This document shows positions 1 to 18,248 of a DNA stretch of 18,248 nucleotides, piece after piece. The position numbers and the translations under genes were made by a program. The stretch covers positions 1 through 18,248 of the IMG/VR virus record IMGVR_UViG_3300045988_132161; one strand, given 5' to 3'. How positions within the stretch are numbered: position 1 is the first letter of the stretch; every line of letters starts with the position of its first letter. The DNA is from a virus. Below the pieces are notes generated by a model. It searched no databases, was not told where the DNA came from, and saw nothing but the letters and a program-made list of their open reading frames with translations.

Positions 1-154
1 TGAGTGGTGGGATCTGTGGGAAATTTTTCCCATAGTATTTTTTTTTATGGTATGTTTTCTTTTTTTTGTTTTTTTGTGTGTGTGGTTGTTGGTGGTTCTG
101 TTGTAGTTTGCTGCTGGTTTTTTTATTTTTTCTGTCTTTTTTTGCGTTTTCCGG

Positions 155-183
155 TTGTGTTGTTTTTTTGTGTGTGGTATAGT
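155..183 (+). promoter_or_regulatory. ITR promoter a: TTGTGT, 17-nt spacer, TGgTATAGT (extended -10), firing inward
   Basis: TTGTGT at 155..160, a 17-nt spacer, TATAGT at 178..183 and TG at 175..176. This is sigma-70/sigma-A-like geometry. Confidence 0.5.
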
Positions 184-275
184 GTAGTTATCAACTTCAA
201 AGAAAGGTTGTGAAATGATTACTGTTTTTTATTTCGTTGTTGGCCATGGGGTTCCTGTGGGGCTTGTCGTTCCGG

Positions 276-304
276 TTGTGTGGTGAGGTTGGTGTGTTGA
301 TAAT
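276..304 (+). promoter_or_regulatory. ITR promoter b (weaker): TTGTGT, 17-nt spacer, GATAAT
   Basis: A second copy of the TTCCGGTTGTGT core (270..281) supplies TTGTGT at 276..281. A 17-nt spacer is followed by GATAAT at 299..304. Confidence 0.3.
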
Positions 305-465
305 GGTTTTCATTGTTGGTGTTCTTGCCGTCTTGCTTGGCTGCGAGCTGTTTTTGATGTGCAGTGATGTTTCGCGGGATGTTGGGGACGTGTTGTTGCT
401 TTGTACTGGTCTTGTTGTGGGTTTGGTTGTTGTTGTTGTGTTCAGTCATTGATGGGAGTGTTGTT

Positions 466-714
466 ATGGCTGGTGTTGATGTGAGGGTTGCCGTGTTTCC
501 GTCCCGGTTTGTGGATGGTGATGTGGAGTTGTGGTATGTGCCTCGGGATCATTGTTATGATTTGAGGTATGTGGTGCGGTTTCGCCCGTTTGGGTGTGGT
601 TCGCGTAGTGAGGTGGCGTCTTGTTTGTATGATGCCGGCGATTATAAGGAGGTTGCGGGTATGATCGTGGATGCTGTGACTATTGCCGTTACGCCTTTGT
701 TGCATAGGAGTTGA
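466..714 (+). CDS. Hypothetical early protein (82 aa); the first 16 codons lie inside the ITR
   Basis: ATG at 466 sits 7 nt after GGGAG (454..458). This is the internal Met of ORF 364..714. The product MAGVDVRVAVFPSRFVDGDVELWYVPRDH... looks like a soluble protein, and its stop abuts the next start (TGAATG). Confidence 0.6.
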   Translation: MAGVDVRVAVFPSRFVDGDVELWYVPRDHCYDLRYVVRFRPFGCGSRSEVASCLYDAGDYKEVAGMIVDAVTIAVTPLLHRS

Positions 715-891
715 ATGATGGTTGAGACGTTTGTCGTGTTGGCGTATGTGCGTCATGAGGACAGGCCTGTTGAGGTTGGTTGTGCGTCGTCGTATGATGG
801 GGCTTCTCGTCTGGTGCGTGAGTGGGCTGTGAGGCCGGCTTGTGTGAAGGATGTGGCTTATTTTAGGATTGAGGGTAGGTTTTATGTCTGA
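715..891 (+). CDS. Hypothetical early protein (58 aa)
   Basis: Hand-translated ORF below the track cutoff: MMVETFVVLAYVRHEDRPVEVGCASSYDGASRLVREWAVRPACVKDVAYFRIEGRFYV. It starts directly after the stop at 712..714, and its stop overlaps the next start (ATGTCTGA). Confidence 0.5.
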   Translation: MMVETFVVLAYVRHEDRPVEVGCASSYDGASRLVREWAVRPACVKDVAYFRIEGRFYV

Positions 892-1408
892 GGGTTTTGT
901 TCGTGGGGATGTGTCTGTCCCTGTGTTTAGGCTTCGTAGTTTTGATGATGCGATCATGGAGTCTCCTCGCGTGGTGAAGGCGGTGAGGGGTCATGTTCGT
1001 GAGTTGAATTTGAAGCGTTTTGATGCTGGTTTTGGTGATTTTGAATCGTGTTGTCGTGCGGTGAATATGCTGTGCGAATTGTGGTCTGGGGCTCGTTCTG
1101 AATGGTTTGGTAGGGCTGTGATCGCCGTTTCGAACATTTGTGCTTCCTTGTCTCCTCATGATGGTTTGCAGGCTGCTTTGTCGCGTACGTATGATGTGGA
1201 GTATTTGGATGGTTCCATTAATGGTCCGAATCTTATTGCGTGGACTGCTGTCTGTCGTGTCAAGGGTGGTTCTGGTTTCGACTGTTGCACGGTTTTCGAC
1301 CATTATGGGGCGAAGTGTTTGATTCTTGCGGTGTCCAAGAGTTTTTGCAGGTTGGATACCATGTGTTATACTGATAGTCAGCTGCAGGCTATTCTTTTAG
1401 GGAGGTAA
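884..1408 (+). CDS. Hypothetical early protein (174 aa, Cys-rich)
   Basis: Internal ATG at 884 of ORF 851..1408, preceded by GAGGGTAGG (871..879). It is coupled to the upstream and downstream genes. I recognise no family. Confidence 0.6.
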   Translation: MSEGFVRGDVSVPVFRLRSFDDAIMESPRVVKAVRGHVRELNLKRFDAGFGDFESCCRAVNMLCELWSGARSEWFGRAVIAVSNICASLSPHDGLQAALSRTYDVEYLDGSINGPNLIAWTAVCRVKGGSGFDCCTVFDHYGAKCLILAVSKSFCRLDTMCYTDSQLQAILLGR

Positions 1409-1728
1409 TGATGGCTAAGGTTAAGTCTGGTATTTTCCGTACTCGCGTGTTTGCCGTGCTTAAGGGTATGGAATTGGTGGATGGCGACTTTACGCAGTCC
1501 GAGCATGTTATTGACGGGCGTCTTAAGGATGCTCGTGCGTACTCGGTTCGTGCGAAGAAGCTGTTTCCGAATTTCATTCCGCGTTCCATCGAGATTTACT
1601 CTCAGAGGGTTACGATGGATGATGAGACGTTTTACAGGCATGCGACTTTCGAGGAACCGCAGAAGTGGAATCCCGAAGAACATACAAAAAAGCAACACGC
1701 CGAAGTTGAAAACAACGACGGCATGTGA
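1408..1728 (+). CDS. Putative histone-like dsDNA-binding protein (phi29 p6-like)
   Basis: 106 aa. GGAGG lies at 1401..1405, so the real start may be the second ATG at 1411. By-eye alignment with phi29 p6 as I recall it shares MAK..I.(K/R)T.V....VDG(E/D)...G.L...A...(R/K)K...V.(V/I)E...V....E.F...AT and an acidic tail. Its position upstream of SSB-TP-DNAP matches phi29 genes 6-5-3-2. Confidence 0.45.
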   Translation: MMAKVKSGIFRTRVFAVLKGMELVDGDFTQSEHVIDGRLKDARAYSVRAKKLFPNFIPRSIEIYSQRVTMDDETFYRHATFEEPQKWNPEEHTKKQHAEVENNDGM

Positions 1729-1734
1729 TATAAA
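1706..1734 (+). promoter_or_regulatory. Promoter P2: TTGAAA, 17-nt spacer, TGaTATAAA (extended -10)
   Basis: TTGAAA at 1706..1711, a 17-nt spacer, TG at 1726..1727 and TATAAA at 1729..1734. It overlaps the stop of the p6-like gene and lies upstream of the SSB gene. Confidence 0.55.
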
Positions 1735-1791
1735 AAGATTTAGGCACAAAGCCTAGAAAACAACAATAACAACGATAATCAAGGGAAGGAT

Positions 1792-2235
1792 ATGATCCTC
1801 ATGGAAAACAACAACACCGCACTCGTCGCATTCAACACCGAGAACACCGAGCTCGGCACCGTCCAGCACTTCATCGACACTTCGACCCGCGAAGGCAAGA
1901 TCAAGCTCTACTCCGCCCTCCAGAATGCCGAAAAGCTGGACGAACACCTCAACGAGCCGCTGGCCATGGTGAACGCCGTCGCACAGGCCGTACAGGTGAC
2001 CGACGATCAGACGGGCGAGGTTTCCAACACCGTGCGCGTCATCATCGTGACCGCCGACAACAAGGCGTACGCCGCCACCTCACCCACTCTGGCAGCCGGA
2101 CTGAACACCATGTTCGGCATCTTCGGAACGCCGAACACGTGGACCGAACCGCTCACCATCAAGGTGATCGAACGTCGCTCCCGCCGCGGTTTCAAGTTCT
2201 TCAGCATCGAACCGGTGGTTGAAGAAGCCAAGTGA
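1792..2235 (+). CDS. Putative single-stranded DNA-binding protein (phage-type SSB)
   Basis: 147 aa, with SD GGGAAGGA upstream. The pattern ...LYSALQNAEKLDEHLNEPL...V.VTDDQTGEV...VRVIIVTADNKAYAATSPTLAAGLNTMFGIFGTPNTW.EPL.IKV.E.RSRRGFKFFSIE resembles lactococcal-phage-type SSBs from memory. Its position corresponds to phi29 gene 5. Confidence 0.45.
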   Translation: MILMENNNTALVAFNTENTELGTVQHFIDTSTREGKIKLYSALQNAEKLDEHLNEPLAMVNAVAQAVQVTDDQTGEVSNTVRVIIVTADNKAYAATSPTLAAGLNTMFGIFGTPNTWTEPLTIKVIERRSRRGFKFFSIEPVVEEAK

Positions 2236-2265
2236 CCTACCGACCGGTAGATAGATCCCATTCAT

Positions 2266-2291
2266 AGAGAGCACCCCTTCGGGTGCTCTCT
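2266..2291 (+). terminator. Hairpin between SSB and TP genes (partial terminator or attenuator candidate)
   Basis: AGAGAGCACCC, loop cttc, GGGTGCTCTCT: an 11-bp perfect stem with a 4-nt loop. It is followed by CCATCTTG, which is a weak U tract. Confidence 0.4.
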
Positions 2292-2315
2292 CCATCTTGA
2301 AGGGGAGTATGCCCT

Positions 2316-3278
2316 ATGTCCCGCAAACAGAAGCACGTCAAGGCACGTCAAGCCGCACAAGCCCGTGCCGCACGCAACATCAAACAGCTCGGCGCCTATT
2401 CGCATGCGAATCTCGCCAAAACCGCCGACAGGCAGCTCGTCAACATCGCCAAAACGCTCGGACAGGAGTGGGATAGGCAGAAGAGGCAGGCCATCGTGGA
2501 AGCGAAAGCCACCCCCTACCATGCCACCGTCGTGCCGAAACCCACGAAACAGGATTACCTGTTCGCCGCGCGTGCCGACATCACGGACGCACGGATCGCA
2601 GCGGAACCGGTGGCGAAGCGGCGCAAACTCCTACGCCAACAACGGCGGAAGATCAATGCGGCACGGCAGCGGATCAACGATTGGAACAAGGCGCAAGCCA
2701 TGCCACCTAAAAGCGTGTACGACCAGCGTATGGACGAACTTTCCGACACTACCGATGAGGGTTTCGGCCGCAATCAGATCATCCCCTCCAAGCTTACCGA
2801 TTTTCTCCAAATGAAGAACGTGCTTGGCGACGAAGCCTTTGTCAGGAGCCAGTTGGAAGGCGGTCATCGTAAGGAACTGTTGAACCAGATGCATGACGCC
2901 GCCGAGATTCTGGGCTTGCGTACCGAACGGGAAGCCGGGACGGGCGGAAAGCCTAAGGCGAAGGCGAAGAAGAGGCAGGACTTGTATGATGAAGGCCGAT
3001 GGCCGTCGTACATGCGTAAGTCGCGTTACGAAATGTTCGAAAAGATTCTGGGCTCGTCGCTCGGATCGAAGCGTCTGAAACGGTTCCGCAAGCTGACGGC
3101 CGCGCAGAAGCGTGCTTTCATCGAATTGACGGATGCGCCTCGCATCGTGTTCGACTGGTCCACGTATGATCCGGTCCGGCACGGTTTCGTTTCGGCTTTG
3201 CGTGAGGATAGCGAAGGCTACTCTCGCTCCCGCAGGAATTTCGACCGTTGGATGGCGGAGGTTGAGGCACTGGCGTAA
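2316..3278 (+). CDS. Putative terminal protein (positional call)
   Basis: 320 aa, SD AAGGGGAG upstream. It ends 28 nt before the DNAP start, matching the phi29 gene 3-2 order. The N-terminus is very basic (MSRKQKHVKARQAAQARAARNIK) and there is an internal KPKAKAKKR. I see no sequence-level match. Confidence 0.5.
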   Translation: MSRKQKHVKARQAAQARAARNIKQLGAYSHANLAKTADRQLVNIAKTLGQEWDRQKRQAIVEAKATPYHATVVPKPTKQDYLFAARADITDARIAAEPVAKRRKLLRQQRRKINAARQRINDWNKAQAMPPKSVYDQRMDELSDTTDEGFGRNQIIPSKLTDFLQMKNVLGDEAFVRSQLEGGHRKELLNQMHDAAEILGLRTEREAGTGGKPKAKAKKRQDLYDEGRWPSYMRKSRYEMFEKILGSSLGSKRLKRFRKLTAAQKRAFIELTDAPRIVFDWSTYDPVRHGFVSALREDSEGYSRSRRNFDRWMAEVEALA

Positions 3279-3305
3279 CGTGTCTCATCGAAGGGAAGTT
3301 ATATC

Positions 3306-4757
3306 ATGACGATGATCAAAAGTAGGGTCGGATTATGGTGTGCCGACGGTGTGATACGGTTTACGGACGGCACGGGATTGCATGATGTCGGCTCCCCCGC
3401 CGCCATGATGGCGGCTGTCATGACCGGAGGCAGGCTTACCGTCTACGTGACCGACCCTGATGTGCTCGATCCTTTCATTGCGCATGTCGTGCATGCGCTC
3501 CCCCATAATGAGCATCGCGCGAACCTGAGCTGGGATGGCATCGTTTCCAAGAAGGGCAGGTTTTTCAGCTTCTGTGTGACCGTCGACCGGGATGATTCGA
3601 TCCGCTTCTTCGACGTTTCGAACCTGCTGCGGGAAAACTGCCGTATCACCATGACGGACAGGCAGTTGTTGGCTGTTCTTGCCGAATATGAGAAGCGTGG
3701 CCTGTGCAGGATCACCGCGGGCGCGGCCAGCATGGAAGCGTTCGTCAGGGGGGATTGGGAATGGTATGATGGCAAATTCCCCCAGCTCGGTTCGGAGGAT
3801 AAAATGTCGTTGCATGGGGCTTATATCGGAGGATTCATGCTGGCCAAGGAAGGACGGTATGGCAAGGCCATTGACGTTGACTGCAATTCCATGTACCCGT
3901 CCATTTTGAAGGATGAATGGCTTCCGTGGGGGCTTCCGGAACCGTATGACGGCGAATATGAGCGGGATGACGACATGCCGTTGCATTGCGACGAAATGAC
4001 GTTCCGTGCGGAATTGAAACCGGACGGGTGTCCTTTCCTGTTGGACAACCGTAGCATGTACGGTTTGAATCGTCTCACTTCGACACGAGGCTATGTCACG
4101 CGTGTCCTGACCGACATCGACCAGAAGCTGCTCGAAGAGAATTATGACGTGACCGTGTACGAACGTGTGCGTGGGTGGAAGTTCCGTAGGAACAAAGGGT
4201 TTTTCCGCTCTTTCGTCGAAGAATGGGGCGCGTTGAAGCAGCGTGGGACGGGGGAGGGAAGGCAGATGGCCAAGCTCATCATGAACGCTCTCGTGGGCAA
4301 GATGGCAAGCCTGCCGAAAGGCGCCGTCATGCTCCCCTCTTCGAAGGATGGCGTCACCGTCGAATGGGATGTCGCCCATCGTGACGGGTCGAATCTGAAG
4401 ACCGATTATCTGCCGGTCCCCATATGGGTGAACGCTTATGCGCGTAGGAAGCTTATGACGGTCTGCCGTGCGAATGCGGATCGGCTCCTGTATGCCAATA
4501 CGGACGGCTGCATACTGTCCGGCTGGGATCCGGTGGCATCATGCGAGATTCATCCGACCGAATTGGGCAAATGGAAGATCGCCGCCAAGTATGATAGGCT
4601 CACCATTCTGGGAGTGAATCGATATCAGGGGTGGCGTTGCGATGGTGGAGTGGATGTCTGCATGGCGGGAAGCGTGTTCGACGAGCCCATCCCCTATGAG
4701 CGGTTCCGGCATGGCGTACAGGTGCGCGACGCCTGCGGTACGATGGTCATGCTATGA
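3306..4757 (+). CDS. Protein-primed family-B DNA polymerase (phi29 gp2-like, short and divergent)
   Basis: 483 aa. Motif A is IDVDCNSMYPS (phi29 FDVNSLYP), motif B is KLIMNALVGKMAS (phi29 KLMLNSLYGKFAS) and motif C is LLYANTDGCIL (phi29 IYCDTDSIHL). RITAGAASMEAF matches phi29 RMTAGSDSLKGF. A TPR2-like insertion, SLPKGAVMLPSSKDGV...PIWVNAYAR, lies between motifs B and C. Confidence 0.9.
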   Translation: MTMIKSRVGLWCADGVIRFTDGTGLHDVGSPAAMMAAVMTGGRLTVYVTDPDVLDPFIAHVVHALPHNEHRANLSWDGIVSKKGRFFSFCVTVDRDDSIRFFDVSNLLRENCRITMTDRQLLAVLAEYEKRGLCRITAGAASMEAFVRGDWEWYDGKFPQLGSEDKMSLHGAYIGGFMLAKEGRYGKAIDVDCNSMYPSILKDEWLPWGLPEPYDGEYERDDDMPLHCDEMTFRAELKPDGCPFLLDNRSMYGLNRLTSTRGYVTRVLTDIDQKLLEENYDVTVYERVRGWKFRRNKGFFRSFVEEWGALKQRGTGEGRQMAKLIMNALVGKMASLPKGAVMLPSSKDGVTVEWDVAHRDGSNLKTDYLPVPIWVNAYARRKLMTVCRANADRLLYANTDGCILSGWDPVASCEIHPTELGKWKIAAKYDRLTILGVNRYQGWRCDGGVDVCMAGSVFDEPIPYERFRHGVQVRDACGTMVML

Positions 4758-4900
4758 TGGGAATCGTTCTTCGAGCATTGATTTTCGGCTGGGAGAGACA
4801 TGGTTCGGACTGCCACGGCTGAGAATGCCGCCGATCATGGTTTGCCGTCGTGGTGACGGCGCCCTACGATTTTCGCCTCATGCTCTTATAGGACGTTTCG

Positions 4901-4930
4901 GGCCCTCCGTGATTGGAGGGCCTTTTGCTT
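4901..4930 (+). terminator. Rho-independent terminator closing the replication operon
   Basis: GGCCCTCC, loop gtgatt, GGAGGGCC: an 8-bp GC-rich stem at 4901..4922, followed by TTTTGCTT. Confidence 0.75.
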
Positions 4931-4939
4931 GCCGTGGCA

Positions 4940-4948
4940 TGATATGAT
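4940..4948 (+). promoter_or_regulatory. Promoter P3 (late): extended -10 TGaTATGAT
   Basis: TG at 4940..4941 and TATGAT at 4943..4948, just downstream of the terminator and 36 nt upstream of the scaffold ATG. There is no convincing -35. Confidence 0.4.
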
Positions 4949-4983
4949 TGGAGAGGAAACATTGCCTATCGTAAGGAGATTGC

Positions 4984-5268
4984 ATGGCAGAACCGACCAC
5001 TGGCGACGAGGATGCTCCCGTCCAGCCGCCGACCGTGGAGGAGAGGGAGACCGAAACCGTCGACGATGAGGTCAAGCCGAACGGGGATTCGGGGCCGGAG
5101 TCGAAGGACGGCGGGCCGGACGTGTCCGCACGACTCGATGCCATCGAGAAGGAGTTGGCCGCATTGAAGGCCATGATGGACACGCTCGGATACACGGACC
5201 CCACTCCGGCCGATGACGGCGATGATGGCGTCGAAGCGCAGCATTCCATCGAAGACCTGTTCGATTAA
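4984..5268 (+). CDS. Scaffolding protein (phi29 gp7-like by size, charge and position)
   Basis: 94 aa and very acidic (D/E-rich), with a helical segment ARLDAIEKELAALKAMMDTL. SD AAGGAG lies upstream and the gene sits immediately before the major capsid gene. Confidence 0.6.
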   Translation: MAEPTTGDEDAPVQPPTVEERETETVDDEVKPNGDSGPESKDGGPDVSARLDAIEKELAALKAMMDTLGYTDPTPADDGDDGVEAQHSIEDLFD

Positions 5269-5290
5269 CCATAGTTAGGAGATATTCACC

Positions 5291-7033
5291 ATGTCTAATA
5301 TTCGACCGTTGGCCGGCAAGGGTGACGTTGAGATTTTCAATGCCGTGCGTGCCGAAACCAGCCCCCAGTTTCAGATGCGCATTCCGTCGGCCACGCAAGG
5401 CAACCTTCGCAGGGCCGTGGATACCATGCGCGGCTTCCCGTACCTGCGCGACGAGTTCACGGGAGTGCTGATCCAGCGTCTCATCGGACTGTACGTCCAG
5501 CATGCGGACTGGGATGATCCGCTCAAGCTTGTCGGCTCCCCACGGACCTTGAAGCGCTATGGCAGCACGTATGAGCAGGCCGCCGTCGGCTTGGTCAAGG
5601 CACGCACCCGCAATTTCAATCAGGAATATCTGGGCGATGACGTCTATGGCCGTTATTCGCTGCCGACCGCAAGCGTCTTCCATCCTCTCACGTTCGACCA
5701 TTACTATCCCGTCACGATCCCGGAGGATGCGCTGCTGACCGCATTCGACGGCGAGTCCGGCATGTCGGAGTACATCGCCGAGATTATGAACGCCCCCATC
5801 CTGTCGGATAGGAACGACATGTATCTCATGAAGACGCAGTGCTTCGCGGAATACGCCCGCAAGGGCGGCTTCTATCGCGTGCACACGCCGGACGTGGGCA
5901 AGGCCGATTCGACCGAAGCCGATGCGAAGGGCCTGTTGCGTCTCATCCAGCAGAAGGCCAACGAGCTGAAGTCCCTTCCGATGAGTGCGATGGGCAGGTA
6001 TAATGCCATGAGCTGGGTGACGCCGTGGCGTGATTCCGAAGCGATCCTCTTCGCCACCCCGCAGGTGATCGCCGCATTGAACGTGGAGGCGTTGGCCGCG
6101 GCGTTCAACATCGATCGGGCCAACGTGCCGTATCGTATCATCCCGATTCCGGAGGACATGTTCGGCATCGGCGGCGCGGCGGGCAAGGTGCAGGCCGTGC
6201 TCACCACCGAAGACTTCTTCTTCTGTTGGGATGAAATGCTCGAAACCACGAATTCGCCGGTCAATCCGATTGACGGCACCCGCAACATCTTCTTCAAGCA
6301 TCGTGGTTCCGTCACTCCGAACCCGTTCGCGAACGCGATCCTGTTCTGGACGGGCGAAGGCTCTTCCGAATCCGTCGTCCTGCCGGACACGCTCACCGTT
6401 TCCAAGCCGAAGTTCGCGTTGCGTGTCAGGAAGTACGGCCAGCCTGCCGTCACCCCGCAGGACGTGTCGCGTGGCGACCTGGTGCAGGTCGAGTCCGTCA
6501 TTTCCAGCGCCAACAAGGATACGGCATCCTTCCAGCCGGTCGGCGTCGAATACGCGTTGGAGGGCGCGACCTCCCAGTTCACTTCGATCGACAATGACGG
6601 CATCCTCAGGTGCGGTTTGGACGAAACCGCCGAAAGCCTCAAGGTCACCGCGCAGGCGACCTATGTCGATCCGGCGACTCCGGAGATTGATCAGGCCGTT
6701 TCCGCCGCGCTCGACGTGCCCGTCGTCGGCACTTGGGTCGGCGGCATCAAGGTCGGCGCACTGTCCGGACTGACCGTTTCCGGCCCCGATGATGTGAAGG
6801 TTTCCGGATCCGTCAAGCTCACCGCCTTGGCTCTCATGGCGGACGGGTCGAAGCGGGATGTGAGCAATCTTGCCGACTGGAATGTCGACGCGAACGCTAC
6901 GGTCGACAAGACGGGCAAGCTGACGGGCGCTGCCGTCGGCGACGCGAAGGTGACCGTCAGGTTCGCCGGAGCGGTCGGCGAAAAGACCGTGAAGGTTTCC
7001 GCCGGCGAAAAGACCGTGAAGGTTTCCGCCTGA
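5291..7033 (+). CDS. Major capsid protein (phi29 gp8-like) with Ig-like (Big_2-type) C-terminal domains
   Basis: 580 aa, SD TAGGAG upstream. [22 protein letters not shown] matches phi29 [38 protein letters not shown] matches phi29 LDVDVLAKAFNMNRTD. The C-terminus [53 protein letters not shown] is a typical Big_2 pattern. Confidence 0.9.
   Translation: [580 protein letters not shown]
6977..7030 (+). repeat. Perfect 27-bp tandem duplication at the 3' end of the capsid gene
   Basis: GGCGAAAAGACCGTGAAGGTTTCCGCC occurs at 6977..7003 and again at 7004..7030. It is in frame and gives [18 protein letters not shown] followed by the stop. Confidence 0.95.
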
Positions 7034-7054
7034 GAAGGTGTCGGAGAGTAGAAT

Positions 7055-7092
7055 GGGCATGGGGGTGACCCTCATGCCCGTTCTTGTTGTTT
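7055..7092 (+). terminator. Rho-independent terminator or attenuator after the capsid gene
   Basis: GGGCATGGGGG, loop tga, CCCTCATGCCC: an 11-bp stem with one G-U pair, followed by GTTCTTGTTGTTT. Confidence 0.65.
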
Positions 7093-7102
7093 AGGAGGTT
7101 TT

Positions 7103-9334
7103 ATGACGGCCAATGATCTGCCCATCAACTTCAGTTACGCGAAATGGACGCCGAACACCCGCTTCAAATTGTGCAATGTCCCTTGGGATATGGGGTATCG
7201 GGATATCGTCACATGGGATAGGCAGCGGCAGGAAGCGTATTTCGACGGGTTGGACGGCATCGAATTCACCGGCTGCACCATGGCGAAATACGGGCTGCCG
7301 GTACGGTTGCCGGTGCCGTTCGCGCAGGCGTCGCGATACAATTATCTCATCGCATCGAACGAGTATGGTTTCGATACTCCTCGCAGCTGGTATTATTTCG
7401 TGCAATCCTGCGATTACGTGAACGCCGGCACCACGCAGTTGAACATCCAATTGGACGTGTGGCAGTCCTTTCAGCATGACGTGACGTTCGGCACCGCCTA
7501 TGTGGAAAGGGGGCATGTCGGCGTCGCCAACGAACGTCAGATGGACGATTACGGTCGTGGAACGCTCGACCTGCCGGAAGGATTGGATGCCGGCAAGACG
7601 CTGATCAACGCGACCACGGCGTACATGCCGCTCGCCACGGTGGAAGACGGGCGTGTGGCCTGCGGTGTGATCATCGTATCCACCACGGACCTTACCGTCG
7701 ATCCGGGGGATCAGACCAATCCGAAGACCACCACCGCAAGCGGGTCCATATTCGAAAACCAGTATAATGGCACGCAATTGATCTATCTTACGTCCGTGGA
7801 CGACTTGCAGACCGTGTTCGCCCTGGGTGCGAACTATCCGTGGGTCACCCAAGGCATTTGCGGCATTTACGCGGTACCGCGGCTGCCTGAAGGCCTGTTG
7901 CGCAATCAGGGGGAGTATGGGAAACTGTTCGGCAAGGAAGTGAAGGGATTGAAAGGCAGGATCGTCCACTTGTATCAGAATACCGTCCACGGCCGGGACC
8001 GGTATTCGGATGTCATGGTCGTGAAGGATTTTCGCGACAACTTCCATATCCCGCAGCGTTACCGGCATTTGAAGAAGCTGCTCACCGCCCCCTACTCCGT
8101 CGTCCAATGCTCCTGCCTGAACGGCACCAGCATCGAATATTCGCCGGAACAGATCCCATCCAAGGATCTGACGATCCGTGAAGCGTGGCAGTATGCGCCG
8201 CCGCAGCCGCGTCTGAATTTCTGGATACCGAATTACGCCGCCCAATATGCGGACCAGTGGTCGCCCCTGCCGGATGACATGGGATTGCCGTTCGATAAGG
8301 GCGACATGTTGGATGCGGCTTTCGGCATCACGAATTTCCCGACGTTCATGGCCGTCAACAATGGCAGCGCCCTCGCATTGGCCAATTCCGCCTATACGCG
8401 ACAGTATGCGCAGAAGTCGGCCGACTGGTCGTATCAGAAAACCATGATGGGCGTCAACAACGCTTACGCGCAATCGCAGATCGGCACGCAGTATGCGGGC
8501 GAAGCGAACCGGCTCGGCGCGTCCAACCGCAATTCCATGAATGCGATCAGCAATCAGGCCGCGCAGATGGCAACGGATCTGACGTTGAAGAACCTCGGGT
8601 TTTCGAACCAGATGGCGCAGCTCAATACGATCGGATCCGGCGCTCTCGGAGCCGTCGGCTCCCTTGCGACGGGCAATGTCGGCGGTGCGGCCGGAGCCGT
8701 GGCGGGAGCTGCGATCGGCGCTTGGACGAACCAGCAGACCTACAATAACGACGTAAGTTCGGCCAACCAGCAGTTGGCGAACACCCAAGCCACCAACAAC
8801 GCTTCGACGTCGCAGGCCAATGCCTATTCGCTCGCGCAGACCAACCTGTCCAACCAGCAGACCATGCAGTTCGCCGACATGAACCGCCGGCTGGCGCAGG
8901 CCACCGCGCAAGGCGACTATGCGAACACGATCGCCGGCATCAACGCGCAAGTGCAGCAGACGCAGACCACGCCGCCGACCACGTCCGGCGCGTTGGGCGG
9001 CGACGCGTTCAACCTGGCCAACGGCATTGTCGGCGTATGCGTGAAATTCCGCCGCCTGTCCGACGCGGCCCTTAATACGATCGGCGAATTCTGGCTGAGA
9101 TACGGATACTACGTCCAACGGTTCATGCGCATGCCGGCCGGTCTCATGGCCATGAGCAATTTCACGTATTGGAAGGTTCACGAACTGTATTTGAGCAGTT
9201 CGACATGTCCTGAAGAGTTCCGGCTGACCATCAAAGGCATTTTCGAAAGCGGCGTGACGGTGTGGACGGATCCTGACAGGATCGGCGTCACCGACTATGC
9301 GGACAATGAGCCGCTGGCGGGCATCTCATACTGA
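7103..9334 (+). CDS. Tail knob / distal tail tube protein (phi29 gp9-like)
   Basis: 743 aa, SD AGGAGG upstream. SRYNYLIASNEYGFDTPRSWYYFVQSCDYVNAGTTQLNIQLDVWQSFQHDVTFGTAYVERGHV matches phi29 [60 protein letters not shown]. The C-terminus FWLRYGYYVQR...IKGIFESGVTVWTD matches phi29 FFHKYGYKINR...IRTIFDNGITLWHTD. Confidence 0.9.
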   Translation: MTANDLPINFSYAKWTPNTRFKLCNVPWDMGYRDIVTWDRQRQEAYFDGLDGIEFTGCTMAKYGLPVRLPVPFAQASRYNYLIASNEYGFDTPRSWYYFVQSCDYVNAGTTQLNIQLDVWQSFQHDVTFGTAYVERGHVGVANERQMDDYGRGTLDLPEGLDAGKTLINATTAYMPLATVEDGRVACGVIIVSTTDLTVDPGDQTNPKTTTASGSIFENQYNGTQLIYLTSVDDLQTVFALGANYPWVTQGICGIYAVPRLPEGLLRNQGEYGKLFGKEVKGLKGRIVHLYQNTVHGRDRYSDVMVVKDFRDNFHIPQRYRHLKKLLTAPYSVVQCSCLNGTSIEYSPEQIPSKDLTIREAWQYAPPQPRLNFWIPNYAAQYADQWSPLPDDMGLPFDKGDMLDAAFGITNFPTFMAVNNGSALALANSAYTRQYAQKSADWSYQKTMMGVNNAYAQSQIGTQYAGEANRLGASNRNSMNAISNQAAQMATDLTLKNLGFSNQMAQLNTIGSGALGAVGSLATGNVGGAAGAVAGAAIGAWTNQQTYNNDVSSANQQLANTQATNNASTSQANAYSLAQTNLSNQQTMQFADMNRRLAQATAQGDYANTIAGINAQVQQTQTTPPTTSGALGGDAFNLANGIVGVCVKFRRLSDAALNTIGEFWLRYGYYVQRFMRMPAGLMAMSNFTYWKVHELYLSSSTCPEEFRLTIKGIFESGVTVWTDPDRIGVTDYADNEPLAGISY

Positions 9335-9336
9335 CC

Positions 9337-9389
9337 TGTATAATGGGAGGAGCAATGAACACTCCTCCCATGATGTTAGGACGGTAATC
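9337..9389 (+). promoter_or_regulatory. Leader of the portal gene: consensus -10 TATAAT, SD-sequestering hairpin and a 10-codon uORF
   Basis: TATAAT at 9339..9344. GGGAGGAG (9345..9352) pairs with CTCCTCCC (9362..9369), leaving the uORF ATG (9355) in the loop. The uORF at 9355..9387 encodes MNTPPMMLGR, and its TAA ends 2 nt before the portal GTG. Confidence 0.45.
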
Positions 9390-10331
9390 GTGAGCAGACG
9401 CAACAATGCGCGTAAGGCCGCACATTGGGACAACCAGTCGGTGTTGGGATCCATGTGGGGCAATCTGAACCTGCCTGAAATGCGGCAGAGCCTGCGCATC
9501 AACCAGTATATGAAGCTTATCGAAATGCTGGCGGTGTCACGGTTCAAATGGGTCAACCTGCCCCCATACGTCGATGAACGGTATCTTGAATTGACGTTGT
9601 TCGAAAACGGCTTGGCCCTGTTCTTCCCGGACAAGCGTAAGGGGGTGCACCGTTTCATGGTCACGTCCGGCAATATCGGCGGCGTGAACAATTATGACAA
9701 CCCCACCAGCTTCCAGCCCGTCGCGACCGGATATTCGCATCCTCAGATCGGAAGCAAGGAGTGCGTGCCCATCTGGGACAACCAATTGCGATGCACCATG
9801 ATCGACGTCATGTGGAATTACGCCACACGGTTGGCCATCGCGGATCGTGCCCTCGACGTGAATCTCGACAACATCAGCGTGCCGTTGATCATCGCCACGT
9901 CCGAAACCAACAAGCTCACCGCACAGAATCTGATGAAGGCGCGTGAGGATGGCGACCCATACGTGTACGCCTATGATTCGGCGGATATCACCGGCATGTT
10001 CCAGACATTCCCCAACATGACCCCCTTTTTGGCGGATAAGGTCATCACCGTCAAGACGCAGATATGGAACGAGCTGGTCAACTATCTGGGGATCGACAAT
10101 TCGACGACGGAGAAAAAGGAGCGTCTGCTCGAATCGGAGGTGACCGCCGGAAACAGTCGTACGAACGTCTTCCGCCTGAGCTATCTGAAGGCCCGCCAGC
10201 AGGCGTGCGATACGATCAACCGCCTGTGGCCGCAAATGGCGGATTCGGGCAAGCCGATCGGCGTCGAATGGAACGACGTCACGACCGGCGGCCTGTTGGA
10301 CGTGGATGGAAGCAAGGAGGATGGACGATGA
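9390..10331 (+). CDS. Portal / upper collar connector protein (phi29 gp10-like)
   Basis: [23 protein letters not shown] matches phi29 [50 protein letters not shown]...[16 protein letters not shown] matches phi29 [27 protein letters not shown]...FLKSREEACEKINELY. I chose the in-frame GTG at 9390 as the start. This gives 313 aa (phi29 has 309) and a basic N-terminus SRRNNARK like phi29 MARKRSN. The upstream ATG at 9297 would overlap the knob gene by 38 nt. Confidence 0.85.
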   Translation: [313 protein letters not shown]

Positions 10332-11140
10332 CGCAGGATCTGAGCATGTACGCCGTCAAGGACAATATGGCGGATTATACGCTGACCTTGGGCAATCTGA
10401 TCGCACGCGGTTTCGACACGGATGACAAGCTGCATCTGTCCGCGCGATATTATCCGATCTTCGACGAATCATACCGGGCGAGGCTCAACGAAAAAATAGT
10501 CGCCCACTACGCCTTGCGTGAAATAGGCAGCGAAACGCCCCAGATGTTCGTGTTCTATCTGGGACGGACCATGCGCGAGCAGATGGACTATTTCAACCAG
10601 TTGTATGTCAGCGCCCGACATGAGTTCGACCCTTTCATCACTTCCGACATCAGGCAGGACATGGATTCGACCAACGTCAACGAGTCGAGCGGCCGTTCGA
10701 GCGGCACCCAGTCGAACGAATCCACCGCCCACAGCACGTCGGACACCAAGGCGGACAATTCCAGCATGACGTTCAATTCCGAGTTTCCGCAGACCCGCAT
10801 CGACGATTTTCGCAAGTTCGCCACCAGCGCGTCGCAGACCGATTCGACCGGCGACACGCATACCAGCACGCAGCAGGACAGCACGGCCACCGCAACCAGT
10901 CGAAGCAACACCGATTTTGCGCATTCGTCCGACAAGGGCAAGAGCGTCTCGCATACGCTCGGCACCAGTGGCTCGCAATCCCAGCTTCTGCAGGATTGGC
11001 GTAACACCATGCTCAACATCGACCTCATGGTCGTCAACTCGCTCGAAGACCTGTTTCTGGGCGTGTGGGGCAGCGGGGACGTCATGACCGCCGGTCGGAC
11101 GCCTTGCAACACTTCCCTCGCCTATGCTCTAGGCCATTAG
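10328..11140 (+). CDS. Lower collar protein (phi29 gp11-like)
   Basis: 270 aa. ATG at 10328 overlaps the portal stop (ATGA), with SD AAGGAGG 7 nt upstream. The N-terminal YYPIFDESYRARLNEKIVAHYALREIGSETPQMF is the pattern I associate with lower collar proteins. A Ser/Thr-rich central region follows, and the gene sits after the portal. Confidence 0.65.
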   Translation: MTQDLSMYAVKDNMADYTLTLGNLIARGFDTDDKLHLSARYYPIFDESYRARLNEKIVAHYALREIGSETPQMFVFYLGRTMREQMDYFNQLYVSARHEFDPFITSDIRQDMDSTNVNESSGRSSGTQSNESTAHSTSDTKADNSSMTFNSEFPQTRIDDFRKFATSASQTDSTGDTHTSTQQDSTATATSRSNTDFAHSSDKGKSVSHTLGTSGSQSQLLQDWRNTMLNIDLMVVNSLEDLFLGVWGSGDVMTAGRTPCNTSLAYALGH

Positions 11141-11174
11141 GCTATACTTGGATGTAGGACAGATTGGAGGACTT

Positions 11175-11696
11175 ATGGATGGGATCAATCGACGCCCAAC
11201 CCCTGTGGACATCGATCCGCGGCAACGGTATTTCACTACCGTGCAGCCATTCAGCTATCGTGATACGCTGACGGCGCTCGGATACATTCAGGAGGTCGCC
11301 TCGCATGTCGACGAACTCAGGGAGCAGCTTGGCAATCTCGCCAAGGATGAGCATGCGGACATCGAAGCGATCAATGGGATTCTCGCGCGGATCGAAACGT
11401 GGCAGGATGCCGTCGACGGCACGTTGGATGATCTGACGGCGAAACTGGACCAATATCAGGCGTCGGCGTTGACGTACGATCCGACCACGGGCCGGTACGG
11501 GGATTCGAAGACCACGGATCGTAACATGTATCGGGAGCTCGCCGTGTTCGGGGCACGCGTGGACCAGATGGCGTCCATGACGGCCGCCGAAGCCGCGAAC
11601 CATGATTGCATCACGTGGGCGGTCTTGGGCAATCGGGAGATTTTCGGCGATGACGAGCCGCGGGTGACGCCGCGGGAAAGGACGGGACGGCGGTGA
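11175..11696 (+). CDS. Hypothetical structural protein (173 aa, coiled-coil-like)
   Basis: In-frame ATG at 11175 follows GGAGGA (11166..11171). The track start at 11148 is a TTG. The gene lies between the collar and fibre genes. I recognise no family. Confidence 0.55.
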   Translation: MDGINRRPTPVDIDPRQRYFTTVQPFSYRDTLTALGYIQEVASHVDELREQLGNLAKDEHADIEAINGILARIETWQDAVDGTLDDLTAKLDQYQASALTYDPTTGRYGDSKTTDRNMYRELAVFGARVDQMASMTAAEAANHDCITWAVLGNREIFGDDEPRVTPRERTGRR

Positions 11697-11860
11697 ACGA
11701 CGACAGGTACGGCAGGACGCGGCATCTCGGCCTGCCATTGTATATGGACGATACTCCCATGGACTTGCGTGACGGATATAATGCGGCCATGAGAATGTTG
11801 GATCTGAAAATCAACCAATTGGAAACGCTCATCCGCGAAACCGAAGGAGTGAATCAATGA
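11693..11860 (+). CDS. Small protein (55 aa) paralogous to the N-terminus of the downstream fibre
   Basis: Hand-translated as VNDDRYGRTRHLGLPLYMDDTPMDLRDGYNAAMRMLDLKINQLETLIRETEGVNQ. The GTG start overlaps the upstream stop (GTGA) and its stop overlaps the fibre ATG (ATGA). It shares 16 of 37 positions with fibre residues 10..46 (NYGLNLYGDKDPADLRDGYNDSMHTIDETLKNHLDKI). Confidence 0.45.
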   Translation: MNDDRYGRTRHLGLPLYMDDTPMDLRDGYNAAMRMLDLKINQLETLIRETEGVNQ

Positions 11861-13662
11861 GCACCATATACGACAAGACCGACAATTACGGGTTGAACCT
11901 GTACGGTGACAAGGATCCCGCCGACCTGAGGGACGGCTATAACGATTCCATGCATACCATTGACGAGACGCTCAAAAACCATCTCGACAAGATCGACGGC
12001 GTGTCCCACACCGTTACGGACGCCGTCCAGAAGCAGGATGCGAAGATCGCGCTGAAGGCCGACAGGACCTACGTCGACGAACAGGACCGGACTCTTCAAG
12101 CAGCCATCGACGAACAGGATCGGAACCTTCAGACGGCCATCGACGGGAAGGCCGACAGGACCTACGTGGATGGCATGCTGGAAGGCAAGGCGGACTCCGC
12201 TCTCGTATATTCGAAGCATGATGTGGATTCGACTTTCGCGCTTAAGGCCGACACGTACACGAAGGAGGAAGTCGACAGGATGCAGGCCGGGCAGGATGAG
12301 GCCATCAACGCATTGAACCGGGGCGTCGACCAGGATCATAGCGTTCTCGTATCATACTTCCTGAGCCAATCCGAACGGTTGCATTACGCCGTATCCTCGG
12401 ATGGCGTCAACTTCGGACACCCGTACATCCGGGATAACGATGAGGGGGAGACGGTCCGCGACCCGTCATGCGTGTACGTGGACGGGCAAGTGTATTTCTG
12501 TTGGACACGTCCCACCGAAGCCGGCGGCGGCGCGTTCGGCAAGACGGACACGATAGGCATAGCCCAATTGAATCCTACGACCGGGGACATCGTACGCCGG
12601 ATCATCACGCCGGGCGTGCCTGGAACCTCGAACCTGTGGGCGCCCGACTTCTATCTGGAAGATTCGACGCTTCATATCATCTTCTCCGTCAAGACCGCCA
12701 CGCAGGACTTCCAGCCGTATGAGATTCATTCGACCGGCAACTATGCCGATCCATCATCATGGTCGACTCCGGTCGCCTTGGGCATCGCACCGTACGGCGG
12801 CATCGACCACCATATCATCAAGGATGACGCCGGAACGTATCATGACCTTTCGGCGGATGGGTCCGTCATTTCCGAACGGCACAGCAGGACCCTTATCGGA
12901 GGATGGAGCGGCAGGACGACCGTCGACAAGAACTGGCGTTATCTCGAAGCGCCCGCCTCCTATCGTCTCGCGAACGGCCGGTGGAGGGTGTTCTTCGACG
13001 GGGGCGGACTTCAGGGAGACTATAATCCCGGTTCGAACCTTCGGGAGAACGATGGCCTCATGTTCTACTGCGACTTCAGCAACGACCTTTCCACGCACGG
13101 GCCTCTCCACCCGGTCCCCACGGCCATGAGGCACTGCGGGCTCACGCTCATCCCCAACGATTACCTGGCCACGCAGGCACGTCTCGAAGTGGGGTCCGGG
13201 ATCGGCGGAGCCTACCTGTATAATTCCGTCGACATTCCGGTGGGGCTTGATTCCGCCGGGAAGAACGTTCGTGCGCTGTTCAACAGGTTCGAAGGGTTCG
13301 GAGGACTCCAGAACACCGGATTCGGAGGAAGCCATAACACCACCGAAGGGTTCATCGTAGGAAACTCGGGACTGTATGTGCTTGCCGCTTCCGTCTCATA
13401 CAAGTGCACGGCGCCTAAGACGTGGATCAACGCGCAGATCACCTGCTATCCGCAACGTGACTTCAAGAACGCGAGGAATCTGGGCATTGGCGCACAAGGA
13501 TTCTCGGCTCCCGACGACGACACGATCACTACCGTGGTATTGCCGGCGACGCTGGTGTACCTCCATGCCAACGATCAGATTCAGATCAAGATGTTCGGCA
13601 GGGACGGCGCTGTGACGCAGAGGGCCAACAACTCCTATTTCACCGCGTTCAAGGTGGCTTGA
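11857..13662 (+). CDS. Tail fibre / appendage (receptor-binding protein) with a GH43-like beta-propeller and a C1q/TNF-like C-terminal domain
   Basis: 601 aa, SD GAAGGAG upstream. N-terminal anchor motif YGLNLYGDKDPADLRDGYN. Shaft repeats KADRTYVDEQDRTLQAAIDEQDRNLQTAIDGKADRTYVD. Propeller-type motifs are VRDPSCVYVDGQVYF, LWAPDFYLEDSTLHIIFS, GIDHHIIKDDAGTYH and YLEAPASYRLANGRWRVFF. The C-terminal ~155 aa (GFIVGNSGLYVLAASVSY...LVYLHANDQIQIKMF...SYFTAFKV) has a jelly-roll, C1q-like pattern. Confidence 0.7.
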   Translation: MSTIYDKTDNYGLNLYGDKDPADLRDGYNDSMHTIDETLKNHLDKIDGVSHTVTDAVQKQDAKIALKADRTYVDEQDRTLQAAIDEQDRNLQTAIDGKADRTYVDGMLEGKADSALVYSKHDVDSTFALKADTYTKEEVDRMQAGQDEAINALNRGVDQDHSVLVSYFLSQSERLHYAVSSDGVNFGHPYIRDNDEGETVRDPSCVYVDGQVYFCWTRPTEAGGGAFGKTDTIGIAQLNPTTGDIVRRIITPGVPGTSNLWAPDFYLEDSTLHIIFSVKTATQDFQPYEIHSTGNYADPSSWSTPVALGIAPYGGIDHHIIKDDAGTYHDLSADGSVISERHSRTLIGGWSGRTTVDKNWRYLEAPASYRLANGRWRVFFDGGGLQGDYNPGSNLRENDGLMFYCDFSNDLSTHGPLHPVPTAMRHCGLTLIPNDYLATQARLEVGSGIGGAYLYNSVDIPVGLDSAGKNVRALFNRFEGFGGLQNTGFGGSHNTTEGFIVGNSGLYVLAASVSYKCTAPKTWINAQITCYPQRDFKNARNLGIGAQGFSAPDDDTITTVVLPATLVYLHANDQIQIKMFGRDGAVTQRANNSYFTAFKVA

Positions 13663-13725
13663 GTCCGACCGGCGGCCTATGGGCGTCCGGTCGGGCGAAT
13701 ACGGCATGTGACGGCAATGGTGGAC

Positions 13726-13750
13726 GGAACCCCTTAAGACGAGGGGTTCC
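13726..13750 (+). terminator. Hairpin in the fibre-lysin intergenic region (weak terminator candidate)
   Basis: GGAACCCCT, loop ttaagacg, AGGGGTTCC: a 9-bp stem followed by ATCCTATT, a poor U tract. A second hairpin, CCGACCGG (13665..13672) with CCGGTCGG (13687..13694), lies upstream. Confidence 0.3.
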
Positions 13751-13772
13751 ATCCTATTCGGAGAGTGGTACG

Positions 13773-15029
13773 TTGAGCAATCAAAGCATGTTTGCGATGT
13801 ATGCGATCGGCAAGGTCGAATCAGGCAATTCGTGGACTTCGGTGAACTACAATGATCCGATCACCTTGGGGATGATGCAATGGTATGGGACCCGCGCCTA
13901 CGGCCTGCTCGACAAGGGCCGTAGGGAGGATCCTGTCGGATGGACGGGATTCGAACGGGATGCGCCCACCTTGGCCGGACAGGTCGAAGCCAATGCCATC
14001 GACTGGACCGGCCGATACCTGACCCGTGCGGAAGGCAACGCGTTCATCACATGGGCCAGCCGCAGCGAATTCCACAAGGTCGAACAGGACCTGTGGGAAT
14101 CCGACTATGCGGCGTACTCCGCCACGTGCGACGATTATGGCTTCCCGGCGGGCAATGTCAGGGAGCGTATCTTCTTCATGAGCATGTACCATCAGTCGCC
14201 GCAGCGTGCGCTGGTGGTATTGGGCAATGTCAGCGCCACCGGATCGCTTGAACTGTTCCACACCACCGCGCTCAACGATGCCATCCTCGGCCGCTATCCA
14301 AGCCGATACGATACCGTCTACCGGCTGTTGCGCGATTGGGATGGGACGGGCGCCCCGCCTGACTTCGGACAGTCCGGCAGCATCGACGTCACGCCGGGCG
14401 GCAATGGTCCCGCCATCGAATCCAAGCCGAAGAACACGCGTTGGATTCACGTGCAGGGGGATGGCATGTATTTGCATGACGGCGGCAAGGTGAGCATATT
14501 CCATCACACCACCGCCCAGAATTGGGTCGAAAGCGTGCAACAAGGCAACGAAATTTCAGGCGGGCAGACCGGGGGAGGCAGCAGTAGCGGCAGCGCCACG
14601 TCGGACCAGAGGAAAGTGTACGACCTGTACCTGTCATGGCAGGGACGGTTCGCCTACTCTCAGGCCGGGGGACGGTTGGATCCGCTCCATACCGGCTATG
14701 GTGACTGTTCGAGTACGATCTGGCGGGCGTATCAGGATGCGCTCGGCATCGACGTGGGCACGTGGACCGGAGCGATGAAAGGCAAAGGCAGACGCGTCTG
14801 TTCCAGTGATGGTACGGGCGTGGAGGAAGCGTTGAAGAACGCGCAGACCGGCGACCTGCTATTGCTGTGTTGGGGGTATGATTACGTCAACTATGATCAT
14901 GTCGAAATGGCCGCCGGAGACGGGTCTCATTGTCTTGGCCATGGCGGGCCGGGCAACGGGCCGACGTTGAAGGATATGGGGGCTACCATGCGGGCCGCCG
15001 CGACATGGGAGATTCGACGGTATGTCTGA
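13773..15029 (+). CDS. Tail-associated peptidoglycan hydrolase (gp13 analogue): N-terminal lytic transglycosylase-like domain plus C-terminal NlpC/P60 endopeptidase
   Basis: TTG at 13773 lies 8 nt after GGAGAG; ATG at 13788 is an alternative start. The N-terminus has GKVESGNSW...ITLGMMQW (SLT-type ES and GLMQ motifs). A Gly/Ser linker follows. The C-terminus has GYGDCSSTIWRAY (catalytic Cys), GDLLLL and YDHVEM (His), typical of NlpC/P60. Confidence 0.75.
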   Translation: MSNQSMFAMYAIGKVESGNSWTSVNYNDPITLGMMQWYGTRAYGLLDKGRREDPVGWTGFERDAPTLAGQVEANAIDWTGRYLTRAEGNAFITWASRSEFHKVEQDLWESDYAAYSATCDDYGFPAGNVRERIFFMSMYHQSPQRALVVLGNVSATGSLELFHTTALNDAILGRYPSRYDTVYRLLRDWDGTGAPPDFGQSGSIDVTPGGNGPAIESKPKNTRWIHVQGDGMYLHDGGKVSIFHHTTAQNWVESVQQGNEISGGQTGGGSSSGSATSDQRKVYDLYLSWQGRFAYSQAGGRLDPLHTGYGDCSSTIWRAYQDALGIDVGTWTGAMKGKGRRVCSSDGTGVEEALKNAQTGDLLLLCWGYDYVNYDHVEMAAGDGSHCLGHGGPGNGPTLKDMGATMRAAATWEIRRYV

Positions 15030-15040
15030 TCGTAGGAGTG

Positions 15041-15049
15041 TGTTATACT
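15041..15049 (+). promoter_or_regulatory. Promoter P4: extended -10 TGtTATACT
   Basis: TG at 15041..15042 and TATACT at 15044..15049, 12 nt after the lysin stop. The format matches the ITR, P2 and P3 elements. There is no clear -35. Confidence 0.4.
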
Positions 15050-15053
15050 ATAA

Positions 15054-15140
15054 GTGTCGGCATACAAGCATCTGCGAACAACTTCCCTTGGCCGACACGG
15101 GGTGTGACGGTGGTCATGACGTCACACCCCTTTCCCTTAT
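15054..15140 (+). ncRNA. Candidate ~80-nt structured RNA or leader (two hairpins ending in a terminator) upstream of the packaging ATPase
   Basis: Hairpin A pairs GTGTCGGC (15054..15061) with GCCGACAC (15091..15098), extended by CAAG (15065..15068) with CTTG (15087..15090). Hairpin B pairs GGGGTGTGACG (15099..15109) with CGTCACACCCC (15120..15130) and is followed by TTTCCCTTAT. The TSS predicted from P4 is about 15055..15058. Confidence 0.3.
15099..15140 (+). terminator. Rho-independent terminator between the lysin and ATPase genes
   Basis: An 11-bp perfect GC-rich stem with a 10-nt loop, followed by TTTCCCTTAT. Confidence 0.6.
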
Positions 15141-15157
15141 ATGGAGGTGACGTCGAA

Positions 15158-16225
15158 ATGGCATTGCGGACATTGGCTGAAAACGACTATTACGACCTCC
15201 ACAACCTCCTCACCCGTAACGCGCCATGGAACTTCATCATCGGAGCGCGAGGCCTCGGCAAAACCTTCGCCGCGAAACGATACGGCATCAAGGAGTACCT
15301 CAAACACGGGCACGAATTCATCTACCTGCGCCGCACCGACGTGGAACAGAAACGCAAGGAAACCTTCTTCAAAGACATTCAAAGCTTCTTCCCCGACTAC
15401 ACGTTCCGCATCAACGGCGACAAAGGCCAATTGCACAACGACTCGTGGGAAGACAAGGACTGGCGCACATGCTGCCATTTCATCGCCCTCTCCCAAGCCG
15501 GCGGCCTCAAATCAGTCGCCTACCCCAAAGTCCATCTCATCATCTTCGACGAAATATTCCCCGACAACCTACGATTCCTCAGCAATGAAGTCAACTCGTT
15601 CTCCGAATTCTTCAACACCGTGGACAGGTGGCAGGATAGGACGAAAGTATTGTTCCTATCCAACGCCGTACAGCAAGCCAACCCCTACTTCGCGAAATAC
15701 CATCTGGACATCGGCACGCAGCAAGCCAACCATCAGCAATACAGGCTCTACTGCAGCGGCTTCATCTGCCTCGAACTGGCGGATTACGGCGGATTCTCAG
15801 CCAAAGTAGCCAAATCCAGATTCGGCAGGTTCCTGGAACGATACGATGGCGACTATGCGGATTACGCCATTCGAAACAAGTTCCGGGACGAATCCGACAA
15901 GCTCATAGCGGCAATCCCCCCGGACGGTGAACTGTCATACGTTCTGGACACCGCCGACTACGGTCGCTTCGGCATTTGGATGACGATATCCGAAAAGGAC
16001 GGGCACGTGTCACGATACGTGTCACGACGGATACCCAAAGACAACACCCGCCCCACCTACACGCTCAACCCCAACCACGTCGACGAAAAAACATGGTACG
16101 TCAAAAAATCCGACGACGTGGTACGACGACTCACCACCGGATACCGGCTCGGCAAAATCAGATTCGAAAACACCCAAGTCAAAGCGGACTTCGCCCTCAT
16201 CATCGGCAACCTGCTAGGAGCATAG
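15158..16225 (+). CDS. DNA packaging (encapsidation) ATPase, phi29 gp16-like
   Basis: 355 aa. ATG at 15158 lies 10 nt after GGAGG (15143..15147). WNFIIGARGLGKTFAAKRYGIKEYLKHGHEFIYLRR matches phi29 LNFVIGARGIGKSYAMKVYPINRFIKYGEQFIYVRR (Walker A). HLIIFDEIF matches STIVFDEFI (Walker B). FLSNAVQQANPYF matches CLSNAVSVVNPYF. RFGRFL and GKIRFEN match RFGRLI and GYLRFDN. Confidence 0.95.
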   Translation: MALRTLAENDYYDLHNLLTRNAPWNFIIGARGLGKTFAAKRYGIKEYLKHGHEFIYLRRTDVEQKRKETFFKDIQSFFPDYTFRINGDKGQLHNDSWEDKDWRTCCHFIALSQAGGLKSVAYPKVHLIIFDEIFPDNLRFLSNEVNSFSEFFNTVDRWQDRTKVLFLSNAVQQANPYFAKYHLDIGTQQANHQQYRLYCSGFICLELADYGGFSAKVAKSRFGRFLERYDGDYADYAIRNKFRDESDKLIAAIPPDGELSYVLDTADYGRFGIWMTISEKDGHVSRYVSRRIPKDNTRPTYTLNPNHVDEKTWYVKKSDDVVRRLTTGYRLGKIRFENTQVKADFALIIGNLLGA

Positions 16226-16240
16226 AAAGGAAACCCGACA

Positions 16241-16606
16241 ATGACGCAAACGGACATATGGAGCGCCATCGCAATACTGTTCTTCATCACCACGGACTAC
16301 ATCACCGGAGTGATCAAAGCCAGCATGCAAGGCAACCTCAGCTCCAAAAAAATGCGGGAAGGCTTAGGCCACAAGCTCGCCTACCTCGCACTATCAGTCA
16401 CCGCATGGTTCATAGACATGCTGAACACGCACCTCCCCCTCGGCTTCCCCCTCGACATATCCACCTGCGTCATCAGCGGCATCTGCCTCATCGAACTCAC
16501 CTCCATCCTCGAAAACCTCACAGCCATCAACCCGGAACTCAACGACGCCCCATTCATGAACATCTTCGCACAACACGACACCCAGCCAAAACACAAGGAA
16601 AGCTGA
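16241..16606 (+). CDS. Holin (Phage_holin_4_1 / LL-H, TcdE-type)
   Basis: 121 aa. It has the pattern DYITGVIKA...LSSKKMREGLGHKLAYLALSV.....ID...LIELTSILENL and predicted transmembrane segments. It lies immediately upstream of the endolysin. Confidence 0.85.
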   Translation: MTQTDIWSAIAILFFITTDYITGVIKASMQGNLSSKKMREGLGHKLAYLALSVTAWFIDMLNTHLPLGFPLDISTCVISGICLIELTSILENLTAINPELNDAPFMNIFAQHDTQPKHKES

Positions 16607-16609
16607 CCA

Positions 16610-17479
16610 ATGGACGACATCACATGGATAGGCTCACCAAACCACTACAACGGGCGAAACGGCTACACCATCACCCACATCACACTCCACATCATGGTAG
16701 GCCACCTCACCGGAACCGACAACGTCTTCAACCAGCCCACGACACAGGCAAGCGCACACTACGGCATCGGAGCGGACGGCACCATACACCAATACGTCAA
16801 CGAAACGGACGGCAGCTACAGCGACGCCAACTACGCATCCAACAATTCAACCATCAGCATCGAACACGAAGGAGGAAAAGCCGGCATACCATGCACCCAA
16901 GCATGCATGGACGCCAGCGCCCGACTCTGCGCCGACATAGCACGACGACACGGTTGGACACACCTATGGCATGACGGGCTCAACGGCAACATATGGCTCC
17001 ATCGAGAAATACCCGGAACAGACCACTACGGATGCCCCGACAACACCATCAACAGCCTCAACGTACCCTACATCATCAACAAAGCAAACCAACTACTGGC
17101 AACAGGAGACACTATGACAGCAGAAGACGTATGGAACTTCAACCAAAACGGCGTGAAAATGCGCGACCGCATACAAGGCACCGACACGGCCGCAAACAGC
17201 GCCAAAACCGAACTCTTCCGACTATCCACATGGGACAACGACACCCACGCATCCCCACTAGGAAACCTCGTCATCGAACAGCCAATCCAACAAGGAGCCA
17301 AACTCGGCGACCGAATAGCCGGCATCGACGACAAAACCAGCCAACTCATCACCCAAATAGCCGCACTCACCACAGCAGTCAAAACACTCGCCGAACGCAT
17401 AGGAGCCAACCCCGACACCACCACACCAACCACACACAACCAGACCAAGCCAAACCCGACAACCACCACAACACAGTGA
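16610..17479 (+). CDS. Endolysin: N-acetylmuramoyl-L-alanine amidase (Amidase_2 / PGRP fold) with an uncharacterised C-terminal region
   Basis: 289 aa, SD AAGGAAAG upstream. It carries ITLHIMVGH, SAHYGIGADGTIHQYVNE, NNSTISIEHEG and LHREIPGTDHYGCPDN (T7-lysozyme-type Zn ligands His, His, Cys). The C-terminal ~130 aa is coiled-coil-like and ends in a Thr/Pro-rich tail. Confidence 0.85.
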   Translation: MDDITWIGSPNHYNGRNGYTITHITLHIMVGHLTGTDNVFNQPTTQASAHYGIGADGTIHQYVNETDGSYSDANYASNNSTISIEHEGGKAGIPCTQACMDASARLCADIARRHGWTHLWHDGLNGNIWLHREIPGTDHYGCPDNTINSLNVPYIINKANQLLATGDTMTAEDVWNFNQNGVKMRDRIQGTDTAANSAKTELFRLSTWDNDTHASPLGNLVIEQPIQQGAKLGDRIAGIDDKTSQLITQIAALTTAVKTLAERIGANPDTTTPTTHNQTKPNPTTTTTQ

Positions 17480-17504
17480 CAATCCACCGGCAGCAAGCCA
17501 CAAC

Positions 17505-17536
17505 AAAGCCCCTAGGCCAACAAACCTAGGGGCTTT
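17505..17536. terminator. Bidirectional terminator hairpin at the inner edge of the right end
   Basis: AAAGCCCCTAGG, loop ccaacaaa, CCTAGGGGCTTT: a 12-bp stem. On the - strand it is followed by GTTGTGGCTTGC (with the stem's own TTT reading TTTGTTGTGG). On the + strand only the stem-terminal TTT is available. Confidence 0.6.
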
Positions 17537-17543
17537 CCCATAC

Positions 17544-17569
17544 CAACACCAACCACCAACACCAACCAC
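17544..17569. repeat. Tandem 13-bp direct repeat, two copies of CAACACCAACCAC
   Basis: The copies occupy 17544..17556 and 17557..17569 and are identical. Confidence 0.9.
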
Positions 17570-17591
17570 CACACAGCCTCACCAGCAAGCC

Positions 17592-17783
17592 TCACAAGCC
17601 ACACAAACCGCCTCTCCTAGCCCCAACACAACAGCCAAGCCTACCAACCAGCCAAGCCACAAAACACGTCCCACACGCCACCACACAGCCCCACACAGCA
17701 AGCCACACCACACAACCGGAACGACAGGCCGCCGCCACAAACCGGGACGGAAACACGGCAACCCTCACATCAACACCAGCCAT
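17592..17783 (-). CDS. Possible right-end leftward ORF (63 aa, hydrophobic) using the ITR-borne SD and ATG
   Basis: The mirror of the 466 ATG is at 17783..17781. The first 16 aa are identical to the left-end protein, followed by the unique AAACRSGCVVWLAVWGCVVACGTCFVAWLVGRLGCCVGARRGGLCGL. The ORF is bracketed by the ITR promoter and the 17505..17536 terminator. However, G+T-rich DNA yields such V/G/C/W-rich ORFs by chance. Confidence 0.25.
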   Translation of the reverse strand: MAGVDVRVAVFPSRFVAAACRSGCVVWLAVWGCVVACGTCFVAWLVGRLGCCVGARRGGLCGL

Positions 17784-18248
17784 AACAACACTCCCATCAA
17801 TGACTGAACACAACAACAACAACCAAACCCACAACAAGACCAGTACAAAGCAACAACACGTCCCCAACATCCCGCGAAACATCACTGCACATCAAAAACA
17901 GCTCGCAGCCAAGCAAGACGGCAAGAACACCAACAATGAAAACCATTATCAACACACCAACCTCACCACACAACCGGAACGACAAGCCCCACAGGAACCC
18001 CATGGCCAACAACGAAATAAAAAACAGTAATCATTTCACAACCTTTCTTTGAAGTTGATAACTACACTATACCACACACAAAAAAACAACACAACCGGAA
18101 AACGCAAAAAAAGACAGAAAAAATAAAAAAACCAGCAGCAAACTACAACAGAACCACCAACAACCACACACACAAAAAAACAAAAAAAAGAAAACATACC
18201 ATAAAAAAAAATACTATGGGAAAAATTTCCCACAGATCCCACCACTCA
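17735..18248. repeat. Right inverted terminal repeat (514 bp)
   Basis: Mirror copy of 1..514; see the left ITR entry. Confidence 0.95.
18066..18094 (-). promoter_or_regulatory. Mirror copy of ITR promoter a, firing leftward into the right end
   Basis: Reverse complement of 155..183. ACTATA at 18066..18071 is TATAGT on the - strand. Confidence 0.45.

What the first reader, a model, noticed from the sequence alone, without database searches (positions are those of the whole stretch)
1..18248. Complete phi29-type protein-primed phage genome with unusual architecture: 514-bp ITRs, a single coding strand, and ATPase placed before the lysis genes
Recognisable homologues or analogues are present for phi29 gp6, gp5, gp3, gp2, gp7, gp8, gp9, gp10, gp11, gp13, gp16, gp14 and gp15, and the window ends exactly at inverted repeats. 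It is therefore most likely a whole linear genome. Three differences from the phi29 paradigm are visible. The ITRs are 514 bp, whereas phi29 has 6 bp. All confident genes run left to right, whereas the phi29 early operons are leftward at both ends. The packaging ATPase precedes holin-endolysin instead of following them. There is also no p4-like regulator slot between the SSB and TP genes. The sequence is far more GC-rich than the Bacillus phages, and the amidase, holin and NlpC/P60 lysis set suggests a Gram-positive, possibly actinobacterial, host. That host assignment is inference.
Basis: partly seen in the sequence, partly recalled or inferred. Interest (0 to 1): 0.65.

Follow-up and report, generated by a model that had tools for sequence, protein, structure and literature searches.

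The report
New Bifidobacterium phi29-like phage genome
The window is an essentially complete genome of a new species of an already isolated group of small Bifidobacterium phages, so its layout is ordinary for that group, but it also carries an unannotated small RNA that looks like the phi29 packaging RNA and a DNA polymerase that has lost its proofreading motifs.

Summary
Bases 1-514 and 17735-18248 are a perfect inverted repeat, and HMMs confirm the phi29-type SSB, DNA polymerase, capsid, tail knob, portal, lower collar, gp16 ATPase, holin and amidase. The ATPase precedes the lysis genes.

The "unusual architecture" is not new. The window is about 82% identical over about 96% of its length to Bifidobacterium dentium phages BD811P1-3, which puts it in the same genus as a new species. 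ENA contigs are 99.7% identical to it. Cp-1, Av-1, BadAztec1 and BD811P share the rightward early operon, the ATPase-holin-lysin order and small leftward ORFs at the right end. Cp-1, BadAztec1 and metagenomic relatives also have long ITRs of 236-401 bp.

The genome is not strictly single-stranded in coding. Each ITR carries an inward promoter. The 514-bp length comes from a duplicated left-end segment and rests on this one assembly.

Two features were not in the finding:
- A promoter-to-terminator small RNA gene (4750-4930) has strong covariation and the topology of phi29 prohead RNA, including complementary bulge and loop tetrads. Rfam does not detect it.
- The 483-aa polymerase keeps the phi29 fold but lacks ExoI, ExoII and ExoIII.

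Both features are shared by the whole lineage.

The parts
1..514 (.). Left inverted terminal repeat. It holds the presumed replication origin, the early promoter, ORF-a, ORF-b and the first 16 codons of ORF-c.
   Evidence: It is 100% complementary to 17735-18248. The terminal ~50 nt are conserved with independent relatives.
17735..18248 (.). Right inverted terminal repeat.
   Evidence: The inner junction was not found in other collections.
175..183 (+). Left early promoter, extended -10 TGGTATAGT, pointing inward.
   Evidence: The motif TGNTATRRT occurs 7 times against 0.99 expected, and 0 of 200 shuffles reach 7. The box lies at the homologous place inside the relatives' ITRs.
18066..18074 (-). 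Right early promoter, the ITR copy, pointing leftward.
303..452 (+). ORF-b, a 49-aa hydrophobic protein with two hydrophobic stretches. An identical copy lies at 17797-17946 (-).
   Evidence: tblastn gives full-length hits at 72-73% identity in BD811P relatives. Similar small hydrophobic ORFs (with a shared E-L-x-R-D-x-x-D-V stretch, by eye) appear among the left-end ORFs of L009, L033, L060 and BD811P2.
466..1728 (+). Left early ORFs of unknown function: c (466-714), d (715-891), e (884-1408) and f (1411-1728). ORF f sits in the gp6 slot.
   Evidence: The + frames are conserved at 48-78% aa identity in 64-71 loci. The antisense frames reach only 32-56%. There are no family hits.
1792..2235 (+). 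phi29-type single-stranded DNA-binding protein.
   Evidence: PF17427 at 4e-17 and phrog_6243.
2316..3278 (+). Candidate terminal protein, 320 aa, lysine- and arginine-rich, predicted all-helical.
   Evidence: It sits between the SSB and DNAP genes, as the annotated terminal-protein gene does in Av-1; in Cp-1 the TP gene likewise lies just upstream of the DNAP gene. It is homologous to BadAztec1 gp16 (hhalign 98.5%). A 322-aa ORF occupies the same slot in L097. It has no match to known TPs, and the AF2 model is poor (pLDDT 56).
3306..4757 (+). [quoted passage not shown]
   Evidence: PF03175. phmmer against 1XHX gives 1.5e-39 over residues 117-435 only. The AF2 model has pLDDT 88.6, and Foldseek gives TM 0.82-0.85 to the phi29 polymerase.
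4750..4930 (+). Unannotated small RNA gene, the candidate prohead RNA. It consists of an extended -10 box TGCTATGAT (4750-4758) over the DNAP stop codon, an RNA core at 4764-4896, and a terminator hairpin at 4900-4923 followed by a T run.
   Evidence: Promoter conservation in 60 relatives is shown. The consensus structure has 94.2% of cells paired against 35-49% in slid controls, and 20 compensatory pairs. The MFE fold agrees with it. A covariance model finds the RNA once in each of 84 loci. The topology equals that of phi29 pRNA. Rfam gives no hit.
4940..4948 (+). Late promoter, extended -10 TGATATGAT.
   Evidence: It is GCATGATATAAT in nearly all relatives.
4984..5268 (+). Acidic 94-aa protein in the scaffold (gp7) slot.
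   Evidence: Position only. There are no family hits.
5291..7033 (+). Major capsid protein with a C-terminal Ig-like domain.
   Evidence: PF25622 at 1.3e-53 and Big_2.
7050..7084 (+). Strong terminator-like hairpin after the capsid gene.
   Evidence: 16-bp stem.
7103..9334 (+). Tail knob protein (gp9-like).
   Evidence: phrog_2248 at 8.5e-77 and PF20934.
9390..10331 (+). Portal / upper collar. The N-terminus is basic (MSRRNNARK).
   Evidence: PF05352 at 2.8e-39. The start is taken from ENA gene calls.
10328..11140 (+). Lower collar (gp11 / Ad4).
   Evidence: phrog_3225 at 4.5e-28 and phrog_5472.
11175..11860 (+). Two small ORFs of unknown function (11175-11696 and 11693-11860).
   Evidence: They are conserved in relatives and have no family hits.
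11857..13662 (+). Tail / receptor-binding protein.
   Evidence: phrog_18920 at 1.2e-23. It is 82-84% identical to the BD811P proteins and unrelated to BP1 beyond the N-terminus.
13773..15029 (+). Protein in the gp13 slot, a presumed tail-associated lysin.
   Evidence: Position. It is 48% identical to the BadAztec1 counterpart and 29% to the Av-1 counterpart. It has no family or PDB-sequence hit.
15158..16225 (+). gp16-type packaging ATPase.
   Evidence: PF05894 at 2.5e-43 and phrog_2150 at 2e-58.
16241..16606 (+). Holin.
   Evidence: PF05105 at 6.7e-17.
16610..17479 (+). Amidase_2 endolysin.
   Evidence: PF01510 at 8.9e-19.
17506..17535 (.). GC-rich hairpin (GCCCCTAGG...CCTAGGGGC) between the convergent late and right-early units. 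It is probably a bidirectional terminator.
   Evidence: Read directly from the sequence. BP1 carries a near-identical hairpin at each end of its genome (pair I2).
17592..17783 (-). Chimeric leftward ORF. Its first 16 codons are identical to ORF-c and the rest is unrelated low-complexity sequence. It is probably not functional.
   Evidence: no hit in any relative.
17703..17730 (.). A 28-nt, 93% copy of the reverse complement of 261-288, lying 4 nt inside the ITR boundary. It is a footprint of an older ITR boundary at about 288 bp.
   Evidence: I4, D20.

Best explanation
The window is the complete, or complete to within a few terminal bases, linear genome of a lytic podophage of Bifidobacterium. 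It is a new species in the same genus-level group as the isolates BD811P1-3.

How it most likely works (inferred, except where a call number is given):
- A terminal protein (candidate gene 2316-3278) primes replication at both ends. The phi29-fold family-B polymerase elongates by strand displacement. This polymerase has lost its exonuclease motifs.
- Each ITR carries an inward extended -10 early promoter.
- The left promoter drives small ORFs, then SSB, the TP candidate and the polymerase.
- A separate promoter overlapping the polymerase stop codon drives a ~165-nt structured RNA that ends at its own terminator. This RNA is most likely the prohead (packaging) RNA.
- A late promoter at 4940 drives the scaffold-slot gene, capsid, tail knob, portal, collar, receptor-binding protein, tail lysin, gp16 ATPase, holin and amidase.
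- The right ITR promoter drives a short leftward unit that ends at the hairpin at 17506-17535.
- The 514-bp ITR is longer than in relatives, where ITRs stop at the first start codon. In the window, 226 bp of left-end sequence (ORF-b and the start of ORF-c) were copied to the right end, replacing the usual right-end gene.
For: - Identity to isolates: megablast and blastn give 82-83% identity over 92-96% of the window to BD811P1-3, with intergenomic similarity of 0.78-0.79. The genomes are syntenic gene by gene.
- The same species was assembled elsewhere. ENA contigs are 99.7% identical.
- At least 119 relatives are in IMG/VR.
- phi29-type module HMM hits are. The polymerase fold matches phi29 with TM 0.82-0.85.
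- ITRs: the window has 514 bp. Complete relatives have 292-401 bp. Many contigs end in inverted repeats of exactly 99, 119 or 141 nt, which I take (own knowledge of common assemblers' k-mer sizes) to mean the assembler broke at a real repeat. Terminal sequences are conserved. In relatives the ITR ends at the first ATG, with different genes on the two sides.
- The footprint of the older boundary is at 17703-17730.
- Promoters: TGNTATRRT occurs 7 times against 1 expected.
- Coding strand of the left region.
- RNA gene.
Against: - No terminal protein could be identified by sequence or fold.
- The outermost bases differ between assemblies (the window against L086). No terminal base reiteration suited to sliding-back is visible, so the true termini are not known.
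- The 514-bp junction is unsupported outside this assembly.
- There is no experimental data for this phage. The host is inferred from relatives.
Confidence: 0.9

Rival explanations
1. The 514-bp ITR is an assembly product. The real ITR is about 220-290 bp, as in relatives, and the right end carries its own gene.
For: - Relatives' ITRs stop at the first start codon and measure 259-401 bp.
- A 28-nt repeat (17703-17730 against 17961-17988) flanks the extra segment.
- Both 99.7%-identical ENA contigs break before this region.
- The junction is absent from IMG/VR and JGI contigs.
Against: - The junction sequence 17731-17750 has no counterpart at the left end (515-545 is unrelated). A de Bruijn graph could not create it without reads that contain it.
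- The repeat copies differ at 2 of 28 positions.
- Both arms end at the same conserved terminal sequence.
Confidence: 0.2
2. The structured RNA at 4764-4930 is not a packaging RNA. It is instead a regulatory RNA at the early/late boundary, for example an antitermination or timing element, or a stabilising 3' structure of the early transcript.
For: - It lies exactly between the early operon and the late promoter and is followed by a terminator.
- Rfam's pRNA model does not match it.
- The model R1 finds nothing in phi29, Av-1 or Cp-1.
- The bulge/loop complementarity could be an intramolecular pseudoknot.
Against: - It has its own promoter, which constrains synonymous sites of the polymerase gene in every relative and in three other lineages.
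- Its helix and loop dimensions match phi29 pRNA domain I almost one to one.
- The complementary tetrads change sequence but stay complementary, at the same register, in four lineages.
- The phage uses a gp16-type ATPase and a phi29-type connector. In phi29 these need a pRNA (PMC5066667).
Confidence: 0.25
3. The polymerase still proofreads, using non-canonical residues in its N-terminal domain or a separate exonuclease.
For: - The N-terminal domain is retained, is modelled with fair confidence, and the whole protein superposes on phi29 polymerase.
- One aspartate aligns with phi29 D169.
Against: - The ExoI DxE strand is absent.
- The ExoII region is unconserved across 17 clade members.
- The ~33-residue segment carrying ExoIII Y-x3-D is deleted.
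- No other nuclease gene is recognisable in the 18 kb.
Confidence: 0.12
4. The sequence is not a virion genome. It is a linear plasmid, a defective element, or a chimeric contig.
For: None beyond the lack of experimental data for this exact sequence.
Against: - It carries a full structural, packaging and lysis gene set.
- It is collinear with three plaque-forming isolates.
- It is the same length class as more than 60 relatives.
Confidence: 0.02

Closest known systems
Bifidobacterium phages BD811P1, BD811P2 and BD811P3 (OP172658-60, NC_073478; host B. dentium DA811)
   Same: - The gene order is identical from the early ORFs to the endolysin.
- Nucleotide identity is 82-83% over ~96% of the window.
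- Protein identities are 72-95% for most genes, including the receptor-binding protein (82-84%) and the endolysin (79-80%).
- They carry the same RNA gene and the same 483-aa polymerase.
   Different: - Identity is below the 95% species line.
- The deposited records carry 0-55 bp ITRs, which are probably truncated, and a genuine leftward gene at the right end. The window has a duplicated left-end segment there instead.
- The outer ~300 bp are not alignable by megablast.
Bifidobacterium phage BP1 (PQ571273; host B. pseudocatenulatum)
   Same: Same backbone, the same RNA gene, and the same terminal hairpin motif.
   Different: Intergenomic similarity is 0.49. The receptor-binding protein and endolysin are different, and there are more early ORFs.
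Badaztecvirus (honeybee Bifidobacterium asteroides phages BadAztec1 and BadAargau2)
   Same: - Same gene order.
- 259-bp ITR ending at the first start codon.
- Short 469-aa polymerase.
- Homologous TP-slot protein.
- A -10 box over the polymerase stop codon, followed by a GUGAGCG...CGCUCAC-closed RNA and a terminator.
   Different: - Protein identity is 27-49%.
- The RNA is not detected by model R1.
- A pRNA-like fold is 6 kcal/mol above its MFE.
Actinomyces phage Av-1 (Dybvigvirus) and Streptococcus phage Cp-1 (Cepunavirus)
   Same: - Rightward early operon, with SSB-TP-DNAP in Av-1 and TP-DNAP in Cp-1 (no SSB is annotated in the Cp-1 record).
- Terminase, then holin, then endolysin.
- A few small leftward ORFs driven from the right end.
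- Cp-1 has a 236-bp ITR.
   Different: - Their polymerases are full length (566-568 aa by the annotated coordinates).
- Av-1's annotated packaging RNA lies near the right end.
- There is no nucleotide similarity, and protein identity to Av-1 is 26-37%.
Bacillus phage phi29 (Salasvirus)
   Same: Homologous SSB, polymerase palm/TPR core, capsid, tail knob, connector, lower collar and gp16 ATPase. Its pRNA has the same topology.
   Different: - 6-bp ITR.
- A leftward left-hand early operon, and a p4 regulator gene between the SSB and TP genes.
- ATPase after the lysis genes.
- Proofreading polymerase of 572-575 aa.
- The pRNA lies at the extreme left end.
Prohead RNA, Rfam RF00044 (Phage_pRNA)
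   Same: Comparing the window RNA with phi29 pRNA:
- Both have an A helix formed by the 5' and 3' ends and a three-way junction.
- The C helix is 9 bp in both.
- The bulge is on the 5' side only: 7 nt in the window, 9 nt in phi29.
- The E helix is 4 bp in both, with a 7-nt loop in the window and 6 nt in phi29.
- The linker is 3 nt in both.
- The D hairpin is 7 bp in the window and 6 bp in phi29, with a 5-nt loop in both.
- The last 4 nt of the bulge are complementary to the last 4 nt of the D loop: GCCA/UGGU in the window, AACC/GGUU in phi29.
   Different: - There is no sequence or covariance-model similarity. RF00044 scores 145 bits on phi29 and nothing on the window or BD811P2.
- The genomic position differs.
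- No domain II is evident.
- The function is untested.

Membership tests
phi29-like protein-primed podophages (sensu PMC11476376) | Family-B DNA polymerase of the protein-primed type, with a phi29 fold that includes the TPR insertions | tested here: met
   PF03175 at 7.7e-24. phmmer against 1XHX gives 1.5e-39. Foldseek gives TM 0.82-0.85 to phi29 polymerase chains.
phi29-like protein-primed podophages (sensu PMC11476376) | Terminal protein gene next to the polymerase gene | tested here: inconclusive
   A 320-aa basic helical ORF is in the right slot and is conserved in BadAztec1 and L097. It has no similarity to the phi29 or Av-1 TP, and its model is poor.
phi29-like protein-primed podophages (sensu PMC11476376) | Linear genome with inverted terminal repeats | tested here: met
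   A 514-bp perfect ITR. The termini are conserved with relatives.
phi29-like protein-primed podophages (sensu PMC11476376) | phi29-type capsid, connector, lower collar and tail knob | tested here: met
   PF25622, PF05352, phrog_3225/5472 and PF20934/phrog_2248.
phi29-like protein-primed podophages (sensu PMC11476376) | gp16-type packaging ATPase without a small terminase | tested here: met
   PF05894 at 2.5e-43. No small-terminase family was hit by any ORF.
phi29-like protein-primed podophages (sensu PMC11476376) | [quoted passage not shown] | not testable with these tools
   This needs a protease-sensitivity or mass-spectrometry test on virion DNA.
BD811P-like Bifidobacterium phage genus (not yet named by ICTV in the records seen) | Nucleotide intergenomic similarity above about 70% to members. 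The 70% genus and 95% species thresholds are ICTV convention, from my own knowledge. | tested here: met
   0.78-0.79 to BD811P1-3 as identity times aligned fraction, a VIRIDIC-like estimate.
BD811P-like Bifidobacterium phage genus (not yet named by ICTV in the records seen) | Same species as a described isolate (95% or more) | tested here: not met
   The best isolate reaches 0.79. Only unnamed ENA contigs reach 99.7%.
Salasmaviridae / Picovirinae in the strict phi29 sense | 6-8 bp ITR, leftward early operon containing genes 6 to 1, a p4 regulator, and a pRNA detectable by RF00044 | tested here: not met
Prohead RNA (pRNA) | Discrete ~120-175 nt transcript encoded by a phage that has a phi29-type connector and gp16 ATPase | tested here: met
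   Conserved promoter, terminator, connector and ATPase. Transcription itself is inferred.
Prohead RNA (pRNA) | Secondary structure of an A helix, a three-way junction, C helix - CE bulge - E hairpin, and a D hairpin | tested here: met
   RNAalifold and pair counts: 94.2% of cells paired, 20 compensatory pairs, 0 of 500 shuffles reach the observed value.
Prohead RNA (pRNA) | Watson-Crick complementarity between the CE bulge and the D loop | tested here: met
   In 75 distinct sequences the four pairs are GC63/GU8/AU4, CG75, CG72/UG3 and AU68/UU6/AC1. Other lineages keep complementarity with different bases: L097 GUCG/UGAC, L098 GAC/GUC and L148 CAU/AUG. Whether the pairing is intermolecular cannot be told.
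Prohead RNA (pRNA) | Match to the curated model RF00044 | tested here: not met
   No hit at E<=1 in the window or BD811P2. The positive control on phi29 scores 145 bits.
Prohead RNA (pRNA) | Binds proheads and is required for DNA packaging | not testable with these tools
   This needs an experiment on BD811P or BP1 proheads.
Proofreading family-B DNA polymerases | ExoI (DxE), ExoII (Nx2-3F/YD) and ExoIII (Yx3D) motifs | tested here: not met
   All three motifs are present in 8 long relatives and in phi29, and absent from all 17 short-clade members.

The most novel reading that the evidence does not exclude
A clade of high-GC phi29-like phages with a short polymerase has two shared traits that have not been annotated. 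The clade includes the human-gut Bifidobacterium lineage that contains this window, and at least three further metagenomic lineages. Badaztecvirus shares the short polymerase and an RNA gene in the same place, but its fold is ambiguous.

(1) A prohead-RNA gene sits immediately downstream of the polymerase gene, driven by a promoter that overlaps the polymerase stop codon. This would make pRNA ancestral to, or at least widespread in, phi29-type packaging motors well beyond Bacillus phages.

(2) The protein-primed polymerase has kept the exonuclease-domain fold but lost all three catalytic motifs, so it is a naturally proofreading-deficient phi29-type replicase.
Probability: 0.6. Interest if true: 0.75.

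Novelty: new member of a known kind. Interest (0 to 1): 0.5.

Why it matters
As a genome it adds one species to a group of gut Bifidobacterium phages that is abundant in metagenomes (at least 119 IMG/VR relatives) but has only four isolates in the phage collection searched.

The two lineage-wide features matter more.

The RNA:
- The pRNA review read here (PMC5066667) treats pRNA only in phi29 and its Bacillus-phage relatives, and states that phi29 and related phages are the only phages known to need an RNA for packaging.
- Whether other gp16-type motors need a pRNA is, to my knowledge, untested.
- A structurally matching RNA in isolates that can be grown (BD811P1-3, BP1) makes that question directly testable.
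- It also offers new three-way-junction scaffolds for RNA nanotechnology.

The polymerase:
- A natural exonuclease-less phi29-type polymerase bears on how small phages balance fidelity and genome size.
- It is also of practical interest for strand-displacement enzymes.

A practical point for databases: many deposited relatives end in inverted repeats exactly as long as common assembler k-mer sizes, so their ends are probably truncated.

Tried and rejected
- Rfam at E<=1 on the window gave nothing. tRNA search gave none.
- Terminal protein:
  - PDB sequence search found nothing.
  - hhalign to the Av-1 TP gave probability 0.5%.
  - The AF2 model was too poor (pLDDT 56) to justify a fold search.
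- The gp13-slot and receptor-binding proteins have no PDB-sequence, Pfam or NCBIfam hits. "NlpC/P60" is therefore not confirmed here.
- Minus-strand genes in the GT-rich left 1.7 kb were considered because of the strong skew. I rejected this because the plus frames are clearly better conserved.
- Covariance model R1 against phi29, Av-1, Cp-1, BadAztec, L097 and L098 gave no significant hits. The RNA is lineage-specific in sequence.
- A pRNA-like fold forced on the BadAztec1 RNA is 6 kcal/mol worse than its MFE. I left this as ambiguous.
- The motif scan CGTATTNNGTTACGCC in IMG/VR returned 120 mostly chance hits. Only BadAztec1 and one new lineage (L148) were next to a polymerase gene.
- A search with the BadAztec polymerase in IMG/VR found only itself.
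- An exact search for the ITR junction in IMG/VR and JGI metagenomes gave 0 hits.
- An exact look-up of the endolysin found no record.
- The hairpin at 14-35 looks like a terminator but is not conserved in relatives and points inward, upstream of the promoter. I did not interpret it.
- Literature searches found no report of a pRNA in Bifidobacterium phages or of a natural exonuclease-less phage pPolB. The library is incomplete, and the paper describing BD811P is not in it.

Full report
**Observation.**
- The window ends in a perfect inverted repeat, 1-514 against 17735-18248. GC is 56.2%.
- Profile searches confirm nine phi29-type genes:
  - SSB (1792-2235, PF17427)
  - protein-primed family-B polymerase (3306-4757, PF03175)
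  - capsid (5291-7033, PF25622 plus Big_2)
  - tail knob (7103-9334)
  - connector (9390-10331, PF05352)
  - lower collar (10328-11140)
  - gp16 ATPase (15158-16225, PF05894)
  - holin (16241-16606)
  - Amidase_2 endolysin (16610-17479)
- The claimed gp6, gp3, gp7 and gp13 counterparts have no family, PDB-sequence or profile match. They rest on position only.
- The ATPase does precede the holin and lysin, and nothing lies between the SSB and the TP-slot gene.

**What it is.**
- Megablast against deposited phages finds Bifidobacterium dentium phages BD811P1-3 at 82-83% identity over 92-96% of the window. B. pseudocatenulatum phage BP1 matches at 75-77% over 55-65%.
- Identity times aligned fraction is 0.78-0.79 to BD811P1-3. 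That places the window in the same genus as a new species.
- Gene order is identical, and most proteins are 72-95% identical, including the receptor-binding protein and the endolysin. A Bifidobacterium host, probably B. dentium or a close relative, is therefore a sound inference.
- Two ENA metagenome contigs are 99.7-99.8% identical. IMG/VR holds at least 119 relatives of 17-19 kb.
- A 2024 review already lists BD811P1 as the representative of one capsid cluster of phi29-related viruses (PMC11476376).

**Architecture compared with known phages.**
- The three "departures" hold only against phi29 itself.
- Cp-1, Av-1, BadAztec1 and the BD811P phages all have these features:
  - a rightward early operon with TP-DNAP (preceded by an annotated SSB gene in Av-1, BadAztec1 and the BD811P phages)
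  - the terminase ahead of the holin and endolysin
  - one or a few small leftward ORFs at the right end
- ITR lengths in the records are 236 bp (Cp-1), 259 bp (BadAztec1), 52 bp (Av-1) and 6 bp (phi29).

**The ends.**
- Among relatives whose whole contig was retrieved, ITRs are 292, 310, 354, 357 and 401 bp. Many others end in inverted repeats of exactly 99, 119 or 141 nt. These are typical assembler k-mer sizes (own knowledge), so a real longer repeat probably broke the assembly there.
- The outer ~50 nt of the window align with the ends of independent relatives to within a few bases. The ends are therefore physical ends. The outermost bases are ragged between assemblies, so the exact termini are unknown.
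- In relatives and in BadAztec1 the ITR stops at the start codon of the first gene. The promoter, ribosome-binding site and ATG lie inside the repeat, and different genes follow on the two sides.
- In the window the first ATG is at 215, yet the repeat runs to 514. The right end thus carries copies of ORF-a (23 aa), ORF-b (49 aa, hydrophobic, conserved in BD811P relatives) and 16 codons of ORF-c. These are fused to unrelated low-complexity sequence.
- Four bases inside the boundary lies a 93% copy of 261-288 (I4/D20). I read this as the remnant of an older boundary at about 288 bp, before 226 bp of left-end sequence were copied across.
- The junction cannot be produced by collapsing that repeat, because the bases across it have no counterpart at the left end. 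But it is seen in no other collection.

**Transcription map (inferred).**
- The extended -10 motif TGNTATRRT occurs 7 times against 0.99 expected.
- The interpretable sites are 175-183 (+) and its ITR copy 18066-18074 (-), 4750-4758 (+) and 4940-4948 (+).
- The genome is therefore not transcribed in one direction only. A short leftward unit runs from the right ITR to a GC-rich hairpin at 17506-17535. BP1 carries a near-identical hairpin at each end of its genome.
- The strongly GT-rich left 1.7 kb made minus-strand genes worth testing.

**A small RNA gene, not in the finding.**
- The 226-nt gap between the polymerase and the scaffold-slot gene is highly conserved across about 80 relatives, with visibly compensating changes.
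- In all 60 relatives examined the polymerase ends with ...(C/T)TA TAA T or ...CTA TGA T. This reads TG(C/T)TATAAT or TGCTATGAT, the same extended -10 form as the late promoter, and the leucine codon is always CTA or TTA.
- About 7 nt downstream begins a ~133-nt core (4764-4896). A terminator hairpin (4900-4923) and a T run follow it.
- RNAalifold predicts 38 pairs, 17 of them with compensatory changes.
- For a 51-pair structure that adds a basal helix, the terminator and a bulge-loop pairing, the pair counts are:
  - 94.2% of cells pair, against 35-49% when partners are slid
  - 20 pairs show double changes, against 4-7 when slid and 11.9 +/- 1.7 in shuffles, with 0 of 500 shuffles reaching 20
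- The single-sequence MFE fold reproduces the structure (z = -2.67).
- A covariance model finds the RNA exactly once in each of 84 loci.

**Comparison with phi29 pRNA.** The fold of the 120-nt phi29 pRNA and that of the window RNA have the same order of elements and nearly the same sizes.

| Element | Window RNA | phi29 pRNA |
|---|---|---|
| A helix from the 5' and 3' ends | yes | yes |
| C helix | 9 bp | 9 bp |
| Bulge on the 5' side only | 7 nt | 9 nt |
| E helix | 4 bp | 4 bp |
| E loop | 7 nt | 6 nt |
| Linker | 3 nt | 3 nt |
| D hairpin | 7 bp | 6 bp |
| D loop | 5 nt | 5 nt |
| Last four bulge bases / last four D-loop bases | GCCA / UGGU | AACC / GGUU |

- In phi29 pRNA the last four bulge bases pair with the last four D-loop bases, and this contact links the pRNAs into a ring (PMC5066667).
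- In 75 distinct sequences of the window's lineage the four pairs are GC63/GU8/AU4, CG75, CG72/UG3 and AU68/UU6/AC1.

**Other lineages with the short polymerase.**
- L097, L098 and L148 have about 35-40% polymerase identity to the window or to other members of the short clade. All have the -10 box over the stop codon, an RNA of ~125-130 nt and a terminator.
- Their MFE or near-MFE folds (within 0.6 kcal/mol) have the same topology.
- Bulge/loop complementarity sits at the same register but uses different bases: GUCG/UGAC, GAC/GUC and CAU/AUG.
- Badaztecvirus has the same promoter arrangement and closing helix, but its fold is ambiguous.
- Rfam's pRNA model finds phi29's RNA at 145 bits and nothing in the window, BD811P2 or BadAztec1.
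- I conclude that this is most likely the pRNA of the lineage, with probability about 0.7. It is a new sequence family of a known kind of RNA. A regulatory role at the early/late boundary is not excluded.

**The polymerase.**
- All relatives are 483 aa.
- A whole-library search finds a clade of 464-496-aa enzymes. Typical relatives are 540-620 aa.
- In alignments and in a profile-profile comparison the long enzymes and phi29 keep DFET, HNLKFDG and Y..ND..I. All 17 short enzymes differ in three ways:
  - they start after ExoI
  - they have no conserved ExoII
  - they lack the ~33 residues that carry ExoIII
- The AF2 model is confident (pLDDT 88.6). It superposes on phi29 polymerase with TM 0.82-0.85 over the whole chain. 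The domain fold is therefore kept while the catalytic residues are gone.
- Loss of proofreading is inferred and has not been shown.

**Terminal protein.**
- ORF 2316-3278 is in the canonical slot. It is conserved in the lineage and homologous to BadAztec1 gp16.
- It has no detectable similarity to known terminal proteins, and its model is poor.
- Protein priming is therefore inferred from the polymerase type, the ITRs and the family context.

**Verdict.**
- The finding is real and its main interpretation is right.
- Its novelty claim is not. This is a new member of a described phage group whose layout is typical of non-Bacillus phi29-like phages.
- The interest lies in the unannotated pRNA-like gene and the exonuclease-less polymerase. 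Both are shared by cultivable isolates and can be tested directly.

Noticed in passing
window 4750-4930 (+): An unannotated small RNA gene with its own promoter over the polymerase stop codon, strong covariation, phi29-pRNA topology and its own terminator. It is present once in each of the 84 related loci that the covariance model hit, and is unannotated in the BD811P and BP1 records.
   Followed up: yes
window 3306-4757 (+): The 483-aa protein-primed polymerase lacks the ExoI, ExoII and ExoIII motifs but keeps the phi29 fold. The same is true of a whole clade of 464-496-aa enzymes.
   Followed up: yes
window 1-2000 and 16000-18248: - There is a very strong, mirror-symmetric strand bias. The strand whose 5' end lies at each terminus is G+T-rich, with GC skew +0.50/-0.51 and TA skew +0.57/-0.68 in the outer 1 kb.
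- The bias extends beyond the ITR and holds regardless of coding strand.
- It is present but weaker in relatives, and absent in Cp-1 and phi29.
- One possible cause is single-strand deamination of the displaced strand during end-initiated replication. This was not tested.
   Followed up: partly
window 6976-7029 (+): A perfect 27-nt tandem duplication sits at the 3' end of the capsid gene. It gives ...GEKTVKVSAGEKTVKVSA* and makes the protein 9 aa longer than in BD811P2 (580 against 571 aa by the annotated coordinates).
   Followed up: no
window 17703-17730 versus 261-288 / 17961-17988: A 28-nt, 93% repeat lies just inside the right ITR boundary. I read it as a footprint of an older, shorter ITR.
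   Followed up: partly
IMG/VR loci L019, L020, L040, L042, L047-L049, L051, L054, L058, L069, L075, L076: The terminal inverted repeats of these contigs are exactly 99, 119 or 141 nt, which are typical assembler k-mer sizes (own knowledge). These database genomes are probably cut at the inner edge of a longer ITR.
   Followed up: partly
L001 (BD811P2) 246-422 and 267-425: The record annotates a minus-strand CDS (gp02) where the plus strand encodes the conserved small hydrophobic protein (the ORF-b homologue). This is probably a strand misannotation.
   Followed up: partly
L002 (BP1) 380-527 versus 19316-19463: BP1's left ITR arm is internal, with 379 nt outside it. The deposited left end may carry extra or misjoined sequence.
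   Followed up: no
window 14-35 and 18214-18235: A 9-bp palindrome (CTGTGGGAAATTTTTCCCATAG) followed by a T run lies right at each terminus. It is not conserved as a hairpin in relatives, although TTTTCCC and the T run are conserved.
   Followed up: no
window 12074-12139 (+): Two 33-nt tandem units, 82% alike, lie in the N-terminal part of the receptor-binding protein (DEQDR.LQ.AI repeats).
   Followed up: no
window 553-561, 3762-3770 (+) and 12809-12817 (-): Three further matches to the extended -10 motif lie inside genes. Whether they are internal promoters is unknown.
   Followed up: no
L097 2974-3159, L098 1932-2115, L148 (minus strand, downstream of the DNAP gene), L091 12680-12857 (-), L093 1883-2061: Other short-polymerase lineages also place a TATAAT box on the polymerase stop codon, followed by a ~125-nt structured RNA and a terminator. 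L097, L148 and Badaztecvirus share an E hairpin CGUA-UUnnGU-UACG.
   Followed up: partly

Follow-up and report, generated by a model that had tools for sequence, protein, structure and literature searches.

At the left end of this phage genome the top strand is extremely rich in G+T, and close to position 1670 it turns A+C-rich. Does such a skew follow replication from the genome ends, the transcription units, or the history of the genes beyond the flip? The window, meaning the whole 18,248-bp stretch of DNA analyzed, is the complete, linear genome of a phi29-like Bifidobacterium podophage. The nearest named genomes are the Bifidobacterium dentium phages BD811P1-3, at ~83% identity.

Genome organization

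The window genome is a putative protein-primed (phi29-like) linear replicon, with perfect inverted terminal repeats (ITRs) of 514 bp (1-514 pairs with 17735-18248). ITRs and right-end early genes that read inward are shared with phi29 and Cp-1 (Salasmaviridae), as is the order SSB, terminal protein (TP), family B DNA polymerase (DNAP), MCP, tail, portal, gp16-type ATPase, holin and lysin. The features referred to below are as follows.

1..514, + strand: left ITR; top strand 80% G+T, GC 42%; terminal hairpin 14-35; small hydrophobic ORF 303-452
466..1670, + strand: left G+T block; early accessory genes g1-g3 and most of g4
466-714, + strand: g1, left-arm early accessory gene
715-891, + strand: g2, left-arm early accessory gene
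884-1408, + strand: g3, left-arm early accessory gene
1411-1728, + strand: g4, left-arm early accessory gene; C-terminal tail within the left step
1670..1791, + strand: left step; g4 C-terminal tail, promoter-like element, hairpin 1741-1755, A-rich leader, SSB RBS
1792..2235, + strand: SSB gene, phi29-type (PF17427, E = 4e-17; phrog_6243, E = 1e-19)
2316..3278, + strand: putative TP gene, assigned only by its position between SSB and DNAP
2800..5000, + strand: weak residual G+T zone; TP C-terminal half and DNAP gene, ending at terminator 4900-4923
3306-4757, + strand: DNAP gene
15030..15157, + strand: right step; extended -10 box, two hairpins, T tract, ATPase RBS
15158..17479, + strand: right A+C block; ATPase, holin and endolysin genes
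15158-16225, + strand: packaging ATPase (name from BD811P and BP1 annotations)
16241-16606, + strand: holin (name from BD811P and BP1 annotations)
16610-17479, + strand: endolysin, or lysin (name from BD811P and BP1 annotations)
17480..17734, no strand: right-arm unique stretch; hairpin 17507-17534 between convergent units; most of g1'; top strand 18% G+T
17592-17783, - strand: g1', reading inward at the right end
17735..18248, - strand: right ITR; top strand 20% G+T; ITR ORF and g1 start (first 49 nt) repeated in mirror image

The SSB label given in an earlier, sequence-only reading agrees with the PF17427 match, which places the protein in the phi29 Pfam family. The TP label stands as a putative one by synteny, the order SSB-TP-DNAP being that of Av-1 and Cp-1; searches returned no family match for it and no similarity to the Av-1 TP. 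The left-block genes have annotated homologues in BD811P2 and BD811P3, and searches of Pfam and PHROG families returned no match for them, leaving a former 'p6-like' label unsupported. Nor do all genes lie on the same strand, as had been stated, given the small inward-reading minus-strand genes at 17592-17946.

Skew along the genome

A recount of four segments previously counted by hand reproduced the counts exactly: 481-540 (G26 T22 C7 A5, 80% G+T), 1801-1860 (A21 C22 G11 T6, 72% A+C), 2701-2760 (A17 C17 G15 T11) and 8401-8460 (A19 C14 G17 T10). In sliding windows, GC skew is ~+0.5 and AT skew ~-0.6 over 1-1000, and both signs are reversed between 1500 and 1950. By block, G+T is 0.80 (1-514), 0.69 (515-1670), 0.39 (1671-2800) and 0.55 (2801-5000) on the left, 0.49 in the core (5001-15030), and 0.33 (15158-17734) and 0.20 (17735-18248) on the right. 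The block boundaries stand out from shuffled controls, with change-point statistics of 464 and 345, whereas the highest value reached by any of 50 block shuffles was 41. The right arm (15158-18248), absent from the sequence-only reading, is a mirror image of the left-arm skew.

Third-position G+T holds a plateau of 0.8-1.0 up to ~1650 and is down to 0.2 by ~1675. The flip, placed earlier within about 50 nt, thus occupies less than 50 nt, within the final 25 codons of g4. At the right step (15030-15157) third-position G+T drops from ~0.6 to 0.2. The 2800-5000 zone shows third-position values of 0.57-0.73, falling to ~0.5, and a fourfold C/(C+T) of 0.57-0.70 versus 0.83 in the core.

The left-arm skew persists at synonymous sites. 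Fourfold-site G+T is 0.85, 0.93, 0.89 and 0.80 in g1, g2, g3 and g4 (all +), 0.32 in SSB, 0.52 across the TP gene (0.41 over its first half), 0.44-0.62 in core genes (most ~0.44-0.54, with one small gene at 0.62), and 0.25, 0.17 and 0.08 in the ATPase, holin and lysin genes (all +). A is absent from fourfold sites of the left block, and T is nearly absent from those of the right-block genes. Against a control in which each amino-acid sequence was kept and codons were drawn from core usage, the synonymous G+T excess was z = +5.9 to +11.3 in the left block, ~+2.2 in the 2800-5000 zone, -4.6 in SSB, -4.1 in the first half of TP, -0.3 in MCP, -0.2 in g16, and -8.4 to -14.7 in the ATPase, holin and lysin genes. 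V, F, C and R are abundant in the left-arm proteins, and N, Q and T are scarce.

Transition signature and dependence on the genome end

The arm differences are purely transitional and bear the signature of deamination on the 5'-ended strand. The fourfold purine fraction is 0.34-0.48 genome-wide, and only the C/T and A/G ratios shift: from left arm to core to lysin, C/(C+T) is 0.19, 0.83 and 0.97, and G/(G+A) is 1.00, 0.83 and 0.13. Consensus-polarised derived changes in this genome have C>T:G>A ratios of 12:1 in g3, 19:9 in DNAP, 21:8 in MCP, 5:0 in portal, 0:4 in g12 and 3:12 in ATPase, the polarity reversing near the genome centre.

Skew polarity goes with the genome end rather than with transcription. 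The skew is also present in non-coding DNA and in minus-strand genes, with a G+T of 0.80 in non-coding ITR sequence and 0.18 in the right-arm non-coding and minus-strand gene region. The top-strand composition of 17480-17734 is the same as that of the adjoining plus-strand genes, and the skew is therefore independent of orientation. The end-referenced polarity is the same in ~70 relatives: in nearly all reconstructed relatives, and in every one that extends to the genome ends, G+T is 0.56-0.77 in the first 1200 nt and 0.33-0.47 in the last 1200 nt. Family medians of fourfold G+T are 0.70, 0.63, 0.62 and 0.54 on the left and 0.40, 0.30 and 0.26 on the right, and the skews of the two arms co-vary across relatives (rho = -0.45). 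In Voltaire and RHph_N3_8 the left-end genes lie on the minus strand. The three genes nearest the left end nonetheless have top-strand third-position G+T values of 0.72-0.79 and 0.68-0.80, respectively; three further left genes of RHph_N3_8 have 0.51-0.66, and the outermost right-end genes of both phages 0.18-0.38. In Av-1, the values are 0.71-0.84 for SSB and TP on the left and 0.21-0.42 on the right. Because the polarity is shared by relatives and by other actinobacterial phi29-like phages with reversed terminal genes, it is the genome end that the skew follows.

Elements at the two steps

Both skew steps coincide with conserved promoter/hairpin elements. The left step holds TTGAAA (1706-1711), a 17-nt spacer, TG (1726-1727) and TATAAA (1729-1734). 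This element, TTGAAA-17-TGaTATAAA (1706-1734), had been called promoter P2, and it is a plausible promoter and strongly conserved: among 16 relatives the -35 box is invariant, the -10 region is nearly so, and the pairing of hairpin 1741-1755 is kept via compensatory changes. In 68 relatives the left boundary lies ~150 nt upstream of SSB, regardless of arm length. The right step holds an extended -10 box, TGtTATACT, at 15041-15049 (kept in 14 relatives), a first hairpin (15054-15061/15091-15098), a second hairpin (15099-15109/15120-15130) with compensatory changes in 7 of 11 pairs among 10 relatives, and a T tract (15131-15142).

The A+C-rich SSB and TP island

SSB, with a fourfold C/(C+T) of 0.88-0.93, is the core of an A+C island that takes in the first half of the TP gene (to ~2800), the second half being mildly G+T-rich. 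The A+C codon bias described earlier for these genes is real, but the synonymous shift is less than half the arm effect. Part of the A+C shift is explained by amino-acid composition, since A, K, Q, N and T are abundant in SSB and in the basic TP N-terminal half. Only the Bifidobacterium phage family (and Swim) has an SSB island of opposite sign.

The sequence-only reading had proposed that the SSB-TP block was recently inverted or imported, bearing the composition of a leftward, phi29-style left operon. The phi29 homologues are indeed transcribed leftward, and the block is A+C-rich at synonymous sites by the z-scores above. However, SSB and the TP N-terminal half are A+C-rich in 75 of 75 relatives, in the same arrangement and with the boundary tied to the SSB promoter at any arm length. 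No gene boundary marks the end of the block, which falls midway through TP; the C-terminal half of TP and DNAP are weakly opposite in skew. A rightward SSB-TP-pol order is found in Av-1, Cp-1 and other actinobacterial relatives as well. At a family fourfold divergence of 35-52% there has been time for composition to equilibrate, and with synonymous divergence near saturation no relic would have survived. Synonymous divergence is lower in SSB than in any other gene (fourfold-site divergence of 0.15 versus 0.26-0.49 in other genes for the window against BD811P2, and 0.35 versus 0.42-0.52 family-wide), and the consensus-polarised derived changes of SSB show no directional drift and no net move towards G+T. 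A recent inversion or import is contradicted by these results and is very improbable.

Origin of the terminal skew

On balance, the terminal skew is probably the scar of deamination on the 5'-ended strand, made transiently single-stranded by end-primed replication. The terminal 1.7 kb on the left and 3.1 kb on the right would be driven to G+T on the strand with the nearby 5' end by a strand-asymmetric surplus of C-to-T and A-to-G transitions, most likely through hydrolytic deamination while that strand is displaced by a polymerase starting at the adjacent terminus. The pressure would act on all sites, most strongly at synonymous and non-coding positions, pulling amino-acid composition along, and would leave a far weaker imprint of the same polarity towards the genome middle, with a sign change near the centre. 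From the observed composition, its transitional nature, orientation independence and conservation, and the step elements, we infer single-strandedness during replication as the cause. The C-to-T and A-to-G change on a displaced 5' strand suggested in the sequence-only reading fits the mirror ends, the restriction to transitions, the independence from orientation and the ~70 relatives. It also fits Av-1, Voltaire and RHph_N3_8, in which the end-referenced polarity recurs even where left-end genes are on the minus strand.

At ~1670 the terminal block would meet the conserved promoter, leader and SSB gene, with replication polarity unchanged. The A+C-rich, C-ending codons of SSB are a long-standing trait of the family, probably maintained by synonymous-site selection, and amino-acid composition would contribute to the A+C of SSB and the basic TP N-terminal half. 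However, SSB fourfold composition is correlated with skew amplitude (rho = -0.49 with the left arm and +0.48 with the right). This co-variation resembles right-arm polarity, is not predicted by plain codon selection and counts against deamination of the displaced strand as a full account, while the lack in MCP of a comparable C-ending bias counts against plain codon selection in SSB.

Other observations also count against the deamination reading. A replication gradient should be smooth, as was correctly remarked earlier, and symmetric two-end strand displacement predicts exposure falling linearly to the centre, whereas the strong skew is limited to 9% (left) and 17% (right) of the genome and consists of plateau and steps; this is the main misfit. 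DNAP (3.3-4.7 kb) retains only ~10% of the arm effect, and in Swim the left-arm skew peaks beside a divergent promoter, not at the terminus. An end-referenced skew was looked for and is absent in phi29, Cp-1 and Clostridium phage CI55P1, and replication mode alone is thus not sufficient. The sharp edges might result from forks pausing at heavily occupied promoter/terminator elements, prolonging exposure of the displaced terminal strand. Phi29 DNA polymerase stalls at R-loops and at transcripts with bound RNA polymerase (PMC10783495).

The 5'-ended, TP-capped strand could instead be exposed near the termini by 3'-to-5' exonuclease resection from the unprotected 3' ends, or by repeated abortive initiation, and then filled in, with deamination within the resection range. 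Polarity, transition signature and orientation independence are accounted for, and confinement to the terminal 1.7-3.1 kb without linear decay to the centre follows naturally. We nevertheless consider this source doubtful, since under it the skew should decay monotonically from the end, with neither the flat plateau nor the step at conserved promoters, and it leaves the weak change of polarity close to the genome centre unexplained. Composition by itself cannot tell mutation bias apart from selection acting on nucleotide content, for example for less self-complementarity, whether to keep displaced strands or ITRs unstructured, for ITR pairing or to reduce palindromic restriction sites. The predicted self-structure of the arm strands, -62 and -95 kcal/mol per kb versus -202 in the core, is consistent with such selection, which would also produce steps at functional boundaries more easily than a kinetic gradient. 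Yet when the arms are dinucleotide-shuffled, folding is no better than in the real sequence, and the left arm has more structure than its own shuffles (z = -5.1), so nothing is selected beyond composition. If an unstructured strand were selected for, either polarity would do and A+C would be favoured, whereas the 5'-ended strand is G+T-rich in every affected lineage, as deamination predicts. The untouched purine fraction is the mark of a transition-specific process, and the skew has dragged the protein composition of accessory genes. We regard selection as unlikely.

That the skew tracks transcription units had also been suggested. Each block would then be a unit shaped by template/non-template differences in deamination or repair, possibly with antisense read-through from ITR promoters. 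Part of this holds: both steps lie at conserved promoter or terminator-like elements, a minus-strand terminator-like hairpin (1755-1741) marks the left edge of the A+C island, and the two divergent operons of Swim both have A+C-rich coding strands, most strongly beside the promoter. The sign of the skew, however, is independent of transcription direction. Plus-strand units have opposite skews (0.80-0.93 left versus 0.08-0.25 right), top-strand composition is the same in the convergent right-arm units and continues unbroken across the hairpin that separates them, and an antisense promoter was looked for and not found. The coding strands of the left early genes are G+T-rich in the window genome and Av-1, but those of Voltaire and RHph_N3_8 are A+C-rich. 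No one transcription sign therefore works: a single-sign model fails either in the window genome or in Voltaire, RHph_N3_8 and Swim. Transcription is accordingly an improbable origin.

Comparison with known systems

In vertebrate mitochondrial DNA, C>T and A>G changes accumulate on the strand left single-stranded by replication, and protein composition follows. The displaced H strand is deaminated and shows large fourfold GC and AT skews (e.g. PMC3269012, PMC4182315). The window genome has similar fourfold skews, of comparable magnitude, and protein drag. The mitochondrial skew, however, is graded with single-stranded time along one replicon, whereas here there are two mirror blocks with plateaus and steps, an opposite-sign island, and A depleted even more completely than C. 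Adenovirus is likewise linear with ITRs and is terminal-protein-primed at both ends; Grigoriev is said in 1999 to have linked its skew to replication from the termini. Strand-specific codon bias in adenovirus is on record (Das et al. 2006, as cited in PMC3308326). The adenovirus bias is modest, and the presence of genes on both strands confounds it, whereas the window has fourfold G+T values of 0.93 and 0.08 in co-directional genes. Bacterial leading/lagging GC skew shares the replication-referenced reversal and the G+T surplus on the more exposed strand, but is typically an order of magnitude smaller, spans whole replichores and arises from discontinuous lagging-strand synthesis. Protein-primed phages are not known to use such discontinuous synthesis.

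Unlike the window, phi29 and Cp-1 have G+T values of 0.46/0.58 and 0.45/0.55 in the first/last 1000 nt, and phi29 has a 6-bp ITR, versus 514 bp here, and a leftward left operon. The end-referenced polarity is shared, with weaker effect, by Av-1 (Actinomyces), Voltaire, RHph_N3_8, Swim, BadAztec1 and Curie. Av-1 also has a sharp A+C onset at the packaging ATPase gene, but its SSB and TP share the G+T richness of its left arm. The type of phenomenon is already known, and its extreme, end-confined form is new; the mirror-image right arm is the key to reading the skew.

Genome organization

The window represents a complete linear genome of 18,248 bp in which a perfect 514-bp inverted terminal repeat (ITR) reaches both ends, the configuration of a phi29-like protein-primed podophage. 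ITRs of 99-522 bp likewise begin at the contig ends of its relatives. The Bifidobacterium dentium phages BD811P1-3 (P1, P2 and P3) are 82-84% identical to the window over >90% of length, and the B. pseudocatenulatum phage BP1 is 77% identical. The gene order is that of phi29-like podophages, with a protein-primed-type family B DNA polymerase, a phi29-type SSB and a gp16-type packaging ATPase in conserved order.

Gene order in the window
466-1728, + strand: small early genes, first in the order (g1, 466-714; g2, 715-891; g3, 884-1408; g4, 1411-1728)
1792-2235, + strand: SSB, after the early genes (PF17427, E = 4e-17)
2316-3278, + strand: 320-aa gene in the terminal-protein position (TP), a candidate by position only
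3306-4757, + strand: family B DNA polymerase (DNAP), 26-31% identical to the phi29, Nf, B103, Av-1 and other enzymes (E down to 1e-39)
+ strand: capsid, tail, portal and tail-associated lysin genes, placed by gene order
15158-17479, + strand: packaging ATPase, holin and endolysin, ending the + strand order
17592-17946, - strand: small inward-reading genes at the right end, the only minus-strand genes

The ATPase, portal and MCP were identified from annotations and synteny. The candidate TP has no family match and no similarity to the Av-1 terminal protein. The sequence-only reading had placed all genes on one strand, which holds for the main gene set but not for the small right-end genes. It had also called g4 p6-like, a label that we do not retain, as the 105-aa product has neither a Pfam or PHROG match nor similarity to phi29 p6. 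The same lack of a Pfam or PHROG match leaves the DNA methyltransferase annotation carried by the BP1 homologue of g4 (L002, 16324-16638) unsupported. Pfam and PHROG searches of g1-g4, the ITR ORF and g1' (the right-end counterpart of g1) gave no match and identified no UDG inhibitor or deaminase, and an Rfam search of the whole window found no RNA family and no pRNA.

The inner ITR edge (position 514) lies inside an ORF, so that the initial 49 nt (16 N-terminal residues, MAGVDVRVAVFPSRFV) are identical between g1 (466-714, +) and g1' (17592-17783, -), which differ wholly thereafter. Both inward early genes therefore begin identically, and they presumably share a promoter and RBS. A 9-bp hairpin (CTGTGGGAAA TTTT TCCCATAG, 14-35) stands 13 nt from each terminus, and a T-rich/GTGTGTG direct repeat (61-82 / 155-176) is, like the hairpin, mirrored in the right ITR; the second copy of the repeat is directly upstream of a TATAGT box (~178-183). 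Hairpin, repeats and box are possible origin and early-promoter elements.

Mirror-image skew at the two genome ends

The four base compositions counted by hand in the sequence-only reading were all exact. In sliding windows, GC skew is ~+0.5 and AT skew ~-0.6 over positions 1-1000, and both reverse sign between 1500 and 1950. The resulting block boundaries stand far outside shuffled controls (change-point statistics of 464 and 345; block-shuffle maximum 41).

Top-strand G+T along the window
1-514: 0.80
515-1670: 0.69
1671-2800: 0.39
2801-5000: 0.55
5001-15030: 0.49
15158-17734: 0.33
17735-18248: 0.20

Far from vanishing at synonymous sites, the skew is strongest exactly there, and A is found at 0 of 191 left-arm fourfold sites up to position 1650. 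Non-coding DNA is skewed as well (G+T 0.80 in the non-coding ITR and 0.18 in the right arm). Synonymous excess was measured against a control in which the amino-acid sequence was fixed and codons were drawn from core usage.

Fourfold-site G+T in the window, family median fourfold-site G+T, and synonymous G+T shift in the window
g1, g2, g3, g4 (left block): 0.85, 0.93, 0.89, 0.80; family 0.70, 0.63, 0.62, 0.54; shift +0.10 to +0.15 (z = +5.9 to +11.3)
SSB: 0.32; family 0.41; shift -0.063 (z = -4.6)
TP: 0.52; family 0.47; shift -0.052 in the first half (z = -4.1), +0.029 in the second half (z about +2.2)
DNAP: 0.54; family 0.45; shift +0.016 (z about +2.2)
Core genes: 0.44-0.62; family 0.40-0.48
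MCP, g16: shift about 0 (z = -0.3, -0.2)
ATPase, holin, lysin (right block): 0.25, 0.17, 0.08; family 0.40, 0.30, 0.26; shift -0.10 to -0.14 (z = -8.4 to -14.7)

Third-position G+T holds a plateau of 0.8-1.0 until ~1650 and is down to 0.2 by ~1675, within the last 25 codons of g4; the left-arm flip is thus as real and abrupt as had been described. Recovery past this point is slow, to ~0.6 by 2900 and ~0.5 by 5000. The A+C-rich phase that had been reported after the flip is present, but at synonymous sites its strength is below half that of the arm effect, and it is due in part to proteins rich in A, K, Q, N and T.

The right arm, which the earlier reading did not mention, is the mirror image of the left. 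Its top strand is A+C-rich from the g16/ATPase junction (15030-15157) to the end, and third-position G+T drops from ~0.6 to 0.2 at the step and then to 0-0.1 near the genome end. Polarity therefore reverses between the two halves of the replicon with reference to the termini, with G+T on the left and A+C on the right. The profile is not the smooth, linear grading from end to centre that expected single-stranded time would give: it comprises a plateau, one step at ~1670 and another at ~15100, and an island (1670-2800) whose sign is opposite; past ~3-5 kb the effect is nearly gone, and DNAP retains only ~10% of the arm effect.

Within the right arm, the lysin gene (+), the adjoining non-coding stretch and g1' (-) all have the same top-strand composition, and the hairpin that separates the convergent units (17507-17534) marks no break in it. 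Since left- and right-arm genes are co-directional with opposite skews, no coding-strand effect can account for both arms. As a cause of the right block, antisense read-through from the promoter in the right ITR is not supported: a 10-bp hairpin divides the convergent units, the skew runs across it without interruption, and promoter prediction gave no antisense promoters. Strong + strand hairpins resembling intrinsic terminators also follow DNAP (4900-4923) and the capsid gene (7050-7084, 16-bp stem). They bound further transcription units, and no skew step is seen at either.

Two short coding segments are unusual in composition. The C-terminal tail of the endolysin (17401-17479) is rich in T, P, N, Q and H (…NPDTTTPTTHNQTKPNPTTTTTQ) and built from A+C-only codons, and the ITR ORF (303-452) encodes a hydrophobic, V/L/G/F/C-rich 49-mer from G+T codons. 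Skew may generate such low-complexity protein segments, and ORFs of this kind may be compositional artefacts instead of genes.

Kind and direction of substitution

The purine fraction at fourfold sites is constant across the genome (0.34-0.48), and only the transition ratios vary. From left arm to core to lysin, fourfold C/(C+T) rises from 0.19 to 0.83 to 0.97 and G/(G+A) falls from 1.00 to 0.83 to 0.13, odds shifts of roughly 7-fold to >30-fold; two-fold codons behave in the same way. C>T plus A>G transitions, not transversions, on the exposed strand, the one whose 5' end is nearby, would have this outcome. The first two codon positions are shifted in the same direction, as is protein composition. 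Left-arm proteins have more V (12.3% vs 6.6% in the core) and C (3.8% vs 1.1%) and less N (1.5% vs 5.0%) and Q (1.3% vs 4.1%), a pull that is typical of mutation pressure.

To polarise changes, derived transitions in the window were counted with the family consensus (at least 80%) standing for the ancestor. Derived C>T:G>A counts are 12:1 in g3, 19:9 in DNAP, 21:8 in MCP, 5:0 in the portal gene, 0:4 in g12 and 3:12 in the ATPase gene, where third positions show derived T>C vs A>G of 12:3. Polarity thus switches along the genome, with the change near the centre; SSB has almost no derived changes and no direction. These counts are small, and non-synonymous sites are constrained and confounded by which amino-acid changes are tolerated, but the trend agrees with an end-referenced polarity that runs through the whole genome and becomes far stronger close to the termini. 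When BD811P1, P2, P3 and the window were compared by parsimony, with the window, the more skewed genome, as outgroup, spurious reversals arose from parallel change at sites that are biased and saturated. The P1/P3 comparison gave differences of about 1.6-2-fold in the predicted directions, which were not significant given the few events.

Conserved elements at the two steps

Both steps coincide with conserved regulatory elements. At the left step, TTGAAA (1706-1711) is followed after a 17-nt spacer by TGaTATAAA (1726-1734), which overlaps the g4 stop codon; across 16 diverse relatives the -35 box does not vary and the -10 region hardly varies. A small hairpin downstream (1741-1755), whose pairing is kept by compensatory changes, is followed by an A-rich leader. 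On the minus strand the same hairpin scores as an intrinsic terminator (TAGGCTTTGTGCCTA + AATCTTTTTA), and its position is exactly that of the left A+C-island edge. The analysis found no promoter reading leftward for which such a terminator would be required.

At the right step, an extended -10 box (TGtTATACT, 15041-15049) conserved in 14 relatives is followed by two hairpins. The second (15099-15109/15120-15130, loop GTGGTCATGA) shows compensatory changes at 7 of 11 pairs among 10 relatives and precedes a T tract and the ATPase RBS. This second hairpin could serve to terminate the late structural operon, could belong to a regulatory 5' leader, or could be a packaging-RNA-like element; Rfam returned no family for the region (15041-15142).

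Skew in the Bifidobacterium phage family

Two IMG/VR scans yielded 160 family loci, from which 69 genomes were re-joined from left and right loci; a few of these pairs are possibly chimeric. G+T is 0.56-0.77 in the first 1200 nt and 0.33-0.47 in the last 1200 nt of nearly all re-joined genomes and of all that reach the genome ends. Left and right arm amplitudes co-vary (rho = -0.45, phylogenetically uncorrected), and ITR length (99-522 bp) shows no significant correlation with amplitude in this set. The family-median gradient is smoother than that of the window, yet end-confined, and the window, BD811P1-3 and the comparison loci L085 and L068/L159 are amplified versions of it.

The left boundary tracks the SSB gene and not distance from the end. 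When relatives are aligned on the SSB start, G+T is 0.36-0.38 in the 150 nt before SSB in all 68 (SD about 0.02). Alignment on the contig end blurs the transition (SD 0.06-0.09), with arm lengths of 1.5 to 3.5 kb. L068 and L159 (IMG/VR contig 3300015180_000007) have extreme arms (fourfold G+T 0.77-0.88 in left genes, 0.12-0.25 in right genes) and A+C richness that extends to the entire core (0.24-0.38); the switch at SSB therefore holds over the rest of the genome. Perhaps the two ends are used unequally in this relative, or its coding-strand bias is stronger.

Other protein-primed phages

End-referenced skew is not seen in phi29, Cp-1 or Clostridium phage CI55P1. The Actinomyces phage Av-1, like the window, has it: G+T is 0.84 in its left-end SSB and 0.71 in its TP, the onset of A+C is sharp at the ATPase gene (0.59, then 0.37, 0.27 and 0.21), and the first inward minus-strand gene is at 0.31. 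In Voltaire (Glutamicibacter) and RHph_N3_8 the left-end genes are on the minus strand, and top-strand third-position G+T is still 0.72-0.79 in the former and 0.68-0.80 in the three genes nearest the end of the latter; the outermost right-end genes of both are A+C-rich (0.18-0.38). Polarity is therefore referenced to the genome end and not to transcription, and is independent of gene orientation. BadAztec1, Curie and Squall show the polarity of the window weakly.

The Arthrobacter phage Swim (L171, 1140-2349) differs in that its skew peak adjoins a divergent promoter. Coding strands of both divergent units are A+C-rich, with third-position G+T of 0.12-0.27 beside the shared promoter (SSB, 0.27) that decays with distance. 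This promoter-proximal pattern resembles the SSB island, and the end-referenced model does not explain it.

The island of opposite sign at SSB

The sequence-only reading had proposed that the SSB-TP block was recently inverted or imported. Such a relic would have limits at module ends, be absent or reoriented in relatives and show decaying composition. We found the opposite: SSB and the N-terminal half of TP are A+C-rich in 75 of 75 relatives, the island ends in the middle of TP, and SSB shows no drift. Fourfold divergence in the family is 35-52%, so the composition of a relic would have decayed, and a recent inversion is highly improbable.

SSB has the lowest fourfold divergence of all genes (0.15 vs 0.26-0.49 between the window and P2; family median 0.35 vs 0.42-0.52), which indicates constraint at synonymous sites. 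It strongly prefers C-ending two-fold codons (C/(C+T) 0.93 vs 0.62 in the core). Translational selection on SSB is favoured by its low synonymous divergence, but as the sole cause of the island it is weakened by the lack of a comparable C-ending bias in MCP and by the additional shift of SSB towards A at purine-ending sites. Over a set of about 70 genomes, fourfold-site composition in SSB correlates with that of the right arm (rho = +0.48), the core (+0.40) and the left arm (-0.49), without phylogenetic correction. SSB behaves as if it bore right-arm polarity that scales with skew amplitude.

Mechanism

Taken together, we cautiously favour deamination of the 5'-ended strand, in its single-stranded phase of protein-primed strand-displacement replication, as the probable source of the skew, the same logic as for the mitochondrial heavy strand. 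This explanation, raised in the earlier reading, is supported by the mirror symmetry, the transition-only signature, the independence of orientation, the recurrence of one invariant polarity across lineages and the central polarity switch. It is not a complete account, since the profile is confined to the ends and changes in steps, not linearly, and since the skew is missing from phi29 and Cp-1. The sharp edges could arise if forks paused at occupied promoter or terminator elements; a pause would keep the terminal strand, already displaced, exposed for longer, and the resulting plateau would extend as far as the elements themselves. In vitro, phi29 DNA polymerase stalls at R-loops and at transcripts with bound RNA polymerase (PMC10783495).

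Other processes could act on the same DNA. Terminal 3' resection or abortive initiation would expose the same strand, and we regard either as an unlikely source. Selection for structure-free or palindrome-free ends accords with the low folding of the arm strands (-62 and -95 kcal/mol per kb vs -202 in the core), but low folding is only a consequence of composition and such selection would not fix one polarity in every lineage, which makes it quite unlikely. The suggestion that the skew tracks transcription units is right as to the position of both steps and wrong as to sign, which transcription direction does not set: co-directional units are opposite in sign, convergent units share one sign, and the coding-strand sign in the window and Av-1 differs from that in Voltaire and RHph_N3_8, so that a model of either sign fails on one set of genomes. 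Transcription-linked asymmetry is accordingly very unlikely.

Returning to deamination, a stronger version holds that the terminal blocks mark a distinct, programmed replication state of actinobacterial phi29-like phages and not a by-product of ordinary displacement; we consider this rather improbable. End-launched forks would pause long at the conserved promoter/hairpin elements (about 1706-1755 and 15041-15130), and kilobase-long 5'-ended flaps would stay single-stranded. Spontaneous deamination, or an ssDNA deaminase of host or phage origin, would then act on both C and A in these flaps. Terminal accessory genes would in this way undergo localized hypermutation with the core spared, and the opposite-sign, amplitude-scaled SSB island would be a second footprint of the same process.

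Significance

Strand-compositional asymmetry is usually weak, and as genes are commonly co-oriented with forks, the effect of replication on it is difficult to tell from that of transcription. Replication-linked asymmetry has been described in mitochondria, bacteria and adenoviruses. We found no earlier description of such skew in phi29-like phages in the literature searched, which did not extend to subscription journals, and a recent review of these phages does not mention it. The present case is unusual in its magnitude (fourfold G+T of 0.93 vs 0.08 within one 18-kb genome), in the clean separation of skew from transcription, and in its end-confined, step-like shape, bounded by conserved elements and with an SSB island of opposite sign. 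It is apparently limited to phages of actinobacterial hosts plus one labelled as infecting Rhizobium.

Opposite end skews of mitochondrial magnitude, despite co-directional large genes, together with relatives whose terminal genes are reoriented but whose end-referenced polarity is unchanged, constitute a clean natural experiment that ties the asymmetry to the genome ends. By implication, terminal accessory genes in a group of gut and actinobacterial phages are under very high, strand-specific transition pressure. This pressure suffices to reshape the encoded proteins, with consequences for homology searches, for codon-based host prediction and for the phylogenetics of terminal genes. The end-confined steps, and their absence in phi29 and Cp-1, suggest that actinobacterial and Firmicute protein-primed phages differ in their replication intermediates or in the protection of single-stranded DNA.

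Follow-up and report, generated by a model that had tools for sequence, protein, structure and literature searches.

The right arm of this phage genome poses a question of base composition: why does its top strand turn rich in A and C so abruptly near the start of the ATPase gene and remain so to the terminus, as a mirror image of the left end? The window, the whole 18,248 bp stretch analysed here, is a complete phi29-like Bifidobacterium phage genome with ~83% identity to the B. dentium phages BD811P1-3. As in other phi29-like podophages, whose linear genomes of ~16-20 kb end in inverted terminal repeats (ITRs), its termini form a perfect ITR of 514 bp, with the sequence and its own reverse complement first differing at position 515. 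It encodes a B-family polymerase of the protein-primed type (Pfam DNA_pol_B_2, E 7.7e-24), a phi29-type SSB (Phi29_Phage_SSB, E 4e-17) and a gp16-type encapsidation ATPase (Podovirus_Gp16, E 1.3e-43). The gene gp07 (2316-3278) occupies the position of the Av-1 terminal protein gene and gave no above-threshold Pfam match. A search of Rfam at E up to 1 matched neither the pRNA expected of a phi29-like podophage nor any other known RNA; a divergent pRNA may be present. All verified genes lie on the + strand, including gp03-gp05 and ATPase to endolysin by the codon-phase test, and the same test gave no coding signal for minus-strand genes at the right end (17068-18245), where alignments are poor. 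The features that bear on the question are as follows.

1..1671, + strand: left-arm mirror block, G+T-rich top strand, silent-site A+C 0.08-0.20 (composition, step fit)
1-514, + strand: left ITR, followed by gp03 (715-891), gp04 (851-1408) and gp05 (1408-1728), coding strand by codon-phase test
1792..15029, + strand: centre, SSB to lys1, four-fold A+C 0.40-0.56 except SSB
15030..15157, + strand: unskewed lys1/ATPase intergenic element, A+C 0.47 (sequence reading, composition)
15041-15049, + strand: candidate extended -10-like TGTTATACT (sequence reading)
15054-15097, + strand: imperfect inverted repeat GTGTCGGC..GCCGACAC (sequence reading)
15099-15129, + strand: perfect 11-bp hairpin GGGGTGTGACG..CGTCACACCCC, then TTTCCCTT (sequence reading)
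15158..16225, + strand: DNA encapsidation ATPase, phi29 gp16 type (Pfam PF05894, composition, codon-phase test with 402 synonymous vs 156 nonsynonymous changes)
15181..18248, + strand: right-arm skew block, A+C-rich top strand, ~0.80-0.92 at silent sites (step fit, bins, composition)
16241..16606, + strand: holin (Pfam PF05105, E 6.7e-17)
16610..17479, + strand: Amidase_2 endolysin with Thr/Pro-rich C-terminal tail (Pfam PF01510, E 8.9e-19)
17505..17536, no strand assigned: perfect 12-bp hairpin AAAGCCCCTAGG..CCTAGGGGCTTT between endolysin stop and ITR (fold)
17735..18248, no strand assigned: right copy of the perfect 514-bp ITR (self vs reverse-complement comparison)

The skew is real and opposite in the two arms, as the original prediction had it. 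Over all sites, top-strand A+C is 0.271 in 1-1600, 0.507 in 1601-15100 and 0.686 in 15101-18248. At four-fold sites it is 0.07, 0.13 and 0.20 in gp03, gp04 and gp05 and 0.68 in SSB, lies flat at 0.40-0.56 from gp07 to lys1 over 12.7 kb of centre, and reaches 0.75 in the ATPase, 0.83 in the holin and 0.92 in the endolysin (A59 C71 G9 T2). Non-coding DNA at the ends is skewed as strongly as the silent sites (0.21 at 1-363, 0.81 at 17480-18248), codon positions 1 and 2 of the ATPase carry no skew (0.49, 0.56), and the bias is located mainly at silent positions. It is near saturation and takes up 9% of the genome at the left end and 17% at the right. The hand counts behind the prediction were exact for 15181-15240 and 16621-16680; for 15001-15060, C8, G20 and T18 were right and A should have been 14, not 12. 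Pfam backs the identities proposed for ATPase, holin and endolysin, the Thr/Pro-rich endolysin tail is present, and so are the anticipated long, spurious H/R/P/T-rich alternative-frame ORFs (15976-16974, 16993-17529 and 15141-15809), the one tested of which, 16993-17529, had no coding signal in relatives.

The abruptness of the right transition was also borne out. Fitted to codon third positions plus non-coding sites, the boundary takes the form of a step, placed at 15181 (2-log-likelihood support 15172-15202). In bins of 60 silent sites A+C is 0.45, 0.35, 0.52 and 0.48 up to 15193 and 0.80, 0.85 and 0.72 beyond. The switch spans <30 bases. At both edges a step outperformed a continuous flat-then-ramp model by ~32 log-likelihood units, and adding a post-step ramp to the right-boundary model did not improve the fit; a 3-segment fit over all sites moves the right break to 16032. 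The left mirror step is at 1671 (1632-1674), within the 3' end of gp05. The right step lies 14-44 nt into the ATPase ORF, ~50-70 nt past the 15099-15129 hairpin and ~130 nt past TGTTATACT, and thus adjoins a promoter-like/hairpin element, as had been proposed. A motif search with the intergenic element gave a second exact copy at 1364. The arms bear no similarity to each other that would mark a degenerate extension of the ITR past 514 bp. No helical (10-12 bp) periodicity hinting at a p6-like protein array was seen. In the promoter/terminator scan matches were no commoner than in shuffles; the scan overlooked both perfect hairpins because they have no T tail.

The G+T-rich strand is in each arm the one whose 5' end sits at the near terminus. 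As the genes of both arms lie on the + strand and have opposite skews, the polarity is tied to the genome ends and not to the coding strand, and a cause in coding-strand or mRNA composition is ruled out. Translational codon selection is likewise ruled out, since non-coding DNA is skewed to an equal degree. This independence of gene orientation, expected of a replication-associated asymmetry, extends to relatives. Mendel and Anjali (Arthrobacter phages) and Microbacterium phage PineapplePizza have their leftmost genes annotated on the minus strand, which the codon-phase test confirmed for Mendel vs Anjali; even so, the top strand of their left ends is G+T-rich (A+C 0.07-0.33). Early genes are G+U-rich in the window yet A+C-rich in the Arthrobacter phages.

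The type of base change is informative. The C fraction at two-fold NNY sites is 0.22 in the left arm, 0.61 in the centre, 0.90 in the ATPase and 0.97 in holin plus endolysin, and the A fraction at NNR sites is 0.12, 0.28, 0.68 and 0.80. Two-fold sites, at which only transitions are silent, therefore move the same way as four-fold sites, where the purine fraction holds steady within 0.38-0.47 and GC4 drops from 0.81 to 0.46-0.63, as C>T predicts. C>T and A>G changes on the 5'-ended strand would produce just such a composition shift. On the window's own branch skew-increasing substitutions outnumber skew-reducing ones (52 vs 32 on the right, 50 vs 25 on the left), a net increase that stands despite an opposing parsimony bias, while the BD811P and L078 branches show a net loss of skew. 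In a ten-genome cluster per-site rates differ just 1.4-1.6-fold, and the asymmetry is owed equally to fewer skew-reducing and more skew-increasing changes, both on small counts. Transitions are close to saturation within the skewed clade, and its only close pair, BD811P1/P3, shows 26 and 30 changes in the arms.

Taken together, these results lead us to favour, tentatively and with slightly less than even confidence, an end-linked, strand-asymmetric transition pressure, most likely arising while the displaced strand is single-stranded, that is confined to the ends and stops abruptly. Near each terminus the strand with its terminal-protein-linked 5' end there would gain C>T and A>G changes and turn G+T-rich, which would leave the right-arm top strand A+C-rich. 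The exposure would come from strand displacement during protein-primed replication; by analogy with the phi29 model, the displaced strand would be the one that is G+T-rich at silent sites. Exposure would be limited to 1.7 kb at the left terminus and 3.1 kb at the right one, and forks may often start and then pause or abort at a putative barrier by the SSB and ATPase gene starts.

Such confined, abrupt exposure requires more than textbook symmetric replication. Under symmetric two-end displacement the net difference in single-stranded time is linear in position, and a genome-wide gradient would result, not plateaus; the window has steps and a flat centre in place of a skew graded with single-stranded time. 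The original prediction, which ascribed the skew to symmetric protein-primed replication, thus had the polarity that deamination would give but not the shape, and the sharp boundary is unexplained by end-linked transition pressure alone. A discrete end-anchored zone of 1.5-3 kb per terminus, single-stranded or strand-specifically edited and with a barrier-set inner edge, in actinobacterial phi29-like phages would account for it, but we regard this more specific proposal as doubtful.

Comparison with relatives gives a mixed picture. The Actinobacteria phi29-like podophages Av-1, Mendel, Anjali, PineapplePizza, BD811P1-3 and BP1 share the genome plan of the window and the same end-linked polarity at four-fold sites, but in none of them is the skew as strong or as sharply bounded as in the window. 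In Actinomyces phage Av-1 the left arm stops inside the polymerase gene, ~3.1 kb from the end, and the right arm inside the terminase gene, ~2.9 kb from the end, so that arms follow distance from the ends and not genes. Bifidobacterium phage BP1 and most metagenomic relatives, unlike the window, show just weak ramps. Relatives with the same genes but no skew, which the original prediction took as a refutation, were found in part: among 66 close relatives outside the skewed clade that match the window in gene content and order, most ramp weakly toward both ends and ~10 have no ATPase skew (four-fold A+C 0.50-0.53). Amplitude thus differs by lineage, being strongest in the clade that holds the B. 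dentium phages and far weaker in close relatives whose polymerase and gene order are the same.

Against the preferred explanation, the models for protein-primed replication from both ends, phi29 and Cp-1 (Salasmaviridae) and PRD1 (Tectiviridae), have homologous ATPase, SSB and B-family polymerase families but no such arms; their A+C stays at 0.44-0.62 per 500 nt, and four-fold A+C of Cp-1 is scattered around 0.5. The skew goes unmentioned in a review on phi29-like phages in which BD811P1 is listed (PMC11476376), and our literature search found no description of such a skew in phi29-like phages. The nearest parallel is vertebrate mitochondrial DNA, in which strand-displacement replication accompanies a G+T-rich heavy strand (PMC3269012, PMC3269015). 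There, and here if the phi29 model holds, the single-stranded strand is G+T-rich; in both, the effect is strongest at four-fold or third positions, and the shift in composition matches deamination that yields C>T and A>G. Mitochondrial DNA has a gradient that follows single-stranded time, however, whereas the window has two terminal plateaus, a flat centre and arms without raised silent-site divergence. Adenovirus, with its linear genome, terminal protein and two-end replication, reportedly features in Grigoriev's 1999 account of strand-specific asymmetries in double-stranded DNA viruses, and is said to have opposite skew in its two genome halves with a mid-genome sign change of modest amplitude; the skew of the window is near saturation and confined to the terminal parts.

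The strongest competitor, which we nevertheless consider unlikely, is selection on the DNA itself, whereby the arms are held two-letter and non-self-complementary for the tasks of single strands near the origins. Possible gains are fewer hairpins, template switches, nuclease targets and restriction sites, or better ITR panhandle pairing. The window and BD811P lineages have kept sharp edges although they are 30-40% diverged at silent sites, and the ten-genome cluster has a shortfall of skew-reducing changes. Nor is silent divergence elevated in the arms, which poorly fits a simple large extra input of C>T: for left, centre and right, four-fold divergence is 0.20, 0.27 and 0.30 in BD811P2 vs P3 and 0.36, 0.33 and 0.31 in window vs BD811P2, and third-position divergence is 0.019, 0.026 and 0.012 in BD811P1 vs P3. 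Palindromes and folding are also about halved: 4-bp palindromes number 37-39 per kb in the arms vs 70 in the centre, 6-bp palindromes 10 vs 15, and arm folding energy is 30-55% of the centre's. To call the arms nearly free of self-complementarity was nevertheless an overstatement, as the ATPase part of the right arm retains a folding energy of -36 to -45 kcal/mol per 300 nt. Moreover, these deficits are fully accounted for by composition. Against composition-matched shuffles the arms show no extra depletion of 4-mer (59 vs 62±7, 119 vs 141±12) or 6-mer palindromes (17 vs 12.6, 30 vs 31) and folding z-scores of ~0, so the selective benefit once suggested gains no independent support; it is the centre that truly avoids 6-mer palindromes (201 vs 260±15). 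Polarity is constant in every skewed lineage though either would serve, and the G+T-rich displaced strand is slightly more foldable than its A+C-rich complement, the wrong polarity if the aim were to avoid structure; both fit a mutational direction over selection against structure. Finally, amplitude varies widely among close relatives of the same lifestyle, some of them without ATPase skew.

Transcription-associated mutagenesis is improbable. Inward ITR promoters would expose the non-template strand to deamination, with terminators setting the edges. Within the ITR, at ~173-181, lies an extended -10-like TGGTATAGT, of which the right end carries the mirror copy; inward early promoters have been mapped at the right end of Cp-1 and are predicted for Av-1; and both steps lie ~50-150 nt from promoter-like or hairpin elements. 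A coding strand that is G+T-rich along transcription would be expected, but it is A+C-rich in right-arm genes and G+T-rich in left-arm genes. Left-end genes of Mendel, Anjali and PineapplePizza are transcribed outward with polarity unchanged, the minus strand of 17068-18245 lacks coding signal, and the Av-1 boundaries fall inside genes. The perfect 12-bp hairpin, a candidate two-way terminator as read from its sequence, separates the right ITR from the endolysin (RNA fold z = -3.2; bottom-strand DNA of 17300-17599, z = -4.8). A shift of at least 10-fold in silent-site ratio is far beyond known transcription-linked skews.

Just as improbable is a variant of the preferred explanation in which a host or phage single-strand DNA deaminase edits the terminal displaced strands. 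It would explain the dependence on lineage and host, with amplitude peaking in the B. dentium phage clade and the effect absent from Firmicute and E. coli phages, as well as the near saturation. However, residual C on the exposed strand has no strong neighbour preference (odds ratios TC 0.90-0.98 and CC 1.18-1.36, vs 1.20 and 0.86-0.94 in the centre), A>G shifts alongside C>T, and no deaminase was identified. A historical mosaic, with the right edge a recombination junction at which a clade-specific gp16-lys1 module came in unskewed, is the least probable account: most relatives do have no full-length gp16 or lys1 homologue and an ATPase 85-91% identical, but skew is just as absent from the remaining centre, no comparable junction marks the left edge, and skewed-clade members 30-40% apart at silent sites all keep lys1 at 0.55-0.60 and the ATPase at 0.71-0.79, a contrast that is thus maintained and not a relic.

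The skew has practical consequences for an abundant human-associated phage group. It makes long spurious ORFs on both strands, and the minus-strand genes at the right end of the BD811P records are probably such artefacts; it also biases the amino-acid make-up of proteins under weak constraint and distorts phylogenies and codon-usage-based host prediction. If it is a mutational footprint, silent composition would reveal at base resolution which strand becomes exposed in vivo, and over what length, as protein-primed replication proceeds, and these phages of gut and oral Actinobacteria would replicate otherwise than phi29. Should the barrier-set zone prove true, silent composition would be a fossil footprint of fork pausing unseen in the phi29 paradigm.

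Top-strand A+C in the window amounts to 0.27 across all sites in 1-1600, 0.51 in 1601-15100 and 0.69 in 15101-18248. Of three hand counts made for the original prediction, which described an abrupt A+C skew of the right arm, two were exact and the third contains A14 where A12 had been noted. The composition by feature is as follows.

Top-strand A+C along the genome (four-fold sites are silent third codon positions)
1-363, top strand, non-coding: 0.21 at all sites
gp03, gp04 and gp05, left-arm genes (left arm, 1-1671): four-fold 0.07, 0.13 and 0.20
SSB gene: four-fold 0.68
gp07 to lys1 (the last centre gene), ten genes over 12.7 kb: four-fold 0.40-0.56
ATPase, holin and endolysin, right-arm genes (right arm, 15181-18248): four-fold 0.75, 0.83 and 0.92
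17480-18248, top strand, non-coding: 0.81 at all sites

The skew signal is located at silent sites. Conserved ATPase codon positions 1 and 2 are without skew, and two-fold sites, at which a silent change must be a transition, shift in the same direction as four-fold sites. The C fraction of NNY codons is 0.22 in the left arm, 0.61 in the centre, 0.90 in the ATPase and 0.97 in holin plus endolysin, with a parallel series for the A fraction of NNR codons (0.12, 0.28, 0.68 and 0.80). At four-fold sites the purine fraction is steady at 0.38-0.47 and GC4 (their GC content) drops. This is the composition that C>T and A>G changes would produce by building up on the strand that has its 5' end at the nearby terminus.

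The window is a complete linear genome of 18,248 bases with a perfect inverted terminal repeat (ITR), the sequence matching its own reverse complement over exactly 514 bases (1-514 and 17735-18248). By megablast it is 83% identical to the Bifidobacterium dentium phages BD811P1-3 across 92-94% of its length, and 77% identical to B. pseudocatenulatum phage BP1. By Pfam, the SSB is of phi29 type, the B-family polymerase of the protein-primed type and the encapsidation ATPase of gp16 type, and a holin and an Amidase_2 endolysin are matched as well. The right-arm genes had been correctly named from the sequence; gene order is that of Actinomyces phage Av-1 and Streptococcus phage Cp-1. Elsewhere in the group the ITR measures 55-401 bp where detectable, and its length therefore changes quickly. 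The polymerase ORF (3306-4757) encodes only 483 aa, compared with 572 aa in phi29 (CDS 1145-2863), and its Pfam DNA_pol_B_2 alignment is confined to residues 137-400; the homologue in the BD811P2 record has a later start and 445 aa.

Because the skew strips stop codons from both strands, ORF length is no proof of coding, and we therefore used substitution patterns between the window and four relatives of its clade as a codon-phase test. On the plus strand, changes in gp03, gp04 and gp05 are third-position-rich and largely synonymous, while the minus-strand ORFs overlapping them have the inverse pattern; ATPase, holin and endolysin also lie on the plus strand. Every verified gene is read from left to right, yet the coding strand is G+T-rich in the left arm and A+C-rich in the right. 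Skew polarity follows the genome ends, not the coding strand. The BD811P records carry 'hypothetical protein' genes on the minus strand at their right end (L001 17460-17777, L084 17343-17606, L083 54-317). The matching window ORFs give no sign of coding and are interrupted by stops in relatives, and these genes are probably artefacts of stop-codon-poor skewed sequence.

Both boundaries are sharp. In bins of 60 silent sites, A+C is 0.45, 0.35, 0.52 and 0.48 up to 15193 and 0.80, 0.85 and 0.72 onward beyond it. Fits to third codon positions and non-coding sites favour one step, at 15181 (support 15172-15202), over a continuous model, flat and then ramping, by some 32 log-likelihood units; a ramp placed after the step brought no gain in fit. 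The left mirror step lies at 1671 (1632-1674). The right step falls just within the ATPase ORF, some 50-70 nt beyond a perfect 11-bp hairpin (15099-15129) and about 130 nt beyond the extended -10-like TGTTATACT (15041-15049), and the left step about 55-95 nt ahead of the -10-like element TGATATAAA and a small hairpin, both upstream of the SSB gene. The predicted coincidence of the change with a promoter/terminator element is thus borne out to within about 50-150 nt. TGTTATACT has two exact copies, upstream of gp05 (1364-1372) and of the ATPase gene (15041-15049), and a third with one mismatch at 13061; this copy number is not significant, 22 of 200 shuffles reaching 3.

The SSB leader and gene (1700-2235) have the opposite, A+C-rich composition, which makes the left skew edge sharper. 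Around the SSB start codon, all 68 relatives have an A+C of 0.64-0.66 that varies very little. This richness may reflect the C-ending codon preference of a highly expressed gene.

Among other protein-primed phages, we looked for arm skew in phi29, Cp-1 and PRD1 and found none. Av-1 is skewed in this way, with values rising from 0.16 in SSB and 0.29 in the terminal protein through 0.34-0.46 in the centre to 0.63 in the terminase and 0.79 in the endolysin. Its two arms stop about 3 kb from their respective ends, within the polymerase gene and within the terminase gene. In Arthrobacter phages Mendel and Anjali and Microbacterium phage PineapplePizza the leftmost genes are annotated on the minus strand, as a codon-phase test of Mendel against Anjali supports, and still the left-end top strand is G+T-rich (0.07-0.33) and the right ends lie at 0.7-0.88. 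End polarity is the sole rule that holds everywhere, so far only in phages of Actinobacteria. In Anjali, gp01 is annotated as a methyltransferase, and the mid-genome tail fibre gene (L093 11459-12766) has four-fold C205 vs G36 and A+C 0.83, which implies a strong coding-strand C preference independent of the ends that confounds simple skew scans.

A portal-protein scan of IMG/VR gave 80 loci with portals 93-96% identical. Judged by four-fold A+C per gene, strong arms are restricted to a clade of the window, BD811P1-3 and the genomes L049 and L078 (ATPase 0.71-0.79, endolysin 0.87-0.93, gp04 0.11-0.39). In non-clade relatives the ATPase lies at 0.50-0.73, mostly 0.50-0.67 with about ten at 0.50-0.53, the holin at 0.51-0.84 and gp04 at 0.27-0.55. 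This counts in part against the original prediction, for the same genes in the same place can carry little skew or none. The mean of 66 non-clade genomes ramps toward both ends without a step at the ATPase start, and their best single steps are weak and lie 480-1270 nt into or past the ATPase gene. BD811P2 and BD811P3 step where the window does, +47 to +50 from the ATPase start; in L078 and L049 this position is not clearly shared. Most of the 66 close relatives lack a full-length homologue of gp16 and lys1 (11857-15029), the flanking genes being 83-94% identical; lys1 has no Pfam match, and the pair resembles an exchanged module for host range or lysis, peculiar to the clade of B. dentium phages.

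The proposed selective benefit, that displaced strands could hardly fold and would carry few palindromic sites, gains no independent support, palindrome counts and folding being as composition alone gives. Arm palindromes are roughly halved, yet as expected from arm composition (4-mers, 59 vs 62±7 and 119 vs 141±12 expected in the two arms; 6-mers, 17 vs 12.6 and 30 vs 31). The centre (1800-15150), unlike the arms, genuinely avoids 6-mer palindromes (201 vs 260±15 in dinucleotide shuffles), consistent with restriction avoidance. Arm folding energies are 30-55% of the centre's and equal to dinucleotide shuffles (z ~0), except in the outer ITR and the hairpin-bearing stretch 17300-17599. The G+T-rich displaced strand folds slightly better than the A+C-rich strand, so the polarity is wrong for structure avoidance as a goal.

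The outer ITR has a 9-bp-stem hairpin at 14-35, its folding exceeding shuffles at z -2.4 to -3.0. The right arm's most structured element is a perfect 12-bp GC-rich hairpin, AAAGCCCCTAGG..CCTAGGGGCTTT, at 17505-17536 directly after the endolysin stop (z -3.2 as RNA, -4.8 as DNA). It may terminate converging transcription or belong to a so far unrecognised packaging RNA (pRNA). A pRNA is annotated just within the right end of Av-1, whereas 17480-17734 of the window gave no Rfam match at E up to 1. No homology between the arms is left beyond the ITR, and neither helical periodicity nor a deaminase-like neighbour preference was found.

On the window branch, polarised substitutions increase the skew more often than they decrease it (52 vs 32 right, 50 vs 25 left), a net gain that runs against the known parsimony bias. 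The branches of BD811P2 and L078 seem to be losing skew, and there that bias applies. At three depths of comparison the arms diverge at silent sites as much as the centre does, and if anything less in the closest pair. Within a ten-genome cluster, per-site rates in arm relative to centre are 1.4-1.6x for skew-increasing and about 0.5-0.6x for skew-reducing changes, on small counts. Flat divergence and modest rate ratios leave a large extra C>T input alone unsupported. Two readings fit, redistribution (one strand exposed, the other protected) or a fixation bias, and saturation and small numbers bar a choice between them.

We tentatively regard an end-linked mutational asymmetry as the most likely cause. 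By our own derivation, constant-speed forks from both ends make the strand difference in single-stranded time linear in position, whatever the initiation timing, which predicts a genome-wide gradient with a zero crossing mid-genome. The window has two plateaus instead, with a level centre between them. The observation behind the original prediction is confirmed and its interpretation, symmetric protein-primed replication, is partly supported: the polarity fits displaced-strand deamination, but the plateau shape does not, and needs a local cause. Sharp edges would likewise result from inward transcription starting at ITR promoters, but this is contradicted by gene orientations in the Arthrobacter and Microbacterium phages, by the 12-bp hairpin at 17505-17536 and by the Av-1 arm boundaries within genes. 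For the local cause, our best guess is that forks would pause, or elongation abort, at barriers close to where the SSB and ATPase genes begin.

Strand asymmetry through strand-displacement replication is known in adenoviruses. It is also well known in mitochondria (PMC3269012, PMC3269015). We found no description in the literature of an end-linked strand skew in phi29-like phages, and a 2024 review listing BD811P1 nowhere mentions skew (PMC11476376). Relative to known strand asymmetry, what is new here is the confinement to the termini, the nearly saturated skew and the steps no longer than 30 nt.

Follow-up and report, generated by a model that had tools for sequence, protein, structure and literature searches.

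The 128-nt lysin-ATPase spacer of a small phi29-like Bifidobacterium podophage, which extends from the end of the upstream gene (15029) to the start codon of the encapsidation ATPase gene, is confirmed by comparison with relatives to be a self-contained unit, in which a promoter is followed by two conserved RNA hairpins and an end that resembles a terminator. This spacer probably encodes a trans-acting antisense RNA that would mask the ribosome-binding site of the gene for the phage DNA polymerase (DNAP), or it would do so with an identical sequence as the ATPase mRNA leader. An antisense regulator of replication is preferred to a packaging RNA because the loops of the two hairpins are complementary to the DNAP ribosome-binding site and start codon and evolve together with them. 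Of the features by which a trans-acting small RNA is recognized, several are present here, namely a conserved promoter of its own, a terminator-like 3' end (both transcript ends being predicted), a conserved accessible seed against the initiation region of a target, and seed-target co-variation with complements of 9–14 nt.

Genome Context

The window, i.e., the whole stretch of 18,248 bp that was analyzed, represents a linear genome in full, bounded by inverted terminal repeats, and the phage is lytic. Its nearest isolates are the Bifidobacterium dentium phages BD811P1-3 (83% identity) and the B. pseudocatenulatum phage BP1 (77%). A tRNA/tmRNA scan of the window returned none; the genes that matter for the present argument, all assigned by Pfam, are as follows:

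1792..2235: phi29-type single-stranded DNA-binding protein (SSB)
3306..4757, + strand: family-B protein-primed DNA polymerase (DNAP; DNA_pol_B_2), ATG at 3306
15158..16225, + strand: phi29-type encapsidation ATPase (Podovirus_Gp16, E = 1e-43), ATG at 15158
16241..16606: holin
16610..17479: amidase endolysin

Anatomy of the Spacer Element

An earlier sequence-only reading of this DNA had described an extended -10, two hairpins (A and B), a T-rich tail and the ATPase Shine-Dalgarno (SD) sequence in this spacer, together with recurring repeats, and all of its coordinates are correct. The parts of the element are listed below:

15041..15049, + strand: extended -10 promoter TGTTATACT, without a recognizable -35 box
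15054..15098, + strand: hairpin A, stem GTGTCGGC (15054..15061) with GCCGACAC (15091..15098)
15080..15090, + strand: loop A seed AACTTCCCTTG, complementary to the DNAP SD region
15099..15130, + strand: hairpin B, a terminator-like hairpin with an 11-bp G+C-rich stem, GGGGTGTGACG (15099..15109), loop GTGGTCATGA and CGTCACACCCC (15120..15130)
15113..15119, + strand: loop B seed GTCATGA, complementary to TCATGAC across the DNAP start codon
15131..15142, + strand: T-rich tail TTTCCCTTATAT, the presumed 3' end of a short RNA
15143..15160, + strand: ATPase SD and start codon GGAGGTGA (GGAGG at 15143..15147, ATG at 15158), reached only by read-through of hairpin B

The extended -10 pattern TGNTATAMT has two matches in the window against 0.21 expected, and in nearly all of 80 unique relatives the box reads TGnTATA(A/C)T with variable flanking bases. 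The spacing of this box puts the predicted transcript start near 15055, at the base of hairpin A. Hairpin B has a median energy of -26.5 kcal/mol in relatives, most of which carry TTTT(T) directly after the extended stem; the U-run downstream is represented by the tail UUUCCCUU in the window, and the number of T residues in the next 10 nt is 1–7 among relatives. A promoter/terminator scan did not list hairpin B because its loop measures 10 nt. The single-sequence fold of the window is only modestly better than that of shuffled sequences (z = -2.1), so the reality of the element rests chiefly on evolutionary comparison, from which the evidence is much stronger. As an aside, the ATG within loop B was considered as a coding start and rejected; in the window it shares the reading frame of the ATPase gene, whereas the frames of relatives hit stops after 6–9 codons, and it is therefore not a conserved start.

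Conservation and Stem Covariation

The promoter, hairpin A, hairpin B and the T-run are found together upstream of the ATPase gene in BD811P1-3, in BP1 and in 80 metagenomic relatives; two further scans of viral contigs with the ATPases of divergent relatives returned the same 80 loci and no new one. The earlier view of a self-contained promoter-hairpins-terminator unit is thus borne out across relatives, and such a unit would give an RNA of about 80–95 nt. The elements fall into sequence types, of which type 1a comprises the window and the BD811P phages, type 1b the BP1-like sequences, type 2 sequences such as L023, type 3 L074 and L075, and type 4 L079.

Across these types the loop sequences are conserved and the stem sequences vary freely. 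For instance, the stem of hairpin B occurs as GGGGTGTGACG, GGGGAGCGTAACG, GGGGAGTATGACG, GGAGGGCGTGCG, GCCGCCATACAT and GGGTGATG, each facing its exact complement; similarly, the stem of hairpin A occurs as GTCGGC/GCCGAC, TGGCAGT/GCTGCCA, GTCGGT/ACCGAC and GCGTGATGGG/CCCATCACGC. A covariance model of the element, built from type 1b sequences, gives one match per genome, on the coding strand, and no match in the ATPase regions of BadAztec1, BadAargau2, Av-1 and Mendel. Multiple alignment of all leader types with MAFFT misaligned types 2 and 3, and the covariance-model alignment was used instead. In this alignment of 39 sequences, the fitting of which to the proposed structure inflates the numbers somewhat, 97.0% of the cells in both stems are paired and 15 of the 19 base pairs are changed on both sides, and the raw lists of variants agree with these values. 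Such two-sided changes amount to 136 cells, compared with 31.5 in shuffles, and sliding the partner strand gives at most 5 pairs. Taken separately, hairpin A has two-sided changes at five of its six pairs (96.4% of cells paired) and hairpin B at 10 of 13. Covariation of the two stems among related genomes, which the sequence-only reading had put forward as a check, is accordingly strong.

Loop Complementarity to the DNA Polymerase Start

Because the loops are kept while the stems vary, sequences complementary to the loops were searched for, and two translation-initiation regions emerged:

3290..3310, + strand: DNAP translation-initiation region GAAGGGAAGTTATATCATGAC, the proposed target, complementary to loops A and B
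1780..1797, + strand: SSB translation-initiation region CAAGGGAAGGATATGATC, a possible second target by complementarity

In the window, AACTTCCCTT of loop A (15080..15089; RNA AACUUCCCUU) complements the DNAP SD region at 3291..3300 (RNA AAGGGAAGUU), and GUCAUGA of loop B complements UCAUGAC over the DNAP start codon at 3304..3310. The stretch at 3290..3300 is the only site of the window within one mismatch of the complement of AACTTCCCTTG, and it lies directly upstream of the DNAP ATG, in the leader CGAAGGGAAGTTATATCATGACGA, on the same strand as the element and 11.8 kb away from it. With duplex energies calculated by RNAduplex on short segments, the DNAP start is the best partner of both loops among all gene starts of the window (loop A, -15.0 kcal/mol; loop B, -10.3 kcal/mol), followed by the starts of SSB and of a putative terminal-protein gene, which score nearly as well for loop A. 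Moreover, the DNAP start is the best site for loop A genome-wide in BD811P1, BD811P3 and BP1. An energy scan of the window with the full 29-nt loop A does not place the DNAP site at the top, because the variable G+C-rich part of this loop gives stronger chance duplexes elsewhere; the pairing in the window is also shorter than in relatives (10 + 7 bp).

A survey of 55 genomes, in which ATPase-side and DNAP-side loci were paired when found on the same contig, extends this match to the relatives. The duplex of loop A with its own DNAP leader has a median energy of -18.5 kcal/mol, compared with -8.8 kcal/mol for shuffled leaders, and overlaps the SD region in all 55 genomes. For loop B the corresponding medians are -9.5 and -4.7 kcal/mol, and in 41 of the 55 genomes the best duplex reaches across the AUG; loop B pairs only weakly in type 1b (-3.8 to -7.8) and not at all in L075. 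Perfect complements of loop A reach 12–14 nt in several genomes, with 14 nt in type 1b. The type 2 pairing is interrupted by bulges; it involves the interior of hairpin A and extends from the DNAP SD through the start codon, and the extra loop bases are unmatched by the leader. The DNAP leader is predicted to be unstructured. As for the SSB leader, the complementarity amounts to 9 nt in the window and to 7 nt (AAGGTTG) in type 3; therefore, more than one replication gene may be targeted.

Part of the complementarity of loop A is generic, as a pyrimidine-rich loop is set against purine-rich SD sequences. This leaves room for a trans-acting small RNA directed mainly against host mRNAs through its C-rich loop, since CUUCCC would serve as a generic anti-SD seed and small RNAs with C-rich loops exist in Gram-positive bacteria. 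However, the complementarity reaches past the SD into bases specific to DNAP and co-varies with them, which makes host mRNAs unlikely as the main targets. Loop A was likewise tried as an anti-SD acting in cis on the ATPase gene, and this candidate was rejected, with -10.9 kcal/mol at the ATPase start compared with -15.0 kcal/mol at the DNAP start.

Co-Variation of Seed and Target

Comparison of the sequence types shows that loop A and the DNAP leader co-vary. In types 1 and 2 the leader AAGGGAAGTTAT goes with the loop ATAACTTCCCTT; in type 3 (L074/L075, with DNAP loci L163/L100) the leader is TAAGGTTGC, also given as TTAAGGTTGCA, and the loop GCAACCTTA; and in type 4 (L079, with DNAP locus L169) the leader CAAGGGAAGATG goes with the loop CATCTTCCCTTG. 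The perfect complements measure 12 nt in type 1, 9 nt in type 3 and 12 nt in type 4, and each type's complement occurs a single time in the genome sequence available for it, always at the DNAP start. As a side observation, CCUUA of the type 3 loop A also matches the altered ATPase SD (UAAGG) of that type.

Since MAFFT alignment of the concatenated leader and loop introduced gaps into the type 3 rows, pairing was counted in Python in a fixed register of 16 pairs over 21 distinct leader/loop combinations. In this register 80.4% of the cells pair, and sliding lowers the pairing to 32–58%; when whole loops are permuted among genomes, only one in 20000 permutations reaches the observed pairing. Changes on both sides occur at four positions of the register, for example with U-A in 17, G-C in 2 and A-U in 1. 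The cross-type matrix gives the same preference, the type 3 loop scoring -13.3 on its own leader against -5.6 to -8.3 on the others, and the type 4 loop -17.4 on its own leader against -5.0 to -14.8 on the others. These co-variation results should be read as resting on about three independent sequence types.

Smaller changes follow the same direction. A-U and G.U alternate opposite a fixed U, and at one position U-A occurs in 14 combinations and U.G in 7; the GUG start codon of BD811P2 is paired to loop B through G.U; and the partners of loop B at -2/-1 change from UC/GA in type 1a to CC/GG in type 2. In L010 and L021, a change of U to G in the leader is accompanied by an extra U in the loop. 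Judging from the conserved leader, the deposited annotations of BD811P2 and BP1 appear to set the DNAP start codon too far downstream.

Complementary segments on the same strand are at the same time an inverted repeat in DNA, and two sites of one DNA-binding protein would also co-vary; the DNAP leader and the loop A region could hence be inverted copies of a double-stranded motif for a phage or host protein, changing together with its specificity. Four observations stand against this DNA-level explanation and make it very unlikely. The complementary segments sit in the loops of compensatorily maintained stems, an arrangement that is sensible only for a single strand; the partner region coincides exactly with the SD and AUG of a gene; the sites matched by loops A and B adjoin each other on the target, whereas 25–60 nt separate the two loops in the element; and the variants keep their pairing by means of G.U, as in the 14 U-A against 7 U.G combinations and the GUG start.

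Proposed Mechanism and the Attenuator Question

In the antisense reading, host RNA polymerase would initiate at the extended -10 (15041..15049) and start near 15055, hairpins A and B would be transcribed, and a fraction of the transcripts would end in the U-rich tail at about 15133..15142. The terminated product would be a discrete RNA of about 80–95 nt with both ends as predicted above, and the read-through remainder would form the 5' leader of the ATPase-holin-endolysin mRNA. Either form would present two single-stranded loops, loop A pairing with the DNAP SD region and loop B with the DNAP start codon; two contacts on one ribosome-binding site would then be expected to block 30S binding and to lower DNAP synthesis, and the SSB gene may be affected as well. 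The active form may be the terminated RNA of about 85 nt, the ATPase mRNA leader, or both. Because the RNA gene is replicated with the genome, it could act as a dosage-dependent brake on the replication proteins. A rationale may lie in protein-primed replication, in which DNAP would be recycled and terminal protein consumed, so that reduced translation of the operon's last gene would tune the ratio of the two.

The sequence-only reading had offered, as its second option, an attenuator that times packaging and lysis. In its strict form this option is a cis-acting leader, with hairpin B as an intrinsic terminator that times or limits transcription of the ATPase-holin-endolysin genes, hairpin A as a 5' stabilizer or antiterminator site, and the DNAP match as functionless. 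Several features agree with it: a strong G+C-rich stem followed by TTTT(T) stands directly before the ATPase SD in most relatives; read-through is obligatory, as no promoter was found in the window between hairpin B and the ATPase ATG; a like arrangement of hairpin, T-run and SD follows the capsid gene (7050..7084); and the predicted transcript start falls at the base of hairpin A. Complementarity to the ATPase SD region is also present in the 3' arm of hairpin B. The repeats on which this last point was first based, GTGACG, GACGTCAC and GTGACGTC (15104..15109, 15118..15125 and 15147..15154), are all in place, and the proposed pairing of the latter two holds over 8 nt in the window but not at full length in relatives, in which 3–7 nt remain; this remainder is hard to weigh because the hairpin B arm and the SD region are G-rich/C-rich.

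A purely cis-acting leader, however, leaves unexplained why the loops rather than the stems are conserved and why loop A and the DNAP leader change together. In addition, the linker between hairpins A and B varies from 1 to about 20 nt among relatives, and a search for antiterminator-type alternative pairing found no conserved, mutually exclusive fold, the minimum-energy folds keeping hairpin B in every relative. Cis action as the whole explanation is consequently regarded as rather improbable. An attenuator role of hairpin B as an additional function is compatible with the antisense reading and remains plausible, since hairpin B is strong and is followed by TTTT(T) in most relatives and the packaging and lysis genes need some read-through.

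If the antisense reading is true, one element may link the shut-down of replication proteins with the start of packaging and lysis, and a feedback loop of the copy-number type may operate in a phage. A model in which a protein-primed DNA polymerase is controlled post-transcriptionally can be tested at once with the natural compensatory seed-target variants. RNA regulators have seldom been described in strictly lytic phages, and we know of none in phi29-like or Bifidobacterium phages; literature searches returned nothing on RNA regulators in these phages and no transcriptome or reporter data for them.

Comparison with Known RNA Regulators

The element fits no Rfam family, and in the proposed reading it would work by analogy with c4, OxyS-fhlA and CopA-CopT. 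The c4 antisense RNA of phages P1 and P7 is short and acts in trans on phage mRNA through two segments that complement two sites, including a ribosome-binding region, and among related phages its seed changes along with its target. The element resembles c4 in having two short target-complementary segments and in the joint change of seed and target. It differs from c4 in lacking a match to the Rfam C4 model, in its putative target (a replicative DNA polymerase instead of an antirepressor), in belonging to a lytic phi29-like podovirus of an actinobacterial host, and in having its own promoter instead of being processed from an operon transcript.

In OxyS-fhlA and in CopA-CopT of plasmid R1, hairpin loops contact the ribosome-binding region of the target, and the loops of the element match such a region at the level of sequence. 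The dose of CopA RNA tracks the copy number of the replicon and limits the synthesis of a replication protein. CopA is, however, transcribed from the strand opposite its target, to which it is complementary throughout, whereas the element lies 11.8 kb away with seeds of 10–14 nt.

The lambda pR'-tR' unit (6S RNA) consists of a promoter followed at once by a terminator, and its short RNA precedes lysis and packaging genes that are expressed only by read-through; to our knowledge, this RNA has no base-pairing target. The promoter and terminator of the element similarly precede packaging and lysis genes. Unlike the lambda unit, the element has no identified Q-like antiterminator or binding element, and its loops match the DNAP start.

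The Packaging-RNA Question and the RNA at 4750..4935

The first proposal of the sequence-only reading was that the spacer encodes an analogue of the phi29 packaging RNA (pRNA), bridging prohead and ATPase. The element does adjoin the gene for a gp16-type ATPase, it is a conserved structured non-coding RNA in a phage with protein-primed replication, as pRNA (RF00044) is, and the palindrome UCAUGA in loop B could in principle self-associate. In pRNA, the two ends pair into a helix, and the domain of about 120 nt further contains a three-way junction together with C/E and D helices (Hill 2016, PMC5066667). The element fails these architectural features: it is about 85 nt long and made of two independent hairpins, with neither an end-to-end helix nor a three-way junction. 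In pRNA, complementary sequences of the CE bulge and the D loop permit pairing between molecules; the loops of the element are not mutually complementary, the duplex of loop A with loop B having a median of -5.4 kcal/mol compared with -3.8 kcal/mol for shuffled loop B. A search with the Rfam pRNA model, which had been suggested as a check, gave no match to the whole window or to 15035..15165 alone, under the gathering cutoff or with the limit relaxed to E<=10. Other Rfam families, including C4 and the actinobacterial 6C, likewise gave no match in the window or at either RNA locus even at E<=10, beyond chance terminator-like matches. Furthermore, the element is absent from BadAztec1, BadAargau2, Actinomyces phage Av-1 and Arthrobacter phage Mendel, distant phages with related gp16-type ATPases, in which the ATPase gene directly adjoins or overlaps its upstream neighbor, with no spacer between them. 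A packaging role for the spacer element is thus extremely improbable.

It had also been stated that no pRNA could be recognized elsewhere in this genome, with the discovery of one at another locus being named as evidence against the spacer; a far better pRNA-like candidate, of about 165 nt, is in fact located at 4750..4935, in the 227-nt gap between the DNAP gene and the next gene. The parts of this locus are as follows:

4750..4758: extended -10 TGCTATGAT (TGCTATAAT in relatives)
4900..4923: strong terminator, followed by TTTT
4940..4948: second promoter, for the late genes

About 140 nt of highly conserved sequence follow the extended -10. The RNA is called pRNA-like only, because the likeness is architectural and the Rfam search detected no sequence homology to pRNA. 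A 2024 review (PMC11476376) treats pRNA as confined to phi29 and the Bacillus phages related to it, and the candidate bears on the long-standing question of whether packaging RNAs are restricted to that group.

A joint account of the two loci may tentatively be put forward, as a possibility that is less probable than its opposite. A lytic, protein-primed phi29-like phage would limit its own replication machinery by a dedicated antisense RNA, the dose of which would follow the number of genome copies and the loops of which would clamp the SD and AUG of DNAP and perhaps SSB; the read-through form, as the leader of the packaging and lysis genes, would couple the shut-down of replication proteins to the onset of packaging and lysis; and the separate RNA of about 165 nt at 4750..4935 would be the first pRNA-type RNA outside Bacillus phages.

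In the predicted structure of the latter RNA, the 5' end pairs with the 3' end, and there are a small side hairpin, a GGG/CCC junction helix, a long arm with a 7-nt bulge (ACUGCCA), and an apical hairpin (loop UGAGAAU); a second hairpin of 7 bp (loop GUGGY) and a separate terminator hairpin complete it. Among 36 representative relatives, 94.4% of the cells are paired and 26 of the 47 pairs are changed on both sides, whereas shuffles give 13.1 such pairs and a slid partner strand no more than 10. The GCCA of the bulge and the UGGY of the loop are complementary in 97.9% of the cells, and this potential kissing pair resembles the contact between the CE bulge and the D loop of phi29 pRNA. At one of its positions the pair is G-C in 25, G.U in 7 and A-U in 4 of the relatives, with 0 mismatches.

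Candidate RNA gene and late transcription

Between the DNA polymerase gene and the late genes of the window lies a candidate RNA gene of about 165 nt that is discrete and highly conserved, and that is bounded by a promoter element and a terminator of its own, followed by a second conserved extended -10 directly 3' of this terminator.

4750..4935, + strand: candidate RNA gene, ~165 nt
4750..4758, + strand: extended -10 of the RNA gene
4900..4923, + strand: terminator of the RNA gene
4940..4948, + strand: second conserved extended -10, TGATATGAT (ATGATATAATT in relatives)
7050..7084, + strand: 16-bp hairpin, then TGTTGTTT, then a Shine-Dalgarno sequence (SD), in the gap that separates the capsid gene from the gene after it

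In the covariation-supported fold of this RNA the ends are paired, and there are junctions, an arm with a bulge (GCCA) and a hairpin with the loop GUGGY, bulge and loop being complementary to each other. This layout is that of the phi29 pRNA, down to the separate hairpin at the 3' end. An Rfam search gave no match for the RNA. No pRNA-type RNA may have been described before from phages other than those of Bacillus, in which case this would be the first.

The extended -10 at 4940..4948 is probably the late promoter, and the leader that runs from it to the late genes is short and unstructured. Further downstream, the hairpin at 7050..7084 probably stops a fraction of transcripts and, as a partial terminator, would set the ratio of capsid to tail protein. 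Its arrangement is the same as that of hairpin B (15099..15130) and the SD in the spacer before the ATPase gene.

Possible targets of loops A and B

Besides the polymerase gene, the loops of hairpins A and B may also target the gene for the single-stranded DNA-binding protein (SSB), as suggested by base complementarity: loop A is complementary over 9 nt to the SSB leader CAAGGGAAGGATATGATC (1780..1797), and in the SSB leader of a type 3 phage, one of several sequence types (L171, 55..80), AAGGTTG matches loop A and AUCAUGG matches loop B of the same phage. The SD variant AAGGG(A/G)AG is used by SSB, the putative terminal-protein gene (2316) and the polymerase (1780..3310), whereas AGGAG(G) is the SD of most late genes (4970..16610); selective targeting by the C-rich loop may be a cause of this difference.

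In the window, the ATG in loop B shares the reading frame of the ATPase gene, and no stop codon separates the two (15116..15160). In relatives, it opens a frame of just 6–9 codons that ends near the SD, and it was therefore rejected as a conserved start codon.

Start codons and genome ends

On the basis of the conserved leader and N-terminal alignment, the polymerase would start upstream of the deposited annotation in two relatives, namely at a GTG codon at 3273 in BD811P2 (annotated 3387) and, in BP1, 36 nt before the start that the record annotates at position 14615.

Hairpin-plus-T-run motifs recur identically in both inverted terminal repeats, which thus reach at least ~350 bp into the genome:

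14..35 and 18214..18235: hairpin-plus-T-run motif
332..348 and 17901..17917: hairpin-plus-T-run motif

IMGVR_UViG_3300015172_000004 is a distant relative, with ATPase and capsid protein 27% and 29% identical to those of the window, respectively; its tail protein shares 49% identity with the one in the type 4 phage L079. Its gene order differs, the capsid gene lying downstream of the ATPase gene.
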